Shown: positions 1-40,853 of the stretch, piece after piece
Position numbering within the stretch: position 1 is the stretch's first letter
Layout: each line of letters starts with the position of its first letter
From: an uncultured Clostridium sp.
GTDB lineage: Bacteria > Bacillota > Clostridia > TANB77 > CAG-508
Assembly (NCBI GenBank): GCA_900555085.1
Contig: USJU01000001.1
Location: forward strand, 1 to 40,853
Direction: 5' to 3'
Length of the DNA stretch: 40,853 bases
The notes under the pieces: generated by a model
Told to the model about the DNA's origin: nothing
Databases searched by the model: none
What the model saw: the letters and a program-made list of their open reading frames with translations, nothing else
Made by a program: the position numbers and the translations under genes

Positions 1-190
1 GGTCAGGTATGGTACTCAATAACATCATAAGATGATGTATTTTGACGTCGATATTAGCTGCTGACAGCACGGAAATATTGGTCGGCTCTACGCTGAAAAA
101 TGCAATTTCAGCCTTGTCGGATTTTACTCCGAAACGAGTAAAGCGTTCAAGACCTATCAAGCCCTGAACGCTGTTTTTGTTCTTTGTCAT
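1..190 (-). CDS. partial CDS (N-terminal 63 codons, runs off the left edge); tentatively the N-terminus of a VirB4-like conjugative-transfer ATPase of a Firmicutes ICE
   Basis: ATG at 188-190 (minus) follows the SD GGAGGAAAG (plus CTTTCCTCC, 196-204). The translation is MTKNKNSVQGLIGLERFTRFGVKSDKAEIAFFSVEPTNISVLSAANIDVKIHHLMMLLSTIPD. From memory this resembles the N-termini of CD1110-type VirB4-like ATPases. G+C is about 40% by hand count, clearly above the rest of the window. Confidence 0.4.
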   Translation of the reverse strand, partial: MTKNKNSVQGLIGLERFTRFGVKSDKAEIAFFSVEPTNISVLSAANIDVKIHHLMMLLSTIPD

Positions 191-253
191 TTAATCTTTC
201 CTCCATAAATACAATATTGTAATTATTAAAAATATTATAATTTTCATATTTTC

Positions 254-2515
254 CTACTTTCTAGCAAATTTTCTTTCAATGTCGTATTTTGTCATTTTTA
301 TAGCTGTTGGTCTTCCGTGTGGACATGTAAATGGATTTGGTAATTCTAATAATTTGTCCATTAAGCTGTCTACTTCTTCTTTTGTTAATGCCATATGTGC
401 TTTAACAGCTGCTTTGCAGGCAACAGTTGCTATAAATCTTTCTTCTATTTCTTGTTTTGCTGTTCTTGCTACTGTATTTATTTCGTCTAGTGTTTCTAAG
501 AATAATTCTTTTGTATCTAAGTCTAGCAATATACTTGGTGTTCCTGAAATTTTTATTGTATTTTCTCCAAATTCTTCTATTATAAATCCTGCTTTTTCAA
601 ATAATTCTAAATTATCTTTTGCTATATTCATTTCTTTGTGTGTTAATGTTATTATGTCTGGCAGAATCATAAGTTGTGAGTCTTTTTCTGTTTCTTTATA
701 GAAATTCTTTTTTACTTTTTCATACATAATTCTTTCGTGTGCAGCATGTTGATCTATTATGTACATTTCTTTATCCATTTCTATTATTATGTATGTTTTA
801 AAGGCTATTCCTATAAATTTATAAAATGGCTTACTTTTATATACTTCGCTGTCTTCAAATACAGATATATTTTTTGTTTCTGCTAAATTCATATCCTCAT
901 ATGATATTGCATTTTCTTCCTTTTTTTCTTCTACTTTTTCTGTTTCTGGTAATTTTCCAAATGTTTTTAAATACATTTCATTAAAGTCAACATTGTTTAT
1001 ATTTTCTTTCAATTTTTGTAATTCATCTAATTTTTCGAATACTGTTTTTTCTTCTGGATTTTTTTCTTTTTCATTTGTTTCTTGTTCATTTAATTCTGTT
1101 TCTTCTATTTCTTTTGCCTCTTGATTTTGCTCTATTGATTCTAAATTTTTCAATGGTTCTGTTTCTTGTATTTTTTGTTCTATTGCTTCGTTTATAATAT
1201 CTTTATTTTTTATTATGTTTTCTATTTCTTTATCTTCAAATATTTTTTCTTTTTCCTCTATTACAGGCTTTGTTTCTTGTTCTTCTGTTTCATTCAAGTT
1301 CATTTCTGCTTTTGTATTTTCTTGAGATTTTGTTTCTGTTTTTGGTACTTCTAAATCATTTATAATTTTTCTTTGTAATTCTATTAATTTATTTAATGTT
1401 GAATTTGCATCTATTTTTTCTTCTACTTTTGGTTCCATATTCGCATTATTTCTAAATAATGAGTTTGATGGTATTTTAAAATTTTCTGCATTATTGCTTT
1501 TATCTCTTTCTGTATCTGTTACTAAATCATTTTTTAATAGAGTATCTTTTATTGAATGATATATTGCTTTAAATACTTTTTGTTCTTCTACAAATCTCAC
1601 TTCTAATTTTGCTGGATGAACGTTTACATCTACTTTGCTTGAATCCATTTCTATATTTAAAACTAAAAATGGATATTTTCCTATTGGTAACATTCCTTTA
1701 AAACTTTTTTCTACTGCACTTGATAAGGTTTTATCTTTTATATATCTATCATTTACAAAAAATAATTGGTTACTTCTATTTGAACGTGCAATTCCTGGTT
1801 TTCCAACTACCCCTTTTATATGTAAATCTTCATATTGATAATCTACGTCTAAAACTTGTGTTGCAACATCTTTTCCATATATGCTATAAATTACATCTTT
1901 TAAATTTCCATTTCCTGTTGTTTGAATTACAACTTTACCGCTAGATATTAGTTTGAAAGCTATTTCTGGATGTATTAATGCAAGTCTTGTTATTGCATCT
2001 TCTATATAACCTGCTTCTGTAAAGTCTTTCTTTAAAAATTTATATCTTACTGGTGTATTAAAGAATAATTTTGTTACAGTAATCATTGTTCCAACCGGTG
2101 CTGCTATTTCTTGTTTTTCTAAAATATCCCCTGCTTCTACAACTATTTTATTTCCTGTTTGTAAATCTCCTGTTCTTGAAATCATTTCAACATTTGCAAT
2201 AGCTGCAATACTTGCTAGTGCCTCTCCTCTGAAACCCATAGATTTAACTGTTTTTAAATCTTCGGCTACTCTTATTTTACTGGTTGCATGTCTTTCAAAG
2301 GCTATTTCCATATCATCTGGCATAATTCCTTTTCCATCATCTGTAATTCTTATGTATGAAATTCCTCCATTTTTTATTTCTATATTAATATTTTTTGCTC
2401 CTGCATCTATTGAGTTTTCAACCATTTCTTTTACTACAGAAGCTGGTCTTTCTATAACTTCTCCTGCAGCAATTTGGTTAATTGTTAGTTCATCTAATAA
2501 AACTATTTTTCCCAT
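254..2515 (-). CDS. mutL: DNA mismatch repair protein MutL
   Basis: 753-aa ORF. The N-terminal GHKL ATPase region reads LDELTINQIAAGEVIERPASVVKEMVENSIDAG ... GFRGEALASI. The C-terminal dimerisation/endonuclease region reads DQHAAHERI ... FTCPHGRP. SD AAGGAG lies upstream. A long E/K/N-rich linker separates the two domains. Confidence 0.96.
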   Translation of the reverse strand: MGKIVLLDELTINQIAAGEVIERPASVVKEMVENSIDAGAKNINIEIKNGGISYIRITDDGKGIMPDDMEIAFERHATSKIRVAEDLKTVKSMGFRGEALASIAAIANVEMISRTGDLQTGNKIVVEAGDILEKQEIAAPVGTMITVTKLFFNTPVRYKFLKKDFTEAGYIEDAITRLALIHPEIAFKLISSGKVVIQTTGNGNLKDVIYSIYGKDVATQVLDVDYQYEDLHIKGVVGKPGIARSNRSNQLFFVNDRYIKDKTLSSAVEKSFKGMLPIGKYPFLVLNIEMDSSKVDVNVHPAKLEVRFVEEQKVFKAIYHSIKDTLLKNDLVTDTERDKSNNAENFKIPSNSLFRNNANMEPKVEEKIDANSTLNKLIELQRKIINDLEVPKTETKSQENTKAEMNLNETEEQETKPVIEEKEKIFEDKEIENIIKNKDIINEAIEQKIQETEPLKNLESIEQNQEAKEIEETELNEQETNEKEKNPEEKTVFEKLDELQKLKENINNVDFNEMYLKTFGKLPETEKVEEKKEENAISYEDMNLAETKNISVFEDSEVYKSKPFYKFIGIAFKTYIIIEMDKEMYIIDQHAAHERIMYEKVKKNFYKETEKDSQLMILPDIITLTHKEMNIAKDNLELFEKAGFIIEEFGENTIKISGTPSILLDLDTKELFLETLDEINTVARTAKQEIEERFIATVACKAAVKAHMALTKEEVDSLMDKLLELPNPFTCPHGRPTAIKMTKYDIERKFARK

Positions 2516-2809
2516 ATTTTTTCTCCTTCAACTATATATTAGAATTTTTCAAATGAATTATATCATTAAAATTTTATTTTTGTATAGTTTTTTACAACTT
2601 TTTTATTATTTAAATTAAATACAAAATTATATATATGTGGCTCCACGAGTATGAAACATTTTTCTTTCGAAAACATGCAGAAAGAAAATATCCTTCACAC
2701 TGCAAGATGGAGCAGACTTCTATATAATTGTAACACAATTTCAAAAAATGAATATTATATACCATACTAAGAAGTAAAGCTTAGGTTCTTATATAAGGAG
2801 GTAGCTATT

Positions 2810-2944
2810 ATGGGAAATTGTTGCTGCGGAAATGACAACATTTTATGGTTCATCATTTTATTCCTTCTTCTTTTCTGTGGAGGATGCGGAAACAGATGCT
2901 GCGACAGAGGAAACTGTGGTTGCAACGATGGATGCGGATGTTAG
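2810..2944 (+). CDS. 44-aa Cys/Gly-rich single-TM micro-protein (resembles the YjcZ/tiny-TM sporulation peptide class)
   Basis: Not in the ORF track because it is too short. SD AAGGAGG lies 7 nt upstream of the ATG. Translation: MGNCCCGNDNILWFIILFLLLFCGGCGNRCCDRGNCGCNDGCGC. A hydrophobic core is flanked by C/G/N-rich tails. Confidence 0.6.
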   Translation: MGNCCCGNDNILWFIILFLLLFCGGCGNRCCDRGNCGCNDGCGC

Positions 2945-2985
2945 TCTTATGAAAAAAATGTACTTATTGAAAGGGGGGAAATGTT

Positions 2986-3102
2986 ATGCCAGAAAATAGA
3001 GGATGCGGATGCGGTTGCGGATTTGGTGGTGACTGCTGTTGGATAATAATATTATTCATATTAATAATTTGCTGCTGTGGAAATAACAACGGATGTTGCT
3101 AA
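2986..3102 (+). CDS. 38-aa Cys/Gly-rich single-TM micro-protein, paralogue of the preceding one
   Basis: SD AAGGGGGGAA lies upstream of the ATG at 2986. Translation: MPENRGCGCGCGFGGDCCWIIILFILIICCCGNNNGCC. The architecture matches 2810-2944. A hairpin terminator follows. Confidence 0.6.
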   Translation: MPENRGCGCGCGFGGDCCWIIILFILIICCCGNNNGCC

Positions 3103-3118
3103 TTTTTAAACACAAACT

Positions 3119-3150
3119 TAAGGGAGCCTTTTAGCTCCCTTGTTTTATTT

Positions 3151-3151
<1 letters not shown>
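3119..3151. terminator. bidirectional intrinsic terminator between the micro-ORFs (+) and groEL (-)
   Basis: Stem AAGGGAGC / GCTCCCTT with loop CTTTTA, followed by GTTTTATTTTT. It lies between two convergent genes. Confidence 0.6.
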
Positions 3152-5164
<2,013 letters not shown>

Positions 5165-5195
5165 TAATTTATACCCATTTAATAAAATTGTCAAT
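5165..5195 (-). promoter_or_regulatory. sigma-A-type promoter of groESL
   Basis: The minus strand reads TTGACA (plus 5189-5194), a spacer of about 16-17 nt, then TATAAAT, immediately upstream of CIRCE. Confidence 0.5.
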
Positions 5196-5250
5196 ACATA
5201 TTATCATTTTTCACAATAAATTCACATTTAATAGTAATTATTATAAAGAC

Positions 5251-5381
5251 AAAATAATAATTAAGATCAAATTTCGCGAAGCAAGTGGGGACCTTTCCGG
5301 CATTCTTCAAAATTCTTTGAATTTTGTTAGAAGGACGTGAATGGGGAGCTTCGATGAAATTTTAGATTAATTTATTATTTT
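5251..5381. ncRNA. candidate structured RNA or palindromic element (unidentified family, strand unknown)
   Basis: An AT-rich imperfect inverted repeat of about 32 nt (5251-5282 pairing with 5348-5381) encloses a GC-richer core. The core contains a perfect hairpin CAAAATTC-TTT-GAATTTTG (5308-5326). There is no ORF or RBS. It lies between the pyrG terminator and the groES promoter. Confidence 0.3.
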
Positions 5382-5407
5382 GGCTCATTTTATATTTTCT
5401 AAAATAA

Positions 5408-5441
5408 TAAAAGTACAAGCAGATTGCCTGTACTTTTATTA
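5408..5441. terminator. intrinsic terminator downstream of pyrG
   Basis: Hairpin AAAGTACAAGC-AGATT-GCCTGTACTTT (one mismatch) with U-runs on both strands. Confidence 0.6.
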
Positions 5442-5472
5442 TATGTTTATTATCTAGTATATAGAACAATAT

Positions 5473-7080
<1,608 letters not shown>

Positions 7081-7113
7081 TCATATATTATTTTATAAAA
7101 TAAAAAATAGATT

Positions 7114-7148
7114 AAAAAAACAAATCCGAAAAATTCGGTTTTTTTTTA
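7114..7148 (-). promoter_or_regulatory. terminator-like hairpin in the pyrG leader (possible attenuator)
   Basis: The minus strand reads AAACCGAA-TTT-TTCGGATTT followed by GTTTTTTT. It lies between the putative promoter and the pyrG SD. Gram-positive pyrG genes are known to be controlled by leader attenuation. Confidence 0.35.
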
Positions 7149-7161
7149 ATCTATGTTTAAA

Positions 7162-7190
7162 ATTATAACATTACATTTTTTATATTGCAA
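7162..7190 (-). promoter_or_regulatory. sigma-A-type promoter of pyrG
   Basis: The minus strand has TTGCAA (7185-7190), a 17-nt spacer and TATAAT (7162-7167). Confidence 0.5.
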
Positions 7191-7293
7191 GTAAAAATCC
7201 GAGAAAAAAATTCATTCTCTATTTTTTAATTTACATATTTACTTTTTACATTTTGTGTTATAATAACAAAAAATGTTTTAGGAGGTATTTTTT

Positions 7294-8037
7294 ATGACAC
7301 CACATAATGAAGCTAAAAAAGAAGATATTTCAAATATTGTTATTATGCCGGGGGATCCTCTTCGTGCTAAATATATTGCAGAAAATTTTTTAGATGATTA
7401 TAAACTTGTTAGTTCTGTTAGAAATATTTATGCTTTTACTGGTTCTTATAAAGGCAAAAGAATTACTGTTATGGCATCTGGTATGGGTATGCCTAGTATG
7501 GGAATTTATTCTTATGAACTTTATAAGTTTTATGATGTTGATACAATTATTAGAATTGGATCTTGCGGAGGTTATTCTCCAGATTTAAAACTTTTTGATA
7601 TTATTTTATCTGAACAAGTTTTTTCTGAAAGTAATTATGCTTTAAATGCAAATAATGAAGATTGCCATTTAGTTAAGGCATCTGATGAAATTAATAATAT
7701 TATTGAAAAAACTTCTATAGATATAAATATTCCTGTTGTTAAAGGTACAACTGCTTGTACTGAATGTTTTGATTTATATATGTCAGACGTTCATAAGGTT
7801 TTAGATAGAATTCCTAGTGATTTAAAACCTATTGGTTCTGAAATGGAAGCTTTTGCATTATTTTATAATGCTAAAATGCTTGGTAAAAAAGCATCTTGCT
7901 TAATGAGTGTTGTTGATATTAATGTCGATACTGACGGACCTAAAGCCAGTGCAACTGCTGAAGAACGTGAAACTGGTTTAAATAATATGATTACATTAGC
8001 ATTGGAAAGTGCATTGAATATATCATTTTTTAAATAA
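7294..8037 (+). CDS. deoD: purine nucleoside phosphorylase, DeoD type
   Basis: 247-aa ORF. MPGDPLRAKYIAENFL ... FTGSYKGKRITVMASGMGMPSMGIY ... IRIGSCGG is typical of the PNP/UDP-1 family. SD AGGAGG lies upstream. Confidence 0.9.
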   Translation: MTPHNEAKKEDISNIVIMPGDPLRAKYIAENFLDDYKLVSSVRNIYAFTGSYKGKRITVMASGMGMPSMGIYSYELYKFYDVDTIIRIGSCGGYSPDLKLFDIILSEQVFSESNYALNANNEDCHLVKASDEINNIIEKTSIDINIPVVKGTTACTECFDLYMSDVHKVLDRIPSDLKPIGSEMEAFALFYNAKMLGKKASCLMSVVDINVDTDGPKASATAEERETGLNNMITLALESALNISFFK

Positions 8038-8048
8038 ATTCTTTGAGC

Positions 8049-8070
8049 GGGTCGACAGAGGCGTCGACCC
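8049..8070. terminator. GC-rich hairpin between convergent deoD and dgkA
   Basis: GGGTCGAC-AGAGGC-GTCGACCC, a perfect 8-bp stem. The flanking U-runs are weak. Confidence 0.4.
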
Positions 8071-8071
8071 C

Positions 8072-8416
8072 CTACAATTTAGGTATAAATATTATTAATC
8101 CTATTATTGCACTTGATATTGCTACTATTAGCACTGCTCCTGCTGATACATCTTTTGCTATTTTTGCTTTTTCATTTTTTTCTGGCATTGCTATATCTAC
8201 TGTTTGTTCTATTGCTGTATTGAACATTTCTGCTCCTATTACTATTCCGAATAATATTATGCATATTATCCATTCTATTTTACTTATTTTTAGTATTATT
8301 CCTGCTATTATTACAAGTATCATTATTATAAAATGTATTTTCATATTTTGTTCTTTTTTTAATCCTGTGATTATTCCTTCAAATGCATATTTGAAGCTGT
8401 GTATTAATTTTTTCAT
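8072..8416 (-). CDS. dgkA: diacylglycerol/undecaprenol kinase family membrane protein
   Basis: 114 aa with three hydrophobic segments. SFKYAFEGI...E.N...H and GAEMFNTAIE..VD are typical of prokaryotic DAGK. Confidence 0.85.
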   Translation of the reverse strand: MKKLIHSFKYAFEGIITGLKKEQNMKIHFIIMILVIIAGIILKISKIEWIICIILFGIVIGAEMFNTAIEQTVDIAMPEKNEKAKIAKDVSAGAVLIVAISSAIIGLIIFIPKL

Positions 8417-8418
8417 TT

Positions 8419-10152
8419 TTATAACCTTTCTTTTATTTTTTTTGCTAATTTTTCTGTTATTCCTGGTACTTTTGTTAGTTCTTCTATGCTTGCTTTTTTT
8501 ATTTCTTCTATTGAGCCGAATTCTTTTAATAGCTTTTTCTTTTTTACTTCTCCTATTCCGTCTATTTCATCTAAAATAGATTTTGTGAGCTGGCTTTCTC
8601 TTAGTTTTCTATGGTAATTTATTGCTGTTTCGTGTACACAGTCTTGAAATTCTGTTATTTTATTCATTAGTCTTTCTGATAGTTTTATTTCATTTCTTTG
8701 TTCGTCTATAAGTGCTCGTGTTCTATGTTTATCGTTTTTTACCATTCCGTATAAGGCTATTTGATCTTCTAGTCCTAGTTTATTTATTATTTCTCTTGTT
8801 GCTCGTATTTGTGTTATTCCTCCATCTACAAATATTGCATCTGGCAGACTTCCAAATCCACTTTTATTTTCGCCTATTGAGTGTTTTAGTCTTCTTTCTA
8901 TAACTTCTGCCATACATTTTGGGTCATCTTGTCCAAATACTGTTTTTATTTTAAATCTTCTTGATAGATTCTTTTTAATATATCCATCTTGCATTACACA
9001 CATACCTGCTACAATGTTTGTTCCTGAAATGTTTGATATATCAAATGTTTCTATTTTTCTTGGTAATTTTTCTAACCCTAATGTTTCTTTTAATTCTAAT
9101 AATATACTTTGTTTTTCTTCGTTTTTATTTTTTAGTGTTACTTGTGCATTGTTTTCCGCCATTTCTACAAATCTTAATTTTGTTCCTTTTTGAGGAACTT
9201 TTATTTCAACTTTTCTTCCCGCTTCTTTTCCCAGCATTTCTTGCAATAATTCTTTATCTTCTATTTCTGTTCCTATCATTATTTTATTAGGAAGTTCAGC
9301 TCTTCCAATATAGTATTGTTTTATAAATCCGGAAATTACTTCACTATCTTCCATATCATTTAGCTCTTTGAAAAAATAATGCTCTCTTCCTACCATTTTA
9401 CTGTTTCTAACAAAAAATATTTCAATACAAATTTCAAGCTCATTTCTTGCAATACCTATAACATCTATATTGTTTTCAGATATATTTGAAACTTTTTGTT
9501 TTTCGGTTACTCTTTCTATTGCAAGTTTCTTATCTCGTATATATGCTGCATTTTCAAAGTCTAATTTTGCAGATGCTTCTTTCATTTGAGCATCTAGTTC
9601 TTTTAATATTTTGTCTGTTTTTCCATCTAATAGGTCTATTATTTCATTAATTTGTTTCATATAATCTTCTCTTGAAATATATCCCATACACGGTGCTGAA
9701 CATCTTTTTATATGGTAATTCAAACATGGTCTATCTTTATATTTAAAATTTTTGCATTGACGAATTTTATATTTTTGTTTTATAAAATCTACCATTTCTT
9801 TTGCTGCGCCAGCACTTACATAAGGGCCAAAATATTTTGAACCATCGTTTACAATTCTACGTGTTATAAATACGTTTGGAAATTCGGATTTAACATCTAT
9901 TTTTATATATGGATATGTTTTGTCATCTTTTAAAAGTACATTGAACTTTGGCTTGTACTTTTTTATTAAATTACATTCCAAAATTAAAGCCTCTGCTTCA
10001 TTATCTACAACAATATACTCGAAATGGTCTATTAATGAGACCATTTTTTTTATTCTTTCTGTTTTATTTGTTTTTCTAAAATATGACCTTACACGATTTT
10101 TTAAAGAAATTGCTTTTCCAACATATATAACATTATCTTCTTTGTCGTGCAT
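8419..10152 (-). CDS. uvrC: excinuclease ABC subunit C (UvrC); the true start is probably upstream at a non-ATG codon (about 10206)
   Basis: GIY-YIG region (VIYVGKAISLKNRVRSYF), a UvrBC-interaction region and a C-terminal HhH2 motif. The conserved LPGKPGVYIM segment lies in frame upstream of the first ATG. Confidence 0.93.
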   Translation of the reverse strand: MHDKEDNVIYVGKAISLKNRVRSYFRKTNKTERIKKMVSLIDHFEYIVVDNEAEALILECNLIKKYKPKFNVLLKDDKTYPYIKIDVKSEFPNVFITRRIVNDGSKYFGPYVSAGAAKEMVDFIKQKYKIRQCKNFKYKDRPCLNYHIKRCSAPCMGYISREDYMKQINEIIDLLDGKTDKILKELDAQMKEASAKLDFENAAYIRDKKLAIERVTEKQKVSNISENNIDVIGIARNELEICIEIFFVRNSKMVGREHYFFKELNDMEDSEVISGFIKQYYIGRAELPNKIMIGTEIEDKELLQEMLGKEAGRKVEIKVPQKGTKLRFVEMAENNAQVTLKNKNEEKQSILLELKETLGLEKLPRKIETFDISNISGTNIVAGMCVMQDGYIKKNLSRRFKIKTVFGQDDPKCMAEVIERRLKHSIGENKSGFGSLPDAIFVDGGITQIRATREIINKLGLEDQIALYGMVKNDKHRTRALIDEQRNEIKLSERLMNKITEFQDCVHETAINYHRKLRESQLTKSILDEIDGIGEVKKKKLLKEFGSIEEIKKASIEELTKVPGITEKLAKKIKERL

Positions 10153-10510
10153 TATATATACTCCAGGCTTTCCTGGTAATTTTTTTAGTTCATCTTCTAT
10201 AATAAATATTTTTAAGTCACCTCCAAAATATTTGTTTTATAAGAAATTTATATTATAAAACGTATTTTGATATTAACGAATTTATCATTTTTATATCTAC
10301 GTTAGATTTAAAATCAAATTGTAATATATCACCATTACTAAATGTCAATATTAATTCACTATCTATATCTAAAAATCCTGCTGTTTCAATTCCATAATAT
10401 TGTATTTTGGAATGTGGGTATATTTGGCATAATTAATTCCCCCTTTTTTTATTTTTTATATTATATCATATCATTTTATATTTACAAAATAAATTTATTT
10501 TGAGGAATGG

Positions 10511-10526
10511 CCTTCGGGTTATGAGC
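10511..10526. repeat. attL core (16-bp direct repeat)
   Basis: Identical to 34477-34492. Identity stops immediately on both sides. Confidence 0.75.
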
Positions 10527-10549
10527 GAGGTTTGACCGGTTTTTGTGGT

Positions 10550-10563
10550 TTTGTGAAAATTAG
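10550..10563. repeat. 14-nt repeat TTTGTGAAAATTAG, inverted copy of 34111-34124
   Basis: It is the reverse complement of CTAATTTTCACAAA at 34111-34124, next to a second AAATTTTCAC at 34128-34137. Candidate recombinase or accessory-factor site. Confidence 0.4.
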
Positions 10564-10632
10564 AGTTTTTGTTGGTATTTCAGTATTTACAAAAGTTTTA
10601 ATTTATAGAACATTTGTGTTTTTTTAGGGCAT

Positions 10633-10664
10633 GAGGTATTTATTTTACCCAATTTTTACCCAAT
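10633..10664. repeat. 32-nt arm-type repeat (left copy), internally 2x TTTTACCCAAT
   Basis: GAGGTATTTATTTTACCCAATTTTTACCCAAT is identical to 34331-34362. Both copies lie just inside the element ends. Confidence 0.65.
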
Positions 10665-10751
10665 GGGTATGGTACGTTTGTTCTTAGAACTTTGGCTCTT
10701 GTGGATACTTTTAGAAAATGAAAAATTTTAATTTTTAGGAGGATTTAGATT

Positions 10752-11045
10752 ATGAATAATTTAAGAGAAGTTAATGATGATATTTTGAACGATTGGTTAG
10801 AATTTAGAGAGGAAACTTTTCTTTGCCAACTTTCTGATAAGGATTATAAGTATAGTTTGAATTTTGATAAGTTTTGTGAAAAGATTTTGCGTAATGTTTC
10901 TAAAGATAATAAACAGTTTGTTCAGTCGCAACTTGATAAATTGTATGATGATTTTATGATGTATCTTGATTATTGGAACGAGAAGTATTATAGGAATGGT
11001 TTTTGTGATGGGGTGCAGTTGATTGGTGGTAGTTTTGATAATTAA
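10752..11045 (+). CDS. hypothetical 97-aa acidic protein
   Basis: Strong SD (TAGGAGGA) upstream and a long hairpin terminator downstream. No motif recognised. Confidence 0.6.
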   Translation: MNNLREVNDDILNDWLEFREETFLCQLSDKDYKYSLNFDKFCEKILRNVSKDNKQFVQSQLDKLYDDFMMYLDYWNEKYYRNGFCDGVQLIGGSFDN

Positions 11046-11057
11046 TTAAATATGTTT

Positions 11058-11098
11058 TCCAAAGTTTTTTCAAAATTTTGAAAAACTTTGGATTTTTA
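11058..11098 (+). terminator. intrinsic terminator after the 97-aa ORF
   Basis: TCCAAAGTTTTTTCAAAA / TTTTGAAAAACTTTGGA, a long stem with one bulge, followed by TTTTT. Confidence 0.6.
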
Positions 11099-11201
11099 TA
11101 TACTTTTTTCAAATTTATAAAAATGATCTGTAGATTATCTTGTTAATTGTATAAAAATAAAATAAGAACAGATTTTAAAATTATATTACTTATTGTATAT
11201 C

Positions 11202-11226
11202 AAAAAAGACGAGTTAACTCTCGTCT
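11202..11226 (-). terminator. intrinsic terminator of the HEPN/RT operon
   Basis: The minus strand reads GACGAG-AGTTAA-CTCGTC followed by TTTTTT, immediately after the RT stop codon. Confidence 0.65.
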
Positions 11227-11227
11227 C

Positions 11228-12775
11228 CTATTTTAATATTTTTAATATTATTTCAATAATACCATCTTCAAATTCTTCTAAAATTTCTTTTGAAATTTTT
11301 ACTGATGCTTTTCCATTTTTACTTGGATGTGAAACTGGATTAAAATTTCTTCTATCATAAAATTTTCTTATTAATATCTCCTCTTTATTTCCTATTATAT
11401 TATTTTTATATAATTTATTTATTATCCTTTCAACACTATCTTGATCATTTAGTTTAAATTTTTCTTTACAGATTTCATGAAATAAATTATGAAAATGATT
11501 AAATGCTGAATCTAAATTTCCATTTCTTATATTATAAACATACCATTTTAGCTGATTAATTATAGATTCGTTTATATTTTCTTGCTTTACTATTTCTACA
11601 ATCATTTTATTATACATAGTATTATTTTCACAAAGTATTTTTCTTGAGTATTTCGAATCCTTATTAAACTCATAATTTATTTGATTAAAAATACCTTCAT
11701 TTCCTAATATATTAATAGAAGTGTCATTTTTTATAATTTTCTTTAATATTAAAATATATTTTCCATAATTGTCTTTAAACAATTCTTCTCTATTCTGATT
11801 AATATATAAATCAAATTCACCATAATCATCAAAATCTATACCTTGACTGATCATTAATAAGATAATATGTAATAGCCTTTTATCTTTTAAATCCAGATTA
11901 TTTAGAATATATTCTACTAAAATATCTAAATAAGGATTTGTATTATTATCATTTATAAAAAATAATGCAATTAAAATATTCATTTGACTCACTGTTAATT
12001 CTATATCTAATTGACTTAGTATCTCTCTTATTCTCATTTTTATTTCCGGCTTTTTTAAATAGTTTTTTACACTTTCATCAAAAACTATTTTTAATTTTTC
12101 CTTATCTTTATCTGTAATTTTAAATTCAAAAGTATCTTCATCTGTAAATTTATATTTTTTAACAATTTCTAGCATTTCATCTATTTTCTTTTCTATTTCC
12201 TCATTCTTTGTATTATCTGTATTTGTATTATTTACATTTGAAACCTTCTTAGTATTATTCTCTATAAATTCTTTTCTAACATCTTTATTATGCATTATTG
12301 CATATTCTGTCTTTTTTTCATTTATTCTTAACATTAATTCATTATTCAAAAATAAAGACAATTCTTGTTCCAACTTAGATAATTCTTTAAATATTTCTTT
12401 GTTTGTTAGATTATTTTTATTTCTAAAAATAATCATTGTATCATCTACATATCTAATCATCGCTTTATATTCTAAATCGTATTTATCACAAATATCAATA
12501 ATATTAAAGTCTAATGGTAACAAGTATAATAATCCATACAAATCTGATACACAATTTACTTTTCCTTGAGGGATACCCTGTTTTCTATTCATAAGCGATT
12601 CAAAATAAAATAATAAGGTATCTCTTGCTTTTTCATCAATATCATAGATAGCTAATTTTGACTCCAACCCTAACTCTTTTAATAAATTTATTAATTTTTC
12701 ATGTTTCATGGTATCAAAATAATTACTTATGTCTATTTTTAAAATTATATCTCCTTCTTCTACTATTTCTTCCAT
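11228..12775 (-). CDS. AbiA-like reverse transcriptase, downstream portion: RT motifs A-E, a helical repeat region and a C-terminal HEPN-like motif
   Basis: Motifs: ILKIDISNYFD (motif A), GIPQG (motif B), RYVDDTMII (YxDD, motif C), INEKKT (motif D/E-like). The C-terminus has RRNFNPVSH (Rx4-6H). There is no SD before its ATG. It is in frame with 12824-13234 across a single TGA. Confidence 0.8.
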   Translation of the reverse strand: MEEIVEEGDIILKIDISNYFDTMKHEKLINLLKELGLESKLAIYDIDEKARDTLLFYFESLMNRKQGIPQGKVNCVSDLYGLLYLLPLDFNIIDICDKYDLEYKAMIRYVDDTMIIFRNKNNLTNKEIFKELSKLEQELSLFLNNELMLRINEKKTEYAIMHNKDVRKEFIENNTKKVSNVNNTNTDNTKNEEIEKKIDEMLEIVKKYKFTDEDTFEFKITDKDKEKLKIVFDESVKNYLKKPEIKMRIREILSQLDIELTVSQMNILIALFFINDNNTNPYLDILVEYILNNLDLKDKRLLHIILLMISQGIDFDDYGEFDLYINQNREELFKDNYGKYILILKKIIKNDTSINILGNEGIFNQINYEFNKDSKYSRKILCENNTMYNKMIVEIVKQENINESIINQLKWYVYNIRNGNLDSAFNHFHNLFHEICKEKFKLNDQDSVERIINKLYKNNIIGNKEEILIRKFYDRRNFNPVSHPSKNGKASVKISKEILEEFEDGIIEIILKILK

Positions 12776-12823
12776 TTTATCTGTAAACTTTGTATATTGT
12801 TTAGCATATTCGTTTTGAGATTT

Positions 12824-13234
12824 TCATCCATCATCATTATTAATAAATCTAGTTGGCGAAAAATGAAAAACATTTCTATTCTCAAATTTAACTTTATTTA
12901 AAAAATCATTACACACATCTACAAATAATAACCCCACTGCATTATACAAAATCATAGACATCATTGTAAAAAATTTGTACTCTCTTAATCCATTAACATT
13001 TTTAGGAATAGAAACTGTATCTGCTGAAAATAGATATGGAATAGCATAAAAGATTTCTGACTTTATATATTTTTGATAGTATGCTCTTATATTATTTTCT
13101 GTTATTGATTGAAATGCATTCTTTAATAGCATTAAATTTATATCTGTTATAAATTCTTTTTCCGAATATTTTTTACATATTTTATATGCATTTACAAATA
13201 GTTCTTCTGTTATTACATCTGATATTTTCTTCAT
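12824..13234 (-). CDS. AbiA-like reverse transcriptase, N-terminal portion (fingers, RT motif 1), ending at an in-frame TGA
   Basis: SIPKNVNGLREYKF matches RT motif 1 (IPK..G..R). SD AAGGAG lies upstream of the ATG at 13234. The TGA stop is at 12824-12826, and 16 sense codons link it in frame to the next ORF. Confidence 0.75.
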   Translation of the reverse strand: MKKISDVITEELFVNAYKICKKYSEKEFITDINLMLLKNAFQSITENNIRAYYQKYIKSEIFYAIPYLFSADTVSIPKNVNGLREYKFFTMMSMILYNAVGLLFVDVCNDFLNKVKFENRNVFHFSPTRFINNDDG

Positions 13235-13251
13235 AATTACTCCTTATATTT

Positions 13252-14559
13252 TTAGAATGGTAAATCATCCTCTATCAAAAGCATTTCATCATACTTAAAA
13301 TTATTATACTTTTTTAAGTCTATCTTTTTCCAGTTAATATTGGATTTTTTTATTATATCATTATTGTCATATTCTGATCTACCTCTATTATATATTTGAT
13401 TATTTTTATTAATTTTTTCTATTAAAGTTTCAATTTGCCTTTGTTGCATTCTACTTATATTAGGTCTAATCATTACATCAAAATTTAAATCTGCGTCATC
13501 AAAACATACACTATTTCCAAAGCAATCAATATATTTGTCAAGTAAAAGTATTTCTTTTCCTTCATCTTTTATCTTTTTTTCTAATAACTCTCTTGTATGC
13601 TTATTTATAAAATTGATTGTATTGAGTGTACTAATATGTTCTTCAATATTTTTTGATGTATAGTATGCAATTGTTTTATAATCATTGTTTTTATTAACTA
13701 CTACTTCAGTTGCTATCTTATTATCTTCTTTTAAATAATTGTATACTTCTGGGAAATAATACATAAATTCTACTAAATATATTGCAATTTCTTCATTATC
13801 ACTTATATTATTATATTTATCTTTTTCTTTTTGGATATCTTCTAATATTTTCAATTTATATTCTCGCATTGTCAAAATTAAAAATTCTAAATTAATTTTT
13901 CTATTGATATTGCAATCTTCATTATCTAATTTAAATGTTATCTTCCAGAAATCTCTAAAAATACTAATTATCATATTTTGTGGTATTCTCTCAAAATACT
14001 TTTTTTCTATATATCTTTTAAATTTCTCTTTATCCTCTAAAAAATCTTCCTTTTTACTTGATATATCATCTAATAAATTATTTGTTATTTTCTTTATAAA
14101 TAAAGGTGGCCTTATAAAAATGCCTATTAGCATTTCTTTTATAAGTCCTAGCGTTTTTTCTCTCGATGGTCTTATTAGTTCATTGTTTTGATTTAAAGAA
14201 GGATGCGCTGAAAAATTTCTTACATTTTTTAAATCTTCTATATTGGCTAAAACATATGGTTCTATAATATTAGTTTTATCTTTAATCCTATCAATCAATT
14301 TATTCTCCCATTCTGAACTTTTAGGATTACTTTCTCTAATTTGGTCTATCTCTTTTAATATTTCTTCTGCAACTGAATCTAAATAGTAATCTTTTAATTC
14401 TTCTAATTTAAATAATAAATCTGCAATTACAACAGAATACAACATTACAATTGCTGACCTATAATTTTCGCTATAAAATGAGCGTTCTACTTCTTCAAAA
14501 TATTCTTTAGTTCTTGGGAAATATATTTGTTCCTTCAACTCTGATATGTTTTGTTCCAA
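13252..14559 (-). CDS. HEPN-domain (DUF4145-like) protein with an uncharacterised C-terminal extension of about 280 aa; TTG start
   Basis: The N-terminus reads SENYRSAIVMLYSVVIADLLFKL ... LKNVRNFSAHPS (RNxxxH HEPN motif). SD AGGAGG lies 7 nt before TTG at 14559. Its stop is 17 nt before the RT start. Confidence 0.7.
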   Translation of the reverse strand: MEQNISELKEQIYFPRTKEYFEEVERSFYSENYRSAIVMLYSVVIADLLFKLEELKDYYLDSVAEEILKEIDQIRESNPKSSEWENKLIDRIKDKTNIIEPYVLANIEDLKNVRNFSAHPSLNQNNELIRPSREKTLGLIKEMLIGIFIRPPLFIKKITNNLLDDISSKKEDFLEDKEKFKRYIEKKYFERIPQNMIISIFRDFWKITFKLDNEDCNINRKINLEFLILTMREYKLKILEDIQKEKDKYNNISDNEEIAIYLVEFMYYFPEVYNYLKEDNKIATEVVVNKNNDYKTIAYYTSKNIEEHISTLNTINFINKHTRELLEKKIKDEGKEILLLDKYIDCFGNSVCFDDADLNFDVMIRPNISRMQQRQIETLIEKINKNNQIYNRGRSEYDNNDIIKKSNINWKKIDLKKYNNFKYDEMLLIEDDLPF

Positions 14560-14621
14560 TTTTCTTCCTCCTAATATATTTTTATATTATTTTTTCATTC
14601 TATATTTCATTTCTTATATAT

Positions 14622-15560
14622 TTACCTTTTCAAATAATATTTCATTATTTCAGCATATTGATCCTGTGCATTTAAACAGGTATCAATTAAATATCCTTTT
14701 TCTCCACCATTTTGATATTCTTTTAATCCTCTATAATAGAACAATTTATCCTTATCTAATATAATAAAAGGAATTATATTATTTTTTAAACACTCTTTAA
14801 AAATAATTATTCTACCCACTCTACCATTTCCATCTTGAAATGGATGTATCTTTTCGAATCTTGCATGAAATTCTATTATTTCTTTTATTGTTATTTTGGA
14901 TAAAGAGTTGTACCAATCCATTAATTTTGTCATATCCCTTTGAACATATTTAGGCGATGTAGTTTTTGTGCTTCCTGCTTCATTAACAACTTGTTTATAA
15001 TCACCAACTTTAAACCATTCTTTTCTACTATCTGCAGTTCCTTCTTTTAATAATCTATGAAATTCTTTTATCATATCTTCTGTCAAATTTTCTTCCGCTT
15101 TATCTAACATGTAATCCACTAGCTTAAAATGATTAGCCATTTCTAATATATCATCAACACTTGCAATTGTTTCTCCTTCAAATAAAATTGTATTTGTTTC
15201 AAATATATATCTCGTTTGATCTTCTGTTAATTTGCTACCTTCAATGTGGTTTGTATTATATGCAAATATAATTTGTGTATTATGATATAAATTACCTTTT
15301 AATTTCATTTCTTTTTGTTCTCTTAGTATATTTAATACATTAATTTTAGATATATCAAATCTATCTTGCTCATCATTCAATAATTCATCAACAGAAACTT
15401 CAAATATTTCAGCTAACTTTTTTAATGATTCGATATTAGGCTCTAATGTACCTGATTCATATTTTGATACGGTTGCAGATTTCACTCCCAATATATCTGC
15501 AATCTCATTTTGAGTCATATTTTTACTTTCTCTATATGATTTTATTTTTTCTCTTAACAT
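14622..15560 (-). CDS. XRE-family HTH fused to a Fic/DOC domain protein
   Basis: The N-terminal HTH reads MTQNEIADILGVKSATVSKYESG. The C-terminal Fic motif is HPFQDGNGRVGR (HxFx[DE]GNGRxxR). Confidence 0.9.
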   Translation of the reverse strand: MLREKIKSYRESKNMTQNEIADILGVKSATVSKYESGTLEPNIESLKKLAEIFEVSVDELLNDEQDRFDISKINVLNILREQKEMKLKGNLYHNTQIIFAYNTNHIEGSKLTEDQTRYIFETNTILFEGETIASVDDILEMANHFKLVDYMLDKAEENLTEDMIKEFHRLLKEGTADSRKEWFKVGDYKQVVNEAGSTKTTSPKYVQRDMTKLMDWYNSLSKITIKEIIEFHARFEKIHPFQDGNGRVGRIIIFKECLKNNIIPFIILDKDKLFYYRGLKEYQNGGEKGYLIDTCLNAQDQYAEIMKYYLKR

Positions 15561-15604
15561 AAAAAACTCTCCTTTTTTATTATAGTATTATTATATCATA
15601 TTAT

Positions 15605-15658
15605 TTCCAAAAAAGAAAGATATTCTTAGTGATTGTTTAAATAATATCTTTTTTGGAA
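15605..15658. promoter_or_regulatory. long inverted repeat upstream of the HTH-Fic gene (terminator of the upstream operon and/or operator)
   Basis: TTCCAAAAAAGA(aag)ATATT ... AATATCTTTTTTGGAA gives stems of 12 + 5 bp. A TATAAT lies just downstream on the minus strand. Confidence 0.45.
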
Positions 15659-15690
15659 TACTGATAATTTATTTCCATACATTATTGTTT

Positions 15691-16992
15691 TTAGTTCCAA
15701 TAATAATATGAACCATATTTATCTAATTTATTATTTTTATTATCCATAGATTCTGTATGTTTTCTTTTTCCAAGAAGTTCATCTTCTTCATCAATAATAG
15801 GATCAAACCAATTTGCTTTCTTATTAGCCCAATTAATCCATTCTTTTATTTCATCTGTTAAGTTTTCTTTTTTAGAAACAGCATCAATATAATTTCTTAT
15901 CTCACATGCTATTTTATAATCTTCTGCACAATTTATCAACTCTTTAATTTTTTCTACTTCTTTCTTTTTGGCATTTCTAATTTTTTCTTTTCTTTCTTCC
16001 TCTTCTCTTTGTTTTCTCGCAATTTCTTCTCTTTCTAATCTTTCATTTTTCGTTTCTTCAGATTGTTCATATAATTTTATAATTATATCTCCTAGTTTAT
16101 CTTCCAATCTTATTTTATCATTTTCTCTTATGTATTTTCTGTTGCCACAGGTTATTTTTAATTTACCATTCCAAACATAATCATACTTCTTTATATTAGG
16201 CTTATATCCAAATGTATTTCTCTTTTGGGATTCCTCATATTCTAATATTTTTTTTGCCTCTTCTTTAGTCAATTCATGCATTACTTTATCTTGTAATTCT
16301 TCTATTTCAATTGTAATATGTTCTTCACGAACTTGTAGTGAAAAATCGTTGTTTACTTTTCCTCCTAGTTCTTCTATTGCAAAGTAAATCGCACTTAATA
16401 TCTTCATACATCTATCTTTTTGTAGTTTTGATATATTAGAAAAATATCCCTTTTCTACGTAATCATGAATATTATAATAAGGATTAAAATAGTTCGCTTT
16501 TCTTTCTTCTCTTCGTTCTTCTTTTTTCTTATTTTTATATTCAATAATTACTTTATGATTTCTCTTGTATTTATCTACACTTAGATCATAAATAACTTCA
16601 GCTACCTTCTTTTTTTCATCTTCTTCTAGAAAGTTTAGAGAATTAAATTCTTGAATAAATTTATCTTTATCGCTAACTTTTTCATCAATCAATACTCCAG
16701 TATTTTTAAGTGGAATTTCAATTTCTTTTTCTTTTGCTTCTGGCAATTCAACAATTTCAGTTGAAAAATCCAAGCCCATATTCTTCTTAGTCCAATATGC
16801 TGAAGATGGATATGGAATATTATTTTCTTTGCAAGCTTGTACCAATTTCGTGTAATTCAGTCCATATTTTTTAGAAACACCTGTTAATGAAATATCCCAA
16901 ATTTCATCATAAAGTTTTTTTCTTTCAAATTTCATAGATAAACTATCCATAAACATCTTCCTTTCCTTCAAATTTCTTTTCTTTATTTTCAT
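15691..16992 (-). CDS. hypothetical protein with a strongly charged coiled-coil segment; the start may be at M13/M15 (about 16950-16956)
   Basis: 433-aa ORF. The N-terminus KKLYDEIWDISLTGVSKKYGLNYTKLVQACKENNIPYPSSAYW looks HTH-like. The ERLEREEIARKQREEEERKEKIRNAKKKEVEKIKE segment looks coiled-coil. Confidence 0.6.
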   Translation of the reverse strand: MKIKKRNLKERKMFMDSLSMKFERKKLYDEIWDISLTGVSKKYGLNYTKLVQACKENNIPYPSSAYWTKKNMGLDFSTEIVELPEAKEKEIEIPLKNTGVLIDEKVSDKDKFIQEFNSLNFLEEDEKKKVAEVIYDLSVDKYKRNHKVIIEYKNKKKEERREERKANYFNPYYNIHDYVEKGYFSNISKLQKDRCMKILSAIYFAIEELGGKVNNDFSLQVREEHITIEIEELQDKVMHELTKEEAKKILEYEESQKRNTFGYKPNIKKYDYVWNGKLKITCGNRKYIRENDKIRLEDKLGDIIIKLYEQSEETKNERLEREEIARKQREEEERKEKIRNAKKKEVEKIKELINCAEDYKIACEIRNYIDAVSKKENLTDEIKEWINWANKKANWFDPIIDEEDELLGKRKHTESMDNKNNKLDKYGSYYYWN

Positions 16993-17025
16993 ACTTTCCT
17001 AGCGAAAGCGCATACTCATATAGTT

Positions 17026-17370
17026 CTAGTTCTCTTGTTCTGCGTTTTCGCTTAATATAAAAAGTAATTCATTTTTCATTGATTCAAATTCTTTTATAAT
17101 AGTTTCCAAATTGTTTTCAATATTTTGAACTCTAACTTCAGATATTTTTCCATATTTATATGCAATCAACCTTTCAGCAACTATATAATATGACCAACTC
17201 TCTGAAAATCCCCTATCATTTTCTTCATTATGAACTGCAAAACCTATCGGTAATAAATTATTTCTCATACCAATGGAAACTGCATTGGCTGATATTCCTA
17301 AATAATCTCCTGCAATCTGGCATGTTATTTTAGTTTTATTTCTTATATCATCATCTGTATATTTGCTCAT
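17026..17370 (-). CDS. hypothetical 114-aa protein, possible HTH DNA-binding protein
   Basis: SD GGAGGGAG upstream. The segment ITCQIAGDYLGISANAVSIGMRNNLLP resembles an HTH. Confidence 0.55.
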   Translation of the reverse strand: MSKYTDDDIRNKTKITCQIAGDYLGISANAVSIGMRNNLLPIGFAVHNEENDRGFSESWSYYIVAERLIAYKYGKISEVRVQNIENNLETIIKEFESMKNELLFILSENAEQEN

Positions 17371-17389
17371 TAAACTCCCTCCTATTTTA

Positions 17390-18217
17390 TTATGCTATAT
17401 TTTCTATTTCCATATTTGGAAAATCATCTATTTGTTTTTCATCTTGAACCATAAATTTATAATCACTATAATAATTTAATCCGTCATTAGCACTAGATAA
17501 CTTGTACTCTAATATGGCATCTTGTTCATATATATTGAATACTAGATCTTGATAATATAAAGTAATTTTAAAATTATATATTTCTTCTGTTTTCAACCTT
17601 AAGACAAATGGTATTATTACCTCTTGTCCTTTTTCAATAACACTTTCTTTAGCAATTTCAAAAATATATTTACGTTTCAATATATTGCTTTCTATTTTCA
17701 TATAATATTTTCTTATAGAATTTAATCCAATATTTTTCAAACTTAATGTAATTTGTTGTATAACTCCTTTATCTTCTTCAATATTGGTATCCAATTGAGT
17801 TAATTCAACTGATGCATTTCTTCCTTGTACACAATCATATTTTAAAAGTGGCATATTTTGTATTCTGAAATTTTCTTTATCTCTCTTATCATTTTCTTCA
17901 TTATTCTTTTTTATTTGATAAATTGTAACAAATACTGAAACCAAAGCTGCTATTCCCGCGCTAATAATACCTGTAGTATAAGTTGCAATGAAATTAAGCC
18001 AGTTTTGTGTATTAACATTTATATTCCATCCTAATTCCGTTGGTACATTAAATCTATCAAAATAATAAATAATTAATATTGCACTATCTACTATTGCTAA
18101 TACAATATAAGAAATCTTTTCTACTAAACTATTAGACTTTTCTGTACTTTTATAAATGAAGTATAGTGTTAAGCTTATAATAGTTAATGTAATTATAAAT
18201 AATATAATATTTCCCAT
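17390..18217 (-). CDS. multi-pass membrane protein (3 predicted TM helices) with a beta-rich C-terminal domain of about 170 aa
   Basis: Start moved to M17 (MGNIILF...), which follows SD AAGGAG at 7 nt. Hydrophobic helices: IILFIITLTIISLTLYFIY, ISYIVLAIVDSAILIIYYF, FIATYTTGIISAGIAALVSVFVTIY. Confidence 0.6.
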   Translation of the reverse strand: MGNIILFIITLTIISLTLYFIYKSTEKSNSLVEKISYIVLAIVDSAILIIYYFDRFNVPTELGWNINVNTQNWLNFIATYTTGIISAGIAALVSVFVTIYQIKKNNEENDKRDKENFRIQNMPLLKYDCVQGRNASVELTQLDTNIEEDKGVIQQITLSLKNIGLNSIRKYYMKIESNILKRKYIFEIAKESVIEKGQEVIIPFVLRLKTEEIYNFKITLYYQDLVFNIYEQDAILEYKLSSANDGLNYYSDYKFMVQDEKQIDDFPNMEIENIA

Positions 18218-18292
18218 AAAATTCTCCTTATTAAAAAAAAGCAAAATAATTATGTAATATATCATTACTCACTTACTTTGCTTTTCTTTTGT

Positions 18293-19186
18293 CTATTTTT
18301 TATTTACTTTTAAAGACTGCTTGATCAATGGAATTACATTATCAATATCATCCTTCTTATCTATTATGATACAATAATCTCCATTTCCCCAATGACCAAT
18401 TCCACTAATGTCTTTTGTAAGTTTTAGAGGATCATTTAGGGAATCTTTTTTCATATTAATGTATATTTTTAATTTATTCTTATGAAATTCTATATCTGCG
18501 ATATTTCTAATTCCTTTGAATGCTATGTATAGTTTCTTTGCTTCCACATCTATATCGTCTAATTCTAATATTCTATTTTTTAATTCTTCATATACTCTTT
18601 TTATATTGTCCGAAACTTTAGATAAATGATCTTCCTCAGTATATACAATTATTTCTTTATTAACATCGTTTTGTATAGATTCCATTTGAATATCTTGCAC
18701 TTTAACATTGCTTGTCTTTTTTATAAAATCAATTTCGGTAATATCATCTTCATATCTGGTTAGTTTAACTAAATCTACTGGTATATTTTTGAAGTCTGTA
18801 GCATTTAATTGATATGCTGTATAAATTGGTGCAACAAATATAATTCTTGATTGGCTCCAATCTATATCTTGAGTAGTTAGCGATGACTTAGTTTTTATGT
18901 TGTATTGAAGAACAAAATCTGCTTTTCTCTCTAGCATCAATTTTAAATATGTATAACCCTGGTCAACTAAAGAATGATTTTTAACATTTTTATATTCAAT
19001 TATTCTAAATGATTTAGATTCTTCATCAAAAGCTAAAGAATCAATTCTAAAATCGCCTACTACAAATTCTGTATCTATAAATTTATATCCTAATATTGTT
19101 TCAATGTTGTTTTCGAAAAAATTTTGTAATTCTTTTTCATTTTTAAAATCCTTTTGTTTTAATTCTTTATTTGCTTTTAAAATCAT
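18293..19186 (-). CDS. PD-(D/E)xK nuclease-like protein (NucS/DUF91-like N-terminus) with a DUF5655-like C-terminal domain
   Basis: GDFRIDSLAFDEESKSFRIIEYKNVKNHSLVDQGYTYL fits the D...ExK...Q..Y pattern. SD AAGGAG upstream. Confidence 0.55.
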   Translation of the reverse strand: MILKANKELKQKDFKNEKELQNFFENNIETILGYKFIDTEFVVGDFRIDSLAFDEESKSFRIIEYKNVKNHSLVDQGYTYLKLMLERKADFVLQYNIKTKSSLTTQDIDWSQSRIIFVAPIYTAYQLNATDFKNIPVDLVKLTRYEDDITEIDFIKKTSNVKVQDIQMESIQNDVNKEIIVYTEEDHLSKVSDNIKRVYEELKNRILELDDIDVEAKKLYIAFKGIRNIADIEFHKNKLKIYINMKKDSLNDPLKLTKDISGIGHWGNGDYCIIIDKKDDIDNVIPLIKQSLKVNKK

Positions 19187-19208
19187 ATAATTTCTCCTTC
19201 AAATTAAA

Positions 19209-19766
19209 TTATTCCTTTTCTCCTTCACTAGACTTTTGTCCTGTTAATTGGCAATATCTCTTCGTTGCCTCTTCATCCTTAGCTAGATTTGCCATAGTTA
19301 ACACATAATTAACATTCGTTTGTGAATCTATTGGTACTTTAGATTCAATCGCTTTTCTCACCAATAAAGTTAATGGTTCACCTATAGCTTGTTTATAGTT
19401 AAATCCTATAAGTTGCATAATTGTAAGTGTCTCAACAGACAATATTTTTTTCATTTTTTCAATTTCAACTTGATCCGGAAGAAATTCTCCAAATATAGGC
19501 AATAAATTATCTGTAATATATTTTATATCATTTTCTGTAATTTTTTGTGAAACTAATTCTTGTTCATATGCTTGAGCAATTCGTTGAATTTCAGCCTTAT
19601 CATTTAATAAATCAGATATTATTTCTTCCAGTTCAGCAATAGTTTCTTTGTCATTTCTTTTTGCTTTACTAGCATTTATTTTCTTTGATATAAAACTTGC
19701 GCCATTTCTAGCAGTTGCTTCAGCTAAATTTGCTGCTAATTGTGCAACAATTTGATTATCATCCAT
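19209..19766 (-). CDS. hypothetical 185-aa helical protein
   Basis: SD GAGGAG upstream. It starts 20 nt after the hsdR stop. No motif recognised. Confidence 0.55.
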   Translation of the reverse strand: MDDNQIVAQLAANLAEATARNGASFISKKINASKAKRNDKETIAELEEIISDLLNDKAEIQRIAQAYEQELVSQKITENDIKYITDNLLPIFGEFLPDQVEIEKMKKILSVETLTIMQLIGFNYKQAIGEPLTLLVRKAIESKVPIDSQTNVNYVLTMANLAKDEEATKRYCQLTGQKSSEGEKE

Positions 19767-19786
19767 TTTTAATTTCTCTCCTCTAT

Positions 19787-22700
19787 TTATTTTACCATTT
19801 CTTTACACTTTAACTCAGCTTGTCTTATAACAGTTTGAACTGCCTTTTCGCTTTTGTTGGGTGGATAATTATATTTAATTAAAAGCTTCTTAATTTCAAT
19901 TCTCATTTTGGCTCTTGCATCTTTTCTAATATCCCAATCTATTGTCATATTACTATTAACCGTTTCTACAAGTTCTTTTGCTATTTGAACTAAGATTTCA
20001 TCTTTCATTAATTCTTTAACTTCTGGATCATCTCCTAATGCATCAAAGAATGCCTTTTCTTCAGTTGATAAATTAAATTCATTTCCTGCTTTTAATTCTT
20101 CTTCAATTTCATTTTTTAAGTTTATTAATTCTTCAATTATTTTTTGTATGTCTTCTACGCTTGTCCTTTCATTATATGTCGCTGCAATCTTTTGGAACTT
20201 TGTTGAAAATTTTTCCATCATAACAACATTCTGTCTTCCTATTTGATTAACATACTCTTTTAAAGCTCTATTCAGTACCTCAACTGCAATATTTTTCTTT
20301 TGCATTTTTGCTAACTTATTTAATATATCATTGCTTAATAATGCCAATTGATTACTGTTGTGTACTTCTCCTATTTGTAACATTTCATCATCTTGTATTG
20401 CTCTTTCTAACATTTGCGCTACATTTGCGTTTATTTCTTTAACGTCTATTCTTTCTCCGCTTAGTTTTGATATGAATGATCTTACAGCTATAAAGAATAA
20501 TATTTCATCTTTTAATTCCTGTGATAATGCTCCTGTGCATAACGCATATAAGCTTTTAACATCATAACTATATTTCATAAATGCTTTTTTAATTTCTTCT
20601 GTTTTGAGCATCAAGTTCGCTCCTGCCATAATAATTTCATACTTATCGCTATCTGTTGTTGTAGCAAAATGTCCATAATAGAATCCTTTAAATAAATCTC
20701 TGATTAATTCAACTTTATCATTTAAAACTTTTACCAATTCACTATTGTCTACAATTTTGCCTTGGTCTCTCTTCGTATATGTTTTCAATGCATCCAGCAA
20801 CCATCTTTTTAGTCCTATATAATCAACAATTAGTCCACCAGTTTTATCTTTATAAACTCTATTAACTCTTGCAATTGCCTGCATTAAGTTATGTGCTTTC
20901 ATAGGTTTGTCTATATACATAGTTCCAAGTCCTGGTACATCAAATCCTGTTAACCACATATCTACAACTATTGCGATTTTGAATTCAGAATCCATATCTT
21001 TAAAATTCACTTCTAGCTGCTTTTTATCTTTTTTAGAGCCTATTGCTTTTTGCATATCTTCGTCATCTTTATTATTAGATGTTATTATCATATTGACTTT
21101 GTTTTTCCATTCTGGTCTAAGTTCTAAGAATTTGTTATACATTGTAAATGCAGATTGTCTTGAATATGCTACAACCATTGCTTTATTAGCCACACTTGTT
21201 TCTATTTCCTCATAATGCTTTATAATATCTTTAACTATCATTTCTAGTCTATCTGGATCTTCTATTATTTGTTTCATTGTAGCCATTGCTTTTTTAGATT
21301 CTGCTATTTTATAATCATCAATACCTTCTTCTGTTTCAAGCATATTGTAATAATCATCTATCTCATCTAATATCTTTTGATTTAGTCCAACTCTAGCCAT
21401 TCTTGATTCATACATAATTGGTACTGTTGCACCATCCATAATTGCTTGTGTCATATCGTATGTATCTATTATATCTCCAAACACATTAGTTGTTGACTTG
21501 TCTTTTGTTTCAACAGGTGTTCCTGTAAATCCAATATATGTTGCATTTGGAAAAGCATCATGCAAATACTTAGCTGTTCCATATTTTTTATATGCTTCCA
21601 TTTTAGCTTTATCAAATTTTATTGTTGCATCTAATCCGTAATGGCTTCTATGTGCTTCATCTACTAAAACTAAAATATCGTCTCTTTGGCTAAATACTCC
21701 TGTTTCTTCTTCAAATTTCTGTAATGTAGTAAAGAATATTCCACCAGATTTTCTGCCTTCTAATTTCTCGTTTAAATCTTGTCTATTTTCAATTTGTACT
21801 GGTTCTTGTTTTAAATATTCAGAGCATTTTGCGAATGTTGTAAATAACTGATTATCTAAATCATTTCTATCTGTTACAACCACTATACTTGGATTATTTA
21901 ATACTTTTATCATATTACCAGCATAAAATACCATTGAAAAGCTCTTTCCACTTCCTTGTGTATGCCAAAGTAATCCAGCTTTTCCCGTTTTGTTATCTAT
22001 TGCATTTTCTGTACTGGCTATAGCTTTCTTAACTCCAAAATATTGATGATATGCTGATAAAATTTTACTATCTTCACTCCATAATATAAAATTACTTATA
22101 ATATCTAATAATCTATCTTTTCTAAGCATTCCATTGAATAGAGTTTTATGGGTAGGCATATTCTCTAATACTTCATCTGTATCTTCAACCTTTTTCCATT
22201 CCGAAAATCTACTCCATGGACTGGTGATAGTTCCTGCTCTTGCTTGTACTCCATCACTTACAATCATAAACTGGTTATAATAGAATAGTGATGGTATATG
22301 TACTTCTTGATAACCTTTTAATTGATTATATCCATCTATTAACTTAACATCTTCTCTTACTGTTGATTTTAGTTCAACAACAACTAAAGGCATACCATTT
22401 ATAAATATAATTATGTCTGGTCTTTTTTCACTATGCTCACTGATTGTATATTGGTTAATTGCTTTGAATGTATTATTTTGGATATTTTCAAAATCTATTA
22501 TTTTAATAGTTTTATATTTTGTTTCTCCATCTTCTTGAATCGGTACAGAAATTCCTTCTAATAAATATTTAGTAAATTGCTTATTGTTTAATATAGTATT
22601 GTTATTGTCTAAGTTTCTAATTGTTCTTATAACTTCTTGTATTTGTTCCAATTCAATTCCTCTATTCATTCTTTCTATTGCTTCCAAAAGCTCTTCTTCT

Positions 22701-22813
22701 AACAATACTTTAGAGAAATCTGTACGTTCCATTTCATATCCATTTATACATTCATATTCTAATTCTTTTAACATGTCCATTGTTACATTTTCTAGTGTTT
22801 CTTCATCAAACAT
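19787..22813 (-). CDS. hsdR: type I restriction enzyme, R subunit
   Basis: 1008 aa. The N-terminal nuclease region contains RPDIIIFINGMPLVVVELK. The SF2 helicase motifs include HTQGSGKS and VLVDEAHRSHY (DEAH). Confidence 0.95.
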   Translation of the reverse strand: MFDEETLENVTMDMLKELEYECINGYEMERTDFSKVLLEEELLEAIERMNRGIELEQIQEVIRTIRNLDNNNTILNNKQFTKYLLEGISVPIQEDGETKYKTIKIIDFENIQNNTFKAINQYTISEHSEKRPDIIIFINGMPLVVVELKSTVREDVKLIDGYNQLKGYQEVHIPSLFYYNQFMIVSDGVQARAGTITSPWSRFSEWKKVEDTDEVLENMPTHKTLFNGMLRKDRLLDIISNFILWSEDSKILSAYHQYFGVKKAIASTENAIDNKTGKAGLLWHTQGSGKSFSMVFYAGNMIKVLNNPSIVVVTDRNDLDNQLFTTFAKCSEYLKQEPVQIENRQDLNEKLEGRKSGGIFFTTLQKFEEETGVFSQRDDILVLVDEAHRSHYGLDATIKFDKAKMEAYKKYGTAKYLHDAFPNATYIGFTGTPVETKDKSTTNVFGDIIDTYDMTQAIMDGATVPIMYESRMARVGLNQKILDEIDDYYNMLETEEGIDDYKIAESKKAMATMKQIIEDPDRLEMIVKDIIKHYEEIETSVANKAMVVAYSRQSAFTMYNKFLELRPEWKNKVNMIITSNNKDDEDMQKAIGSKKDKKQLEVNFKDMDSEFKIAIVVDMWLTGFDVPGLGTMYIDKPMKAHNLMQAIARVNRVYKDKTGGLIVDYIGLKRWLLDALKTYTKRDQGKIVDNSELVKVLNDKVELIRDLFKGFYYGHFATTTDSDKYEIIMAGANLMLKTEEIKKAFMKYSYDVKSLYALCTGALSQELKDEILFFIAVRSFISKLSGERIDVKEINANVAQMLERAIQDDEMLQIGEVHNSNQLALLSNDILNKLAKMQKKNIAVEVLNRALKEYVNQIGRQNVVMMEKFSTKFQKIAATYNERTSVEDIQKIIEELINLKNEIEEELKAGNEFNLSTEEKAFFDALGDDPEVKELMKDEILVQIAKELVETVNSNMTIDWDIRKDARAKMRIEIKKLLIKYNYPPNKSEKAVQTVIRQAELKCKEMVK

Positions 22814-22823
22814 AATTTGCCCC

Positions 22824-23459
22824 CTACAATTTTATTTGATTTTCAATATTATTTATAATGTTTTTTTCTATAATTGCCTCATACAATTGTTTTATTTTAT
22901 CATATTCAGTATATAAATCTTCTCTAAATTTTCTTTCACCAAATTCTTTTTGTAATTTAATAAACTCTGTCGAATTTTTACTATTTTTTTCAAGAATCCT
23001 ATTTAATATAATTTGCTCCTTATACATTAATCTTAATAGTTCTTGATATTCGTATACAAACTCTTTGATTAAATTAATACAATCTCCGTTAAATAAAAAT
23101 TTCATCTCAATTGATAATTTCTTAATCTCTTCTAATTTTATTAAAAAATTTTGTCTAATATCCTCTTGTTCAACATTGTCTATTATTGTACCAATATCCT
23201 TTAGATATATATTATTGGTTAAGCTATGAAATAAAACAGTTACATCTATAAAATGATCATAATCTTCTTTATCCATCAAATGTTTGCTTTCCTTAAAAAG
23301 CGAGATTAAACCATTTATAGTAATAAATCTATCCACTCTTTTATCAAATAATTGATGCTTATTACTAATTGTTATTTGTCTATGAGTTTGCCACAGTGCA
23401 ATAACAGCTATAATTGCAGTTATTATTGCAAAAATATTGTTTCCAATAAATTGTCCCAT
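22824..23459 (-). CDS. hypothetical N-terminally membrane-anchored protein embedded between hsdS and hsdR
   Basis: SD AAGGAG upstream. Single TM helix NIFAIITAIIAVIALW, followed by a helical region of about 180 aa. Its stop is 10 nt before the hsdR start. Confidence 0.6.
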   Translation of the reverse strand: MGQFIGNNIFAIITAIIAVIALWQTHRQITISNKHQLFDKRVDRFITINGLISLFKESKHLMDKEDYDHFIDVTVLFHSLTNNIYLKDIGTIIDNVEQEDIRQNFLIKLEEIKKLSIEMKFLFNGDCINLIKEFVYEYQELLRLMYKEQIILNRILEKNSKNSTEFIKLQKEFGERKFREDLYTEYDKIKQLYEAIIEKNIINNIENQIKL

Positions 23460-23495
23460 ATTATCATCTCCTTATACAAATCACCATTTGTCTGA

Positions 23496-24662
23496 CTAAA
23501 TTTCTATTCTGTCTAGGTCTATTTCTCCATTCATCAGTTTTGGCAATAATGTGTCTCTTAATTGTTCTAATGTAAGATTTTCTTCGCAATTAAATATTAT
23601 TTTATAATAAACTGAATTTAACTTTTCATATATATCTTTTAAATTATTTTCTGTAATATCATTTACTATAATATTTTCTATATCATTTGAACTTATGTTA
23701 GGTTGTGCACTTCCATATCCTTTAGAATTTAACAATGTTTGAAATTCATCTGAAAGAGCTAATATCTTTAAATACAATTCTTTTTCCTTACTTCTTCCTC
23801 TAATAACACCAACACGTTGGTTTAGATAGTATTTATCAAACCCATATATAAAACCAGTTTTTCCCAATTCAGCTCCAGTCATAGCAATTGCAACATCGCC
23901 TTTGTTTAATTGAAATTTATTATCAATTTTATTTGCAATTTCATCTTCTACAAACTGAGAGTTAAGAACATCTGCATTTATTTCATTTCTTAAATTTTTA
24001 ATTTTAATAATTCTATTATTAGTTTTATTTTCTAATAAATCTTTACTTTTAAATGCATATCCTCCTTGAATTTTAGCAAAATTGCTTAATGGTACTTCTG
24101 CATCTTCTTTTTTATTATTTATATAGTTAATAGCAAATTCAAACAAATTATCATTTATCTGATTATTCAGCTCTATTCTTTTATCTATACTAGACAAAAC
24201 TTTACCAATTTTAATCTGCTCTTCATAGCTTGGTATTAACATTTCAGTATTTTTTACAACATCTAATTGTACTCTCTGTCTTCCTGATGTTCCAGTCATA
24301 GATTTAATTGCAATTTCTCTAAATTTTGGACTTATTGCAAGATAAAAAATAAAATCTTCATCTGAAATATTCTTTTTACTTCTCATAACAATATATTCTG
24401 TAGAACCAAAACCAACTTCTTCTTCATCTAAAATTGTAACTTTTGATGTTTTTCCATTTTCCAAGCATGGTGTTATTCTTGCCAATAAGGTATCTCCATT
24501 TCTAAATTTCATACCTCCATTGTATTTTTCTATATCAAAAGAATTTATATATTTTGAAAACACGCCCAATTTGTCCATTGGAATTTTTTTAGATACAGTT
24601 CCTTTTTTTAATGTTTCAGTTGGATTAAATTCTATTATATCCTCTAATTTTTTATATTCCAT
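23496..24662 (-). CDS. hsdS: type I restriction enzyme, S (specificity) subunit; start placed at MEYKKLEDI
   Basis: Two target-recognition-domain halves are separated by conserved helical spacers (LIPSYEEQIKIGKVLSSIDKRIELN; LEQLRDTLLPKLMNGEIDL). GGAGG lies 9 nt before the ATG at 24662. The gene overlaps the hsdM stop. Confidence 0.9.
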   Translation of the reverse strand: MEYKKLEDIIEFNPTETLKKGTVSKKIPMDKLGVFSKYINSFDIEKYNGGMKFRNGDTLLARITPCLENGKTSKVTILDEEEVGFGSTEYIVMRSKKNISDEDFIFYLAISPKFREIAIKSMTGTSGRQRVQLDVVKNTEMLIPSYEEQIKIGKVLSSIDKRIELNNQINDNLFEFAINYINNKKEDAEVPLSNFAKIQGGYAFKSKDLLENKTNNRIIKIKNLRNEINADVLNSQFVEDEIANKIDNKFQLNKGDVAIAMTGAELGKTGFIYGFDKYYLNQRVGVIRGRSKEKELYLKILALSDEFQTLLNSKGYGSAQPNISSNDIENIIVNDITENNLKDIYEKLNSVYYKIIFNCEENLTLEQLRDTLLPKLMNGEIDLDRIEI

Positions 24663-26154
24663 ACCCAATAGCCTCCAAGTTCTTCTTAATTTTTTCTTCC
24701 AACTTATGAGACTCTTCAAATTGTGCTTTTAATTCAGTTGTTATTGTTTTCATTTTTTCTTCAAAAGGTATTCCATCGTCTTCTTGTTCTTCTGTTCCTA
24801 CATATCTACCTGGTGTAAGGACATAATTGTTTTCTTCTATTTCTTTTATTGTAGATACTTTACAGTATCCTGCTACATCTTCATAATTTTGATTGTTTTG
24901 GAAATTATGATATGTATCTGCAATTTTAGATATATCGTCTTCATTTAGTTCTCTTAATTTTCTTGTTACCATTGTTCCAAAATTTCTTGCATCTATAAAC
25001 AATGTTTTTCCTTTTTGTTTCTTGTTTCTATTTAAAATCCATATACTACAAGGTATTGTAACTGTGTAAAATAAATTAGATGGCATTGATAATATACAAT
25101 CTACTAAATCTGCCTCTATTAAATTTTTTCTGATTACCTCTTCTTGTCCCCCTGCTGATAAAGAGCCATTTGCAAGTATTATTGCTGCTTTACCATTCAT
25201 AGATAATTTTGATACCATATGTTCAACCCAAGCAAAGTTAGCATTTCCTTTTGGTGGTATTCCATATTTCCATCTAGGATCATCTAATAATTTTTCTTGT
25301 CCCCAGTCACTAATATTGAATGGAGGATTTGCTAATACAAAATCTGATTTTAAGTCTTTGTGTAAATCATTATGAAATGTATCGTCTGCGAACTTTCCCA
25401 ATCCGTCATTATTTATCCCTCTAATAGCTAGATTCATCTTCGCTAATTTCCATGTTGTTGGATTTTTTTCTTGTCCATATATAGTTAAATTTCTTGCATT
25501 ACCATTGTGTCTGTGAATGAATTTTATACTTTGTACAAACATTCCCCCAGAGCCACATGCAGGGTCATAAATTCTACCTTGATATGGTTCAAGAATCTCA
25601 ACCATTGTTCTAACTAAGCAGGCTGGTGTATAGAACTCTCCACCTTTTTGTAACTCGTTAGATGCAAATTGTCCTAAGAAATATTCATATATTCTTCCTA
25701 AAATATCTTTATCTTGTGCTTCTTTACTTCCAATTTTTATATTAGTAAATAAATCTATAATTTCCCCTAAATTTACATTTCTATAATTGGGGCTATTAAA
25801 TTCTTTAACTAAAACACCTTTTAAAGATGGATTTTCTCTTTCTATTTCTTCCAAAGCATCATCAATAATTTGTCCTATGTGAGGATCCTTAGAATGAGCA
25901 TTTAAATATTCCCATCTAGCTCTAGCTGGAACATAAAATACATTATCTGCCTCATAACTGTCTCTATCTTCTTCAAGTCCATAACCATCTTTTACTAAGA
26001 TTTGATATTTCTCTTCAAATGCATCAGAAATATATTTTAAAAATATTAATCCTAATATTATAAATTTATAATCCGAAACAGGAACAGCTCCTCTCATTTT
26101 ATCTGCTGATTCCCATAATTTTTTTTCTAGTTTTATTAATTCTTCTTCCTTCAT
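24652..26154 (-). CDS. hsdM: type I restriction enzyme, M subunit (N6-adenine DNA methyltransferase)
   Basis: HsdM N-terminal domain (LWESADKMRG). AdoMet motif DPACGSGGM. Catalytic motif NPPF (LANPPFN). Confidence 0.95.
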   Translation of the reverse strand: MKEEELIKLEKKLWESADKMRGAVPVSDYKFIILGLIFLKYISDAFEEKYQILVKDGYGLEEDRDSYEADNVFYVPARARWEYLNAHSKDPHIGQIIDDALEEIERENPSLKGVLVKEFNSPNYRNVNLGEIIDLFTNIKIGSKEAQDKDILGRIYEYFLGQFASNELQKGGEFYTPACLVRTMVEILEPYQGRIYDPACGSGGMFVQSIKFIHRHNGNARNLTIYGQEKNPTTWKLAKMNLAIRGINNDGLGKFADDTFHNDLHKDLKSDFVLANPPFNISDWGQEKLLDDPRWKYGIPPKGNANFAWVEHMVSKLSMNGKAAIILANGSLSAGGQEEVIRKNLIEADLVDCILSMPSNLFYTVTIPCSIWILNRNKKQKGKTLFIDARNFGTMVTRKLRELNEDDISKIADTYHNFQNNQNYEDVAGYCKVSTIKEIEENNYVLTPGRYVGTEEQEDDGIPFEEKMKTITTELKAQFEESHKLEEKIKKNLEAIGYGI

Positions 26155-26243
26155 TTTTGCACCTCAAATATTTATAATAATTCTATTATATTTTATATCA
26201 CAAAACGACAAATTTCTCAACAGGTACTTCTAAATATTTACAA

Positions 26244-26867
26244 TTAATTCCTATGAAAAAAATGATCATATATATAGCCTGCCTCTATATACTTTTCTGT
26301 CAATTTCATTTTCTTCTTTTCTAATAGTTCTAGATATTTTTGTTTAAACACATTTTTACAAATCCATTTTACACCTTCTTTTGAAATTACAATTTTATTA
26401 TTTATTAAAAATTTGTATTCTTCTAATTCACTATCACACATTCTTTTAATGGCTTTTCTTATAGTAATTTCTTCTCTATTAAAATATTTGCATAGTTGTT
26501 TTATATCCATATCTTCATTCCACCAATTTTCTTCATGCTCTATTTTTAATAATTCTTCATATTGTTTTATTCTATCTTCAAAAAATTCTACATCAGCATC
26601 AATTAATGATTTTTCTTTATTAAAATACACTTGTAACAACCATGCATATCCTTCATCTAAAATAAAATATTTTCTATTTTTTACTTTCTCACTTCTCCAT
26701 CTGCAAGTTGGATGCTTTTTTAACATTACATTTACAGCTTTTCTTAAATCTCCATGTGTTATTTCTTTTCCACATTTAGTAGTAACACCCAACAATTTAA
26801 TTCTCTTTAAAATTTTATTATAAGATACAAAAATACTCTCTAAAGCTTGCTCTGAATCTCTGTACAC
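26244..26867 (-). CDS. hypothetical 207-aa protein (GTG start) with two similar internal segments
   Basis: SD AAGGAAG lies 9 nt before the GTG. The repeated-looking segments are KYFILDEGYAWLLQVYF and IVISKEGVKWICKNVF. Function unknown. Confidence 0.5.
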   Translation of the reverse strand: MYRDSEQALESIFVSYNKILKRIKLLGVTTKCGKEITHGDLRKAVNVMLKKHPTCRWRSEKVKNRKYFILDEGYAWLLQVYFNKEKSLIDADVEFFEDRIKQYEELLKIEHEENWWNEDMDIKQLCKYFNREEITIRKAIKRMCDSELEEYKFLINNKIVISKEGVKWICKNVFKQKYLELLEKKKMKLTEKYIEAGYIYDHFFHRN

Positions 26868-26897
26868 TTTTCATCACTTCCTTACTATAAAAATCTA

Positions 26898-27045
26898 TTA
26901 ATGCTAGTTTACAAAGCATTAATAACAAGCAAAATTTATTTTGCTCGAATATAGGTAGTATTTTTTAGTACCTAATATTCGCCAGCGTGGTGTTTTGACA
27001 CCATTTTTGCTGTTTAGGGAAAAATCCCTAAAACCATTTTTGGCT
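26898..27045. other. array of consecutive hairpins in a locally GC-richer intergenic region (candidate ori, ssi or small RNA)
   Basis: Hairpins: TTAATGCT/AGCATTAA (26898-26922), AGCAAAAT/ATTTTGCT (26928-26945), GAATATAGGTA/TACCTAATATTC (26947-26980), GGTGT/ACACC (26989-27002), TTTAGGGA/TCCCTAAA (27013-27032). There is also the direct repeat ACCATTTTTG (27000-27009 and 27033-27042). Confidence 0.4.
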
Positions 27046-27182
27046 CTCCGAGGGAATTTTTTTATTCATTTTTTCATAATTTTTGTTTAAATTTTAGAAA
27101 AAGTCTGAACAAAAAATTCAAACTTTTCCTATTTACAATTGTTATAATTTATATTATAATTTTATTAGGTTTTAAGATTGAG

Positions 27183-28037
27183 TTAGCAAATAGTTTGGTC
27201 GCTTATGCTAACTTTTTCTTTTGCTTTTATTTCTTCTGCAATTGAAATTCCATAACACATTTCATTCAGAACTTCAACAATTTCTTCTGAAATTTCTGTA
27301 TCATCTTCAGTAGATAATTGTTCAATTAATTGCTCTTTATTATATCTTGTTGTAATAACAATTGGTAATTCATTATCATATCTATTACTAATAATTTTAT
27401 TTAATTTTTCTAAAGCCCATTTGCTTAAATTTTCACTACCAAAATCATCAATAATTAACATATCTACATTAGAATATAGTCTAATAATTTGCGTTTCTGA
27501 TAGTCCATCTTTATTAAACGATTCTTTAATTTTATCAATTATAGAGCTACTTTTTTCCATTAATACAATTTTGTTTTGTTCAATCATTTTATTAGCTATA
27601 CAAGCTGCTAAATATGTTTTTTCATAGCCTATATTTCCATAAATAATCAGTCCATTTTTCATCTCTGATTCAATACATAAATCTGTAAATTTTATTAGTT
27701 GATTTATAATAGATGTATCATCATATGTATCAATAAGATTTTCAAAATTATACTTTTGTAATCTTTTTTTCATATAGTTATCTTTATAAATACTATTTAT
27801 AATTTTTCTATACTTTTCTTGTCGCTGTTTTTCTTCTTGTTCAAAATCAAATTTTTTCCAAAATTGAATTGCTTTTTCACAATTACATCTTTCATATTCA
27901 ATCATACTTTTATCATAATTTACATATAAATAATCGAATCCAATTGGCTTTAAATTTTTATTACAAAATCCACATTTTGCACCTTCATTGGTGATAACTT
28001 TATAATTTGAATTCTTTAAATCCACTTCTATTCTCAT
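27183..28037 (-). CDS. DnaC/IstB-like AAA+ helicase-loader homologue with an N-terminal Cys-cluster
   Basis: Walker A-like GNIGYEKT and Walker B MLIIDDFG. N-terminal CGFC...CNC. It follows a replisome-organiser gene. Confidence 0.7.
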   Translation of the reverse strand: MRIEVDLKNSNYKVITNEGAKCGFCNKNLKPIGFDYLYVNYDKSMIEYERCNCEKAIQFWKKFDFEQEEKQRQEKYRKIINSIYKDNYMKKRLQKYNFENLIDTYDDTSIINQLIKFTDLCIESEMKNGLIIYGNIGYEKTYLAACIANKMIEQNKIVLMEKSSSIIDKIKESFNKDGLSETQIIRLYSNVDMLIIDDFGSENLSKWALEKLNKIISNRYDNELPIVITTRYNKEQLIEQLSTEDDTEISEEIVEVLNEMCYGISIAEEIKAKEKVSISDQTIC

Positions 28038-28509
28038 CTCCTTCTTTTTCTATTTTATTTCTAATCTTTTTCTCTTCTTTAGTGTTACGTTGCGTTACTG
28101 TAACGTTACTTTTTTCTTTTTCACTTTTCATTTTTTCACGATATTTTTGTTGCCTTAAACAATTTTGTAGTCTAATTTCTTCAAGTTTATCAGCACTTTG
28201 ATACTTAGACCAGTTTTTGATTTTATAAAAATTATCTTCTATAATAATCATTTTTAATTCTTCAAACTTTTCCAAACATTTTGTGATTTTTTTCTTAGAC
28301 TTTCCCATAATCTTCGAAAATTCCTCAACTGTCATTGGCTTATCTTCTGTTATTGATAATCTACCTTGATAATTACATTTCATTGCTATTGTTAAAAGTT
28401 GTATCCATACTCTAATTAGTGTATCTCCATCTCTTTCACTTTCTAGCAATTTTATTTTGTTATTATCAAAAAAATCCGTAGATAGTTTTAACCATTGTAA
28501 ATTAGTCAT
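28000..28509 (-). CDS. phage-type replisome organiser (N-terminal domain family)
   Basis: MTNLQWLKLSTDFFDNNKIKLLESERDGDTLIRVWIQLLTIA matches my recollection of the phage replisome organiser N-terminal domain. It is followed by a DnaC-like gene. Confidence 0.65.
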   Translation of the reverse strand: MTNLQWLKLSTDFFDNNKIKLLESERDGDTLIRVWIQLLTIAMKCNYQGRLSITEDKPMTVEEFSKIMGKSKKKITKCLEKFEELKMIIIEDNFYKIKNWSKYQSADKLEEIRLQNCLRQQKYREKMKSEKEKSNVTVTQRNTKEEKKIRNKIEKEGDENRSGFKEFKL

Positions 28510-28537
28510 ATCCTCCTTTCCTCACTTTCTTTAGAAT

Positions 28538-28735
28538 CTAATCTATCGATTCTTGTTCCATTTTTGTTAAATATTCATCTAAAGCTTGTACTCTAAATAA
28601 ATATTTTCCACCAACTTTTGAACATGGTATTTGTTTTCTTCTTACTAATTGATTTATCAACCAGTATGATATTCCTAAATACTCAGATGCCTCTTTCATT
28701 GTTAATGTTGTCCTTTGTACTTTTTGTAGTTCCAT
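28538..28735 (-). CDS. excisionase-family / MerR-like HTH DNA-binding protein (65 aa)
   Basis: LTMKEASEYLGISYWLINQLVRRKQIPCSKVGGKYLFRVQALDEYL is typical of the Xis/AlpA-type HTH. Confidence 0.75.
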   Translation of the reverse strand: MELQKVQRTTLTMKEASEYLGISYWLINQLVRRKQIPCSKVGGKYLFRVQALDEYLTKMEQESID

Positions 28736-28767
28736 AATATCACCTCCTGTCTTTTTTGTAATTTAAT

Positions 28768-28797
28768 ATTGACTTTTGTTAACAAATGTATTATATT
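28768..28797 (+). promoter_or_regulatory. sigma-A-type promoter for the 347-aa ORF, overlapped by the palindrome TTTGTTAACAAA
   Basis: TTGACT (28768-28773), a 15-18 nt spacer containing TTTGTTAACAAA (28775-28786), then TATTAT/TATATT. Confidence 0.5.
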
Positions 28798-28885
28798 GAT
28801 TATAGTTAACTTTGTAAATACTTTTTAGGTTATTTTGATAGCAGGTTAACTTTATTAAATTTCATAAACTGTTAACGGAGGAATT

Positions 28886-29929
28886 ATGAACAAATTAAAA
28901 ATTGATGAACCTATTAGTATATTTGTTTCAAAGAACGAAACACTTACACATAAAGCATTTTTATATGCAAAAACAAAATCATCTAAGCCAAAATATTATA
29001 ATCTAAAAAACATTAATACAGGTTATTTTACTATTAATACTACAACTACCACTCAGACACTTTGTACTGAACTTATTAACTTTTTAAATTGTAATTTTGA
29101 TAATTATGATGATTGTTTTATGTGGTTTACTAAGTTTTTTACTTCATACATCATATATACTGGTGAAGATGATATAAATAAATTTGAAGTAAATAAACTT
29201 TATTCTTTTAATAAAGTAAAAGAATTATTTGAAAAATATTTTGAAGAAATAAAAAATGACTCAAAACGTGGTCAAAAACTATTATCAGAATTTGTTGATT
29301 ATATATTTAACATTAATAATATTGAAGAAATTAAAGATTTTACTTCTAAAATAAGATTTTATATTTATTATAACTCTCATGCTAAAAAGCTAGATAGATT
29401 TATAAATAACTACTTTTCTATGCCACAAGGCTTTTCTTTTAGAACAATATCTGGTATTAAAGGATCCACAGAAAAAGATTTAATCAAATTCTTTAATTCT
29501 GCTCCAGATTATGATGTTGAACCAGATTATAGTTCTAGTAATGACAATATTTATGGAATTTTATATGTTACATTGTTTCAATTTGTACTTAATAATAAAT
29601 ATCTTATAAAAAAATGTAAGAATTGTGGTAAATACTTTATAATAGATAATGCACGCATTAATTACTGTAATAATTTATACAAAGGAAAACAAACTTGTAG
29701 AGATATCGGAAACCAAATTGCTCAAAGAATTAAACAAGAAAATGAGATTGTTTATGGTAAATATCGTAAGATTTATGCAAAAAAAGCAATGCTAGTAAAG
29801 CGTAATCCTGATATAGAAGTTTATAAGATTGATTATGAAAATTGGAAAAAAGAAGCTAAAGAATTTATGGATGCCATTAGATCTAATGAGAAAACTTATA
29901 AAGAATTTGATAAGTGGTTAGATAAATAG
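28886..29929 (+). CDS. hypothetical protein with a C-terminal Cys-cluster (CKNCGKYF...YC...CRD), resembling proteins seen in Firmicutes mobile elements
   Basis: 347-aa ORF with SD GGAGG upstream. A putative zinc-ribbon is followed by a basic helical tail. The family assignment (DUF6076-like) is from memory only. Confidence 0.5.
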   Translation: MNKLKIDEPISIFVSKNETLTHKAFLYAKTKSSKPKYYNLKNINTGYFTINTTTTTQTLCTELINFLNCNFDNYDDCFMWFTKFFTSYIIYTGEDDINKFEVNKLYSFNKVKELFEKYFEEIKNDSKRGQKLLSEFVDYIFNINNIEEIKDFTSKIRFYIYYNSHAKKLDRFINNYFSMPQGFSFRTISGIKGSTEKDLIKFFNSAPDYDVEPDYSSSNDNIYGILYVTLFQFVLNNKYLIKKCKNCGKYFIIDNARINYCNNLYKGKQTCRDIGNQIAQRIKQENEIVYGKYRKIYAKKAMLVKRNPDIEVYKIDYENWKKEAKEFMDAIRSNEKTYKEFDKWLDK

Positions 29930-29950
29930 TAATGATGTTGAATCATTACT
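29928..29950. terminator. bidirectional hairpin between convergent genes
   Basis: AGTAATGAT-GTTGA-ATCATTACT, a perfect 9-bp stem. Confidence 0.55.
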
Positions 29951-29952
29951 AT

Positions 29953-31656
29953 TTATCTATTACCAAAATTAATTCCAAATAAAGTGTCTTCTTGTGAAAT
30001 TCTTTGTGCTTCTTCATATTTTTTTAATACAGCTTTATTTAATTCATTTTTAACTATTTGATCATCATTAACACAGCATATATATTGAAATCTATTATTT
30101 CCTATGATTTCATTTGTTAAATTTAGAAATTTCGCTACATATTGTTTATCTGTCGATTCAAATACTACACTATCATGTATTAAAAATATTGGAAATCTAT
30201 CACTATTAAAGTCTGCTAATACTAAGTCATATACTGCAATACAACCTTTTAAATATCCACTGCTTAATTTTCTAGGTATTTCCCAATCATAATTATATCC
30301 TCTTGTAGCATAATTTCCTGTATTTTTACATTCCATAATAAGTTTAGCATCTTCATCAAAGATTTTTCTTATATATTCTTTAAACTTATTATTTATAATC
30401 TTAAAATTATTACAATTATCATTTTTTTCTAACTTTTTTATTATTGATTTTACTTTCTCTTTACAACTAGTGTCTATTTGATTTAATGCTATGTATACAT
30501 CTAATTGTTTTTCTAAATCACTTTTCTCAATTTTTAAATTAGTTATGATCTCATTTGTACTATAATAGTCATCTAAATATCCTTTTTTATCAAATTCTTT
30601 TAAAATATTTATTTTCTTTAAATTTATATCATCAATTTTTGATTCTATTTCTTTTACTTTATTTTGATCACTTTCTATTAAACTTTTTACTCTTTCATTT
30701 CTATCTTTGTTTAATTTAATATGATATTTCTGAATTTCTTCTAATGTTTTCATTTCACCATTTGTAACAAAAAATTTAGATTCTTCCAAGATCTCTCTTA
30801 TTTGTTCAATACCTAAAAGACTTTCATTGTTTATAATCTTTTTATTAGACTCTATGTAGTTTTGATAAATATATTTTTCTTTAATTAGATTTGATAATTC
30901 TGCATTTATTTTATGAATATCATTTATATTCTCTTTTTCGTTTAATGTCAGTTCAAATTTTTTAAGCTTTTCTTCATTTTCTTTTATCTCTTTATCTAAG
31001 TTTCTAATTTTACTTTTTAATGTATTTTGTTTTTCTTTTTTCCATATAATATCAGTCTCTTTTATTTCTTTTAACTTTAAGAATGACTCTCTTTCTTCAA
31101 TTAGAGCTTTTAATTCTATGATAGGTTCTATTGGTATATTCATAAGAAAAGAGTTTTTTAATTGAGTTACTATATTAGTTTCCATAGCATGTGTTTTATA
31201 TATATTATTAAATGCAAACGCCCCTCTCTTCATAAATGGTGAAATTAAATTTCTAAATGATACCTCTTCATTTTCAATTCCAAATATTAATTTGTTTAAT
31301 TTATTTTTTACCCAATCAATGGTTTTAGGTTCATCTTCTAAGACACCATCACCTAATAGATTTTCTTTATCTATAATTTTGATTTTAGTAACATTTTGAG
31401 GGGTCCTTGATAAAGTAATAGTCTTATTTTCAATTACTAAGTCAACACTAAATTCTTCTTTATTTAAGTCTTCGTATGTAGATATTTTTTCCGTACTTGA
31501 TCCAAAACAAAAATTTATTATTTGAATTAAACTAGTTTTACCAGTTCCATTATTGCTTTTTCCGTTAACAGACTCTGATACAAGAAAATTAAATCCTTCG
31601 CTAAACTCAATTGTTTTAAACGTTTTTAATGTTCGACTATATATCTTTTTAATCAA
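29953..31656 (-). CDS. ABC-3C system ABC ATPase (DUF2326/YydD-like, SMC-type with a coiled-coil insert)
   Basis: Walker A NNGTGKTS, signature-like LSSGYLKG and Walker B IFLIHDS. A long K/E/N-rich coiled-coil lies between them. It overlaps the upstream gene by 8 nt. Confidence 0.8.
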   Translation of the reverse strand: MIKKIYSRTLKTFKTIEFSEGFNFLVSESVNGKSNNGTGKTSLIQIINFCFGSSTEKISTYEDLNKEEFSVDLVIENKTITLSRTPQNVTKIKIIDKENLLGDGVLEDEPKTIDWVKNKLNKLIFGIENEEVSFRNLISPFMKRGAFAFNNIYKTHAMETNIVTQLKNSFLMNIPIEPIIELKALIEERESFLKLKEIKETDIIWKKEKQNTLKSKIRNLDKEIKENEEKLKKFELTLNEKENINDIHKINAELSNLIKEKYIYQNYIESNKKIINNESLLGIEQIREILEESKFFVTNGEMKTLEEIQKYHIKLNKDRNERVKSLIESDQNKVKEIESKIDDINLKKINILKEFDKKGYLDDYYSTNEIITNLKIEKSDLEKQLDVYIALNQIDTSCKEKVKSIIKKLEKNDNCNNFKIINNKFKEYIRKIFDEDAKLIMECKNTGNYATRGYNYDWEIPRKLSSGYLKGCIAVYDLVLADFNSDRFPIFLIHDSVVFESTDKQYVAKFLNLTNEIIGNNRFQYICCVNDDQIVKNELNKAVLKKYEEAQRISQEDTLFGINFGNR

Positions 31657-31858
31657 TCCTTATCACCCACTCATCATTTATTTCAACTTTATTTATTGCA
31701 TATAGGAACGCTAAAATAGCATCCATATCTTTAGTTTTTATATTAGTATTTTTATACAAATCTTCTACTTTTATTTTTCCATTTATTGAATTTAGCACAT
31801 CAATACTATATTTCAATAATGATTTTTCAAAAGGAACATCTTTATTTGGTAATATCAT
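31649..31858 (-). CDS. ABC-3C system middle component (69 aa)
   Basis: A small ORF translationally coupled on both sides: ATGA overlap with the HNH gene and an 8-nt overlap with the ATPase gene. Size and position match the middle component of the published ABC-3C architecture. Confidence 0.6.
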   Translation of the reverse strand: MILPNKDVPFEKSLLKYSIDVLNSINGKIKVEDLYKNTNIKTKDMDAILAFLYAINKVEINDEWVIRID

Positions 31859-32592
31859 ACTTCAAACACATCACATTCTTCAAAATAATTACATATAATA
31901 ATCCCTGCTGGGAAAACATTAGAAAAATCATTTCCTACAACTCTTCTAATTAAATTGGTAAACTTTTGTACATTACTGATATCTTTGCATTGCTCTAGTC
32001 TATATAAACTTATAATATTATGCCTTAAATCTGTTCTTTCACTTTGAGACAATGTTTCTAAAAATTCTTTAAAAATTGGTATATATCTAATATACATGTT
32101 AATTTGATCTTTTATTTCGATTAAAGTATTCTTATTTATTTTTTCTTCCACTTTTATACTATAATATTTTTCTATTATGCTTGTATGATTACATTTTTCA
32201 CTTAAATCTTTACAAATTTTTGAGAATTTGTTATATAAATCTGGATTTGCATATTCTCTGGCAATTTTAATATTATTCTCATATTCTTTTTTTATTTCCT
32301 GTAACATTTCAGTTGTGTATTTTTCACTATATTTATCTATTTTAGTATGGCAAGTTGGACATAGTAATAAAATATTAGATTCATCATTTAATTCATCTAT
32401 AGATTTATTAGGATTATATCTTTTAGTTGCTTTTTGGAGATCTTCAATATGTGCAAATTCTCCAATAAATCCCTCTTCTTCATAATATCCTATTTTTTGC
32501 TTACACATACAGCAATTTCCATCGCTTTTCATCCATGACAATTTCCTTTTAACTATTACACTTACATCAATTCTTTTTCCCAATATTATCAC
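31855..32592 (-). CDS. ABC-3C system effector: N-terminal HNH endonuclease plus a C-terminal helical coupling domain
   Basis: CCMCKQK...GEFAHIEDL...SNILLLCPTCHTKID fits the CxxC / H / N / CxxCH HNH pattern. The ORF-track start is GTG. An alternative ATG is at 32532. Confidence 0.75.
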   Translation of the reverse strand: MIILGKRIDVSVIVKRKLSWMKSDGNCCMCKQKIGYYEEEGFIGEFAHIEDLQKATKRYNPNKSIDELNDESNILLLCPTCHTKIDKYSEKYTTEMLQEIKKEYENNIKIAREYANPDLYNKFSKICKDLSEKCNHTSIIEKYYSIKVEEKINKNTLIEIKDQINMYIRYIPIFKEFLETLSQSERTDLRHNIISLYRLEQCKDISNVQKFTNLIRRVVGNDFSNVFPAGIIICNYFEECDVFEV

Positions 32593-32805
32593 CTTAACTT
32601 TTTATAATTCATCATAAAATCTCATTTTAATACGTATAAATCAAGTATTATACTATTTTTTTATTCACTTTACTAATTTTGTCGTATTATATCATATTTT
32701 CTGTAAATAATCCAGTATTTTCAAAGGATTTTAGCCTTCAAATTTTCGACATTTTTTTACATTTTATTACATTTATAAATTTTTTAAGTTTATTTTTGAA
32801 ATCTA

Positions 32806-32834
32806 TTGCAATTTGTTAACTATTGTTGTATAAT
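32806..32834 (+). promoter_or_regulatory. sigma-A-type promoter of the integrase gene with GTTAAC in the spacer
   Basis: TTGCAA (32806-32811), a 17-nt spacer containing TTGTTAAC, then TATAAT (32829-32834). A second TTGTTAAC lies at 32839-32846. Confidence 0.6.
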
Positions 32835-32903
32835 ATCTTTGTTAACTAATATATAAATACTCCTCCCACCCATAGGCATACTTAAAAGGAGGTGAAATAA
32901 GTA

Positions 32904-34097
32904 ATGGCTGGGAGCATAGAAAAAAGAGGAAAAAACAGTTACAGACTAACACTATCCGAAGGATTTGACCTAAATGGAAAACCTATGATACATAGGAAAA
33001 CGGTACACGGAACTAAAAAAGATGCAGAAGTTGAACTAGCAAAATTTGTTACTGAAGTACAAAATGGTTTAGTAATTGATGGTAAATCTCTTAAATTTTC
33101 TGAATTTACTGAAATATGGAAAAGAGATTATGGTTCAAAAGAACTTGCTCCATCAACATATAAAAGATATTGTAGAATGTTAGAAACAAGACTTTTACCA
33201 TACTTTGGACATTTTTATATTAACAAAATCAAACCAACTGACATTATGAAATTCTATGACTTACTTGAAAATGATACTCAGTTAGTTAGGAAAAAAGGTA
33301 ACAATGGTTCAAAAACAAAAAAGCCCTTATCTGGTAAAACAATTTTAGAGCATCACAGATTATTAAGAGCAATGCTTCATAAAGCAGTTTATTGGCAATT
33401 AATAGTGGCGAATCCTGCTGAACGTGTTCAACCACCTAAAGCTAGAAAACCAAAAAGAAGATCTTATGATGATGAGCAAACTAAAATATTACTAGAAAAT
33501 TTAGAACTATTATCTAGCGAAGATACTAAATACAAAGTTGCAATCATCCTTACAGTATTTACTGGTGTTCGTTTAGGCGAGTTAATGGGACTAGAATGGC
33601 AAGATGTTGATTTAAAAAAAGGTATTATCAGTATTAATCGTTCTAGTCAGTACCTGGCAGATATGGGAGTCTTCACAAAAGTTCCAAAAACAGAAAGTTC
33701 CATTAGAGAAATTGCAATACCTGAATTTATCATTTCTTTACTTGAGGAATATAAGTTATGGTATGAAGAACAAAAATCGATTTACGGCGAATTATGGACT
33801 AATTCTGATAGGTTATTTGTACAGGCGGATGGCAAACCAATGCACCCTTCTACAATTAGCAAATGGTTTGTTAAATATGTTGGTCAAATAGGATTACCTG
33901 TAATTAATTTTCACGGATTAAGACATACAAATGCAAGTTTACTAGTTGCACAAAATATTGATATAGCAGTAATTTCTGCGAGACTAGGTCATGCACAAAT
34001 AAGTACTACACTTGACTTTTATGTGCATCCACTACTTTCTCATAATAGAAAAGCTGGCTATGCACTAGAAAACTTATTATTACCAACAAGGTCTTAA
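32904..34097 (+). CDS. int: tyrosine-type site-specific recombinase / integrase
   Basis: 397 aa with an N-terminal SAM-like domain. Catalytic residues are in context: GVRLGEL (R), HGLRHTNAS (HxxR), LGHAQISTTLDFYVH (H...Y). Confidence 0.93.
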   Translation: MAGSIEKRGKNSYRLTLSEGFDLNGKPMIHRKTVHGTKKDAEVELAKFVTEVQNGLVIDGKSLKFSEFTEIWKRDYGSKELAPSTYKRYCRMLETRLLPYFGHFYINKIKPTDIMKFYDLLENDTQLVRKKGNNGSKTKKPLSGKTILEHHRLLRAMLHKAVYWQLIVANPAERVQPPKARKPKRRSYDDEQTKILLENLELLSSEDTKYKVAIILTVFTGVRLGELMGLEWQDVDLKKGIISINRSSQYLADMGVFTKVPKTESSIREIAIPEFIISLLEEYKLWYEEQKSIYGELWTNSDRLFVQADGKPMHPSTISKWFVKYVGQIGLPVINFHGLRHTNASLLVAQNIDIAVISARLGHAQISTTLDFYVHPLLSHNRKAGYALENLLLPTRS

Positions 34098-34330
34098 TTT
34101 GAACTTTTTTCTAATTTTCACAAATTACAAATTTTCACGATGTAAAAAGGTAAAAAACTTTGAGATTATATATCTCTTTCCCAAAAGTTTTTTACTATAA
34201 ATTTAAAAATTTTATTGCAATTTACATTATTAAATTATGTTAAAATTTAAAATATTTATTTATAACATTGTAATGTAAGTATAAAATTTTAATGAATTTT
34301 TATTGATATTTATGGCATTTGAGGTATTTA

Positions 34331-34362
34331 TTTTACCCAATTTTTACCCAATTTGACATAAC
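34331..34362. repeat. 32-nt arm-type repeat (right copy)
   Basis: Identical to 10633-10664. Confidence 0.65.
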
Positions 34363-34446
34363 AATGCAATCTTTGAGCATTATTGTAACCAATTTTTAGT
34401 CAATAAAAAATCACTAAAACCGTTACAGTTCTAGTGATATATTCTT

Positions 34447-34492
34447 TGGTTGCGGGGGTAAGACTCTAACTTACGACCTTCGGGTTATGAGC
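34447..34492 (-). pseudogene. orphan 3' half of a tRNA-Met(CAT)-like sequence (anticodon loop to CCA) containing the attR core
   Basis: The minus strand reads GCTCATAA-CCCGA-AGGTC-GTAAG-TTAGAGT-CTTAC-CCCCGCA-A-CCA. No matching acceptor 5' strand or D-arm lies upstream. The T-loop has A where the conserved C56 is expected. Confidence 0.6.
34477..34492. repeat. attR core (16-bp direct repeat)
   Basis: Identical to 10511-10526. Confidence 0.75.
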
Positions 34493-34496
34493 AAAG

Positions 34497-34886
34497 TTAC
34501 TTCCCATTTCTCATATACTCCTCAACTAAAGGTATTCTAGCTTTATCTTTTTCCCTACTACTATTCTTTAAATATTCATAATATCTTTCTATACTTTGAA
34601 GATTATATTTTCCGAATTTTTCTATCTTCCAATCTCCTTTTGTTTCTAAAACACATTCAATTTTATCGTTTACTATGTACCATCCGTTTGCTTTTTTCTT
34701 TAAATTATAATTATTTTTTAATTCTTCTAATCCTTTCTCTGTTACCGCAATGTCCAAATCTCCTGCATCTGGATATATACCTCTCATAACTAAAGCTCCG
34801 CTTGATAAAATCCAGTATTCATCTTTATCAAGTTTTAAACTCTCTATTAATTTTATTAATTCCTCTTTATTCATTCTTTTTTCCAT
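34497..34886 (-). CDS. small nucleotidyltransferase-fold protein
   Basis: LSSGALVMRGIYPDAGDLDIAV fits the G[SG]...DxD minimal NTase motif. 129 aa. Confidence 0.55.
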   Translation of the reverse strand: MEKRMNKEELIKLIESLKLDKDEYWILSSGALVMRGIYPDAGDLDIAVTEKGLEELKNNYNLKKKANGWYIVNDKIECVLETKGDWKIEKFGKYNLQSIERYYEYLKNSSREKDKARIPLVEEYMRNGK

Positions 34887-34962
34887 GATTTTTTCCCTTT
34901 CATTTTTCTACAATTATAGCACTAATAATAAATTATTTAAATATATTTTTATACTAAAAAAT

Positions 34963-34984
34963 AAGCAGGATTTTATTCCTGCTT
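34963..34984. terminator. hairpin terminator adjacent to a gene remnant
   Basis: AAGCAGGA-TTTTAT-TCCTGCTT with T-runs on both sides. Confidence 0.4.
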
Positions 34985-35162
34985 TAGTTTATTTTTCCTC
35001 TTATTTTTCTATACCCTAAATAACATCCTCCACCTATTGCACCTAATGTTATTATTCCTGGTGCAGGATTTGATGATGTTCCTGATGAACTTGATGCAGT
35101 ATGGATATTTTTTGTAATTTTTTATGTTGAAAATCTTTTAATATAGAATTTTACTCTTGTAC

Positions 35163-35191
35163 TTGCTTATTTTTTACATTAGTTGTAATAT
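35163..35191 (+). promoter_or_regulatory. candidate sigma-A promoter of the glmS leader
   Basis: TTGCTT (35163-35168), a 17-nt spacer, then TAATAT (35186-35191) with TG just upstream. Confidence 0.4.
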
Positions 35192-35256
35192 AATAATGTA
35201 AAAAGCTATTATACAAATAAAATATTTTAAAAGGAGGTTTAGTTTATTTAATTTAT

Positions 35257-35380
35257 TAAGCGCCAGGACAATTTTTTATTGTTGACGAGGTTAGAACTTA
35301 TCGAATTTTTCGGCGGATGGTTCTATGGTTTGGCTAAGATCATTAAGTATTAACAAAAACTAGTAGCAATACTAAAACAA
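35257..35380 (+). ncRNA. glmS ribozyme (GlcN6P-dependent self-cleaving riboswitch)
   Basis: AGCGCCAGGAC...GUUGACGAGG...UUAUCGAAUUUUUCGGCGGAUG...AUCAUUAAG matches the conserved glmS ribozyme core. It lies directly upstream of glmS. Confidence 0.88.
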
Positions 35381-35442
35381 ATTTAATACTATTTAGCTTT
35401 TATTTGTGTGCTTTTTTAATAAAAATTTAAGGAGGTACGCTT

Positions 35443-37266
35443 ATGTGCGGTATTGTTGGTTACAATGGTAACAAAAAAGCTTGTCCAATTTTAATTAATG
35501 GACTAAAAAAATTAGAATACAGAGGTTATGATTCTGCTGGTATTTCTGTTATGGAAAGCAATAATATTATTATAAAAAAAGATAAAGGCAGAGTTGCAAA
35601 CCTTGAAAATATAGAAGGAATTGAATCTTTAAATGGAACCCTTGGAATTGCTCATACAAGATGGGCAACACATGGAAAACCTTCTAAAGAAAATGCTCAT
35701 CCTCATATGGATAATAGTAAAACTTTTTCTGTTGTTCACAATGGAATTATTGAGAATTATAAGGAATTAAGAGATTTTTTAGAGAGTAAAAATTATACTT
35801 TTTATTCTGATACAGATACGGAAACTATTCCAAATTTAATTCATTATTATTACGAAAAAGAAAACAATTTTCTAAAAGCTGTTAATTTAGCTTGTAAAGA
35901 TTTAAAAGGAAGCTATGCTTTAGAAGTTATAAACAAGAATAATCCAGATACATTAATAGTAACAAGAAAAGATAGCCCTTTAGTAATAGGTACAAAAAAA
36001 GATGAAACTTTTATATCATCTGACATCCCTGCATTAATATCTTTTACAAATAATTTCTATTTTTTAAATGATAAAGAATATGCAGTTATTACAAAAGGTA
36101 ATATAGAATTTTATGATTTTGATTTAAACAAATTAACAAAAAAATCTGAAAGTGTAGAGCTTGCAGCAGATAGTGCTGATAAAGGTAAATTTGAAGATTA
36201 TATGTTAAAAGAAATTTTTGAACAACCAAAAGCTATTAGAGAAACTATAGGAACATCTTTAAACGGTAACTCTATCACATTTGATGGTTTGAGCTTGGAT
36301 AAAAATTTTTTAAGAACTATAAATCAAATTTATATAGTAGCTTGTGGAACTGCAATGCATGCTGGTCTTGCTGTTAAAGCAAACTTTGAACATTTTTTAA
36401 ATGTACCAGTTTGTGTAGATGTTGCTTCAGAGTTTAGATATAGAGATCCTTTAATTAATGAAAAAACTCTTTGTATTTATATAAGTCAATCTGGAGAAAC
36501 AGCTGATACTATTGCAGCTCTTAAACTTGCAAAATCTAAAAATGCAAAAACAATTGCAGTAACAAATGTAATTGAAAGTTCTATAACAAGAGAAGCAGAT
36601 TATTTTATATATACACACGCAGGTCCAGAAATTGCTGTTGCATCTACAAAAGCATATACATCTCAAGTTGTTTTATTAAATATTATGGCATTATATTTTG
36701 CAGAAATATTAGAAAGCATATCAAGTGAAAAAATAAAAGAATTAAAAAATGAATTATTATCTTTACCAGAAAAAGCAGAAAAAGTCTTGAAAAGTTCAAA
36801 AGATTTACAAGAATTTGCACAAAAAATATATAAAGAAAAAGATGTATTTTTCATTGGAAGAGGAATAGATTATCCTGTTTCTATGGAAGCTTCTTTAAAA
36901 TTAAAAGAAATTTCATACATTCATTCTGAAAGCTTTGCAGCTGGAGAGTTGAAGCATGGTCCTATTGCATTAATAGAAAACGGAACTACAGTTGTAAGTA
37001 TTTTAACAGACCCTAATTTAGTAGAAAAAACAGTAAGTAATATTCAAGAAGTTATAACAAGAGGAGCAAAGAGCTTTGTTGTAACAAATCAACCTTTAGA
37101 TAAAACAAATTTTGACTTTGTAATATCTATACCACAAATAGATTCTATATATTCTCCTGTTTTATCTATAATTCCACTTCAATTACTTGCATATTATATT
37201 ACAAAAGAAAAGGGCTTAGACGTAGATAAACCACGAAACCTTGCAAAGTCAGTTACAGTTGAATAA
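35443..37266 (+). CDS. glmS: glutamine--fructose-6-phosphate aminotransferase (isomerising)
   Basis: 607 aa. It has the MCGIVGY N-terminal nucleophile, two SIS domains, and the C-terminal motif NLAKSVTVE. Confidence 0.98.
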   Translation: MCGIVGYNGNKKACPILINGLKKLEYRGYDSAGISVMESNNIIIKKDKGRVANLENIEGIESLNGTLGIAHTRWATHGKPSKENAHPHMDNSKTFSVVHNGIIENYKELRDFLESKNYTFYSDTDTETIPNLIHYYYEKENNFLKAVNLACKDLKGSYALEVINKNNPDTLIVTRKDSPLVIGTKKDETFISSDIPALISFTNNFYFLNDKEYAVITKGNIEFYDFDLNKLTKKSESVELAADSADKGKFEDYMLKEIFEQPKAIRETIGTSLNGNSITFDGLSLDKNFLRTINQIYIVACGTAMHAGLAVKANFEHFLNVPVCVDVASEFRYRDPLINEKTLCIYISQSGETADTIAALKLAKSKNAKTIAVTNVIESSITREADYFIYTHAGPEIAVASTKAYTSQVVLLNIMALYFAEILESISSEKIKELKNELLSLPEKAEKVLKSSKDLQEFAQKIYKEKDVFFIGRGIDYPVSMEASLKLKEISYIHSESFAAGELKHGPIALIENGTTVVSILTDPNLVEKTVSNIQEVITRGAKSFVVTNQPLDKTNFDFVISIPQIDSIYSPVLSIIPLQLLAYYITKEKGLDVDKPRNLAKSVTVE

Positions 37267-37278
37267 ATTTTAAATACA

Positions 37279-37306
37279 AAAAGCGACTAATATAGTCGCT
37301 TTTTTG
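37279..37306 (+). terminator. intrinsic terminator of glmS
   Basis: AGCGACTA-ATA-TAGTCGCT followed by TTTTTT. Confidence 0.75.
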
Positions 37307-37381
37307 TATTTAATTGAATTATAATATTTATTTTTGTGTATACTAAACTTAAATTAATTTTAAAGGAGAATTATTCTAATT

Positions 37382-38086
37382 ATGGATATTTTAAAAATTA
37401 TTATTTTATCTTCAAGTTCTTTATTTGTTCTTTTTATTTTAGCTAAAATTATGGGAAATAAAGAAATCTCTCAATTAAGCACTTTTGATTATATAATAGG
37501 AATAACTATTGGCTCTATTGCAGCTGAAATGTCTACTGCTCTTGAAAGTGATTTTATGCAACCTCTAGTTGCTATGATTGTATATACTTTAATTACTGTT
37601 CTTATTTCTTTTATTAATTCAAAATCTTTAAAAATTCGTAGGGTTATAACTGGTACTTCTCTAGTTTTATATGATAATGGAAATTTATTTAAAAATAATT
37701 TTAAAAAATCTAAATTAGATTTAACAGAATTTTTAATGCTATGCAGAACTGCAGGATACTTTAATTTAAGTGAATTACAAACTGTACTTATAGAACCTAA
37801 CGGAAAGTTAAGCTTTTTACCTAAGTCTAATAGTAAACCTGCTACACCTAAAGACTTGAACTTAGATTTGCCAAACGAAAAAGTTTTAGTTGATGTTGTT
37901 TTAGATGGAAAAATATTAAGAGAAAATTTATTCCAAACAGGAAATAATGAAATATGGCTACAAAAGGAACTTGCCTCTCAAGGATACAATGACATAAATA
38001 ATATTTTTTTAGCAACAGTAGATTCTAATAATAATTTGAGTATTTATAAAAAGATTTTAAAAAATACAAAAGATGTTTTTGAATAA
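37382..38086 (+). CDS. DUF421 (YetF-like) membrane protein
   Basis: N-terminal TM helices and LSTFDYIIGITIGSIAAEM are typical of the DUF421 family. Confidence 0.75.
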   Translation: MDILKIIILSSSSLFVLFILAKIMGNKEISQLSTFDYIIGITIGSIAAEMSTALESDFMQPLVAMIVYTLITVLISFINSKSLKIRRVITGTSLVLYDNGNLFKNNFKKSKLDLTEFLMLCRTAGYFNLSELQTVLIEPNGKLSFLPKSNSKPATPKDLNLDLPNEKVLVDVVLDGKILRENLFQTGNNEIWLQKELASQGYNDINNIFLATVDSNNNLSIYKKILKNTKDVFE

Positions 38087-38094
38087 AACTTTAT

Positions 38095-38123
38095 TTGACA
38101 AATTTGTAGTTCTGTATTATAAA
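38095..38123 (+). promoter_or_regulatory. sigma-A-type promoter
   Basis: TTGACA (38095-38100), a 17-nt spacer, then TATAAA (38118-38123), upstream of the 126-aa ORF. Confidence 0.55.
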
Positions 38124-38154
38124 TTATTTTAAATTAAATAAAGGAGGTGATTTT

Positions 38155-38535
38155 ATGAATTTACGTGAAATTTCATCTTCTGTTTCAAATTCTTTGAGTG
38201 ATAGAATTAGTTCTGTTATGCAAAGTGATTTTTTACAATCTTTAGAAAATTTTTTATCTAATGGCGGAAAGGATATAAAAATGATAGAAACTGCAACTGT
38301 TGATAGAATTGAAAATGATTTTGCTGTTTGTGAGCTTTCAGATAAAAGCTTTTTAAACATTCCTTTATCTAAATTTAATTTTGATATTTCTGAAAGCGAT
38401 ATTGTTAAATTAAATTTAACTTATGAAAATGGCAAAATTTCAGAAGTTTCTGTTATTTCAAAAGATGATAATGAAAAACAAATAAGACAGAAATTAATTC
38501 AAGATAAATTTCAAAGTCTTAGAAAAAAATCTTAA
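38155..38535 (+). CDS. DUF3006-like small protein with an N-terminal extension
   Basis: Strong SD AAAGGAGGTGA upstream. TVDRIENDFAVCELSDKSFLNIP resembles the DUF3006 core. Confidence 0.6.
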   Translation: MNLREISSSVSNSLSDRISSVMQSDFLQSLENFLSNGGKDIKMIETATVDRIENDFAVCELSDKSFLNIPLSKFNFDISESDIVKLNLTYENGKISEVSVISKDDNEKQIRQKLIQDKFQSLRKKS

Positions 38536-38553
38536 ATATTTCTGCCTTTTATT

Positions 38554-39522
38554 TTAATTTCCATTTGTTTTTGTTTCAAAATGTTCAATTTTTAAATCTT
38601 TTCCATCAGTTGTAATTAATATTGTTCCTTTTTCATCGGTTCTATGTATTTCACAGCCTGCATCTTGTAGTCTTTTTAAGGTTTGCTTTGTTGGATGTCC
38701 ATAGTCATTATTCTTTCCTACAGATATAATTGCATATTTGGGTTTTATTTTATTTAATAAAGTTTGTGATGTACTTGTTGATGAACCATGGTGCCCCACT
38801 TTTAATACTGTTGTTTCTTTAACTTTTAACTTACTTTCTACAACTTCTTCTGCATCTCCGGTAAATAAAAAGCTTTTTTCTCCAAAAACTACTCTAATTA
38901 CAATTGAACAATTATTTAAATTAACATTATCATTTTTTACCGAAAGCACTTCTGCCTCTGCAGTTCCAACATTGAATTTATCACCTATTTTTGGAACAGT
39001 AATTTGTAAGTTTTTATTGGCAATAGCATTTAAAACATCTTCATAAGTTTTGGTATTTGTAGTTGTCTCTGGCATATATACTTCCCCAATTTCGAAACTA
39101 TTTATTACATTATCTAAGCCGCCTATATGATCTTCATGTGGGTGAGTACCTACAACATAATCTAATTTACTAATTCCTAGAGATTTTATATAGTTAACAA
39201 CCAATTCGCCATCTTCGTTATTTCCTGCATCTATAAGCATTGAACTTTTATTGTTTACTAATAATATACAATCAGCTTGACCTACATCTATAAAATAAAC
39301 TTTTAGTTTTCCATCTGCTTCTGGTATACTAGTTTCTTCTTTAGGTTTAAAATTCTTTGCTAATTTTTCTGTTGCTTGTTTTGTATTTGTTTCTACATTT
39401 GCAATATATTCATCATAACTCACATAATCTTTGCCTAAATAAATTGCACTAACTACAGCAATTACAGCAACTAGAATACCTATAATTTTATTTATTTTTT
39501 TATTCTTTTTCTTTCGACTCAT
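38554..39522 (-). CDS. membrane-anchored MBL-fold metallo-hydrolase (ComEC/Rec2 C-terminal-domain-like)
   Basis: N-terminal TM anchor IIGILVAVIAVVSAIYL. MBL motifs GTHPHEDHIGG (HxHxDH) and VGHHGS. Confidence 0.8.
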   Translation of the reverse strand: MSRKKKNKKINKIIGILVAVIAVVSAIYLGKDYVSYDEYIANVETNTKQATEKLAKNFKPKEETSIPEADGKLKVYFIDVGQADCILLVNNKSSMLIDAGNNEDGELVVNYIKSLGISKLDYVVGTHPHEDHIGGLDNVINSFEIGEVYMPETTTNTKTYEDVLNAIANKNLQITVPKIGDKFNVGTAEAEVLSVKNDNVNLNNCSIVIRVVFGEKSFLFTGDAEEVVESKLKVKETTVLKVGHHGSSTSTSQTLLNKIKPKYAIISVGKNNDYGHPTKQTLKRLQDAGCEIHRTDEKGTILITTDGKDLKIEHFETKTNGN

Positions 39523-39592
39523 TTTATCACCAGAAAAATTATAACATAAAAAATAAAAAAATGTATTATTATTTTTCTTATTTATAAATCCA

Positions 39593-39621
39593 TTGACTAA
39601 ATAATTTATTTAATATACAAT
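39593..39621 (+). promoter_or_regulatory. sigma-A-type promoter
   Basis: TTGACT (39593-39598), a 17-nt spacer, then TACAAT (39616-39621). Confidence 0.55.
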
Positions 39622-39648
39622 TTTCCATATAATATTTGGGAGGTTAAT

Positions 39649-40853
39649 ATGGAAAAGAAATTTATTAATGTTTCTGCAAATGAAAACAATCCTTTATGGA
39701 ATAAAATTATTATGCGTGAAACACCTTTATATAAAAGAGATAATGATTTACGTACAGATTTTGAGAGAGATTATACTCGTGTTATTTATACAAATGCTTA
39801 CCGTAGAATGAAACATAAAACTCAAGTTTTTTTTCTCCTACAAATGACCATATTTGTACAAGAATTGATCATGTTAATAATGTTGAATCTATTAGCTACA
39901 CCATTGCCAATGCTTTAGGCTTAAATACTTCTCTTACAAAAGCAATTGCAACTGCACACGATATTGGGCATAGTCCTTTTGGGCATAGAGGTGAAAAAAT
40001 TCTTTCAAATATTTCTCAAAAGGAAATTGGTGAAACTTTTTGGCATGAAAAAAATGGTTTAGATGTTGTAGATAAAATCGAGCTTTTAGAAGATAACAAT
40101 GGTTTTAAGAAAAACTTAGATTTAACCTATGCTGTTAGAGATGGTATTATTTCTCATTGCGGGGAAGTAAATGAAAAATTTCTAAAACCTCGTGAAGAAT
40201 TTATAGACTTACAAACTTACATAACACCTAACCAATATTCTCCATTTACTTGGGAGGGGTGTGTGGTAAAAATATCAGATAAAATTTCATATATAAGTAG
40301 AGATATTGAGGATGCAATTTTACTTGGTCTTTTAGATGATAGTTTGGAAGAGTTACATGAAATATTAAAATTTGAAAAGAAAGCAATTATAAACAATTCT
40401 GTTATTATTAATAAATTAATTTTCGATTTATGCACAAATTCAAATCCAGATGATGGTTTGATATTTTCAGATGAAAGTTTACAATTATTAGATAATATTA
40501 AAGCATTTAATTATAAAAATATCTATTATTCAGATAAGGTTTTAGCTTCTGAAAAATACTTTGAATTAGTATTAACTCAAATATTTGAAATATTAAAATC
40601 CGCTTATGATAAAGAAAACACATTAGAAAATTTAAATAAAATGAAAAAAAATTATAATTCAGTTGTAACACCTTTTATAAAATGGATAAATTGTTACTGG
40701 AATTTAACAGATAGAGAGAATACAAATTTACAAAATAAAATTTTGTTTGATATAAATAATAAGAAAGATTATTTAAAAGCTATAATTTATTATATTTCTG
40801 GTATGACTGATAATTATGCTATTGAATGTTATAATAATATAATTGGATTCTAA
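39649..40853 (+). pseudogene. HD-domain dGTPase-like triphosphohydrolase, interrupted by a frameshift in a T8 run (39827-39834)
   Basis: Frame 1 encodes ...RTDFERDYTRVIYTNAYRRMKHKTQVFF. The conserved continuation SPTNDHICTRIDHVNNVE...ATAHDIGHSPFGH...VVKISDKISYISRDIEDAI is open in the adjacent frame from 39834 to the TAA at 40851-40853. One additional T would restore a single ORF. Confidence 0.8.

Follow-up and report, generated by a model that had tools for sequence, protein, structure and literature searches.

The DNA analysed here, a 40,853-nucleotide stretch of an uncultured Clostridium sp. (contig USJU01000001.1; "the window"), contains a segment of 23,982 bp (~24 kb) that is enclosed by a perfect 16-bp direct repeat, the core CCTTCGGGTTATGAGC. 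Our preferred reading, to which we give about an even chance, is that uncultured gut Clostridia harbour a large family of integrative defence islands which are IME-like and depend on a helper, and that this segment is one of them. Such a defence island is mobile, carries swappable anti-phage genes and must borrow the machinery of another element to spread. The family is a very common and undescribed family of mobile islands in these bacteria: it comprises 224 public loci, with elements of 12.8-25.2 kb. The integrases (Int) of members in other genera were 93-98% identical, as compared to ~77-85% nucleotide identity for uvrC, and near-identical backbones were found in many genera and in human, mouse, rabbit, goat and chicken hosts. 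The features of our copy are collected in Table 1.

Table 1. Annotated features of the element and its immediate flanks, in window coordinates.
Feature	Position	Strand	Remarks
Left flank outside element: bacterial PH-domain gene remnant	10253..10432	-	210-bp internal deletion; accessory DNA
attL core, Int-distal junction	10511..10526	+	CCTTCGGGTTATGAGC
14-nt motif CTAATTTTCACAAA, inverted copy, P' arm	10550..10563	-	24 nt from core
P' arm repeat, two TTTTACCCAAT units	10632..10664	+	33 nt, TGAGGTATTTATTTTACCCAATTTTTACCCAAT
ORF97, conserved distal-end backbone gene	10752..11045	+	Same position in G102, G142, G063, G066, G197
Cargo slot 1: AbiA-like reverse transcriptase	11228..13234	-	PADLOC AbiA/DRT, RVT_1; one in-frame TGA
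Cargo: PD-T7-3	13252..14559	-	PADLOC E = 3.7e-127
Cargo: HTH_3-Fic protein (PDC-S04/SoFic-like)	14622..15560	-	
Cargo: three genes (433, 114, 291 aa)	15691..18265	-	Sole family match phrog_6058, 114-aa protein
Cargo: DUF5655 protein (PDC-S18)	18293..19186	-	
Cargo: type I R-M operon and 185-aa ORF	19209..26154	-	
R-M operon parts	hsdM 24652-26154; hsdS 23496-24719; 211-aa insert 22824-23459; hsdR 19787-22813	-	
ORF207, backbone gene	26244..26867	-	Predicted helical/winged-helix DNA binder
Hairpin-rich conserved non-coding region	26868..27182	.	Candidate oriT or replication origin
DnaC/IstB-like helicase loader	27183..28037	-	
Phage-type replisome organiser (Phage_rep_org_N)	28000..28509	-	PF09681 E = 1.7e-29, phrog_4880
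Xis-like HTH_17 protein	28538..28735	-	
Divergent promoter region	28736..28885	.	Four GTTAAC boxes
DUF6076 Cys-rich protein, candidate switch regulator	28886..29929	+	PF19553
Cargo slot 2: ABC-3C system (DUF2326 ATPase, MC7, HNH)	29953..32592	-	PDC-M68
int promoter	32815..32846	.	Two GTTAAC boxes
Tyrosine integrase	32904..34097	+	PF00589 (and SAM-like domain PF14659); 380 bp from attR core
P-arm motif copies, CTAATTTTCACAAA then CAAATTTTCACGAT	34111..34141	+	CTAATTTTCACAAA = 34111-34124
P arm repeat	34320..34352	+	33 nt, TGAGGTATTTATTTTACCCAATTTTTACCCAAT
Element-borne tRNA-fMet 3' half (variable loop, T-arm, acceptor, CCA)	34432..34476	-	T-loop mutated here: TTAGAGT
attR core, Int-proximal junction	34477..34492	+	CCTTCGGGTTATGAGC
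Right flank outside element: 129-aa accessory gene	34497..34886	-	No Pfam match

The structure of the two ends supports a genuine site-specific integrative element with real attL/attR geometry and P and P' arm sites. The core repeat reported in the original prediction is indeed perfect. It occurs twice in the window, where 0 copies are expected by chance, and no third copy was found there even when 3 mismatches were allowed; across the whole 1.24-Mb, 127-contig genome it is unique to the two element ends. Homology with relatives begins and ends exactly at these cores. An identical arm repeat of 32 nt with two TTTTACCCAAT units had also been described inside each end. The repeat is real, but it is 33 nt long, and its right-hand copy, which had been placed at 34331-34362, is off by ~10 nt: the first TTTTACCCAAT unit of that copy begins at 34331. 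The CCCAA..CCCAA units were invariant in seven relatives, each of which carried the same variant on both arms, and G065 and G025 had arm variants of their own, again present on both arms. The arrangement of cores and arms proposed to derive from an attP is thus borne out by arms that co-vary within each relative. The inverted 14-nt motif CTAATTTTCACAAA had been located correctly at both ends. As a bare match it is marginally non-random (two matches in 1 of 100 shuffles); its co-variation between the ends of diverged relatives such as G065 makes it more convincing. Since the arms and the 14-nt motif both co-vary between ends, these motifs are functional, putative Int arm-type sites on either side of the core. 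A tyrosine integrase and arm-type sites flanking a 15-16-bp core indicate insertion by conservative site-specific recombination. The same site holds another element in G025, whose Int is 69% identical and which has CCTTC at its attL and CCTTA at its attR; the crossover was therefore within GGGTTATGAG, and the core was already in attB.

The reverse complement of 34432-34492 is the 3' half of a tRNA-fMet, from the anticodon loop to CCA, and the core corresponds to the anticodon loop, the 3' stem and the first bases of the variable loop. This tRNA half was absent from the original prediction. ARAGORN found no tRNA gene in the window. Of 61 copies of the half in relatives, 55 have a T-stem that pairs, with five compensatory variants, and 57 have the T-loop sequence TTCGAGT. 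The remainder of the tRNA 3' half is supplied by attP, which indicates that the initiator tRNA gene is the primary target across the family. Family-wide, 14 of 61 junctions lay within an intact tRNA-fMet gene, while the other 47 (77%), including both in the window, had no tRNA outside the 15-nt core. The target here was a pre-existing copy of the 15-mer in accessory DNA between uvrC and glmS, outside any tRNA gene.

An empty uvrC-glmS site with a single core copy had been expected in related genomes. In at least 20 congeners uvrC does adjoin the glmS leader, the distances in congeners being 90-1300 bp, but neither the core nor the immediate flanks were present in these element-free spacers, and the site of the G195 element likewise had neither in G226. 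Therefore attB is not part of the ancestral chromosome and lies in earlier-acquired accessory DNA. The PH-domain gene of the left flank is intact in G025 (129 aa, PF08000) and was not found in the uvrC-glmS spacer of other congeners; in G044, its homologue adjoins tRNA-fMet within an int-less element remnant. The 129-aa gene of the right flank was also not found in the spacers of other congeners, and its position is taken in G025 by MTase-ASCH-157-aa ORF and in G020 by a type I R-M system with ASCH and MTase genes. Two to three different elements use the same attB in G000, G025 and G020. It could be speculated, and we offer this tentatively, that the 15-nt anticodon-loop core is a portable landing pad that rides on other mobile or accessory DNA, with elements mostly stacking and building defence-island arrays. 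If so, stacking by this and several other core-sharing families would occur at sites other than the tRNA gene, above all where the host's own tRNA-fMet has an A-variant stem, and the non-tRNA copies would represent a normal lifestyle and not decay.

The conserved backbone consists of ORF97; of ORF207, the DnaC-like loader, the replisome organiser and Xis, divergent from DUF6076; and of Int. It was found in 46-47 of 48 loci. Matches in Pfam and PHROGs agreed with the integrase, Xis-like HTH protein and replisome organiser/DnaC-like pair named in the original prediction; ORF97 matched neither database. ORF207 was present in 33 of the 48 relatives, and in 13 its slot was taken by a MobA/VirD2 relaxase. 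It has 1935 unnamed homologues, and its AF2 model (pLDDT 90) gave weak, non-significant Foldseek matches to wHTH, TraN and Xis-like proteins (E of at least 0.1). The hairpin-rich region next to it is shared at 78-99% identity by 35 relatives, every one of them ORF207-type, and showed no similarity to known oriT sequences or to the equivalent region of relaxase-type relatives. Of 55 relatives, 33 had 3 or 4 GTTAAC boxes in the divergent promoter; the background frequency is 0.29 per kb. In ORF207-type relatives the presence of boxes went with the allele of DUF6076 but not with those of Xis, Rep or DnaC, while in relaxase-type relatives it did not cleanly follow the DUF6076 allele. The boxes cluster at both the xis/rep and the int promoter, where binding by the DUF6076 protein may set the switch.

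The element is packed with defence genes recognised by PADLOC, as anticipated from its defence-island character. Our comparisons indicate that two slots, ORF97-to-ORF207 and DUF6076-to-int, swap this cargo, which is mosaic relative to G102, G142 and G197. The orthologue of the AbiA-like reverse transcriptase in G102 is intact (668 aa) and has Trp at the position of the TGA codon. In G197, hsdR and hsdM are 94-96% identical to those of our element and the target-recognition part of hsdS differs. The ABC-3C system of the second slot is replaced by other genes in G102, G142, G197 and at locus L102.

Consistent with the original prediction, no capsid, terminase, relaxase or T4SS families were found in the element with Pfam or PHROGs. 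With neither transfer nor packaging genes among its own, the element would depend on a helper. Satellite-like and IME-like dependence had been proposed side by side; the dependence stands, and the IME-like form is favoured over the satellite by the relaxases in the ORF207 slot of sister elements. Those sisters have 82-97% identical Int, and the relaxase is a clear match to PF03432 (E = 9e-39; for example at L102, Int 97% identical). Because it occupies the slot in 13 of 48 sisters, the family is best read as IME-like and helper-dependent. In G196, a neighbouring IME shares the DUF6076/Xis switch and carries MobC and a relaxase, and a replisome organiser paired with DnaC is known to serve the maintenance of IMEs (PMC5704250). 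Int and Xis would excise the element as a circle, whose replication would rely on the replisome organiser, the DnaC-like loader and a helicase of the host. A helper would be needed for transfer, which would most likely occur by conjugative mobilisation because sister elements carry the relaxase; ORF207 and the hairpin region may act as an accessory and cis-acting mobilisation module, with relaxase and T4SS supplied in trans. Neither of two relaxase types searched for was present in the assembled host genome. PF02534-type coupling-protein genes occurred in all 26 genomes of the genus, where the conserved copy lies in a chromosomal context, and a second match in G000 (C60) was fragmented; these matches do not show a complete conjugative system in the host.

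Other explanations have points in their favour. One possibility is a phage satellite (PICI- or P4-like), for which infection by a helper would trigger excision, replication and cos/pac packaging in helper capsids while the defence cargo pays its way. The element has a phage-type replication module (replisome organiser, DnaC-like loader, PHROG matches) and no relaxase, HK97-type prophages occur in 7 of 26 congeners, and int with xis, a divergent candidate master regulator, a sub-phage size and hotspot defence cargo are all as in P4 and PICIs. However, this is unlikely as no terS, ppi, cpm, capsid-remodelling or other packaging-related match was found in Pfam or PHROGs, ORF207, ORF97 and DUF6076 are essentially without relatives in 50,697 phage records, and in sister elements this backbone includes a conjugative relaxase. 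A cos or pac site may nonetheless be present. Genus-wide, no capsid gene lay on the same contig as a core site, and 24 kb exceeds typical Gram-positive PICIs and is at the upper edge of the size range. We also doubt that the island excises and replicates without dedicated transfer, spreading by transformation, generalised transduction or vesicles and integrating by its own Int, although no gene could be assigned to a transfer function and the hairpins and direct repeats beside the replication genes could be an origin with iterons. Near-identical backbones across many genera and animal hosts imply efficient transfer, and the ORF207 slot alternates with a relaxase. In such an island, ORF207 and the hairpin region would serve replication or regulation only.

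The two remaining explanations are far less probable. The original prediction had allowed for a decaying prophage. What is left of it would be its genes for integration, replication and defence, and phage-type genes do encode Int, Xis, the replisome organiser and the DnaC-like loader. This reading is now largely refuted and very improbable: more than 200 relatives keep the same backbone without structural genes, their genes are intact and their Int up to 98% identical, and relaxase-bearing sister elements exist. With no capsid, tail, lysis or terminase remnants in Pfam or PHROGs and a conserved family backbone, a decayed prophage is not supported. That the segment is not a discrete mobile unit, its repeats being incidental or the contig chimeric at the repeat, is scarcely credible. 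The genome is a MAG of many contigs, but a 15-16-nt repeat is too short for an assembly mis-join, the same junction type recurs in a closed HiFi chromosome and dozens of independent assemblies, and the homology limits at the cores contradict it; the comparative data refute this explanation.

Read as an IME-like island, the element is closest to the Firmicutes IMEs with a replisome-organiser/DnaC module (Tn6104 and streptococcal IMEs; Guedon et al. 2017, PMC5704250). Like them it lacks a T4SS, has its own recombinase and att sites as well as a replisome organiser and DnaC that would act in maintenance once excised, often accretes in tandem with decayed elements, and has sister elements with a MobA/VirD2 relaxase. 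In contrast to them, the element and 33 of its 48 relatives carry ORF207 and no relaxase, and the cargo is almost entirely defence genes. The IMEs named as examples use serine recombinases and target ICE genes, whereas this family uses a tyrosine integrase and the anticodon loop of tRNA-fMet. SaPIs/PICIs and P4-like satellites share the int-xis pair with a divergent regulator, an autonomous replication module, sub-phage size and anti-phage exchange slots. On the other hand, our element lacks packaging or capsid-redirecting genes of the terS, ppi, cpm, sid or psu type as well as a pri-rep-type primase-helicase, it has no link to phage records, and its relatives carry relaxases. As in CIME accretion (the ICESt1/ICESt3 model), the flanks are accessory DNA and element remnants and the att site is reused in sister species, although the bounding outer att site is missing here and in the closed genome G195. 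Unlike islands that target tRNA genes, 77% of the family junctions have no tRNA beyond the 15-nt core. The family nevertheless resembles those with a P4-type integrase and anticodon- or T-loop crossover in its crossover within a symmetric tRNA loop and its arm-type Int sites, and, like islands that restore the tRNA 3' end, it bears a tRNA 3' half that looks functional and whose T-stem changes are compensatory.

The 16-bp direct repeat predicted at the two ends of the element was found as claimed: CCTTCGGGTTATGAGC occurs at 10511-10526 and 34477-34492, with no chance copies expected in the window, and these are the only two copies in the entire host genome (1.24 Mb, 127 contigs, the window being contig C1). 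No third copy was present when the window was scanned with up to three mismatches, and hence no degenerate core near uvrC or glmS that would bound an older element. The 14-nt motif thought to recur in inverted orientation does so (34111-34124, forward strand; 10550-10563, reverse strand). The predicted arm repeat also exists, as 33 nt at 10632-10664 and 34320-34352, although its right-hand coordinates had been placed about 10 nt off.

When both ends of seven elements were aligned, the CCCAA-N6-CCCAA arm units were invariant in position. The bases flanking these units vary between elements, yet match on both arms of any one element (TTTTACCCAATTTTTACCCAAT in this element, CCCCAACTTTTCCCCAA in that of genome G065 and ATCCCCAATTTCTCCCCAA in that of G025). 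Variants of the 14-nt motif (ATTTTCACAAA in this element, ATTTCACTAA in G065) are likewise each present on both arms. Such concerted change is expected of protein-binding sites recognised by the Int and Xis of the element that carries them. From these alignments, we predict that the att sites are functional and carry binding sites for the two proteins.

ARAGORN identified no tRNA gene in the window, and the sequence outside either core is not tRNA. Inside the element, beside int, the reverse complement of 34432-34492 (GCTCATAACCCGAAGGTCGTAAGTTAGAGTCTTACCCCCGCAACCA) is the 3' half of a tRNA-fMet and extends from the anticodon loop to the CCA end. The tRNA-fMet of the host itself lies on contig C79 and has CTCATAACCCAAAGG (the A variant), with one mismatch to the core. 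In 55 of 61 relatives the T-stem of the element-borne half pairs, five distinct compensatory variants of the stem being seen, and in 57 the T-loop is TTCGAGT. The half is under selection. The window copy has a unique T-loop change, TTAGAGT, which is consistent with its position outside a tRNA gene.

Genes were assigned by Pfam, PHROGs and PADLOC. As had been expected, there was no match to capsid, terminase, relaxase or T4SS families, nor to portal or lysis families. The option of a decayed prophage is rejected. The AbiA-like reverse transcriptase is interrupted by a single TGA, at 12824-12826, where its intact orthologue in G102 (84% identical, 668 aa) has Trp; the interruption is read as a nonsense mutation or sequencing error and not as a two-gene design.

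Features of the element and its left flank
Feature	Coordinates	Remark
Remnant of bacterial PH-domain gene (left flank)	10253-10432	intact in closest relative, G025
ORF97	10752-11045	unknown
AbiA-like reverse transcriptase	11228-13234	split by in-frame TGA
PD-T7-3	13252-14559	
HTH-Fic protein	14622-15560	PDC-S04
Three genes	15691-18265	function unknown
DUF5655 protein	18293-19186	PDC-S18
Type I R-M operon	19209-26154	
ORF207	26244-26867	unknown
Hairpin-rich spacer	26868-27182	315 bp
DnaC/IstB-like loader	27183-28037	
Replisome organiser	28000-28509	Phage_rep_org_N
Xis-like protein	28538-28735	HTH_17
DUF6076 protein	28886-29929	divergent transcription
ABC-3C system	29953-32592	DUF2326 ATPase, MC7, HNH = PDC-M68
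Tyrosine integrase	32904-34097	

Only 90-1300 bp separate the 5' end of uvrC from the glmS ribozyme leader in more than 20 congeneric genomes, so the segment between them in the window is an insertion. The original prediction of an empty uvrC-glmS site with a single core was not borne out: the spacers of these congeners contain neither the core nor the element's immediate flanks, and in a search of 60 relatives and all 26 congeners the element-free sites lacked the core. Among relatives of the closed genome G195 we also found no empty single-core site, and an element-free site in G226 has no core. The right flank holds a 129-aa gene, homologues of which are scattered across other families of the order, and both flanks are accessory DNA.

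The closest relative, G025, has flanks 97% identical to these and a 16.6-kb element at exactly the same site; its integrase is just 69% identical to the window Int, and its arm sequences and cargo also differ. A third arrangement occurs at the same flank in G020, where glmS is separated from the core by 8 kb that hold type I R-M, ASCH and methyltransferase genes. One attB serves different elements. The attL core of the G025 element is CCTTCGGGTTATGAG and its attR core CCTTAGGGTTATGAG. This C/A difference means that attB held the tRNA-like core before integration, and it places the crossover rightward of position 5, inside GGGTTATGAG, the anticodon loop. It also rules out a core duplicated from the donor with no need for homology in attB.

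The most unusual feature, common to the whole family, is the use of an exact tRNA-fMet core predominantly outside tRNA genes. The insertion lies in a complete tRNA-fMet gene (ARAGORN) in 14 of the 61 relatives that have an exact core on the downstream side of int, while in the other 47 unrelated and mutually different sequence follows right after the 15-mer. At the distal junction, the displaced tRNA 3' half is present in G063 and G065 and absent from the window's host (G000), G102, G142, G066, G195, G196, G197 and G200. In the closed chromosome of G195 the genuine tRNA-fMet is 106 kb from the element and, like that of the window's host, has the A-variant stem. Base composition gives an expectation of about 3e-4 chance copies of the 15-mer per genome, so the non-tRNA attB copies cannot be random. 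With one and the same integrase found in the tRNA gene in some hosts and at bare 15-nt copies of its core in others, the family is a clean natural experiment in how att sites are chosen.

One possibility for these sites is a tandem array of elements bounded by cores. Such arrays hold for a few loci, with an ORF97 gene in the flank of four and a tRNA 3' half at the distal end in G063; as a general explanation, however, the array is rejected for G000 and the closed G195, neither of which has an exact copy beyond the two cores of the element. The most economical explanation would be accretion onto older, decayed elements, as this is a known pattern of integrative mobilizable elements (IMEs; reviewed in PMC5704250). 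The flanks of non-tRNA sites are mostly accessory DNA, and at 28 of 36 such loci the window's genome lacks a homologue of the first ORF in the flank. A truncated replisome-organiser gene flanks the element in G195, distantly related integrases are found in the flanks in G142 and locus L112, and the ORF97-type ends are those of sister elements. In G044 the PH-domain gene of the window's left flank sits directly beside a tRNA-fMet with an element-type 3' half, in an int-less remnant that retains the DUF6076 C-terminus. The outer att site predicted by accretion is missing in the window and in G195.

Other core arrangements were noted in two genomes. In G199 (Clostridium sp. CAG:343), two A-variant cores CTCATAACCCAAAGG lie 9.9 kb apart (C42:129346 and 139203) and an element of the G-variant family is 4.6 kb away; elements adapted to the A-variant tRNA-fMet may exist. 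In G084, three cores in the same orientation (C20:122, 12567 and 22428) are spaced by 12.4 and 9.9 kb, with no integrase of the window family at E <= 1e-40. The layout resembles a tandem array in which other element families share this core.

We confirmed 224 integrase relatives (contigs, one genome per species), the best 80 of which are 82-98% identical to the window Int. All of their hosts are uncultured gut Clostridia, from human, mouse, rabbit, goat and chicken (for example, Clostridium sp. CAG:273, CAG:343 and Candidatus Scatovivens). Sampling of the host's taxonomic family found an Int relative in 65 of 151 genomes and in 34 of 50 genera, which places the element family among the commonest mobile elements in these poorly studied bacteria. 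Int is 93-98% identical in other genera, compared to 76-85% (nucleotide) for uvrC in other genera and most congeners, which shows recent horizontal transfer.

Elements measured between two cores on one contig are 12.8-25.2 kb long. A comparison of nucleotide sequence with G102, G142, G063, G066, G138, G165 and G197 revealed three conserved backbone segments (10510-11120, ~26150-29930 and 32840-34492), and cargo is replaced between relatives in two places, from ORF97 to ORF207 and from DUF6076 to int. The hsdR and hsdM genes of G197 are 94-96% identical to those of the window, yet the hsdS specificity region (window 23573-24143) and both cargo slots differ; the specificity subunit has been swapped within a shared R-M operon. 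In 48 loci that extend 7 kb or more upstream of int, the DnaC-like loader, replisome organiser and Xis were found in 47, DUF6076 in 46 and ORF207 in 33. With its two defined exchange slots, the family is a main vehicle of anti-phage systems in uncultured gut Clostridia.

The ORF207 slot gave the decisive comparison. Thirteen of the 48 loci, L102 among them (integrase 97% identical to the window Int), carry a 326-aa MobA/VirD2 relaxase (PF03432, E = 9e-39) in the ORF207 slot after the DnaC-like loader. The replisome organiser and DnaC pair is a recognised maintenance module of Firmicute IMEs (PMC5704250), and the DUF6076/Xis switch is shared with an 11.7-kb IME in G196 (L049 11757-21189 and L144 1-2900). 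Together these features suggest that the family is IME-like. The earlier reading of a helper-dependent integrative defence island is supported, and sharpened in that direction. The G196 IME abuts the Int-proximal core of a sister element and encodes a KAP NTPase, DUF6076, Xis, a 641-aa protein, NikA/MobC, a MobA/VirD2 relaxase and its own 27%-identical integrase. Its left end resembles the window's right flank (GAGAAATG..TTT, then core). The sole repeat found as its possible bounds, a 14-mer direct repeat, was judged to be chance because it would enclose gatAB.

The window element is of the ORF207 type, the commoner one, which lacks a relaxase. There are 1935 unnamed homologues of ORF207, and its AlphaFold model is confident (pLDDT 90, pTM 0.85). 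Foldseek neighbours of the model (winged-helix TraN of pIP501, Tn916 Xis and MarR-type regulators) were non-significant at E >= 0.1; Pfam and PHROG gave no match, and a profile search of PDB sequences gave E >= 0.004 (best, 2lvs_A). The hairpin-rich spacer upstream of ORF207 is 78-99% identical in 35 ORF207-type relatives and has no similarity to intergenic regions of relaxase-type relatives or the G196 IME. We infer that ORF207 and this spacer form a candidate mobilisation (or origin) module.

Essentially no ORF207 or DUF6076 relatives were found in 50,697 phage and 72,556 plasmid records, and the host assembly contained neither relaxases of the two types tested nor an HK97-type capsid gene. 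Such capsid genes occur in 7 of the 26 congeners, never on a core-bearing contig. A homologue of PF02534 TraG/VirD4-type coupling proteins (~270 bits; G000 C23:12372-13895) is kept in 24 of the 26 congeners in a housekeeping context, near polC, murF-like and dnaJ-like genes, and looks like an orphan or domesticated T4CP. A second PF02534 gene, on G000 contig C60, is fragmented. These searches turned up no helper.

Of the 11 GTTAAC sites in the window, six are concentrated in two promoters, with four in the 150-bp divergent xis/DUF6076 region and the other two upstream of int. Against a background of 0.29 per kb, three or four boxes occur upstream of xis in 33 of 55 relatives and two upstream of int in 23. 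In ORF207-type elements, four boxes accompany DUF6076 alleles at least 52% identical to the window's and none accompany alleles ~30% identical, whereas the boxes show no such relation to the alleles of Xis, the replisome organiser or DnaC; the fit is less clean among relaxase-type relatives. This pattern points to the Cys-rich DUF6076 protein as a candidate operator-binding switch regulator. A literature search on DUF6076 found no paper. Three conserved genes without a described function, ORF97, ORF207 and DUF6076, are obvious places to look for a new switch regulator and for a mobilisation module that works without a relaxase.

The host genes beside the insertion also show some peculiarities. 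The uvrC frame extends upstream of its first ATG (10152) through 10153-10215 (reverse strand) to a GGAGGTG ribosome-binding site, and the extension encodes the conserved N-terminus (..IFIIEDELKKLPGKPGVYIMHD). It contains no ATG, GTG or TTG in the window, and G014 has ATG at the equivalent place. The window uvrC probably starts at ATA or ATT, or is ~20 residues short in its GIY-YIG domain. Upstream of glmS, the window has a glmS ribozyme (35248-35400; Rfam, 83 bits), which is apparently deleted in the 97%-identical G025 (L015 ~19380-19450), where the promoter region is followed directly by the glmS ribosome-binding site. At 34960-35100 (reverse strand), only the C-terminal part of a small membrane-anchored protein is encoded (..GIITLGAIGGGCYLGYRKIRGKIN*), and it has no start codon; G007 has a similar stretch (C5:409319-409391) at 0.8 kb from a different core site.

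Follow-up and report, generated by a model that had tools for sequence, protein, structure and literature searches.

A probable recent nonsense mutation in an AbiA-type reverse transcriptase gene of a Clostridia defence island

An AbiA-like gene split into two open reading frames

We analysed a 40,853-nucleotide stretch of DNA from an uncultured Clostridium sp., referred to here as the window. A reverse transcriptase (RT) gene occupies positions 11228-13234 of its minus strand and comprises 668 codons in one frame, interrupted by a TGA at codon 137 (12824-12826). This interruption leaves two open reading frames (ORFs) that share the same frame on the minus strand, one of 136 amino acids (12824-13234) and one of 515 amino acids (11228-12775), and the gap between them consists of the TGA and 16 sense codons (KSQNEYAKQYTKFTDK). 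The start codon of the upstream ORF (ATG, 13232-13234) lies 5 nt behind a Shine-Dalgarno sequence, AAGGAG (13240-13245). Inspection of the sequence 5′ of the ATG at 12775, with which the downstream ORF begins, revealed no GGAG-like or other Shine-Dalgarno-like element, and promoter-like matches for this ORF are at chance level (55 found, 48.9 expected).

According to sequence and translation, codons 1-136 (12827-13234) encode the N-terminal part of the fingers, including motif 1 (SIPKNVNGLRE, residues 75-85, 12980-13012), whose residues P77, K78 and R84 are invariant in the first of our alignments (A1). The 16 sense codons between the stop and the next ATG (residues 138-153, 12776-12823) include those of the invariant Y143 and the near-invariant Y147, which are missing from any restart product. 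The palm, the helical domain and the HEPN domain are all encoded by codons 154-668 (11231-12775). Within this part lie the palm motifs KIDISNYFD (residues 166-174, with D168), GIPQG (220-224) and RYVDD (261-265, 12440-12454), the last of which is invariant in both A1 and a second alignment (A2), and the HEPN motif RNFNPVSH (residues 629-636, 11327-11350), in which R629, N630, S635 and H636 are invariant among 23-29 homologues. The true stop codon is a TAG (11228-11230). It is followed at 11202-11226 by a terminator-like hairpin (GAGACGAG..CTCGTCT) and then six T nucleotides on the minus strand; this element was identified from the sequence together with a stem scan, which listed the stem on the plus strand. 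The read-through product of the gene has 668 residues, and its amino-acid sequence across the codon-137 site is ...NNDDGWKSQNEYAK....

The original prediction had described a single RT of about 668 codons with motif 1 upstream of the stop and motifs A, B and C and the R-X6-H motif downstream of it, with all catalytic residues intact, and with a Shine-Dalgarno sequence for the first ORF and none for the second. This description of the gene is borne out in every one of these respects, and the HEPN residues downstream of the stop are intact as well.

A divergent AbiA-type polymerase

Searched against PADLOC, the read-through product hits the AbiA profile (PDLC03741) with an E-value of 8.5e-33, residues 40-660 being aligned to profile positions 32-585 of 595. 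It also matches the NCBIfam ‘AbiA family’ model TIGR04499 (E=5.9e-31), with a score of 107.8 bits that does not reach the curated cut-off of 250 bits. Because the score falls under this cut-off, we label the protein AbiA-like or AbiA-type, as a divergent relative. Its sole Pfam match is RVT_1 (7.7e-09, above the gathering score), and the RT part has weaker PADLOC matches to UG20, UG32 and UG22. An AlphaFold2 model of the read-through product, for which 30 homologues were used, has a pLDDT of 88.3 and a pTM of 0.88, and is predicted to be all-helical from about residue 341 to residue 667. The top matches of this model in a Foldseek search of the PDB are four chains of Lactococcus lactis AbiA (8oz7), with TM-scores of 0.58/0.65 over about 700 aligned columns; sequence identity in this structural alignment is 13-16%. 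Matches to the AbiK and Abi-P2 folds have TM-scores of 0.30-0.39 when normalised to the query, and of up to 0.51 when normalised to the shorter Abi-P2 target. A sequence-profile search of the PDB with the RT did not retrieve AbiA; its matches were limited to retron and group II RTs and covered the palm. A tblastn search of plasmid and phage collections yielded no match to the RT.

In the published structure, AbiA has three domains: one that is RT-like and carries RYVDD, a helical one, and a HEPN domain whose motif is RNSNPVSH (PMC11077055). Since the PADLOC match spans the full length, the best fold match is 8oz7, and RNFNPVSH closely resembles RNSNPVSH, the RT gene of the window is likewise assigned an AbiA architecture, as had been predicted. 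Sequence and predicted structure thus support the view that it encodes a divergent AbiA-type polymerase with RT-like, helical and C-terminal HEPN domains.

We also noted several features near residues of known function in AbiA. [quoted passage not shown] In our model, a loop predicted with low confidence (residues 330-342, pLDDT<50) lies at the position equivalent to this priming loop. The putative priming loop (residues 329-346, window 12197-12250) contains no tyrosine in the divergent AbiA-type family; the nearest one is Y311, and K329 and S332 are invariant in this region. These observations hint that the priming residue of the family may differ from that of L. lactis AbiA. The spacing of Y143 and Y147 (four residues) equals that of the DNA-stacking Tyr130 and Tyr134 of AbiA, and we would guess by analogy that the two pairs correspond.

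The surrounding defence island

The RT gene is part of a defence island that extends from an edge at about position 10509 of the window to position 23234 and beyond, and is 97.9-99.8% identical among strains. It contains a type I restriction-modification (R-M) system, genes of unknown function, an HTH-Fic gene, a PD-T7-3 homologue, the RT gene and an ORF of 97 amino acids. The PD-T7-3 homologue (13252-14559, minus strand; PADLOC E=3.7e-127) ends 17 nt 5′ of the RT start. It is probably co-transcribed with the RT gene, and is a separate system rather than a part of the RT; it carries an HEPN-like motif of its own, RNFSAH (R-X4-H), and has a weak HepT-like Pfam match. Upstream of it, the HTH_3 and Fic protein (14622-15560, minus strand) corresponds to the PADLOC candidate system PDC-S04 (E=8.9e-106), and its gene sits between that of PD-T7-3 and a gene for 433 amino acids without a family match. 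The type I restriction gene hsdR is located further 5′ of the RT. On the other side, the 97-amino-acid ORF (10752-11045, plus strand) is convergent with the RT gene and has no family match. It travels with the RT gene, adjoining it in all copies of the island and, with 61% identity, in locus L014, and a 43%-identical copy is found 1.8 kb downstream of the RT in L013; this ORF may be an accessory or regulatory gene.

The homology of the RT cassette with other genomes starts exactly at the ribosome-binding site of the RT, which coincides with the stop codon of the upstream gene (window 13251-13253; L001 5981, L013 5984, L014 5972). The gene found upstream of this point is PD-T7-3 in the window and a 235-amino-acid ORF in L013, while in L001, L002 and L014 an AAA_15/AAA_21 ATPase of 644-646 amino acids abuts or overlaps the RT start. 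The RT cassette is modular, and recombines exactly at the ribosome-binding site behind different upstream defence genes. An obligatory partner gene of the RT was considered and rejected, given that PD-T7-3, the AAA_15/21 ATPase, the 235-amino-acid ORF or none of these is found upstream.

The right-hand neighbour of the island also varies, being uvrC in the window and a deformylase, a type III R-M system, an acetyltransferase or CBAH elsewhere, so that either the junction of the island is hypervariable or the island itself is mobile. A GC content of about 26%, a GroEL whose sole named relative is ‘[Clostridia bacterium]’ at 84% identity, and the presence of Spo0A near the island in sister strains all point to a low-GC Clostridia host. 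Elsewhere in the window, a glmS ribozyme (Rfam RF00234, 83.4 bits; 35248-35400, plus strand) lies 5′ of a 607-amino-acid ORF (35443-37266), and a tRNA scan of the window found no tRNA genes.

Codon 137 in homologues and in close alleles

A homologue search returned 86 clusters, mostly of 660-690 amino acids and uninterrupted, and the approximately 86 clusters of this divergent AbiA subfamily all derive from uncultured bacteria or metagenome-assembled genomes. The column that corresponds to the TGA is occupied by Trp in 20 of the 23 aligned homologues, the remaining ones having Ile, Val or a gap. The 90%-identity cluster to which the RT belongs includes many intact members of 668 amino acids; one such intact allele, P0104, for which the collection lists 172 blocks, is encoded in the same island, in the order HsdR ... 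Fic, PD-T7-3, RT and then the convergent 97-amino-acid ORF. Codon 137 is TGG in all ten P0104 loci, as well as in L013 and L014. The ratio dN/dS is about 0.1 in intact alleles on both sides of codon 137, and these alleles are under purifying selection both 5′ and 3′ of this codon.

The nearest intact alleles (L023, L026, L027 and L028) differ from the RT gene of the window in only 3 of 2007 nt: TGG to TGA (W137*), the synonymous change GAG to GAA, and AAG to AGG (K603R, in a variable column). Over the 12.7 kb around the gene, the window and these alleles share 99.8% identity, and the RT stop is the sole disruptive difference in that comparison. Since codon 137 is TGG in every intact close allele, the TGA corresponds to a single G to A transition, at window position 12824. 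A stop at this codon is absent from every other lineage compared.

A search of NCBI, ENA, JGI and Logan data located the exact 136-amino-acid ORF on 11 contigs, which come from at least 8 sample accessions. The RT gene is 100% identical on these contigs, which are 99.93-100% identical to each other over up to 20 kb, and this near-total identity indicates that they represent one clone. The TGA is thus restricted to a single clone and reflects a single recent transition. The TGA alleles have zero diversity in the RT gene and no additional lesion in it across samples. This persistence without a further lesion carries no weight, however, because the clone shows essentially no divergence anywhere. 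In one contig (L005, from 11628), the sequence departs from the TGA-bearing RT after nt 1628 (codon ~543) into a Ham1-like gene, which could reflect a chimeric assembly or else another deletion or rearrangement in the dead RT gene.

Independent lesions in a sister clade

In a sister clade that is 84% identical and adjoins a BREX brxL gene, the RT is broken too, by other lesions. Loci L034 and L035 (L034 2359-4377) have TCA changed to TAA at codon 213 (S213) of the RT, and L031-L033 (L031 3001-5018) have a frameshift caused by a deletion in a run of A nucleotides (A8 to A7) at nt 1498. Each of these lesions is seen in 2-3 samples. As neither a TAA nor a frameshift is leaky, the recurrent outcome in this family is plain inactivation, and not a device specific to UGA.

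The RT is not the only gene affected. The island gene without a family match, of 419/433 amino acids, is split into ORFs of 235 and 138 amino acids in L028 (6286-7544, equivalent to window 15691-16992), and we take this as further evidence that genes decay within the island.

Sequence context of the stop codon

If the stop codon were a site of programmed read-through, a stimulatory RNA structure might accompany it. Folding 151 nt around and after the stop gave a minimum free energy of -9.75 kcal/mol, compared to a mean of -12.07 kcal/mol for shuffled sequences (z=+0.98), and we detected no such structure. An Rfam scan of the window found only the glmS ribozyme and no SECIS-like match, near the stop or elsewhere. 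The base after the TGA is A, and the UGAA context is comparatively leaky according to older E. coli literature.

To see how TGA is used in this genome, we counted codons in 32 ORFs of the window, which contain 66 TGG codons and terminate in 22 TAA, 8 TAG and 2 TGA codons. Of the two TGA stops, one is the RT lesion and the other is followed by several more stops. No in-frame TGA occurs in the other 31 ORFs counted, among them those of GroEL, CTP synthase, UvrC, MutL and HsdR. In this window, TGA acts as a normal stop codon.

Interpretation of the TGA allele

We consider it very probable that the two ORFs result from a recent nonsense mutation in a dispensable AbiA-type defence gene, and that the allele has lost its function or is, at best, a severe hypomorph. 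The conserved Trp-137 codon was turned from TGG into TGA by a G to A transition that took place in one clonal lineage. Starting from the good Shine-Dalgarno sequence, most ribosomes would then terminate at UGA-137 and release a fragment of 136 residues, which would end in the RT-like domain, 5′ of the catalytic motifs of the palm and, in the AlphaFold2 model, within a predicted beta-hairpin (strands 128-133 and 136-141). Only basal near-cognate decoding of the UGA by Trp-tRNA(Trp) could still yield a little wild-type full-length protein, so a trace of this protein is possible. We infer that the allele has otherwise lost its function.

The original prediction had named first a stop-codon gate, programmed or leaky, that sets a low RT dose, and had offered a very recent nonsense mutation and a sequencing error as alternatives. 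Read-through of UGA in bacteria is a competition of Trp-tRNA(Trp) with RF2 (PMC10570021), so that any leak at codon 137 would regenerate the native protein, and the catalytic and HEPN residues 3′ of the stop are all intact in an allele found in at least 8 samples. A TGA kept by selection could therefore supply a small dose of wild-type AbiA, which would make the polymerase less costly or less toxic and preserve some immunity. However, although no nonsense change other than TGG to TGA restores the native residue when it leaks, every such mutation has this property, and it is not evidence of design. The stop is present in a single clone while all relatives have TGG, no stimulatory structure follows it, and the sister alleles were inactivated by a non-leaky TAA and a frameshift, which points to plain loss; we found nothing that indicates selection for read-through. 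A gate of this kind is thus unlikely. Slightly less likely still is its more specific form, in which the change was naturally selected as a low-dose allele making a few per cent of wild-type AbiA, perhaps heterogeneously among cells; if true, such an allele would make a self-priming DNA polymerase less costly and retain some population-level immunity. Of the alternatives originally offered, it is the very recent nonsense mutation that agrees with the nearest intact alleles, only 3/2007 nt away, and with the confinement of the TGA to one clone.

The remaining explanations are all more improbable than a gate. The 136-residue fragment might form an active enzyme with a 515-residue product that is re-initiated at the ATG at 12775, just 48 nt past the stop; ribosomes that terminate can sometimes re-initiate over such a distance. 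Yet no Shine-Dalgarno sequence precedes this ATG, and such a pair would lose residues 137-153, which in the model make up strand 136-141 and the greater part of helix 143-157, with Y143 and Y147. Moreover, no homologue is naturally split in the region of codon 137, and close intact alleles, P0001 and P0108 among them, have Ile in place of M154; a functional split is accordingly very improbable. We give barely any credence to a sequencing or assembly error in place of a true TGG. Although only a single base separates the window from the common allele, independent assemblies of at least 8 sample accessions, spread over NCBI, ENA, JGI and Logan, contain the identical TGA allele, which is therefore not an assembly error. 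Closely related genomes do have TGG at this position, a check that had been proposed for detecting an error; the cause of the difference is a real mutation, and the result counts against the gate instead. Just as remote is a recoded TGA, read as Trp under genetic code 4 or as selenocysteine. In its favour, the genome is highly AT-rich, with about 26% GC, TGA is rare as a stop (2/32 ORFs) and the homologous residue is Trp. Against this, the other 31 ORFs use TGG and contain zero in-frame TGA codons, several more stops come after the only other ORF that ends in TGA, neither a SECIS-like element nor a hairpin follows the TGA, and homologues have Trp, not Cys, where selenocysteine would be placed.

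The nonsense mutation therefore remains our preferred explanation, and of the original interpretation the AbiA architecture and the recent mutation stand, the gate is not supported and the error is rejected. The gene is intact in most strains, and its two ORFs in the window should be annotated together as a single AbiA-like pseudogene or nonsense allele. Beyond annotation the finding matters little, other than as a clear case of defence genes that turn over rapidly: in different strains the same RT family was independently knocked out by a TGA, a TAA and a homopolymer frameshift. Studies of Abi polymerases may find some use in the divergent AbiA subfamily, with its putative priming loop devoid of tyrosine and its modular cassette.

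Comparison with known systems

Programmed read-through of a stop codon that sets the dose of a polymerase is known from the UAG of retroviral gag-pol. The gene in the window resembles this type in having an in-frame stop 5′ of the catalytic part of a reverse transcriptase. However, stops of the gag-pol type are conserved across relatives and followed by a stimulatory RNA element, and the RT stop described here has neither property.

Class 1 UG/Abi RTs, such as AbiK, Abi-P2, UG20, UG32 and UG22, share with the RT an RT-like polymerase followed by a helical repeat domain, and AbiK and Abi-P2 are similar in fold to the RT model at TM-scores of 0.3-0.5. They differ from it in that they are without a C-terminal HEPN domain, and their matches are much weaker than those of AbiA.

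The closest known system is L. lactis AbiA (8oz7; Gapinska et al. 2024, PMC11077055). RYVDD is present in both proteins and their R-X6-H motifs are nearly identical (RNFNPVSH here, RNSNPVSH there). L. lactis AbiA is also the best structural match over the whole length, AbiA profiles match at full length, and the setting is that of a defence island. On the other hand, the protein described here is about 70 residues longer, and its gene is chromosomal, in an uncultured Clostridia bacterium, with a premature stop in the allele of the window. What characterises the AbiA class is untemplated DNA synthesis from a protein primer, dimerisation through the HEPN domain and defence against phage, and it is by sequence and predicted structure that the RT is placed in this class.

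Follow-up and report, generated by a model that had tools for sequence, protein, structure and literature searches.

Five closely spaced genes behind a type I restriction-modification operon in a gut Clostridium: probably four separate cassettes of a mobile element's defence cargo

Five genes (here g1 to g5) lie directly 3' of hsdR in a stretch of 40,853 nucleotides from an uncultured Clostridium (the window), and the question that they raise is whether they constitute one system, co-opted onto the type I restriction-modification (R-M) operon, or a series of unrelated ones. The preliminary description had favored a single sensor/effector module made up of a nuclease, a membrane protein and small DNA binders. 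Based on a comparison with about 150 related loci we consider it very probable that the genes represent four separately mobile cassettes, namely g1, g2, g3 and the pair g4-g5, within the defence cargo of the element that carries them.

The five reading frames are indeed all present on the minus strand, co-directional and close-packed. For each of them many homologues with very strong E-values were recovered and therefore they are real genes and no chance ORFs. The gaps from hsdR to g5 measure, in order, 20, 22, 27 (75 from the inner start of g3), 19 and 33 nt (69 from the inner start of g5), and every gene has its own ribosome-binding site. Because of the lengths of the homologues, the most likely starts of g3 and g5 are the inner ones (M17 and M13, respectively), both of which are preceded by a good ribosome-binding site. 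From hsdR to g5 a scan of the minus strand recovered no terminator-like sites, in agreement with the earlier observation. The hairpin that follows g5, and that had been regarded as the first terminator, exists, but it is AT-rich, its stability is not significant and there is no separate T-tract past the stem. As the Fic gene of another locus (L043) is preceded by the same hairpin and promoter, and as similarity to other loci stops at the g5 stop codon, the structure is part of the Fic cassette and separate from the five genes. Considering the short gaps, the individual ribosome-binding sites and the absence of terminators, read-through from the hsd promoter is probable, while each cassette would be functional by itself.

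Table 1. Features of the integrative element and its cargo, in window coordinates.
Feature	Position	Strand	Remarks
16-bp exact direct repeat	10511-10526; partner copy 34477-34492		
33-bp exact direct repeat	10632-10664; partner copy 34320-34352		
Terminal 97-aa ORF	10752-11045	+	conserved; far element end
AbiA-like reverse transcriptase, two ORFs	12824-13234 + 11228-12775	-	PADLOC 6.2e-06 / 1.5e-20; Pfam RVT_1
PD-T7-3	13252-14559	-	PADLOC 3.7e-127
HTH-Fic (PDC-S04)	14622-15560	-	PADLOC 8.9e-106; Pfam Fic, HTH_3
AT-rich hairpin, then promoter-like TATAAT	15605-15658	-	fold z-score -1.67
g5	15691-16956	-	~421 aa, most likely start; longest ORF to 16992 = 433 aa
g4	17026-17370	-	114 aa
g3	17390-18217	-	275 aa, most likely start; longest ORF to 18265 = 291 aa
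g2	18293-19186	-	297 aa
g1	19209-19766	-	185 aa
Type I R-M operon	19787-26154	-	
hsdR	19787-22813	-	TIGR00348, 5e-181
211-aa ORF embedded in hsd operon	22824-23459	-	ORF map
hsdS	23496-24719	-	ORF map
hsdM	24652-26154	-	ORF map
orf207	26244-26867	-	backbone
IstB/DnaC-like loader	27183-28037	-	backbone; Pfam/PADLOC matches
Phage_rep_org_N (phage replisome organiser)	28000-28509	-	backbone; Pfam/PADLOC matches
HTH_17 protein	28538-28735	-	backbone; Pfam/PADLOC matches
DUF6076	28886-29929	+	backbone; Pfam/PADLOC matches
PDC-M68B + PDC-M68A	29953-32592	-	first cargo slot; Pfam/PADLOC matches
Tyrosine integrase	32904-34097	+	backbone; Pfam/PADLOC matches

The array is housed in a ~24 kb integrative element at the uvrC/glmS junction of a gut Clostridium (Clostridium sp. 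CAG:273-like). The element is supported by the integrase and the replication module, by the flanking exact repeats, and by the terminal ORF, which was found at the cargo end in every one of 23 related loci (41-68% identity) and just past which a 22-bp core, TTTTACCCAATTTTTACCCAAT, occurs in 8 loci. The same backbone recurs with other cargo (L005-L008, L039, L041, L079, L080, L083 and L088), and the span from orf207 to the terminal ORF is exchangeable cargo, consisting mainly of defence genes. In the window this cargo array covers ~15 kb, in the order type I R-M, g1, g2, g3, g4-g5, Fic/PDC-S04, PD-T7-3 and AbiA. The placement of the five genes in defence cargo adjoining a type I R-M operon is supported. 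In sister elements the equivalent slot contains a Dam methylase and an AlwI endonuclease; that of L088 holds type III R-M, g2 and nSTAND, and further cargo includes PbeA-like, PDC-S53, MADS and PDC-S01 proteins. Within related elements hsdM and hsdR are 95-97% identical, compared to only 28-57% for hsdS. Hotspots of defence cargo are known from P4-like satellites, PICIs and integrative conjugative or mobilisable elements. The element resembles these in combining a conserved backbone (integrase, HTH_17/AlpA-like protein, replication module and terminal gene) with exchangeable slots in which R-M, Abi, Pycsar, Gabija and other systems are swapped at gene boundaries, but its cargo array is long and comprises at least 8 cassettes that share a single strand. 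Since no capsid, packaging, terS or relaxase genes were recognised in it, it was classed neither as a PICI nor as an integrative mobilisable element.

The cohesion of the five genes was evaluated by a tblastn comparison of all island proteins with 26 + 23 + 80 fetched loci, which very divergent hsd or partner genes may escape. In this comparison g1, g2 and g3 were each found without the other two, and g4-g5 was found without g1-g3 except in copies at least 95% identical to the window element. A single novel system that had been recruited to the type I R-M operon would agree with the tight gaps, the ribosome-binding site at each gene and the lack of a terminator from hsdR to g5, as well as with the block hsdR-g1-g2-g3-g4-g5, which is retained whole by L034 and in part by L033, L078 and L085. 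The loci that keep the block, however, are 94-100% identical copies of one element, and all more distant homologues of g1, g2, g3 or g4-g5 lack the remaining members, being scattered without conserved synteny. The breakpoints also run between the genes, and single members decay on their own. L043 shares the segment g3-g4-g5-Fic (window positions 18310-14628), with a type IIG R-M system upstream instead of hsd-g1-g2; homology of L034 ends at the stop codon of g5; L081 reads hsdR-g2-g3 and skips g1; L034 and L085 carry a frameshift in g1; and in Clostridium sp. CAG:273 a deletion of 655 bp takes the 3' end of g3 together with the 5' end of g4. The scattered synteny largely refutes the single-system reading, which we regard as highly improbable. 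Four cassettes, probably stacked head-to-tail via recombination at gene boundaries, are the preferred reading.

Judged by its relatives, g1 behaves as a stand-alone cassette encoding a putative all-helical protein. It has 344 homologues (64-99% identity) and no significant match in Pfam, PADLOC or PDB, and in 10 loci with a g1 homologue both g2-g5 and hsdR were absent. Its settings elsewhere are a DpnII-type R-M operon, which encloses it, a different defence island and a context unrelated to defence. A similar independence can be attributed to g3. An AlphaFold2 model (pLDDT 82) supports the proposed arrangement of three TM helices and a beta-rich domain and in addition displays a long stalk helix, the soluble part being predicted as an Ig-like beta-sandwich; Foldseek related it to generic Ig-like, CARDB, ApaG and TRAP-type folds only (E about 1e-4). 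According to the positive-inside rule the Ig-like domain would be cytoplasmic, and the protein may serve as an abortive-infection or exclusion effector. All 124 homologues are 275-285 aa long, and their neighbours include Gabija, DpnII, an Eco57I-type methylase, ApeA and type IIG R-M; g1, g2, g4 and g5 were absent from 8 of the loci that carry one. The position of g3 relative to g4-g5 varies, as it is found on either side (in L041 a g3-like gene is located downstream of g5), and the gene probably represents a stand-alone cassette. In three settings, the window element, L081 and L089/L090 (g2 73% and the g3-like gene 31% identical), g2 has a g3-type gene as its neighbour, and therefore a loose association between these two is conceivable.

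The preliminary description had placed none of the proteins in a named system, and for g1, g3, g4 and g5 this was borne out by PADLOC, Pfam and NCBIfam, which returned nothing significant. The exception is g2, which over its full length matches the PADLOC single-gene 'phage defence candidate' PDC-S18 (PDLC04945, 1.7e-106). The protein combines an N-terminal PD-(D/E)xK-type nuclease motif with a C-terminal DUF5655 domain, as had been recognised from its sequence (Pfam, 2.3e-11; the NucS_C match remained under its cut-off). Residues D49, E64, K66, Q76 and Y80 are invariant in six homologues from four phyla, and the same holds for G264-H265/G267/G269 near the C-terminus. The PDC sets were derived by guilt-by-embedding, from genes lodged in BREX, DISARM and type I R-M systems (bioRxiv 10.1101/2024.01.29.577857). 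The name PDC-S18 does not occur in the main text of that study (Payne et al. 2024) or in a part of its supplements, nor did a full-text literature search yield a paper that names it, and its anti-phage activity is therefore a prediction. Homologues ride on R-M operons in other loci too, behind or within type I and type III operons of several phyla, and also occur by themselves. On Acinetobacter and Cupriavidus plasmids the order is hsdS-g2-hsdR, whereas g2 of the window follows hsdR and in sister elements it follows the type III Res subunit. Within 86 loci with a g2 homologue, g1 was present solely in the near-identical element and an adjacent g4-g5 pair was never found.

Among the genes that reside within type I R-M operons and act as independent defences are the 'rlo' genes of Campylobacter. 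PrrC is another example (cited in bioRxiv 10.1101/2024.01.29.577857), as is TgvAB of VPI-2 in Vibrio cholerae, a two-protein GmrSD-like type IV restriction system (PMC11411939). The extra genes of the window are likewise co-oriented with hsd, closely spaced and probably co-transcribed, but there is no sequence relationship and PADLOC matches none of g1-g5 to TgvAB or PrrC.

The only substantial part of the array that is uncatalogued is g4-g5. In all 24 close loci with upstream DNA, and in 17 of 19 distant prophage loci (HMM), g4 directly precedes g5; the loci were collected via g5 homology, so that these counts show that g4 accompanies g5 and not how frequent the pair is among elements. Upstream g4 thus accompanies g5 obligately, and of the five genes these two alone constitute a conserved pair, which is widespread. 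The conserved block extends from the ribosome-binding site of g4 to the stop of g5. The small g4 protein (phrog_6058, 6.6e-11) combines a putative HTH with a C-terminal helix; its HTH-like character, proposed earlier, is hinted at by a weak similarity to the HTH_17 protein of the element (hhalign, 42% probability). For g5, with 200 close homologues and 4,299 representative clusters at E<=1e-3, no sequence match was obtained in Pfam, PADLOC, PHROG or PDB, nor a Foldseek match. Its 50-aa N-terminal module, which is duplicated in longer relatives, had been described as HTH-like, and this is supported by its resemblance, in a profile comparison, to the module at the C-terminus of a phage HNH nuclease (85% probability). 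It is followed by a central alpha/beta region and by the expected long coiled coil, modelled as a 78-residue helix and ending in a conserved W..WA..KADWxDP motif. We propose that g4 and g5 form a DNA-binding pair (small HTH plus HTH/coiled-coil) that travels as accessory cargo of temperate elements.

For both g2 and g4-g5 a role other than that of an autonomous defence cassette has to be weighed. The former, possibly together with g1, might be an accessory of translocating restriction enzymes, for instance as a nuclease recruited by HsdR/Res or as a guard set off by the inhibition of restriction. Such a role would fit the location of g2, which in Firmicutes and Proteobacteria either trails a type I operon by 22-53 nt or is enclosed by it and which in L079 and L088 comes immediately after the type III Res subunit, as well as the embedding of g1 in a DpnII-type operon. 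Yet of 80 metagenomic g2 loci only some 20 have an hsdM/hsdR match within 8 kb, plasmid copies in Staphylococcus and Streptomyces have no adjacent type I R-M, the type of the partner varies (I or III), PADLOC treats g2 as a single-gene candidate, and no co-occurrence of g1 with g2 was seen beyond the window element. We therefore regard the accessory role as rather unlikely and prefer to view g2 as a predicted PD-(D/E)xK nuclease behind ATP-dependent (ResIII-type) restriction subunits that would add an independent layer of immunity. A somewhat stronger, though still minor, case can be made for g4-g5 as a regulatory or maintenance module of temperate elements (a lysogeny or cargo regulator, or an addiction module) around which cargo accumulated. 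Both proteins have putative HTH modules and no PADLOC match, and g4 is unusually conserved, being 58-91% identical where g5 drops to about 30%. In addition, a g4 relative without a g5 partner resides in the early regulatory region of the Flavonifractor phage Cormatin, and on prophage contigs the distant pairs follow two tandem large serine recombinases or an endolysin, near the end of the prophage or contig. Against this, sister element L088, with the same backbone and its entire cargo region visible, lacks g4-g5; the pair is therefore facultative and the element does not need it. Furthermore, the pair occurs in tyrosine- and serine-recombinase elements alike and in an island (L001) with no replication module within 7 kb, has sharp borders resembling those of the adjacent defence genes, and is nearly always flanked on both sides by defence genes. 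An uncatalogued two-gene defence or exclusion cassette is thus the most likely identity of g4-g5, and a regulator of the mobile element a less likely one.

Accessory ('moron') loci of prophages adjoin the integrase or the att site. The distant g4-g5 pairs resemble these in their location near a contig end and in being followed in some loci by defence genes, such as those for PDC-S53 and a MADS-like ATPase, whereas the pair of the window is situated in the middle of the array, 15 kb from the tyrosine integrase.

The five minus-strand genes downstream of hsdR (g1-g5, counted from hsdR outwards), which the preliminary description had proposed as a single novel defence module riding on the type I restriction-modification (R-M) operon, are not a five-gene system. 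The genes lie in an island of ~24 kb (G+C content of the window ~25%) that is bracketed by housekeeping genes, with mutL, groEL, the CTP synthase gene and uvrC on the left flank and glmS with its ribozyme on the right. Homologues of g5, g3 and g1 were collected and their genomic contexts fetched, those of g2 were taken from plasmids, and extra scans covered GTDB genomes (with g5), IMG/VR (with distant g5 relatives) and metagenomes (with g2). Every fetched locus (L numbers in what follows) was searched by tblastn with all island proteins. Scans of the viral collection with the single g2 or g5 protein found nothing.

All five ORFs were confirmed, along with their order, spacing and domain hints; on basis of homologue lengths the starts of g3 and g5 were shifted to M17 and M13, giving proteins of 275 and 421 amino acids. 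No terminator-like site was found on the coding strand from hsdR to g5, again in agreement with the preliminary description. Its interpretation held in part: the defence-cargo setting and the riding of g2 on R-M operons stood, the single five-gene system did not. All five genes occur together only in element copies that are at least 94% identical (the block is present in L034 and, in part, in L033, L078 and L085), and conserved co-occurrence in unrelated genomes was not observed. More distant homologues of each of the five occur without the other genes; they are scattered and show no conserved synteny, a pattern that the preliminary description itself had named as speaking against one unit. 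Breakpoints in DNA homology fall at gene boundaries: in L043 between g2 and g3, in L034 at the stop codon of g5, and a third coincides with the ribosome-binding site of g4. The cassettes also decay independently of one another: g1 carries a frameshift in L034 and L085, and a deletion of ~655 bp in L033 (window 17231-17887) has truncated g3 at its 3' end and g4 at its 5' end. The hairpin proposed as the end of the operon is weak (z = -1.67) and, with the promoter-like TATAAT behind it, accompanies the Fic gene in L043, a locus of the same element family; it therefore opens the next cassette instead of closing a five-gene operon. Close spacing and a common strand are not enough to define a functional system: in mobile-element cargo arrays, independent cassettes lie as close together as the genes of an operon, and module scans that use spacing alone will over-call such arrays.

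Features of the island and its right flank. Below the integrase, the genes are listed from right to left.
Feature	Position	Strand	Remarks
glmS ribozyme	35248-35400	+	Upstream of glmS; Rfam RF00234, 83.4 bits
16-bp exact direct repeat	10511-10526 / 34477-34492		Brackets the island
33-bp exact direct repeat	10632-10664 / 34320-34352		Brackets the island
tRNA-like sequence	34447-34495	-	CAT anticodon loop, T arm, ACCA end
Tyrosine integrase	32904-34097	+	Phage_integrase; rightmost island gene
PDC-M68A and PDC-M68B	29953-32592	-	Next to integrase; HNH protein and LmuB-like ATPase
DUF6076 gene		+	After PDC-M68A/PDC-M68B
HTH_17 protein, 65 aa		-	After DUF6076
Phage replisome organiser		-	Phage_rep_org_N; after HTH_17
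IstB/DnaC-like ATPase		-	After replisome organiser
orf207, 207 aa	26244-26867	-	Between IstB/DnaC-like ATPase and hsdM
hsdM		-	After orf207
hsdS	23496-24719	-	After hsdM
211-aa ORF	22824-23459	-	Between hsdS and hsdR; hydrophobic N-terminus
hsdR		-	After 211-aa ORF
g1	19209-19766	-	After hsdR; 185 aa, helical
g2	18293-19186	-	297 aa; PDC-S18
g3	17390-18217	-	275 aa; membrane protein
g4	17026-17370	-	114 aa
g5	15691-16956	-	421 aa
Hairpin	15605-15658		
HTH-Fic (PDC-S04)		-	After g5
PD-T7-3		-	After HTH-Fic
AbiA-like reverse transcriptase, split	11228-13234	-	After PD-T7-3
97-aa ORF	10752-11045	+	Conserved last gene of element family; orientation opposite to cargo

The window carries an integrative element with an array of defence cargo, in which one candidate is catalogued (g2, PDC-S18) and the cassettes g1, g3 and g4-g5 are uncatalogued. 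Sister loci have in common the integrase (93-97% identity across the portion present), the HTH_17 protein (81-100%), orf207 (70-84%), the replisome organiser and the IstB-like gene, and 23 related loci carry the terminal 97-aa ORF at 41-68% identity. The content between orf207 and the terminal ORF varies. R-M cargo in this slot of the sisters includes a Dam methylase with an AlwI endonuclease, type I systems other than that of the window, and type III and type IIG systems, and further cargo comprises a PbeA-like protein, PDC-S53, MADS-like proteins, PDC-S01, Fic and nSTAND. Given the fixed backbone genes and the varying content between them, g1-g5 sit in the middle of an exchangeable cargo array of ~15 kb that consists mostly of defence genes. 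A second hotspot of cargo lies between the integrase and DUF6076, where the window has PDC-M68A/PDC-M68B and L005-L007 have a Pycsar-like pair (PycTM and a cyclase, positions 638-2520). With its fixed backbone and exchangeable defence array, this element family of gut Clostridia is a handy natural reservoir of candidate defence genes.

The two direct repeats are candidate att or arm sites, and a 22-bp core of the 33-bp repeat, TTTTACCCAATTTTTACCCAAT, lies directly beyond the terminal 97-aa ORF in 8 loci. The minus strand near the integrase end resembles the 3' part of a tRNA, and ARAGORN calls no tRNA there. With a Phage_integrase, HTH_17 and Phage_rep_org_N domain, an IstB/DnaC-like protein and direct repeats at both ends, the element has features of PICIs and of integrative mobilisable elements. 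No Pfam domain of terS or capsid morphogenesis (as in PICIs) or of a relaxase (as in mobilisable elements) was found in any of its ORFs; a more distant relative, L011, has a ParB_N and a Relaxase domain.

The g2 protein is a full-length match to the PADLOC model PDC-S18 (PDLC04945, 1.7e-106), with residues 7-292 of 297 aligned to profile positions 12-301 of 302. PDC candidates were proposed via guilt-by-embedding in BREX, DISARM and type I R-M loci (bioRxiv 10.1101/2024.01.29.577857); the name PDC-S18 does not occur in the main text of that preprint or in those of its supplements considered here. Literature searches on PDC-S18, DUF5655 and DUF6076 gave nothing relevant, and no paper naming PDC-S18. 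An alignment of six homologues from Bacillota, Pseudomonadota and Actinomycetota shows no variation at the PD-(D/E)xK residues D49, E64 and K66 or at Q76 and Y80, and G264, H265, G267 and G269 in the C-terminal part are likewise invariant across phyla. Since the Pfam match to a nuclease (NucS_C, 15 bits for a cut-off of 24, E 0.025) is below threshold, it is the motif that marks g2 as a putative nuclease. PDB sequence searches with g1, g2, g4 and g5 returned nothing useful, and no match at all for g2.

Homologues of g2 are located between hsdS and hsdR in plasmids of Acinetobacter and Cupriavidus, adjoin hsdMSR in a Rhizobium plasmid, lie beside a NACHT gene in Streptomyces and stand alone in Staphylococcus. 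Within the element family, a copy of 90-92% identity directly follows a type III Mod-Res pair (L079 and L088), which adds type III R-M operons to the type I operons already known as a setting of PDC-S18 and suggests a possible connection with ATP-dependent restriction subunits. The single indication that g2 could be functionally tied to the R-M operon is this repeated position right behind ResIII-type restriction subunits of both types. Many copies, however, have no R-M system nearby (a match to hsdM or hsdR within 8 kb was found for around 20 of 80 metagenomic g2 loci), and the compared loci show no constant partner gene. For this reason g2, a single-gene cassette, is treated as a predicted independent layer of immunity.

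Homologues of g3 with 40-51% identity follow Gabija, lie between DpnII and Gabija, or lie between an Eco57I-type methylase and ApeA. Within the window's element family, g3 (88% identical) comes after a type IIG R-M system in L043, and a g3-like gene (45%) is situated downstream of g5 in L041. The structural model, of good confidence (pLDDT 82), combines an Ig-like sandwich with three TM helices and one long helix, and Foldseek found generic Ig-like sandwiches only. The alignment shows lysine/arginine-rich segments after TM1 and TM3, which by the positive-inside rule would place the sandwich in the cytoplasm. A catalytic signature is absent from g3, and from its neighbours one might guess at a role in abortive infection or exclusion. 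A g2 gene and a g3-type membrane protein gene adjoin in three distinct contexts: the present element, L081 (hsdR-g2-g3, with g1 missing) and L089/L090. In the latter two loci g2 (73%) is followed by a g3-like gene (31%), hsdR and hsdM. This very different divergence argues against co-evolution, and the association may be loose or coincidental.

The g1 gene is found with g2 only in near-identical copies of the element. Its homologues with 66-80% identity are flanked by the two methylase genes of a DpnII-type R-M operon (L021-L024), lie in another island between unrelated genes of unknown function (L017-L020), or occur among non-defence genes of an Oscillospiraceae genome (L025); tblastn detected neither g2-g5 nor hsdR in these loci. 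When g1, g3, g4 and g5 were compared with the named systems of PADLOC-DB v2.0.0, the latter three had no match and g1 matched solely KwaB, over 55 residues (E 0.0019). A 291-aa cysteine-rich protein, absent from the window, is encoded near g1 homologues in two contexts (L017:7033-7908 and L022:6223-7098; 81% identical).

The g4 and g5 genes do form a pair. In all 24 close loci with upstream sequence g4 directly precedes g5, and a g4 homologue does so in 17 of the 19 IMG/VR prophage loci with g5 relatives (E 1e-45 to 1e-64), the latter being 24-37% identical to a scan query that is itself ~40% identical to g5. Within these prophages g4 is 58-91% identical, and the pair comes after two tandem large serine recombinases or an endolysin, near the contig end, in some cases followed by PDC-S53 or a MADS-like ATPase. 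On plasmids, the neighbours of g5 relatives are hypothetical genes. The g5 family comprises 4,299 representative clusters at 50% identity (E<=1e-3), for which Pfam, PADLOC, PHROG and NCBIfam hold no model, and Foldseek found no structural neighbour of the g5 model in the PDB and BFVD. In its N-terminal 50 residues, g5 is similar to a C-terminal module of HNH nucleases from large phages of Salmonella, Vibrio and Stenotrophomonas. This 'LYxEVW...GYW' module of ~50 amino acids, which has no Pfam model, is seen at the C-terminus of HNH (homing) endonucleases such as CPT_Munch_461 of Salmonella phage Munch (L077). Longer g5 relatives carry it twice; a reading of these proteins as g4-g5 fusions was rejected, as the extension is the duplicated module. 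An alignment of 38 family members shows invariant residues in the N-terminal module (Y16, W20, P50), the central region (H227, E233, D259) and the C-terminal helix region (R354, W376, W383, D385, P386). The g4 protein has no match to HTH_17 in Pfam; with the element's own HTH_17 protein, hhalign aligned 30 columns at 42% probability.

The possibility that the pair belongs to the backbone of the element rested on loci that had been selected with g5, all of which carried it, and was ruled out by two loci found with g2 that share the backbone. In L088 g4-g5 is absent from the whole cargo region between orf207 and the terminal ORF, and L080 lacks it in the 8 kb that follow g2 downstream. The cassette is therefore facultative, and we infer that it is a putative DNA-binding two-protein cassette that travels as accessory cargo of temperate elements. 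Because of its neighbours, its sharp boundaries and its dispensability, the pair is most likely an uncatalogued defence or exclusion system. A regulatory module is a serious rival, as g4 is strongly conserved, the pair is positioned next to recombinases, and a relative of g4 occurs in the early region of phage Cormatin. Taken as a whole, the proposal that sees in g4-g5 a new and widespread system of two genes for anti-phage defence or inter-element exclusion in temperate elements, and in g3 a new single-gene membrane defence protein, is tentative and, in our estimate, rather unlikely to hold. In this proposal g4-g5 would combine a small, highly conserved HTH protein with a large g5 protein, the latter built from homing-endonuclease-type DNA-binding modules, the central H227/E233/D259 region and a coiled coil. 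Three candidates with clear cassette boundaries for cloning stand out, namely g4-g5, g3 and g1, of which g4-g5 is the most worth testing.

Elsewhere in the island, the AbiA-like reverse transcriptase is divided over ORFs of 136 and 515 amino acids (AbiA profile positions 30-111 and 142-585), which probably reflects a frameshift or a pseudogene. The 211-aa ORF embedded in the R-M operon has no match in Pfam or PADLOC; it is 74% identical in L033, was not detected in L034 and could be a further embedded candidate. The nearest public sequence to the window is that of L033 (Clostridium sp. CAG:273 scaffold FR901497.1), with a g5 that is 100% identical. Across the element copies L033, L034, L078 and L085, hsdS is merely 28-57% identical to that of the window, whereas hsdM and hsdR are 95-97% identical between the same copies: the specificity subunit is swapped between copies of the element.

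Follow-up and report, generated by a model that had tools for sequence, protein, structure and literature searches.

A probable short-type Lamassu (ABC-three-component) operon with an HNH effector in a mobile defense island of an uncultured Clostridium

Beside the integrase of a mobile element, in a stretch of 40,853 nucleotides from an uncultured Clostridium sp. (the window), three overlapping genes for an HNH effector, a middle component and an ABC ATPase occupy ~2.7 kb of the minus strand (29953-32592). An initial annotation, made from the letters alone, had read them as a complete ABC-three-component (ABC-3C) system. Does the operon indeed belong to this family, and how far can the mechanism of the solved family members be extended to it? 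For the ABC-3C family, we used the criteria of Krishnan et al. (2020) in their Pfam implementation. In the literature, ABC-3C systems are treated as type II Lamassu (LmuA/LmuC/LmuB, DdmABC), and the criteria for short Lamassu were taken from PMC12663957 and its preprint; LmuB is the sole component that can be aligned across all Lamassu systems. As we describe in the following, we probably have here all components of a short-type Lamassu (i.e. ABC-3C) system with an HNH effector, carried as cargo of a ~24-kb defense island and working by the mechanism proposed below.

The three minus-strand ORFs span positions 32592..31855 (245 aa from a GTG), 31858..31649 (69 aa, ATG) and 31656..29953 (567 aa, TTG). 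In the sequence, the stop codon of gene 1 and the start codon of gene 2 share the tetranucleotide ATGA (31855-31858), and genes 2 and 3 overlap by 8 nt (31649-31656), just as the initial annotation had described. The start of gene 1 calls for a correction: it probably lies at TTG 32583, 9 nt downstream of GTG 32592, because most homologs are 242 aa long and share the conserved N-terminal residues R4 and K12. This TTG is preceded by a Shine-Dalgarno sequence, AAGGTGA (32595-32589), and GTG 32592 falls inside it. The order effector, middle component, ATPase is kept in all eight independent, distantly related loci that we compared (ATPase identity 55% down to 23%), where the start/stop overlaps are mostly short, typically 4 nt. 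This conservation argues that the operon is not a chance pattern, as do the reading frames that stay free of stops for 567 and 242 codons at a GC content of 21-25% and the dN/dS values against an 82%-identical relative (gene 1, 0.11; gene 2, 0.23; gene 3, 0.10). The dN/dS values also indicate that purifying selection acts on all three genes.

On its upstream side, the operon shares an intergenic region (32593..32903) with the divergent integrase gene. In addition to the Shine-Dalgarno sequence, this region harbors two perfect TATAAT boxes in minus-strand orientation, at 32691-32686 (with TGa before it) and at 32652-32647, both of which are candidates only, as a scan with the promoter consensus was uninformative in such AT-rich DNA (29 matches, 28 expected). 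On the downstream side, a near-perfect hairpin lies over the ATPase stop codon (29915..29965) and is common to the operon and a convergent DUF6076 gene. It folds with -23.8 kcal/mol (z -9.45; none of 200 shuffles folds as well) and is a possible bidirectional terminator, though it has no U-tract.

Gene 3 (29953..31656, minus strand, 567 aa, TTG start) encodes the LmuB equivalent, a coiled-coil ABC ATPase. The N-terminal half of its head (residues 1-176; 31129..31656) carries the Walker A motif NNGTGKTS at residues 35-42, with N36, G39 and K40 invariant in 22 homologs. It is followed by an antiparallel coiled-coil insert (residues ~177-433; 30358..31128), which comprises ~255 aa according to the helices of the AF2 model, and by the C-terminal half of the head, the DUF2326 region (residues 434-567; 29956..30357). 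The latter features the signature-like LSSGY, in which S465 is near-invariant (20/22) and G467 invariant, and the Walker B motif FLIHD with the invariant H494 and D495; the next residue is a serine (S496 in 21/22 homologs) and not a glutamate. These three motifs and a coiled coil of ~250 aa had already been noticed in the initial annotation, and their conservation bears it out. None of the 22 ATPase homologs has a CxxC zinc hook in its coiled coil, but they share a conserved [F/Y]311-H312...R319 motif close to the distal turn.

The initial annotation had also proposed profile searches with DUF2326 and middle-component models, and both exceeded their cut-offs. The DUF2326 profile of Pfam matches residues 432-564 of the ATPase (E 1.5e-21, 77 bits, cut-off 28.7), so that this head half, the motifs and the coiled-coil insert agree with an ABC-3C ATPase. 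Pfam AAA_23 is matched as well, and the best PADLOC matches are PDC-M68B (5.5e-72) and the LmuB profile PDLC03859 (3e-13 over residues 2-537); a search of NCBIfam returned nothing relevant. In Foldseek, the AF2 model (pLDDT 86) finds its best PDB match in YydD of B. subtilis (E 1.3e-22, TM 0.58, 19% identity). At ranks 2-8 follow LmuB chains of several Lamassu cryo-EM entries, 9uxh_F, 9hqx_B, 9hqu_A, 9ux7_A and 9nyg_B (1.4e-12 to 3.6e-10). A condensin chain and the head of an archaeal Smc (5xei, 5.6e-11) rank among them, while Rad50, cohesin and Smc5/6 come below the LmuB chains, at ~1e-9. At 0.38-0.44, the TM-scores to LmuB are low, in part owing to the flexibility of the coiled coils, and the similarity of the ATPase sequence profile to the solved LmuB chains in the PDB is marginal (E 0.025-0.49).

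Could the ATPase instead belong to a system other than Lamassu, be it a Septu PtuAB-like or OLD/AbiL/Gabija-like defense or a Rad50/RecN/RecF repair module? Its N-terminal P-loop weakly matches PtuA (7.6e-5), AriA (6.6e-4), AAA_21 (0.042) and SMC_N (0.0013), and the structural model also matches Rad50 and SMC heads. Yet these weak matches are confined to the Walker A region (residues ~1-133), whereas the full-length matches are to PDC-M68B, LmuB and DUF2326, and nearly all Rad50/SMC chains rank below the LmuB chains. Furthermore, the operon lacks a partner of the Toprim or Mre11 type, and its gene order, MC7 gene and CTD11 domain are particular to ABC-3C systems. Both the location on a mobile island and the patchy distribution also speak against this reading, which we regard as extremely unlikely. 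An OLD/AbiL or RecF-like ATPase, named in the initial annotation as a finding that would speak against it, was rejected, as were the Gabija and RecN types, given the best matches to PDC-M68B and LmuB and the lack of a Toprim domain. Septu likewise combines an ABC-type ATPase (PtuA) with an HNH nuclease (PtuB) in a defense context, but it consists of two genes, ATPase then HNH, and has neither a middle component nor a CTD docking domain. We rejected membership in Septu on account of the reversed gene order, the middle component present here and a PtuA similarity that covers the P-loop only (residues 14-79).

Gene 2 (31649..31858, minus strand) encodes the LmuC equivalent, the 69-aa protein that had been taken for a middle component. 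It was assigned to ABC-3C Middle Component 7 (MC7) of Pfam (E 1.1e-8, 35.4 bits, cut-off 27), with MC6 as a further match (3.5e-5); a PADLOC scan matched it to no model. Its position between effector and ATPase is that of an ABC-3C middle component, and in 8/8 relatives an MC6 or MC7 gene of 65-80 aa occupies the same place.

Gene 1 (31855..32583, minus strand, 242 aa, with an ORF that reaches GTG 32592) encodes the effector, equivalent to LmuA, and matches HNH_2 of Pfam (27.4 bits, cut-off 21) and PDC-M68A of PADLOC (E 4.7e-27); the pLDDT of its AF2 model is 83. The HNH (beta-beta-alpha-Me) nuclease domain (residues ~10-90; 32314..32556) features the motif set CCMC...FAHIE...N...CPTCH, of which C24, C27, E42, A44, H45, N70, C75, P76, C78 and H79 (242-aa numbering) are invariant in 19 homologs. 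This pattern points to a four-cysteine zinc site (C24, C27, C75, C78) and a catalytic His45, accompanied by N70 and H79. The domain is related to that of the CBASS effector Cap5, as seen both in phmmer (8fm1_A, E 5.3e-7) and in Foldseek (8fmf_A, E 5e-4, rmsd 2.2 A over 110 columns). The remainder of the protein is an all-helical C-terminal domain in the AF2 model (residues ~108-242; 31858..32262), so that the HNH residues and the helical C-terminus given in the initial annotation are both recovered. It is presumed to be the docking and oligomerization domain, and it ends in the tail YFEECDVFE, whose F, C, V and F are invariant, even in a CTD10 relative. Among the 19 members of the effector family, Pfam CTD11 matches 11 and CTD10 matches six, 17 together; gene 1 itself scores below the threshold for CTD11 (E 0.088, 13.8 bits, cut-off 27.7). 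It thus combines a variable N-terminal domain with a family-specific CTD, as expected of an ABC-3C effector, its CTD being assigned through the homologs and the invariant tail.

With DUF2326, MC7 and HNH_2 above their cut-offs and CTD11 or CTD10 in 17/19 effector homologs, the assignment to ABC-3C holds. The relationship to Lamassu is carried by the homology of the ATPase to LmuB, in the PADLOC profile as well as in Foldseek, although the profile comparison with PDB sequences is marginal. Short Lamassu systems have an LmuB of ~600 aa, a Walker B motif of the form hhhhD[Q/S/T/E] and a zinc hook in 0-2 copies (PMC12663957); here, we find 567 aa, FLIHD-S and no zinc hook. HNH is also listed among their effector types (PMC12663957), the identity of that clade with the DUF2326/MC7 family being putative. 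By contrast, homology of gene 2 to the characterized LmuC (MC3) or of the gene 1 CTD to that of LmuA (CTD7/CTD12) was not detected: the MC7 profile matched no solved LmuC among PDB sequences, the CTD profile matched no solved LmuA C-terminal domain, and a Foldseek search with the whole effector matched no LmuA chain. This is expected, since LmuA and LmuC likewise resisted alignment between clades in a published survey. Such homology is not family-defining, but its lack limits the transfer of mechanism. The DUF2326/MC7/HNH system is a member of a family already represented in Pfam, in PADLOC (as a candidate), in RefSeq names and in a 2025 Lamassu survey.

Compared to the short (type II) Lamassu or DdmABC systems, such as Vc-Cap4 of V. 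cholerae and LmuACB of S. enterica (PDB 9nyg, 9uxh, 9hqu/9hqx), the operon shows the same effector-MC-ATPase order, an ATPase of ~600 aa in which a residue other than Glu comes after the Walker B aspartate and which, like V. cholerae LmuB, has no zinc hook, an effector built of an N-terminal enzyme and a C-terminal docking domain, and a location in a defense island. After the integrative model of YydD, the ATPase fold is nearest to LmuB among experimentally solved structures. The differences are an HNH instead of a Cap4/PD-(D/E)xK effector, CTD11/10 instead of CTD7/12, a 69-aa MC7 instead of MC3 and a DUF2326 instead of a DUF3732 ATPase, with marginal sequence-profile similarity to solved LmuB. 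The top structural match, YydD, is part of an integrative crosslinking-MS model of the B. subtilis YydD-YydB complex (PDB 9a6c). Its partner YydB (9a6c_B) resembles our effector weakly (E 0.42, prob 0.97, 143 columns), with no other similarity detected, and is longer (481 vs 242 aa). This suggests that YydD-YydB and the present operon belong to the same DUF2326-type lineage, with physical contact between effector and ATPase; a search of the accessible literature for a functional study of YydBCD found none. PDC-M68 (A and B), which provides the best full-length profiles for effector and ATPase, is effectively the same family, its label being that of a computational phage defense candidate only. 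The searchable literature yielded no functional study of the DUF2326/MC7/HNH clade and no mention of PDC-M68.

As the first cargo, the operon adjoins a tyrosine integrase (32904..34097, plus strand; Pfam Phage_integrase 6.5e-25, Phage_int_SAM_3), which belongs to the carrying element and lies outside the system. At its right end, the element is bounded by a 16-nt direct repeat, CCTTCGGGTTATGAGC (34477..34492), exactly where six other element-bearing contigs part from the present sequence; the left-end copy of CCTTCGGGTTATGAGC, at 10511..10526, is the putative other att site. Between them, the element measures ~24 kb. Copies that are at least 99.5% identical occur at no fewer than six distinct insertion sites, with the operon as fixed cargo directly beside the integrase. 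Five other defense items, a type I R-M system, PD-T7-3, an AbiA-like RT, a SoFic-like Fic protein and PDC-S18, agree with the earlier description of the element as defense-loaded. It is evidently an active, well-delimited integrative defense island of a low-GC Firmicute.

This carriage could mean that a system of the same Lamassu-type architecture mainly serves the mobile element, be it through addiction and stabilization or by attacking rival plasmids and mobile elements, rather than the anti-phage immunity of the host. Such a role would suit its fixed place beside the integrase at all these sites, the ability of Lamassu/DdmABC to eliminate plasmids and its toxicity upon over-expression, and the occurrence of relatives on 23 plasmids, where they bear the RefSeq product name 'ABC-three component system protein', as opposed to none in 50,697 phage records. 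In relatives of 45-55% identity, however, the trio is flanked by housekeeping genes and no integrase lies in the vicinity, so that the trio is not tied to the carrying element, and the neighboring cargo is classical anti-phage defense. We therefore consider a mainly element-serving role rather unlikely, noting that it is compatible with anti-phage activity. In one relative, the trio sits inside a type I R-M operon. The lineage defined by DUF2326, MC7 and CTD10-11 is a large one, with 4,328 clusters at 50% identity, and the N-terminal domain of its effectors varies among relatives: it may be HNH, of unknown type or missing, and non-HNH domains occur on the same CTD10.

How, then, would the preferred reading, a short-type Lamassu with an HNH effector, operate? 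The initial annotation had called trigger and mechanism experimentally uncharacterized. For the family this is outdated, as several cryo-EM structures, a trigger in DNA ends or replication origins, and effector release with oligomerization have been reported for Lamassu/DdmABC; for the DUF2326/MC7/HNH clade, it seems to hold. The present work establishes the gene structure, the families, the intact catalytic motifs, the conserved modular trio, the likeness to the LmuB and Cap5-HNH folds and the mobile carriage; complex stoichiometry, trigger, release with oligomerization and an abortive outcome we infer from the solved Lamassu complexes. In this model, translational coupling would supply the three proteins jointly, and two folded-back ATPase copies and one MC7 would grip a single effector by its helical C-terminal domain, holding its HNH domain monomeric and inactive. 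The complex would scan DNA for aberrant structures of phage or plasmid replication, such as free ends, hairpins or origin intermediates. Upon encounter, aberrant DNA and ATP-dependent head engagement would open the complex and free the effector. Freed effectors would oligomerize via their C-terminal domains and thereby assemble the HNH domains into an active nuclease, as in Cap5 tetramers, leading to indiscriminate DNA degradation and abortive infection. Cap5 (HNH-SAVED; PDB 8fm1, 8fmf, 7rwk, 7rwm) has a homologous HNH domain with the same CxxC...H...N...CxxCH layout and has been solved in two states, an apo dimer and an activated tetramer with bound ligand, in agreement with activation by assembly. 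Its SAVED sensor is absent here, so that activation would consist in release from the ATPase complex and not in a cyclic-nucleotide signal.

Alternatively, the HNH domain might remain bound to the ATPase and cleave only the foreign DNA that is sensed, much like SbcCD or Septu, with no release, oligomerization or cell death. CTD7, CTD12 and MC3 of the solved Lamassu systems have no detectable similarity to CTD11 and MC7, and the geometry of sequestration need therefore not be conserved; the tiny middle component of 69 aa, the presumed descent of Lamassu from SbcCD and the YydD-YydB model, in which an effector and an ATPase of the DUF2326 lineage are in stable contact, point in the same direction. 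Against this stand the Cap5 type of the HNH domain, in CBASS a non-specific nuclease activated as a tetramer (according to PDB titles), the modularity of the effectors, whose non-HNH domains on CTD10 suit a generic release better than a precise positioning on DNA, and the proposal of the Lamassu authors that release and oligomerization are general. We deem such a mechanism highly unlikely. There is a small but somewhat greater chance that the DUF2326/MC7/CTD10-11 lineage assembles or is triggered differently from DUF3732-type Lamassu. For example, it may have another stoichiometry around the 69-aa middle component, which may be too small to copy every contact of LmuC, respond to another nucleic-acid cue, or employ its HNH domain while bound. 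If true, this lineage would represent a branch of SMC-like immunity with a mechanism of its own, with B. subtilis YydBCD as a ready model.

An ABC-3C/Lamassu operon can thus be recognized from sequence motifs alone, here in the form of a compact 2.7-kb HNH-type member from a gut Clostridium-like genome. The scientific gain is incremental, as the family has been catalogued and the mechanism solved for Cap4-type members. Nevertheless, this operon or YydBCD of B. subtilis would provide a convenient test case for release and oligomerization in the DUF2326/MC7 branch with its Cap5-like HNH, and for what the systems of Firmicutes sense.

Three consecutive minus-strand open reading frames lie at 32592..31855 (gene 1, 245 aa when counted from a GTG codon), 31858..31649 (gene 2, 69 aa, ATG start) and 31656..29953 (gene 3, 567 aa, TTG start), as the initial annotation had described. 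The stop/start overlaps that it reported are visible in the sequence, an ATGA at 31855-31858 and eight nucleotides at 31649-31656 (...AGG ATT GAT TAA versus TTG ATT AAA...), and so are the motifs CCMC...FAHIE...N...CPTCH in gene 1 and NNGTGKTS, LSSGY and FLIHD in gene 3. The reading frame of gene 1 stands, but its proposed GTG start at 32592 probably does not: this codon lies inside the Shine-Dalgarno sequence AAGGTGA, and a TTG at 32583 begins five bases after the latter. Since the homologs are mostly 242 aa long and share the N-terminal residues R4 and K12, TTG 32583 is the likely start. Compared with a relative of 82% ATPase identity, the dN/dS ratios are 0.11, 0.23 and 0.10 for genes 1, 2 and 3, and these low values argue that all three are real genes. 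Where the ATPase and DUF6076 genes converge, a near-perfect hairpin at 29915-29965 extends across the stop codon of the former; in RNA folding it has an 18-bp perfect stem (22 pairs when extended), -23.8 kcal/mol and a z-score of -9.45, and a U-tract is found on neither side. In DNA so rich in AT, a scan for sigma-70 promoters was uninformative, with 29 hits where 28 are expected.

In the literature, ABC-3C, type II Lamassu (LmuA/LmuC/LmuB) and DdmABC are one superfamily, and the identification of the operon as an ABC-3C system proved right, with DUF2326, MC7, HNH_2 and a conserved trio of genes. In Pfam searches, gene 3 matches DUF2326, as had been proposed (E 1.5e-21, with an AAA_23/SMC_N-type N-terminus), and gene 2, previously taken for a middle component, matches 'ABC-3C Middle Component 7' (MC7) with 35.4 bits at a cut-off of 27. 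Gene 1 matches HNH_2 (27.4 bits, cut-off 21) and, below threshold, 'C-terminal domain 11 of ABC-3C systems' (CTD11); when 19 aligned homologs were searched singly, HNH_2 was found in 19, CTD11 in 11 and CTD10 in six. In PADLOC, the best full-length matches of effector and ATPase are the A (4.7e-27) and B (5.5e-72) components of the candidate system PDC-M68, and the LmuB profile spans the whole ATPase (3e-13). NCBIfam gave no model for effector, MC7 or ATPase. Placement of the ATPase in another family, such as OLD/AbiL or RecF-like proteins, which had been named as the outcome that would speak against an ABC-3C system, was not seen, given the DUF2326, PDC-M68 B and LmuB matches. Readings of the operon as Septu, OLD/AbiL or RecF/RecN were rejected on family-membership criteria.

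Across the ATPase family, N36, G39 and K40 of the Walker A motif, G467 of the signature and H494 and D495 of Walker B are invariant; the signature S465 is present in 20 of 22 homologs, and a Ser directly follows the Walker B Asp in 21 of 22. The coiled coil lacks a CxxC zinc hook in all 22, and an [F/Y]311-H312...R319 motif is conserved near its distal turn. The AlphaFold2 model (pLDDT 86) consists of a split ABC head and a helical hairpin insert of ~255 residues, in agreement with the coiled-coil insert of about 250 residues anticipated for this protein. As the comparison of the family profile with PDB sequences is marginal and noisy, reaching several LmuB entries at E 0.025-0.49 amid coiled-coil noise, we relied on fold comparison; a single-sequence phmmer search of the PDB gave nothing relevant for the ATPase or for MC7, and the MC7 profile had no match to LmuC there. 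In Foldseek, the first PDB match of the ATPase is Bacillus subtilis YydD (9a6c_A, E 1.3e-22, TM 0.58), from an integrative YydD-YydB model, followed by LmuB chains that belong to several cryo-EM entries on Lamassu, the same ones that the profile reached (9uxh_F, 9hqx_B, 9hqu_A, 9ux7_A and 9nyg_B; E 1.4e-12 to 3.6e-10). Interspersed with these are a single archaeal Smc head (5xei, 5.6e-11) and a single condensin chain, and Rad50, cohesin, Smc5/6 and JetC rank below them (~1e-9 or weaker). A non-Lamassu system that likewise pairs an ATPase with an HNH nuclease is essentially excluded.

The effector model (pLDDT 83) places the HNH domain at the N-terminus and has an all-helical C-terminal half, which bears out the helical C-terminal domain predicted earlier. 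The HNH domain superposes on that of the CBASS nuclease Cap5 (8fmf_A, rmsd 2.2 Å over 110 columns in Foldseek), a likeness also found by sequence (E 5.3e-7, phmmer), and its zinc-binding and catalytic residues C24, C27, E42, A44, H45, N70, C75, P76, C78 and H79 (242-aa numbering) are invariant in the family. Queried as a whole, the effector resembles only YydB, and this weakly (9a6c_B, E 0.42, 143 columns); its CTD profile had no match to LmuA among PDB sequences. At the extreme C-terminus, the tail YFEECDVFE is conserved, including in a relative with CTD10.

According to a 2025 PNAS survey (PMC12663957), Lamassu systems fall into a long type with an LmuB of ~800 aa and a short type of ~600 aa; the Walker B motif of the latter is hhhhD[Q/S/T/E], the copy number of the zinc hook varies, and HNH is an effector specific to the short type. 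HNH-armed short Lamassu is thus a catalogued subtype, into which the window operon appears to fit by the described features, and all testable defining features of ABC-3C and short Lamassu systems are found in it. In its sub-families it differs from the characterised systems, with DUF2326 instead of DUF3732 in the ATPase, MC7 instead of MC3 in the middle component, and HNH-CTD11 instead of Cap4-CTD7/12 in the effector. The validated systems that the survey cites or tests carry Cap4, Lipase or Hydrolase-Protease effectors, not HNH.

The composition of the operon recurs in eight neighbourhoods of ATPase homologs. A scan of genome contigs with the ATPase gave only two close loci; the distant neighbourhoods came from a search for contigs that encode homologs. 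Identity to the window ATPase is 55% (L003), 45% (L005), 27% (L006 and L008), 26% (L018), 25% (L016) and 23% (L017 and L019). All eight retain a protein of 182-303 aa that bears a CTD, one of 65-80 aa that belongs to MC6 or MC7, and a DUF2326 ATPase, mostly joined by short start/stop overlaps, typically of 4 nt. The N-terminal effector module, by contrast, is HNH in five loci (L003, L005, L006, L016 and L017), a ~170-aa domain without assignment in two (L018 and L019), and essentially absent in the Listeria locus L008; this variability is the modular use of effectors by which ABC-3C/Lamassu is defined. In Listeria (L008:4226-6689 and L009; Listeria sp. FSL L7-1509 / L. immobilis), the upstream 182-aa protein is essentially the CTD alone and has no recognisable effector domain, which is reminiscent of clade O of short Lamassu, described as 'effector-less' in PMC12663957. 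The L018 trio (2360-5237; CTD10 protein, MC6 and DUF2326) is inserted into a type I R-M operon, with hsdS on one side and hsdR on the other. The ATPase family is large, with 4,328 clusters at 50% identity (E <= 1e-3; 1,609 at E <= 1e-30), and nearly all members have lengths of 565-600 aa.

In the window, a divergent tyrosine integrase gene (32904-34097) adjoins the operon, and the surrounding element is laden with defence genes, as had been proposed. The operon's other side holds a DUF6076 gene that converges on it, genes for an Xis-like HTH protein, a phage replisome organiser and a DnaC/IstB-like protein, and a type I R-M system (hsdM, hsdS, hsdR). The DUF6076 protein (28886-29929, plus strand; 347 aa, Cys-rich in its C-terminal part) always adjoins the operon convergently in this element; because operons in other genomes lack it as a neighbour, it probably belongs to the backbone of the element and not to the system. 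Further minus-strand cargo comprises PD-T7-3 (13252-14559, E 3.7e-127), a SoFic-like HTH-Fic protein (PDC-S04, 14622-15560, 8.9e-106), a PDC-S18/DUF5655 protein (18293-19186, 1.7e-106) and an apparently split AbiA-like reverse transcriptase (11228-12775 and 12824-13234). The 136-aa and 515-aa ORFs of the latter match AbiA profile positions 30-111 and 142-585, respectively; this may be a pseudogene with a frameshift or a gene in two parts. Between hsdS and hsdR, a 211-aa minus-strand ORF (22824-23459) matches nothing in Pfam or PADLOC; it is shared by all six other element copies and is a 'guilt-by-embedding' candidate for a defence or accessory gene. Other island ORFs without assignment lie at 15691-16992 (433 aa), 17026-17370, 17390-18265 and 19209-19766.

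The same block occurs on six metagenomic contigs, at least one from a sample labelled human gut, with at least 99.5% identity up to about position 34491 and six different flanks beyond. The divergence point coincides exactly with the end of a 16-nt direct repeat, CCTTCGGGTTATGAGC (34477-34492), of which a second copy lies at 10511-10526. Hence the operon is carried by a mobile integrative island of ~24 kb (about 10511..34492); given the six flanks, the island is not confined to one site. Its host is a low-GC Firmicute. The right end of the island (34446-34492, minus strand) resembles a tRNA 3' half with CAU anticodon loop, T-arm and CCA (GCTCATAACCCGAAGGTCGTAAGTTAGAGTCTTACCCCCGCAACCA); ARAGORN found no intact tRNA in the window, and the fragment may be left over from a tRNA that once was the attachment site and now travels with the element. 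Just outside, in the chromosomal flank, a glmS ribozyme/riboswitch (Rfam RF00234, 83.4 bits, 35248-35400, plus strand) precedes glmS (35443-37266). The operon is the integrase-proximal cargo of the island, and an element-serving or anti-plasmid role is a less likely alternative to defence against phages. Relatives are present on 23 plasmids, under the RefSeq names 'ABC-three component system protein', 'middle component 6' and 'DUF2326 domain-containing protein', and a search of 50,697 phage records gave none.

Cryo-EM has revealed an LmuA1B2C1 'sequestration' complex, in which LmuC and two kinked LmuB coiled coils hold the C-terminal domain of LmuA; upon activation, LmuA is released and assembles as a tetramer, whereby the nuclease active site is created. 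In vitro, the complex binds DNA ends; in vivo, activity depends on the ATPase, and enrichment of LmuB is seen at an origin of phage replication. By homology, we infer that the coupled genes of the window operon would yield a comparable complex, with the ATPase dimer and MC7 sequestering the effector by its C-terminal domain. Aberrant DNA of a replicating invader, together with ATP, would open it, and the freed effectors would oligomerise, so that paired Cap5-like HNH domains degrade DNA and the infection is aborted. The distal coiled-coil motif F/Y311-H312-R319 and the invariant effector tail are candidate interface elements, which we infer only. A less likely alternative is that the effector works while bound, in a 'detect-and-cut' mode; release, as in the solved complexes, is the course followed in the proposed mechanism.

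The initial annotation had called mechanism and trigger uncharacterised. For the family this does not hold: Pfam, PADLOC and RefSeq already define it, and its mechanism is understood through Cap4 members. The statement appears to stand only for the DUF2326/MC7/HNH clade, and literature searches found no functional study of PDC-M68, DUF2326 or YydD/YydB. The remaining interest of the operon is whether the solved Lamassu mechanism really applies to the large DUF2326/MC7 branch.
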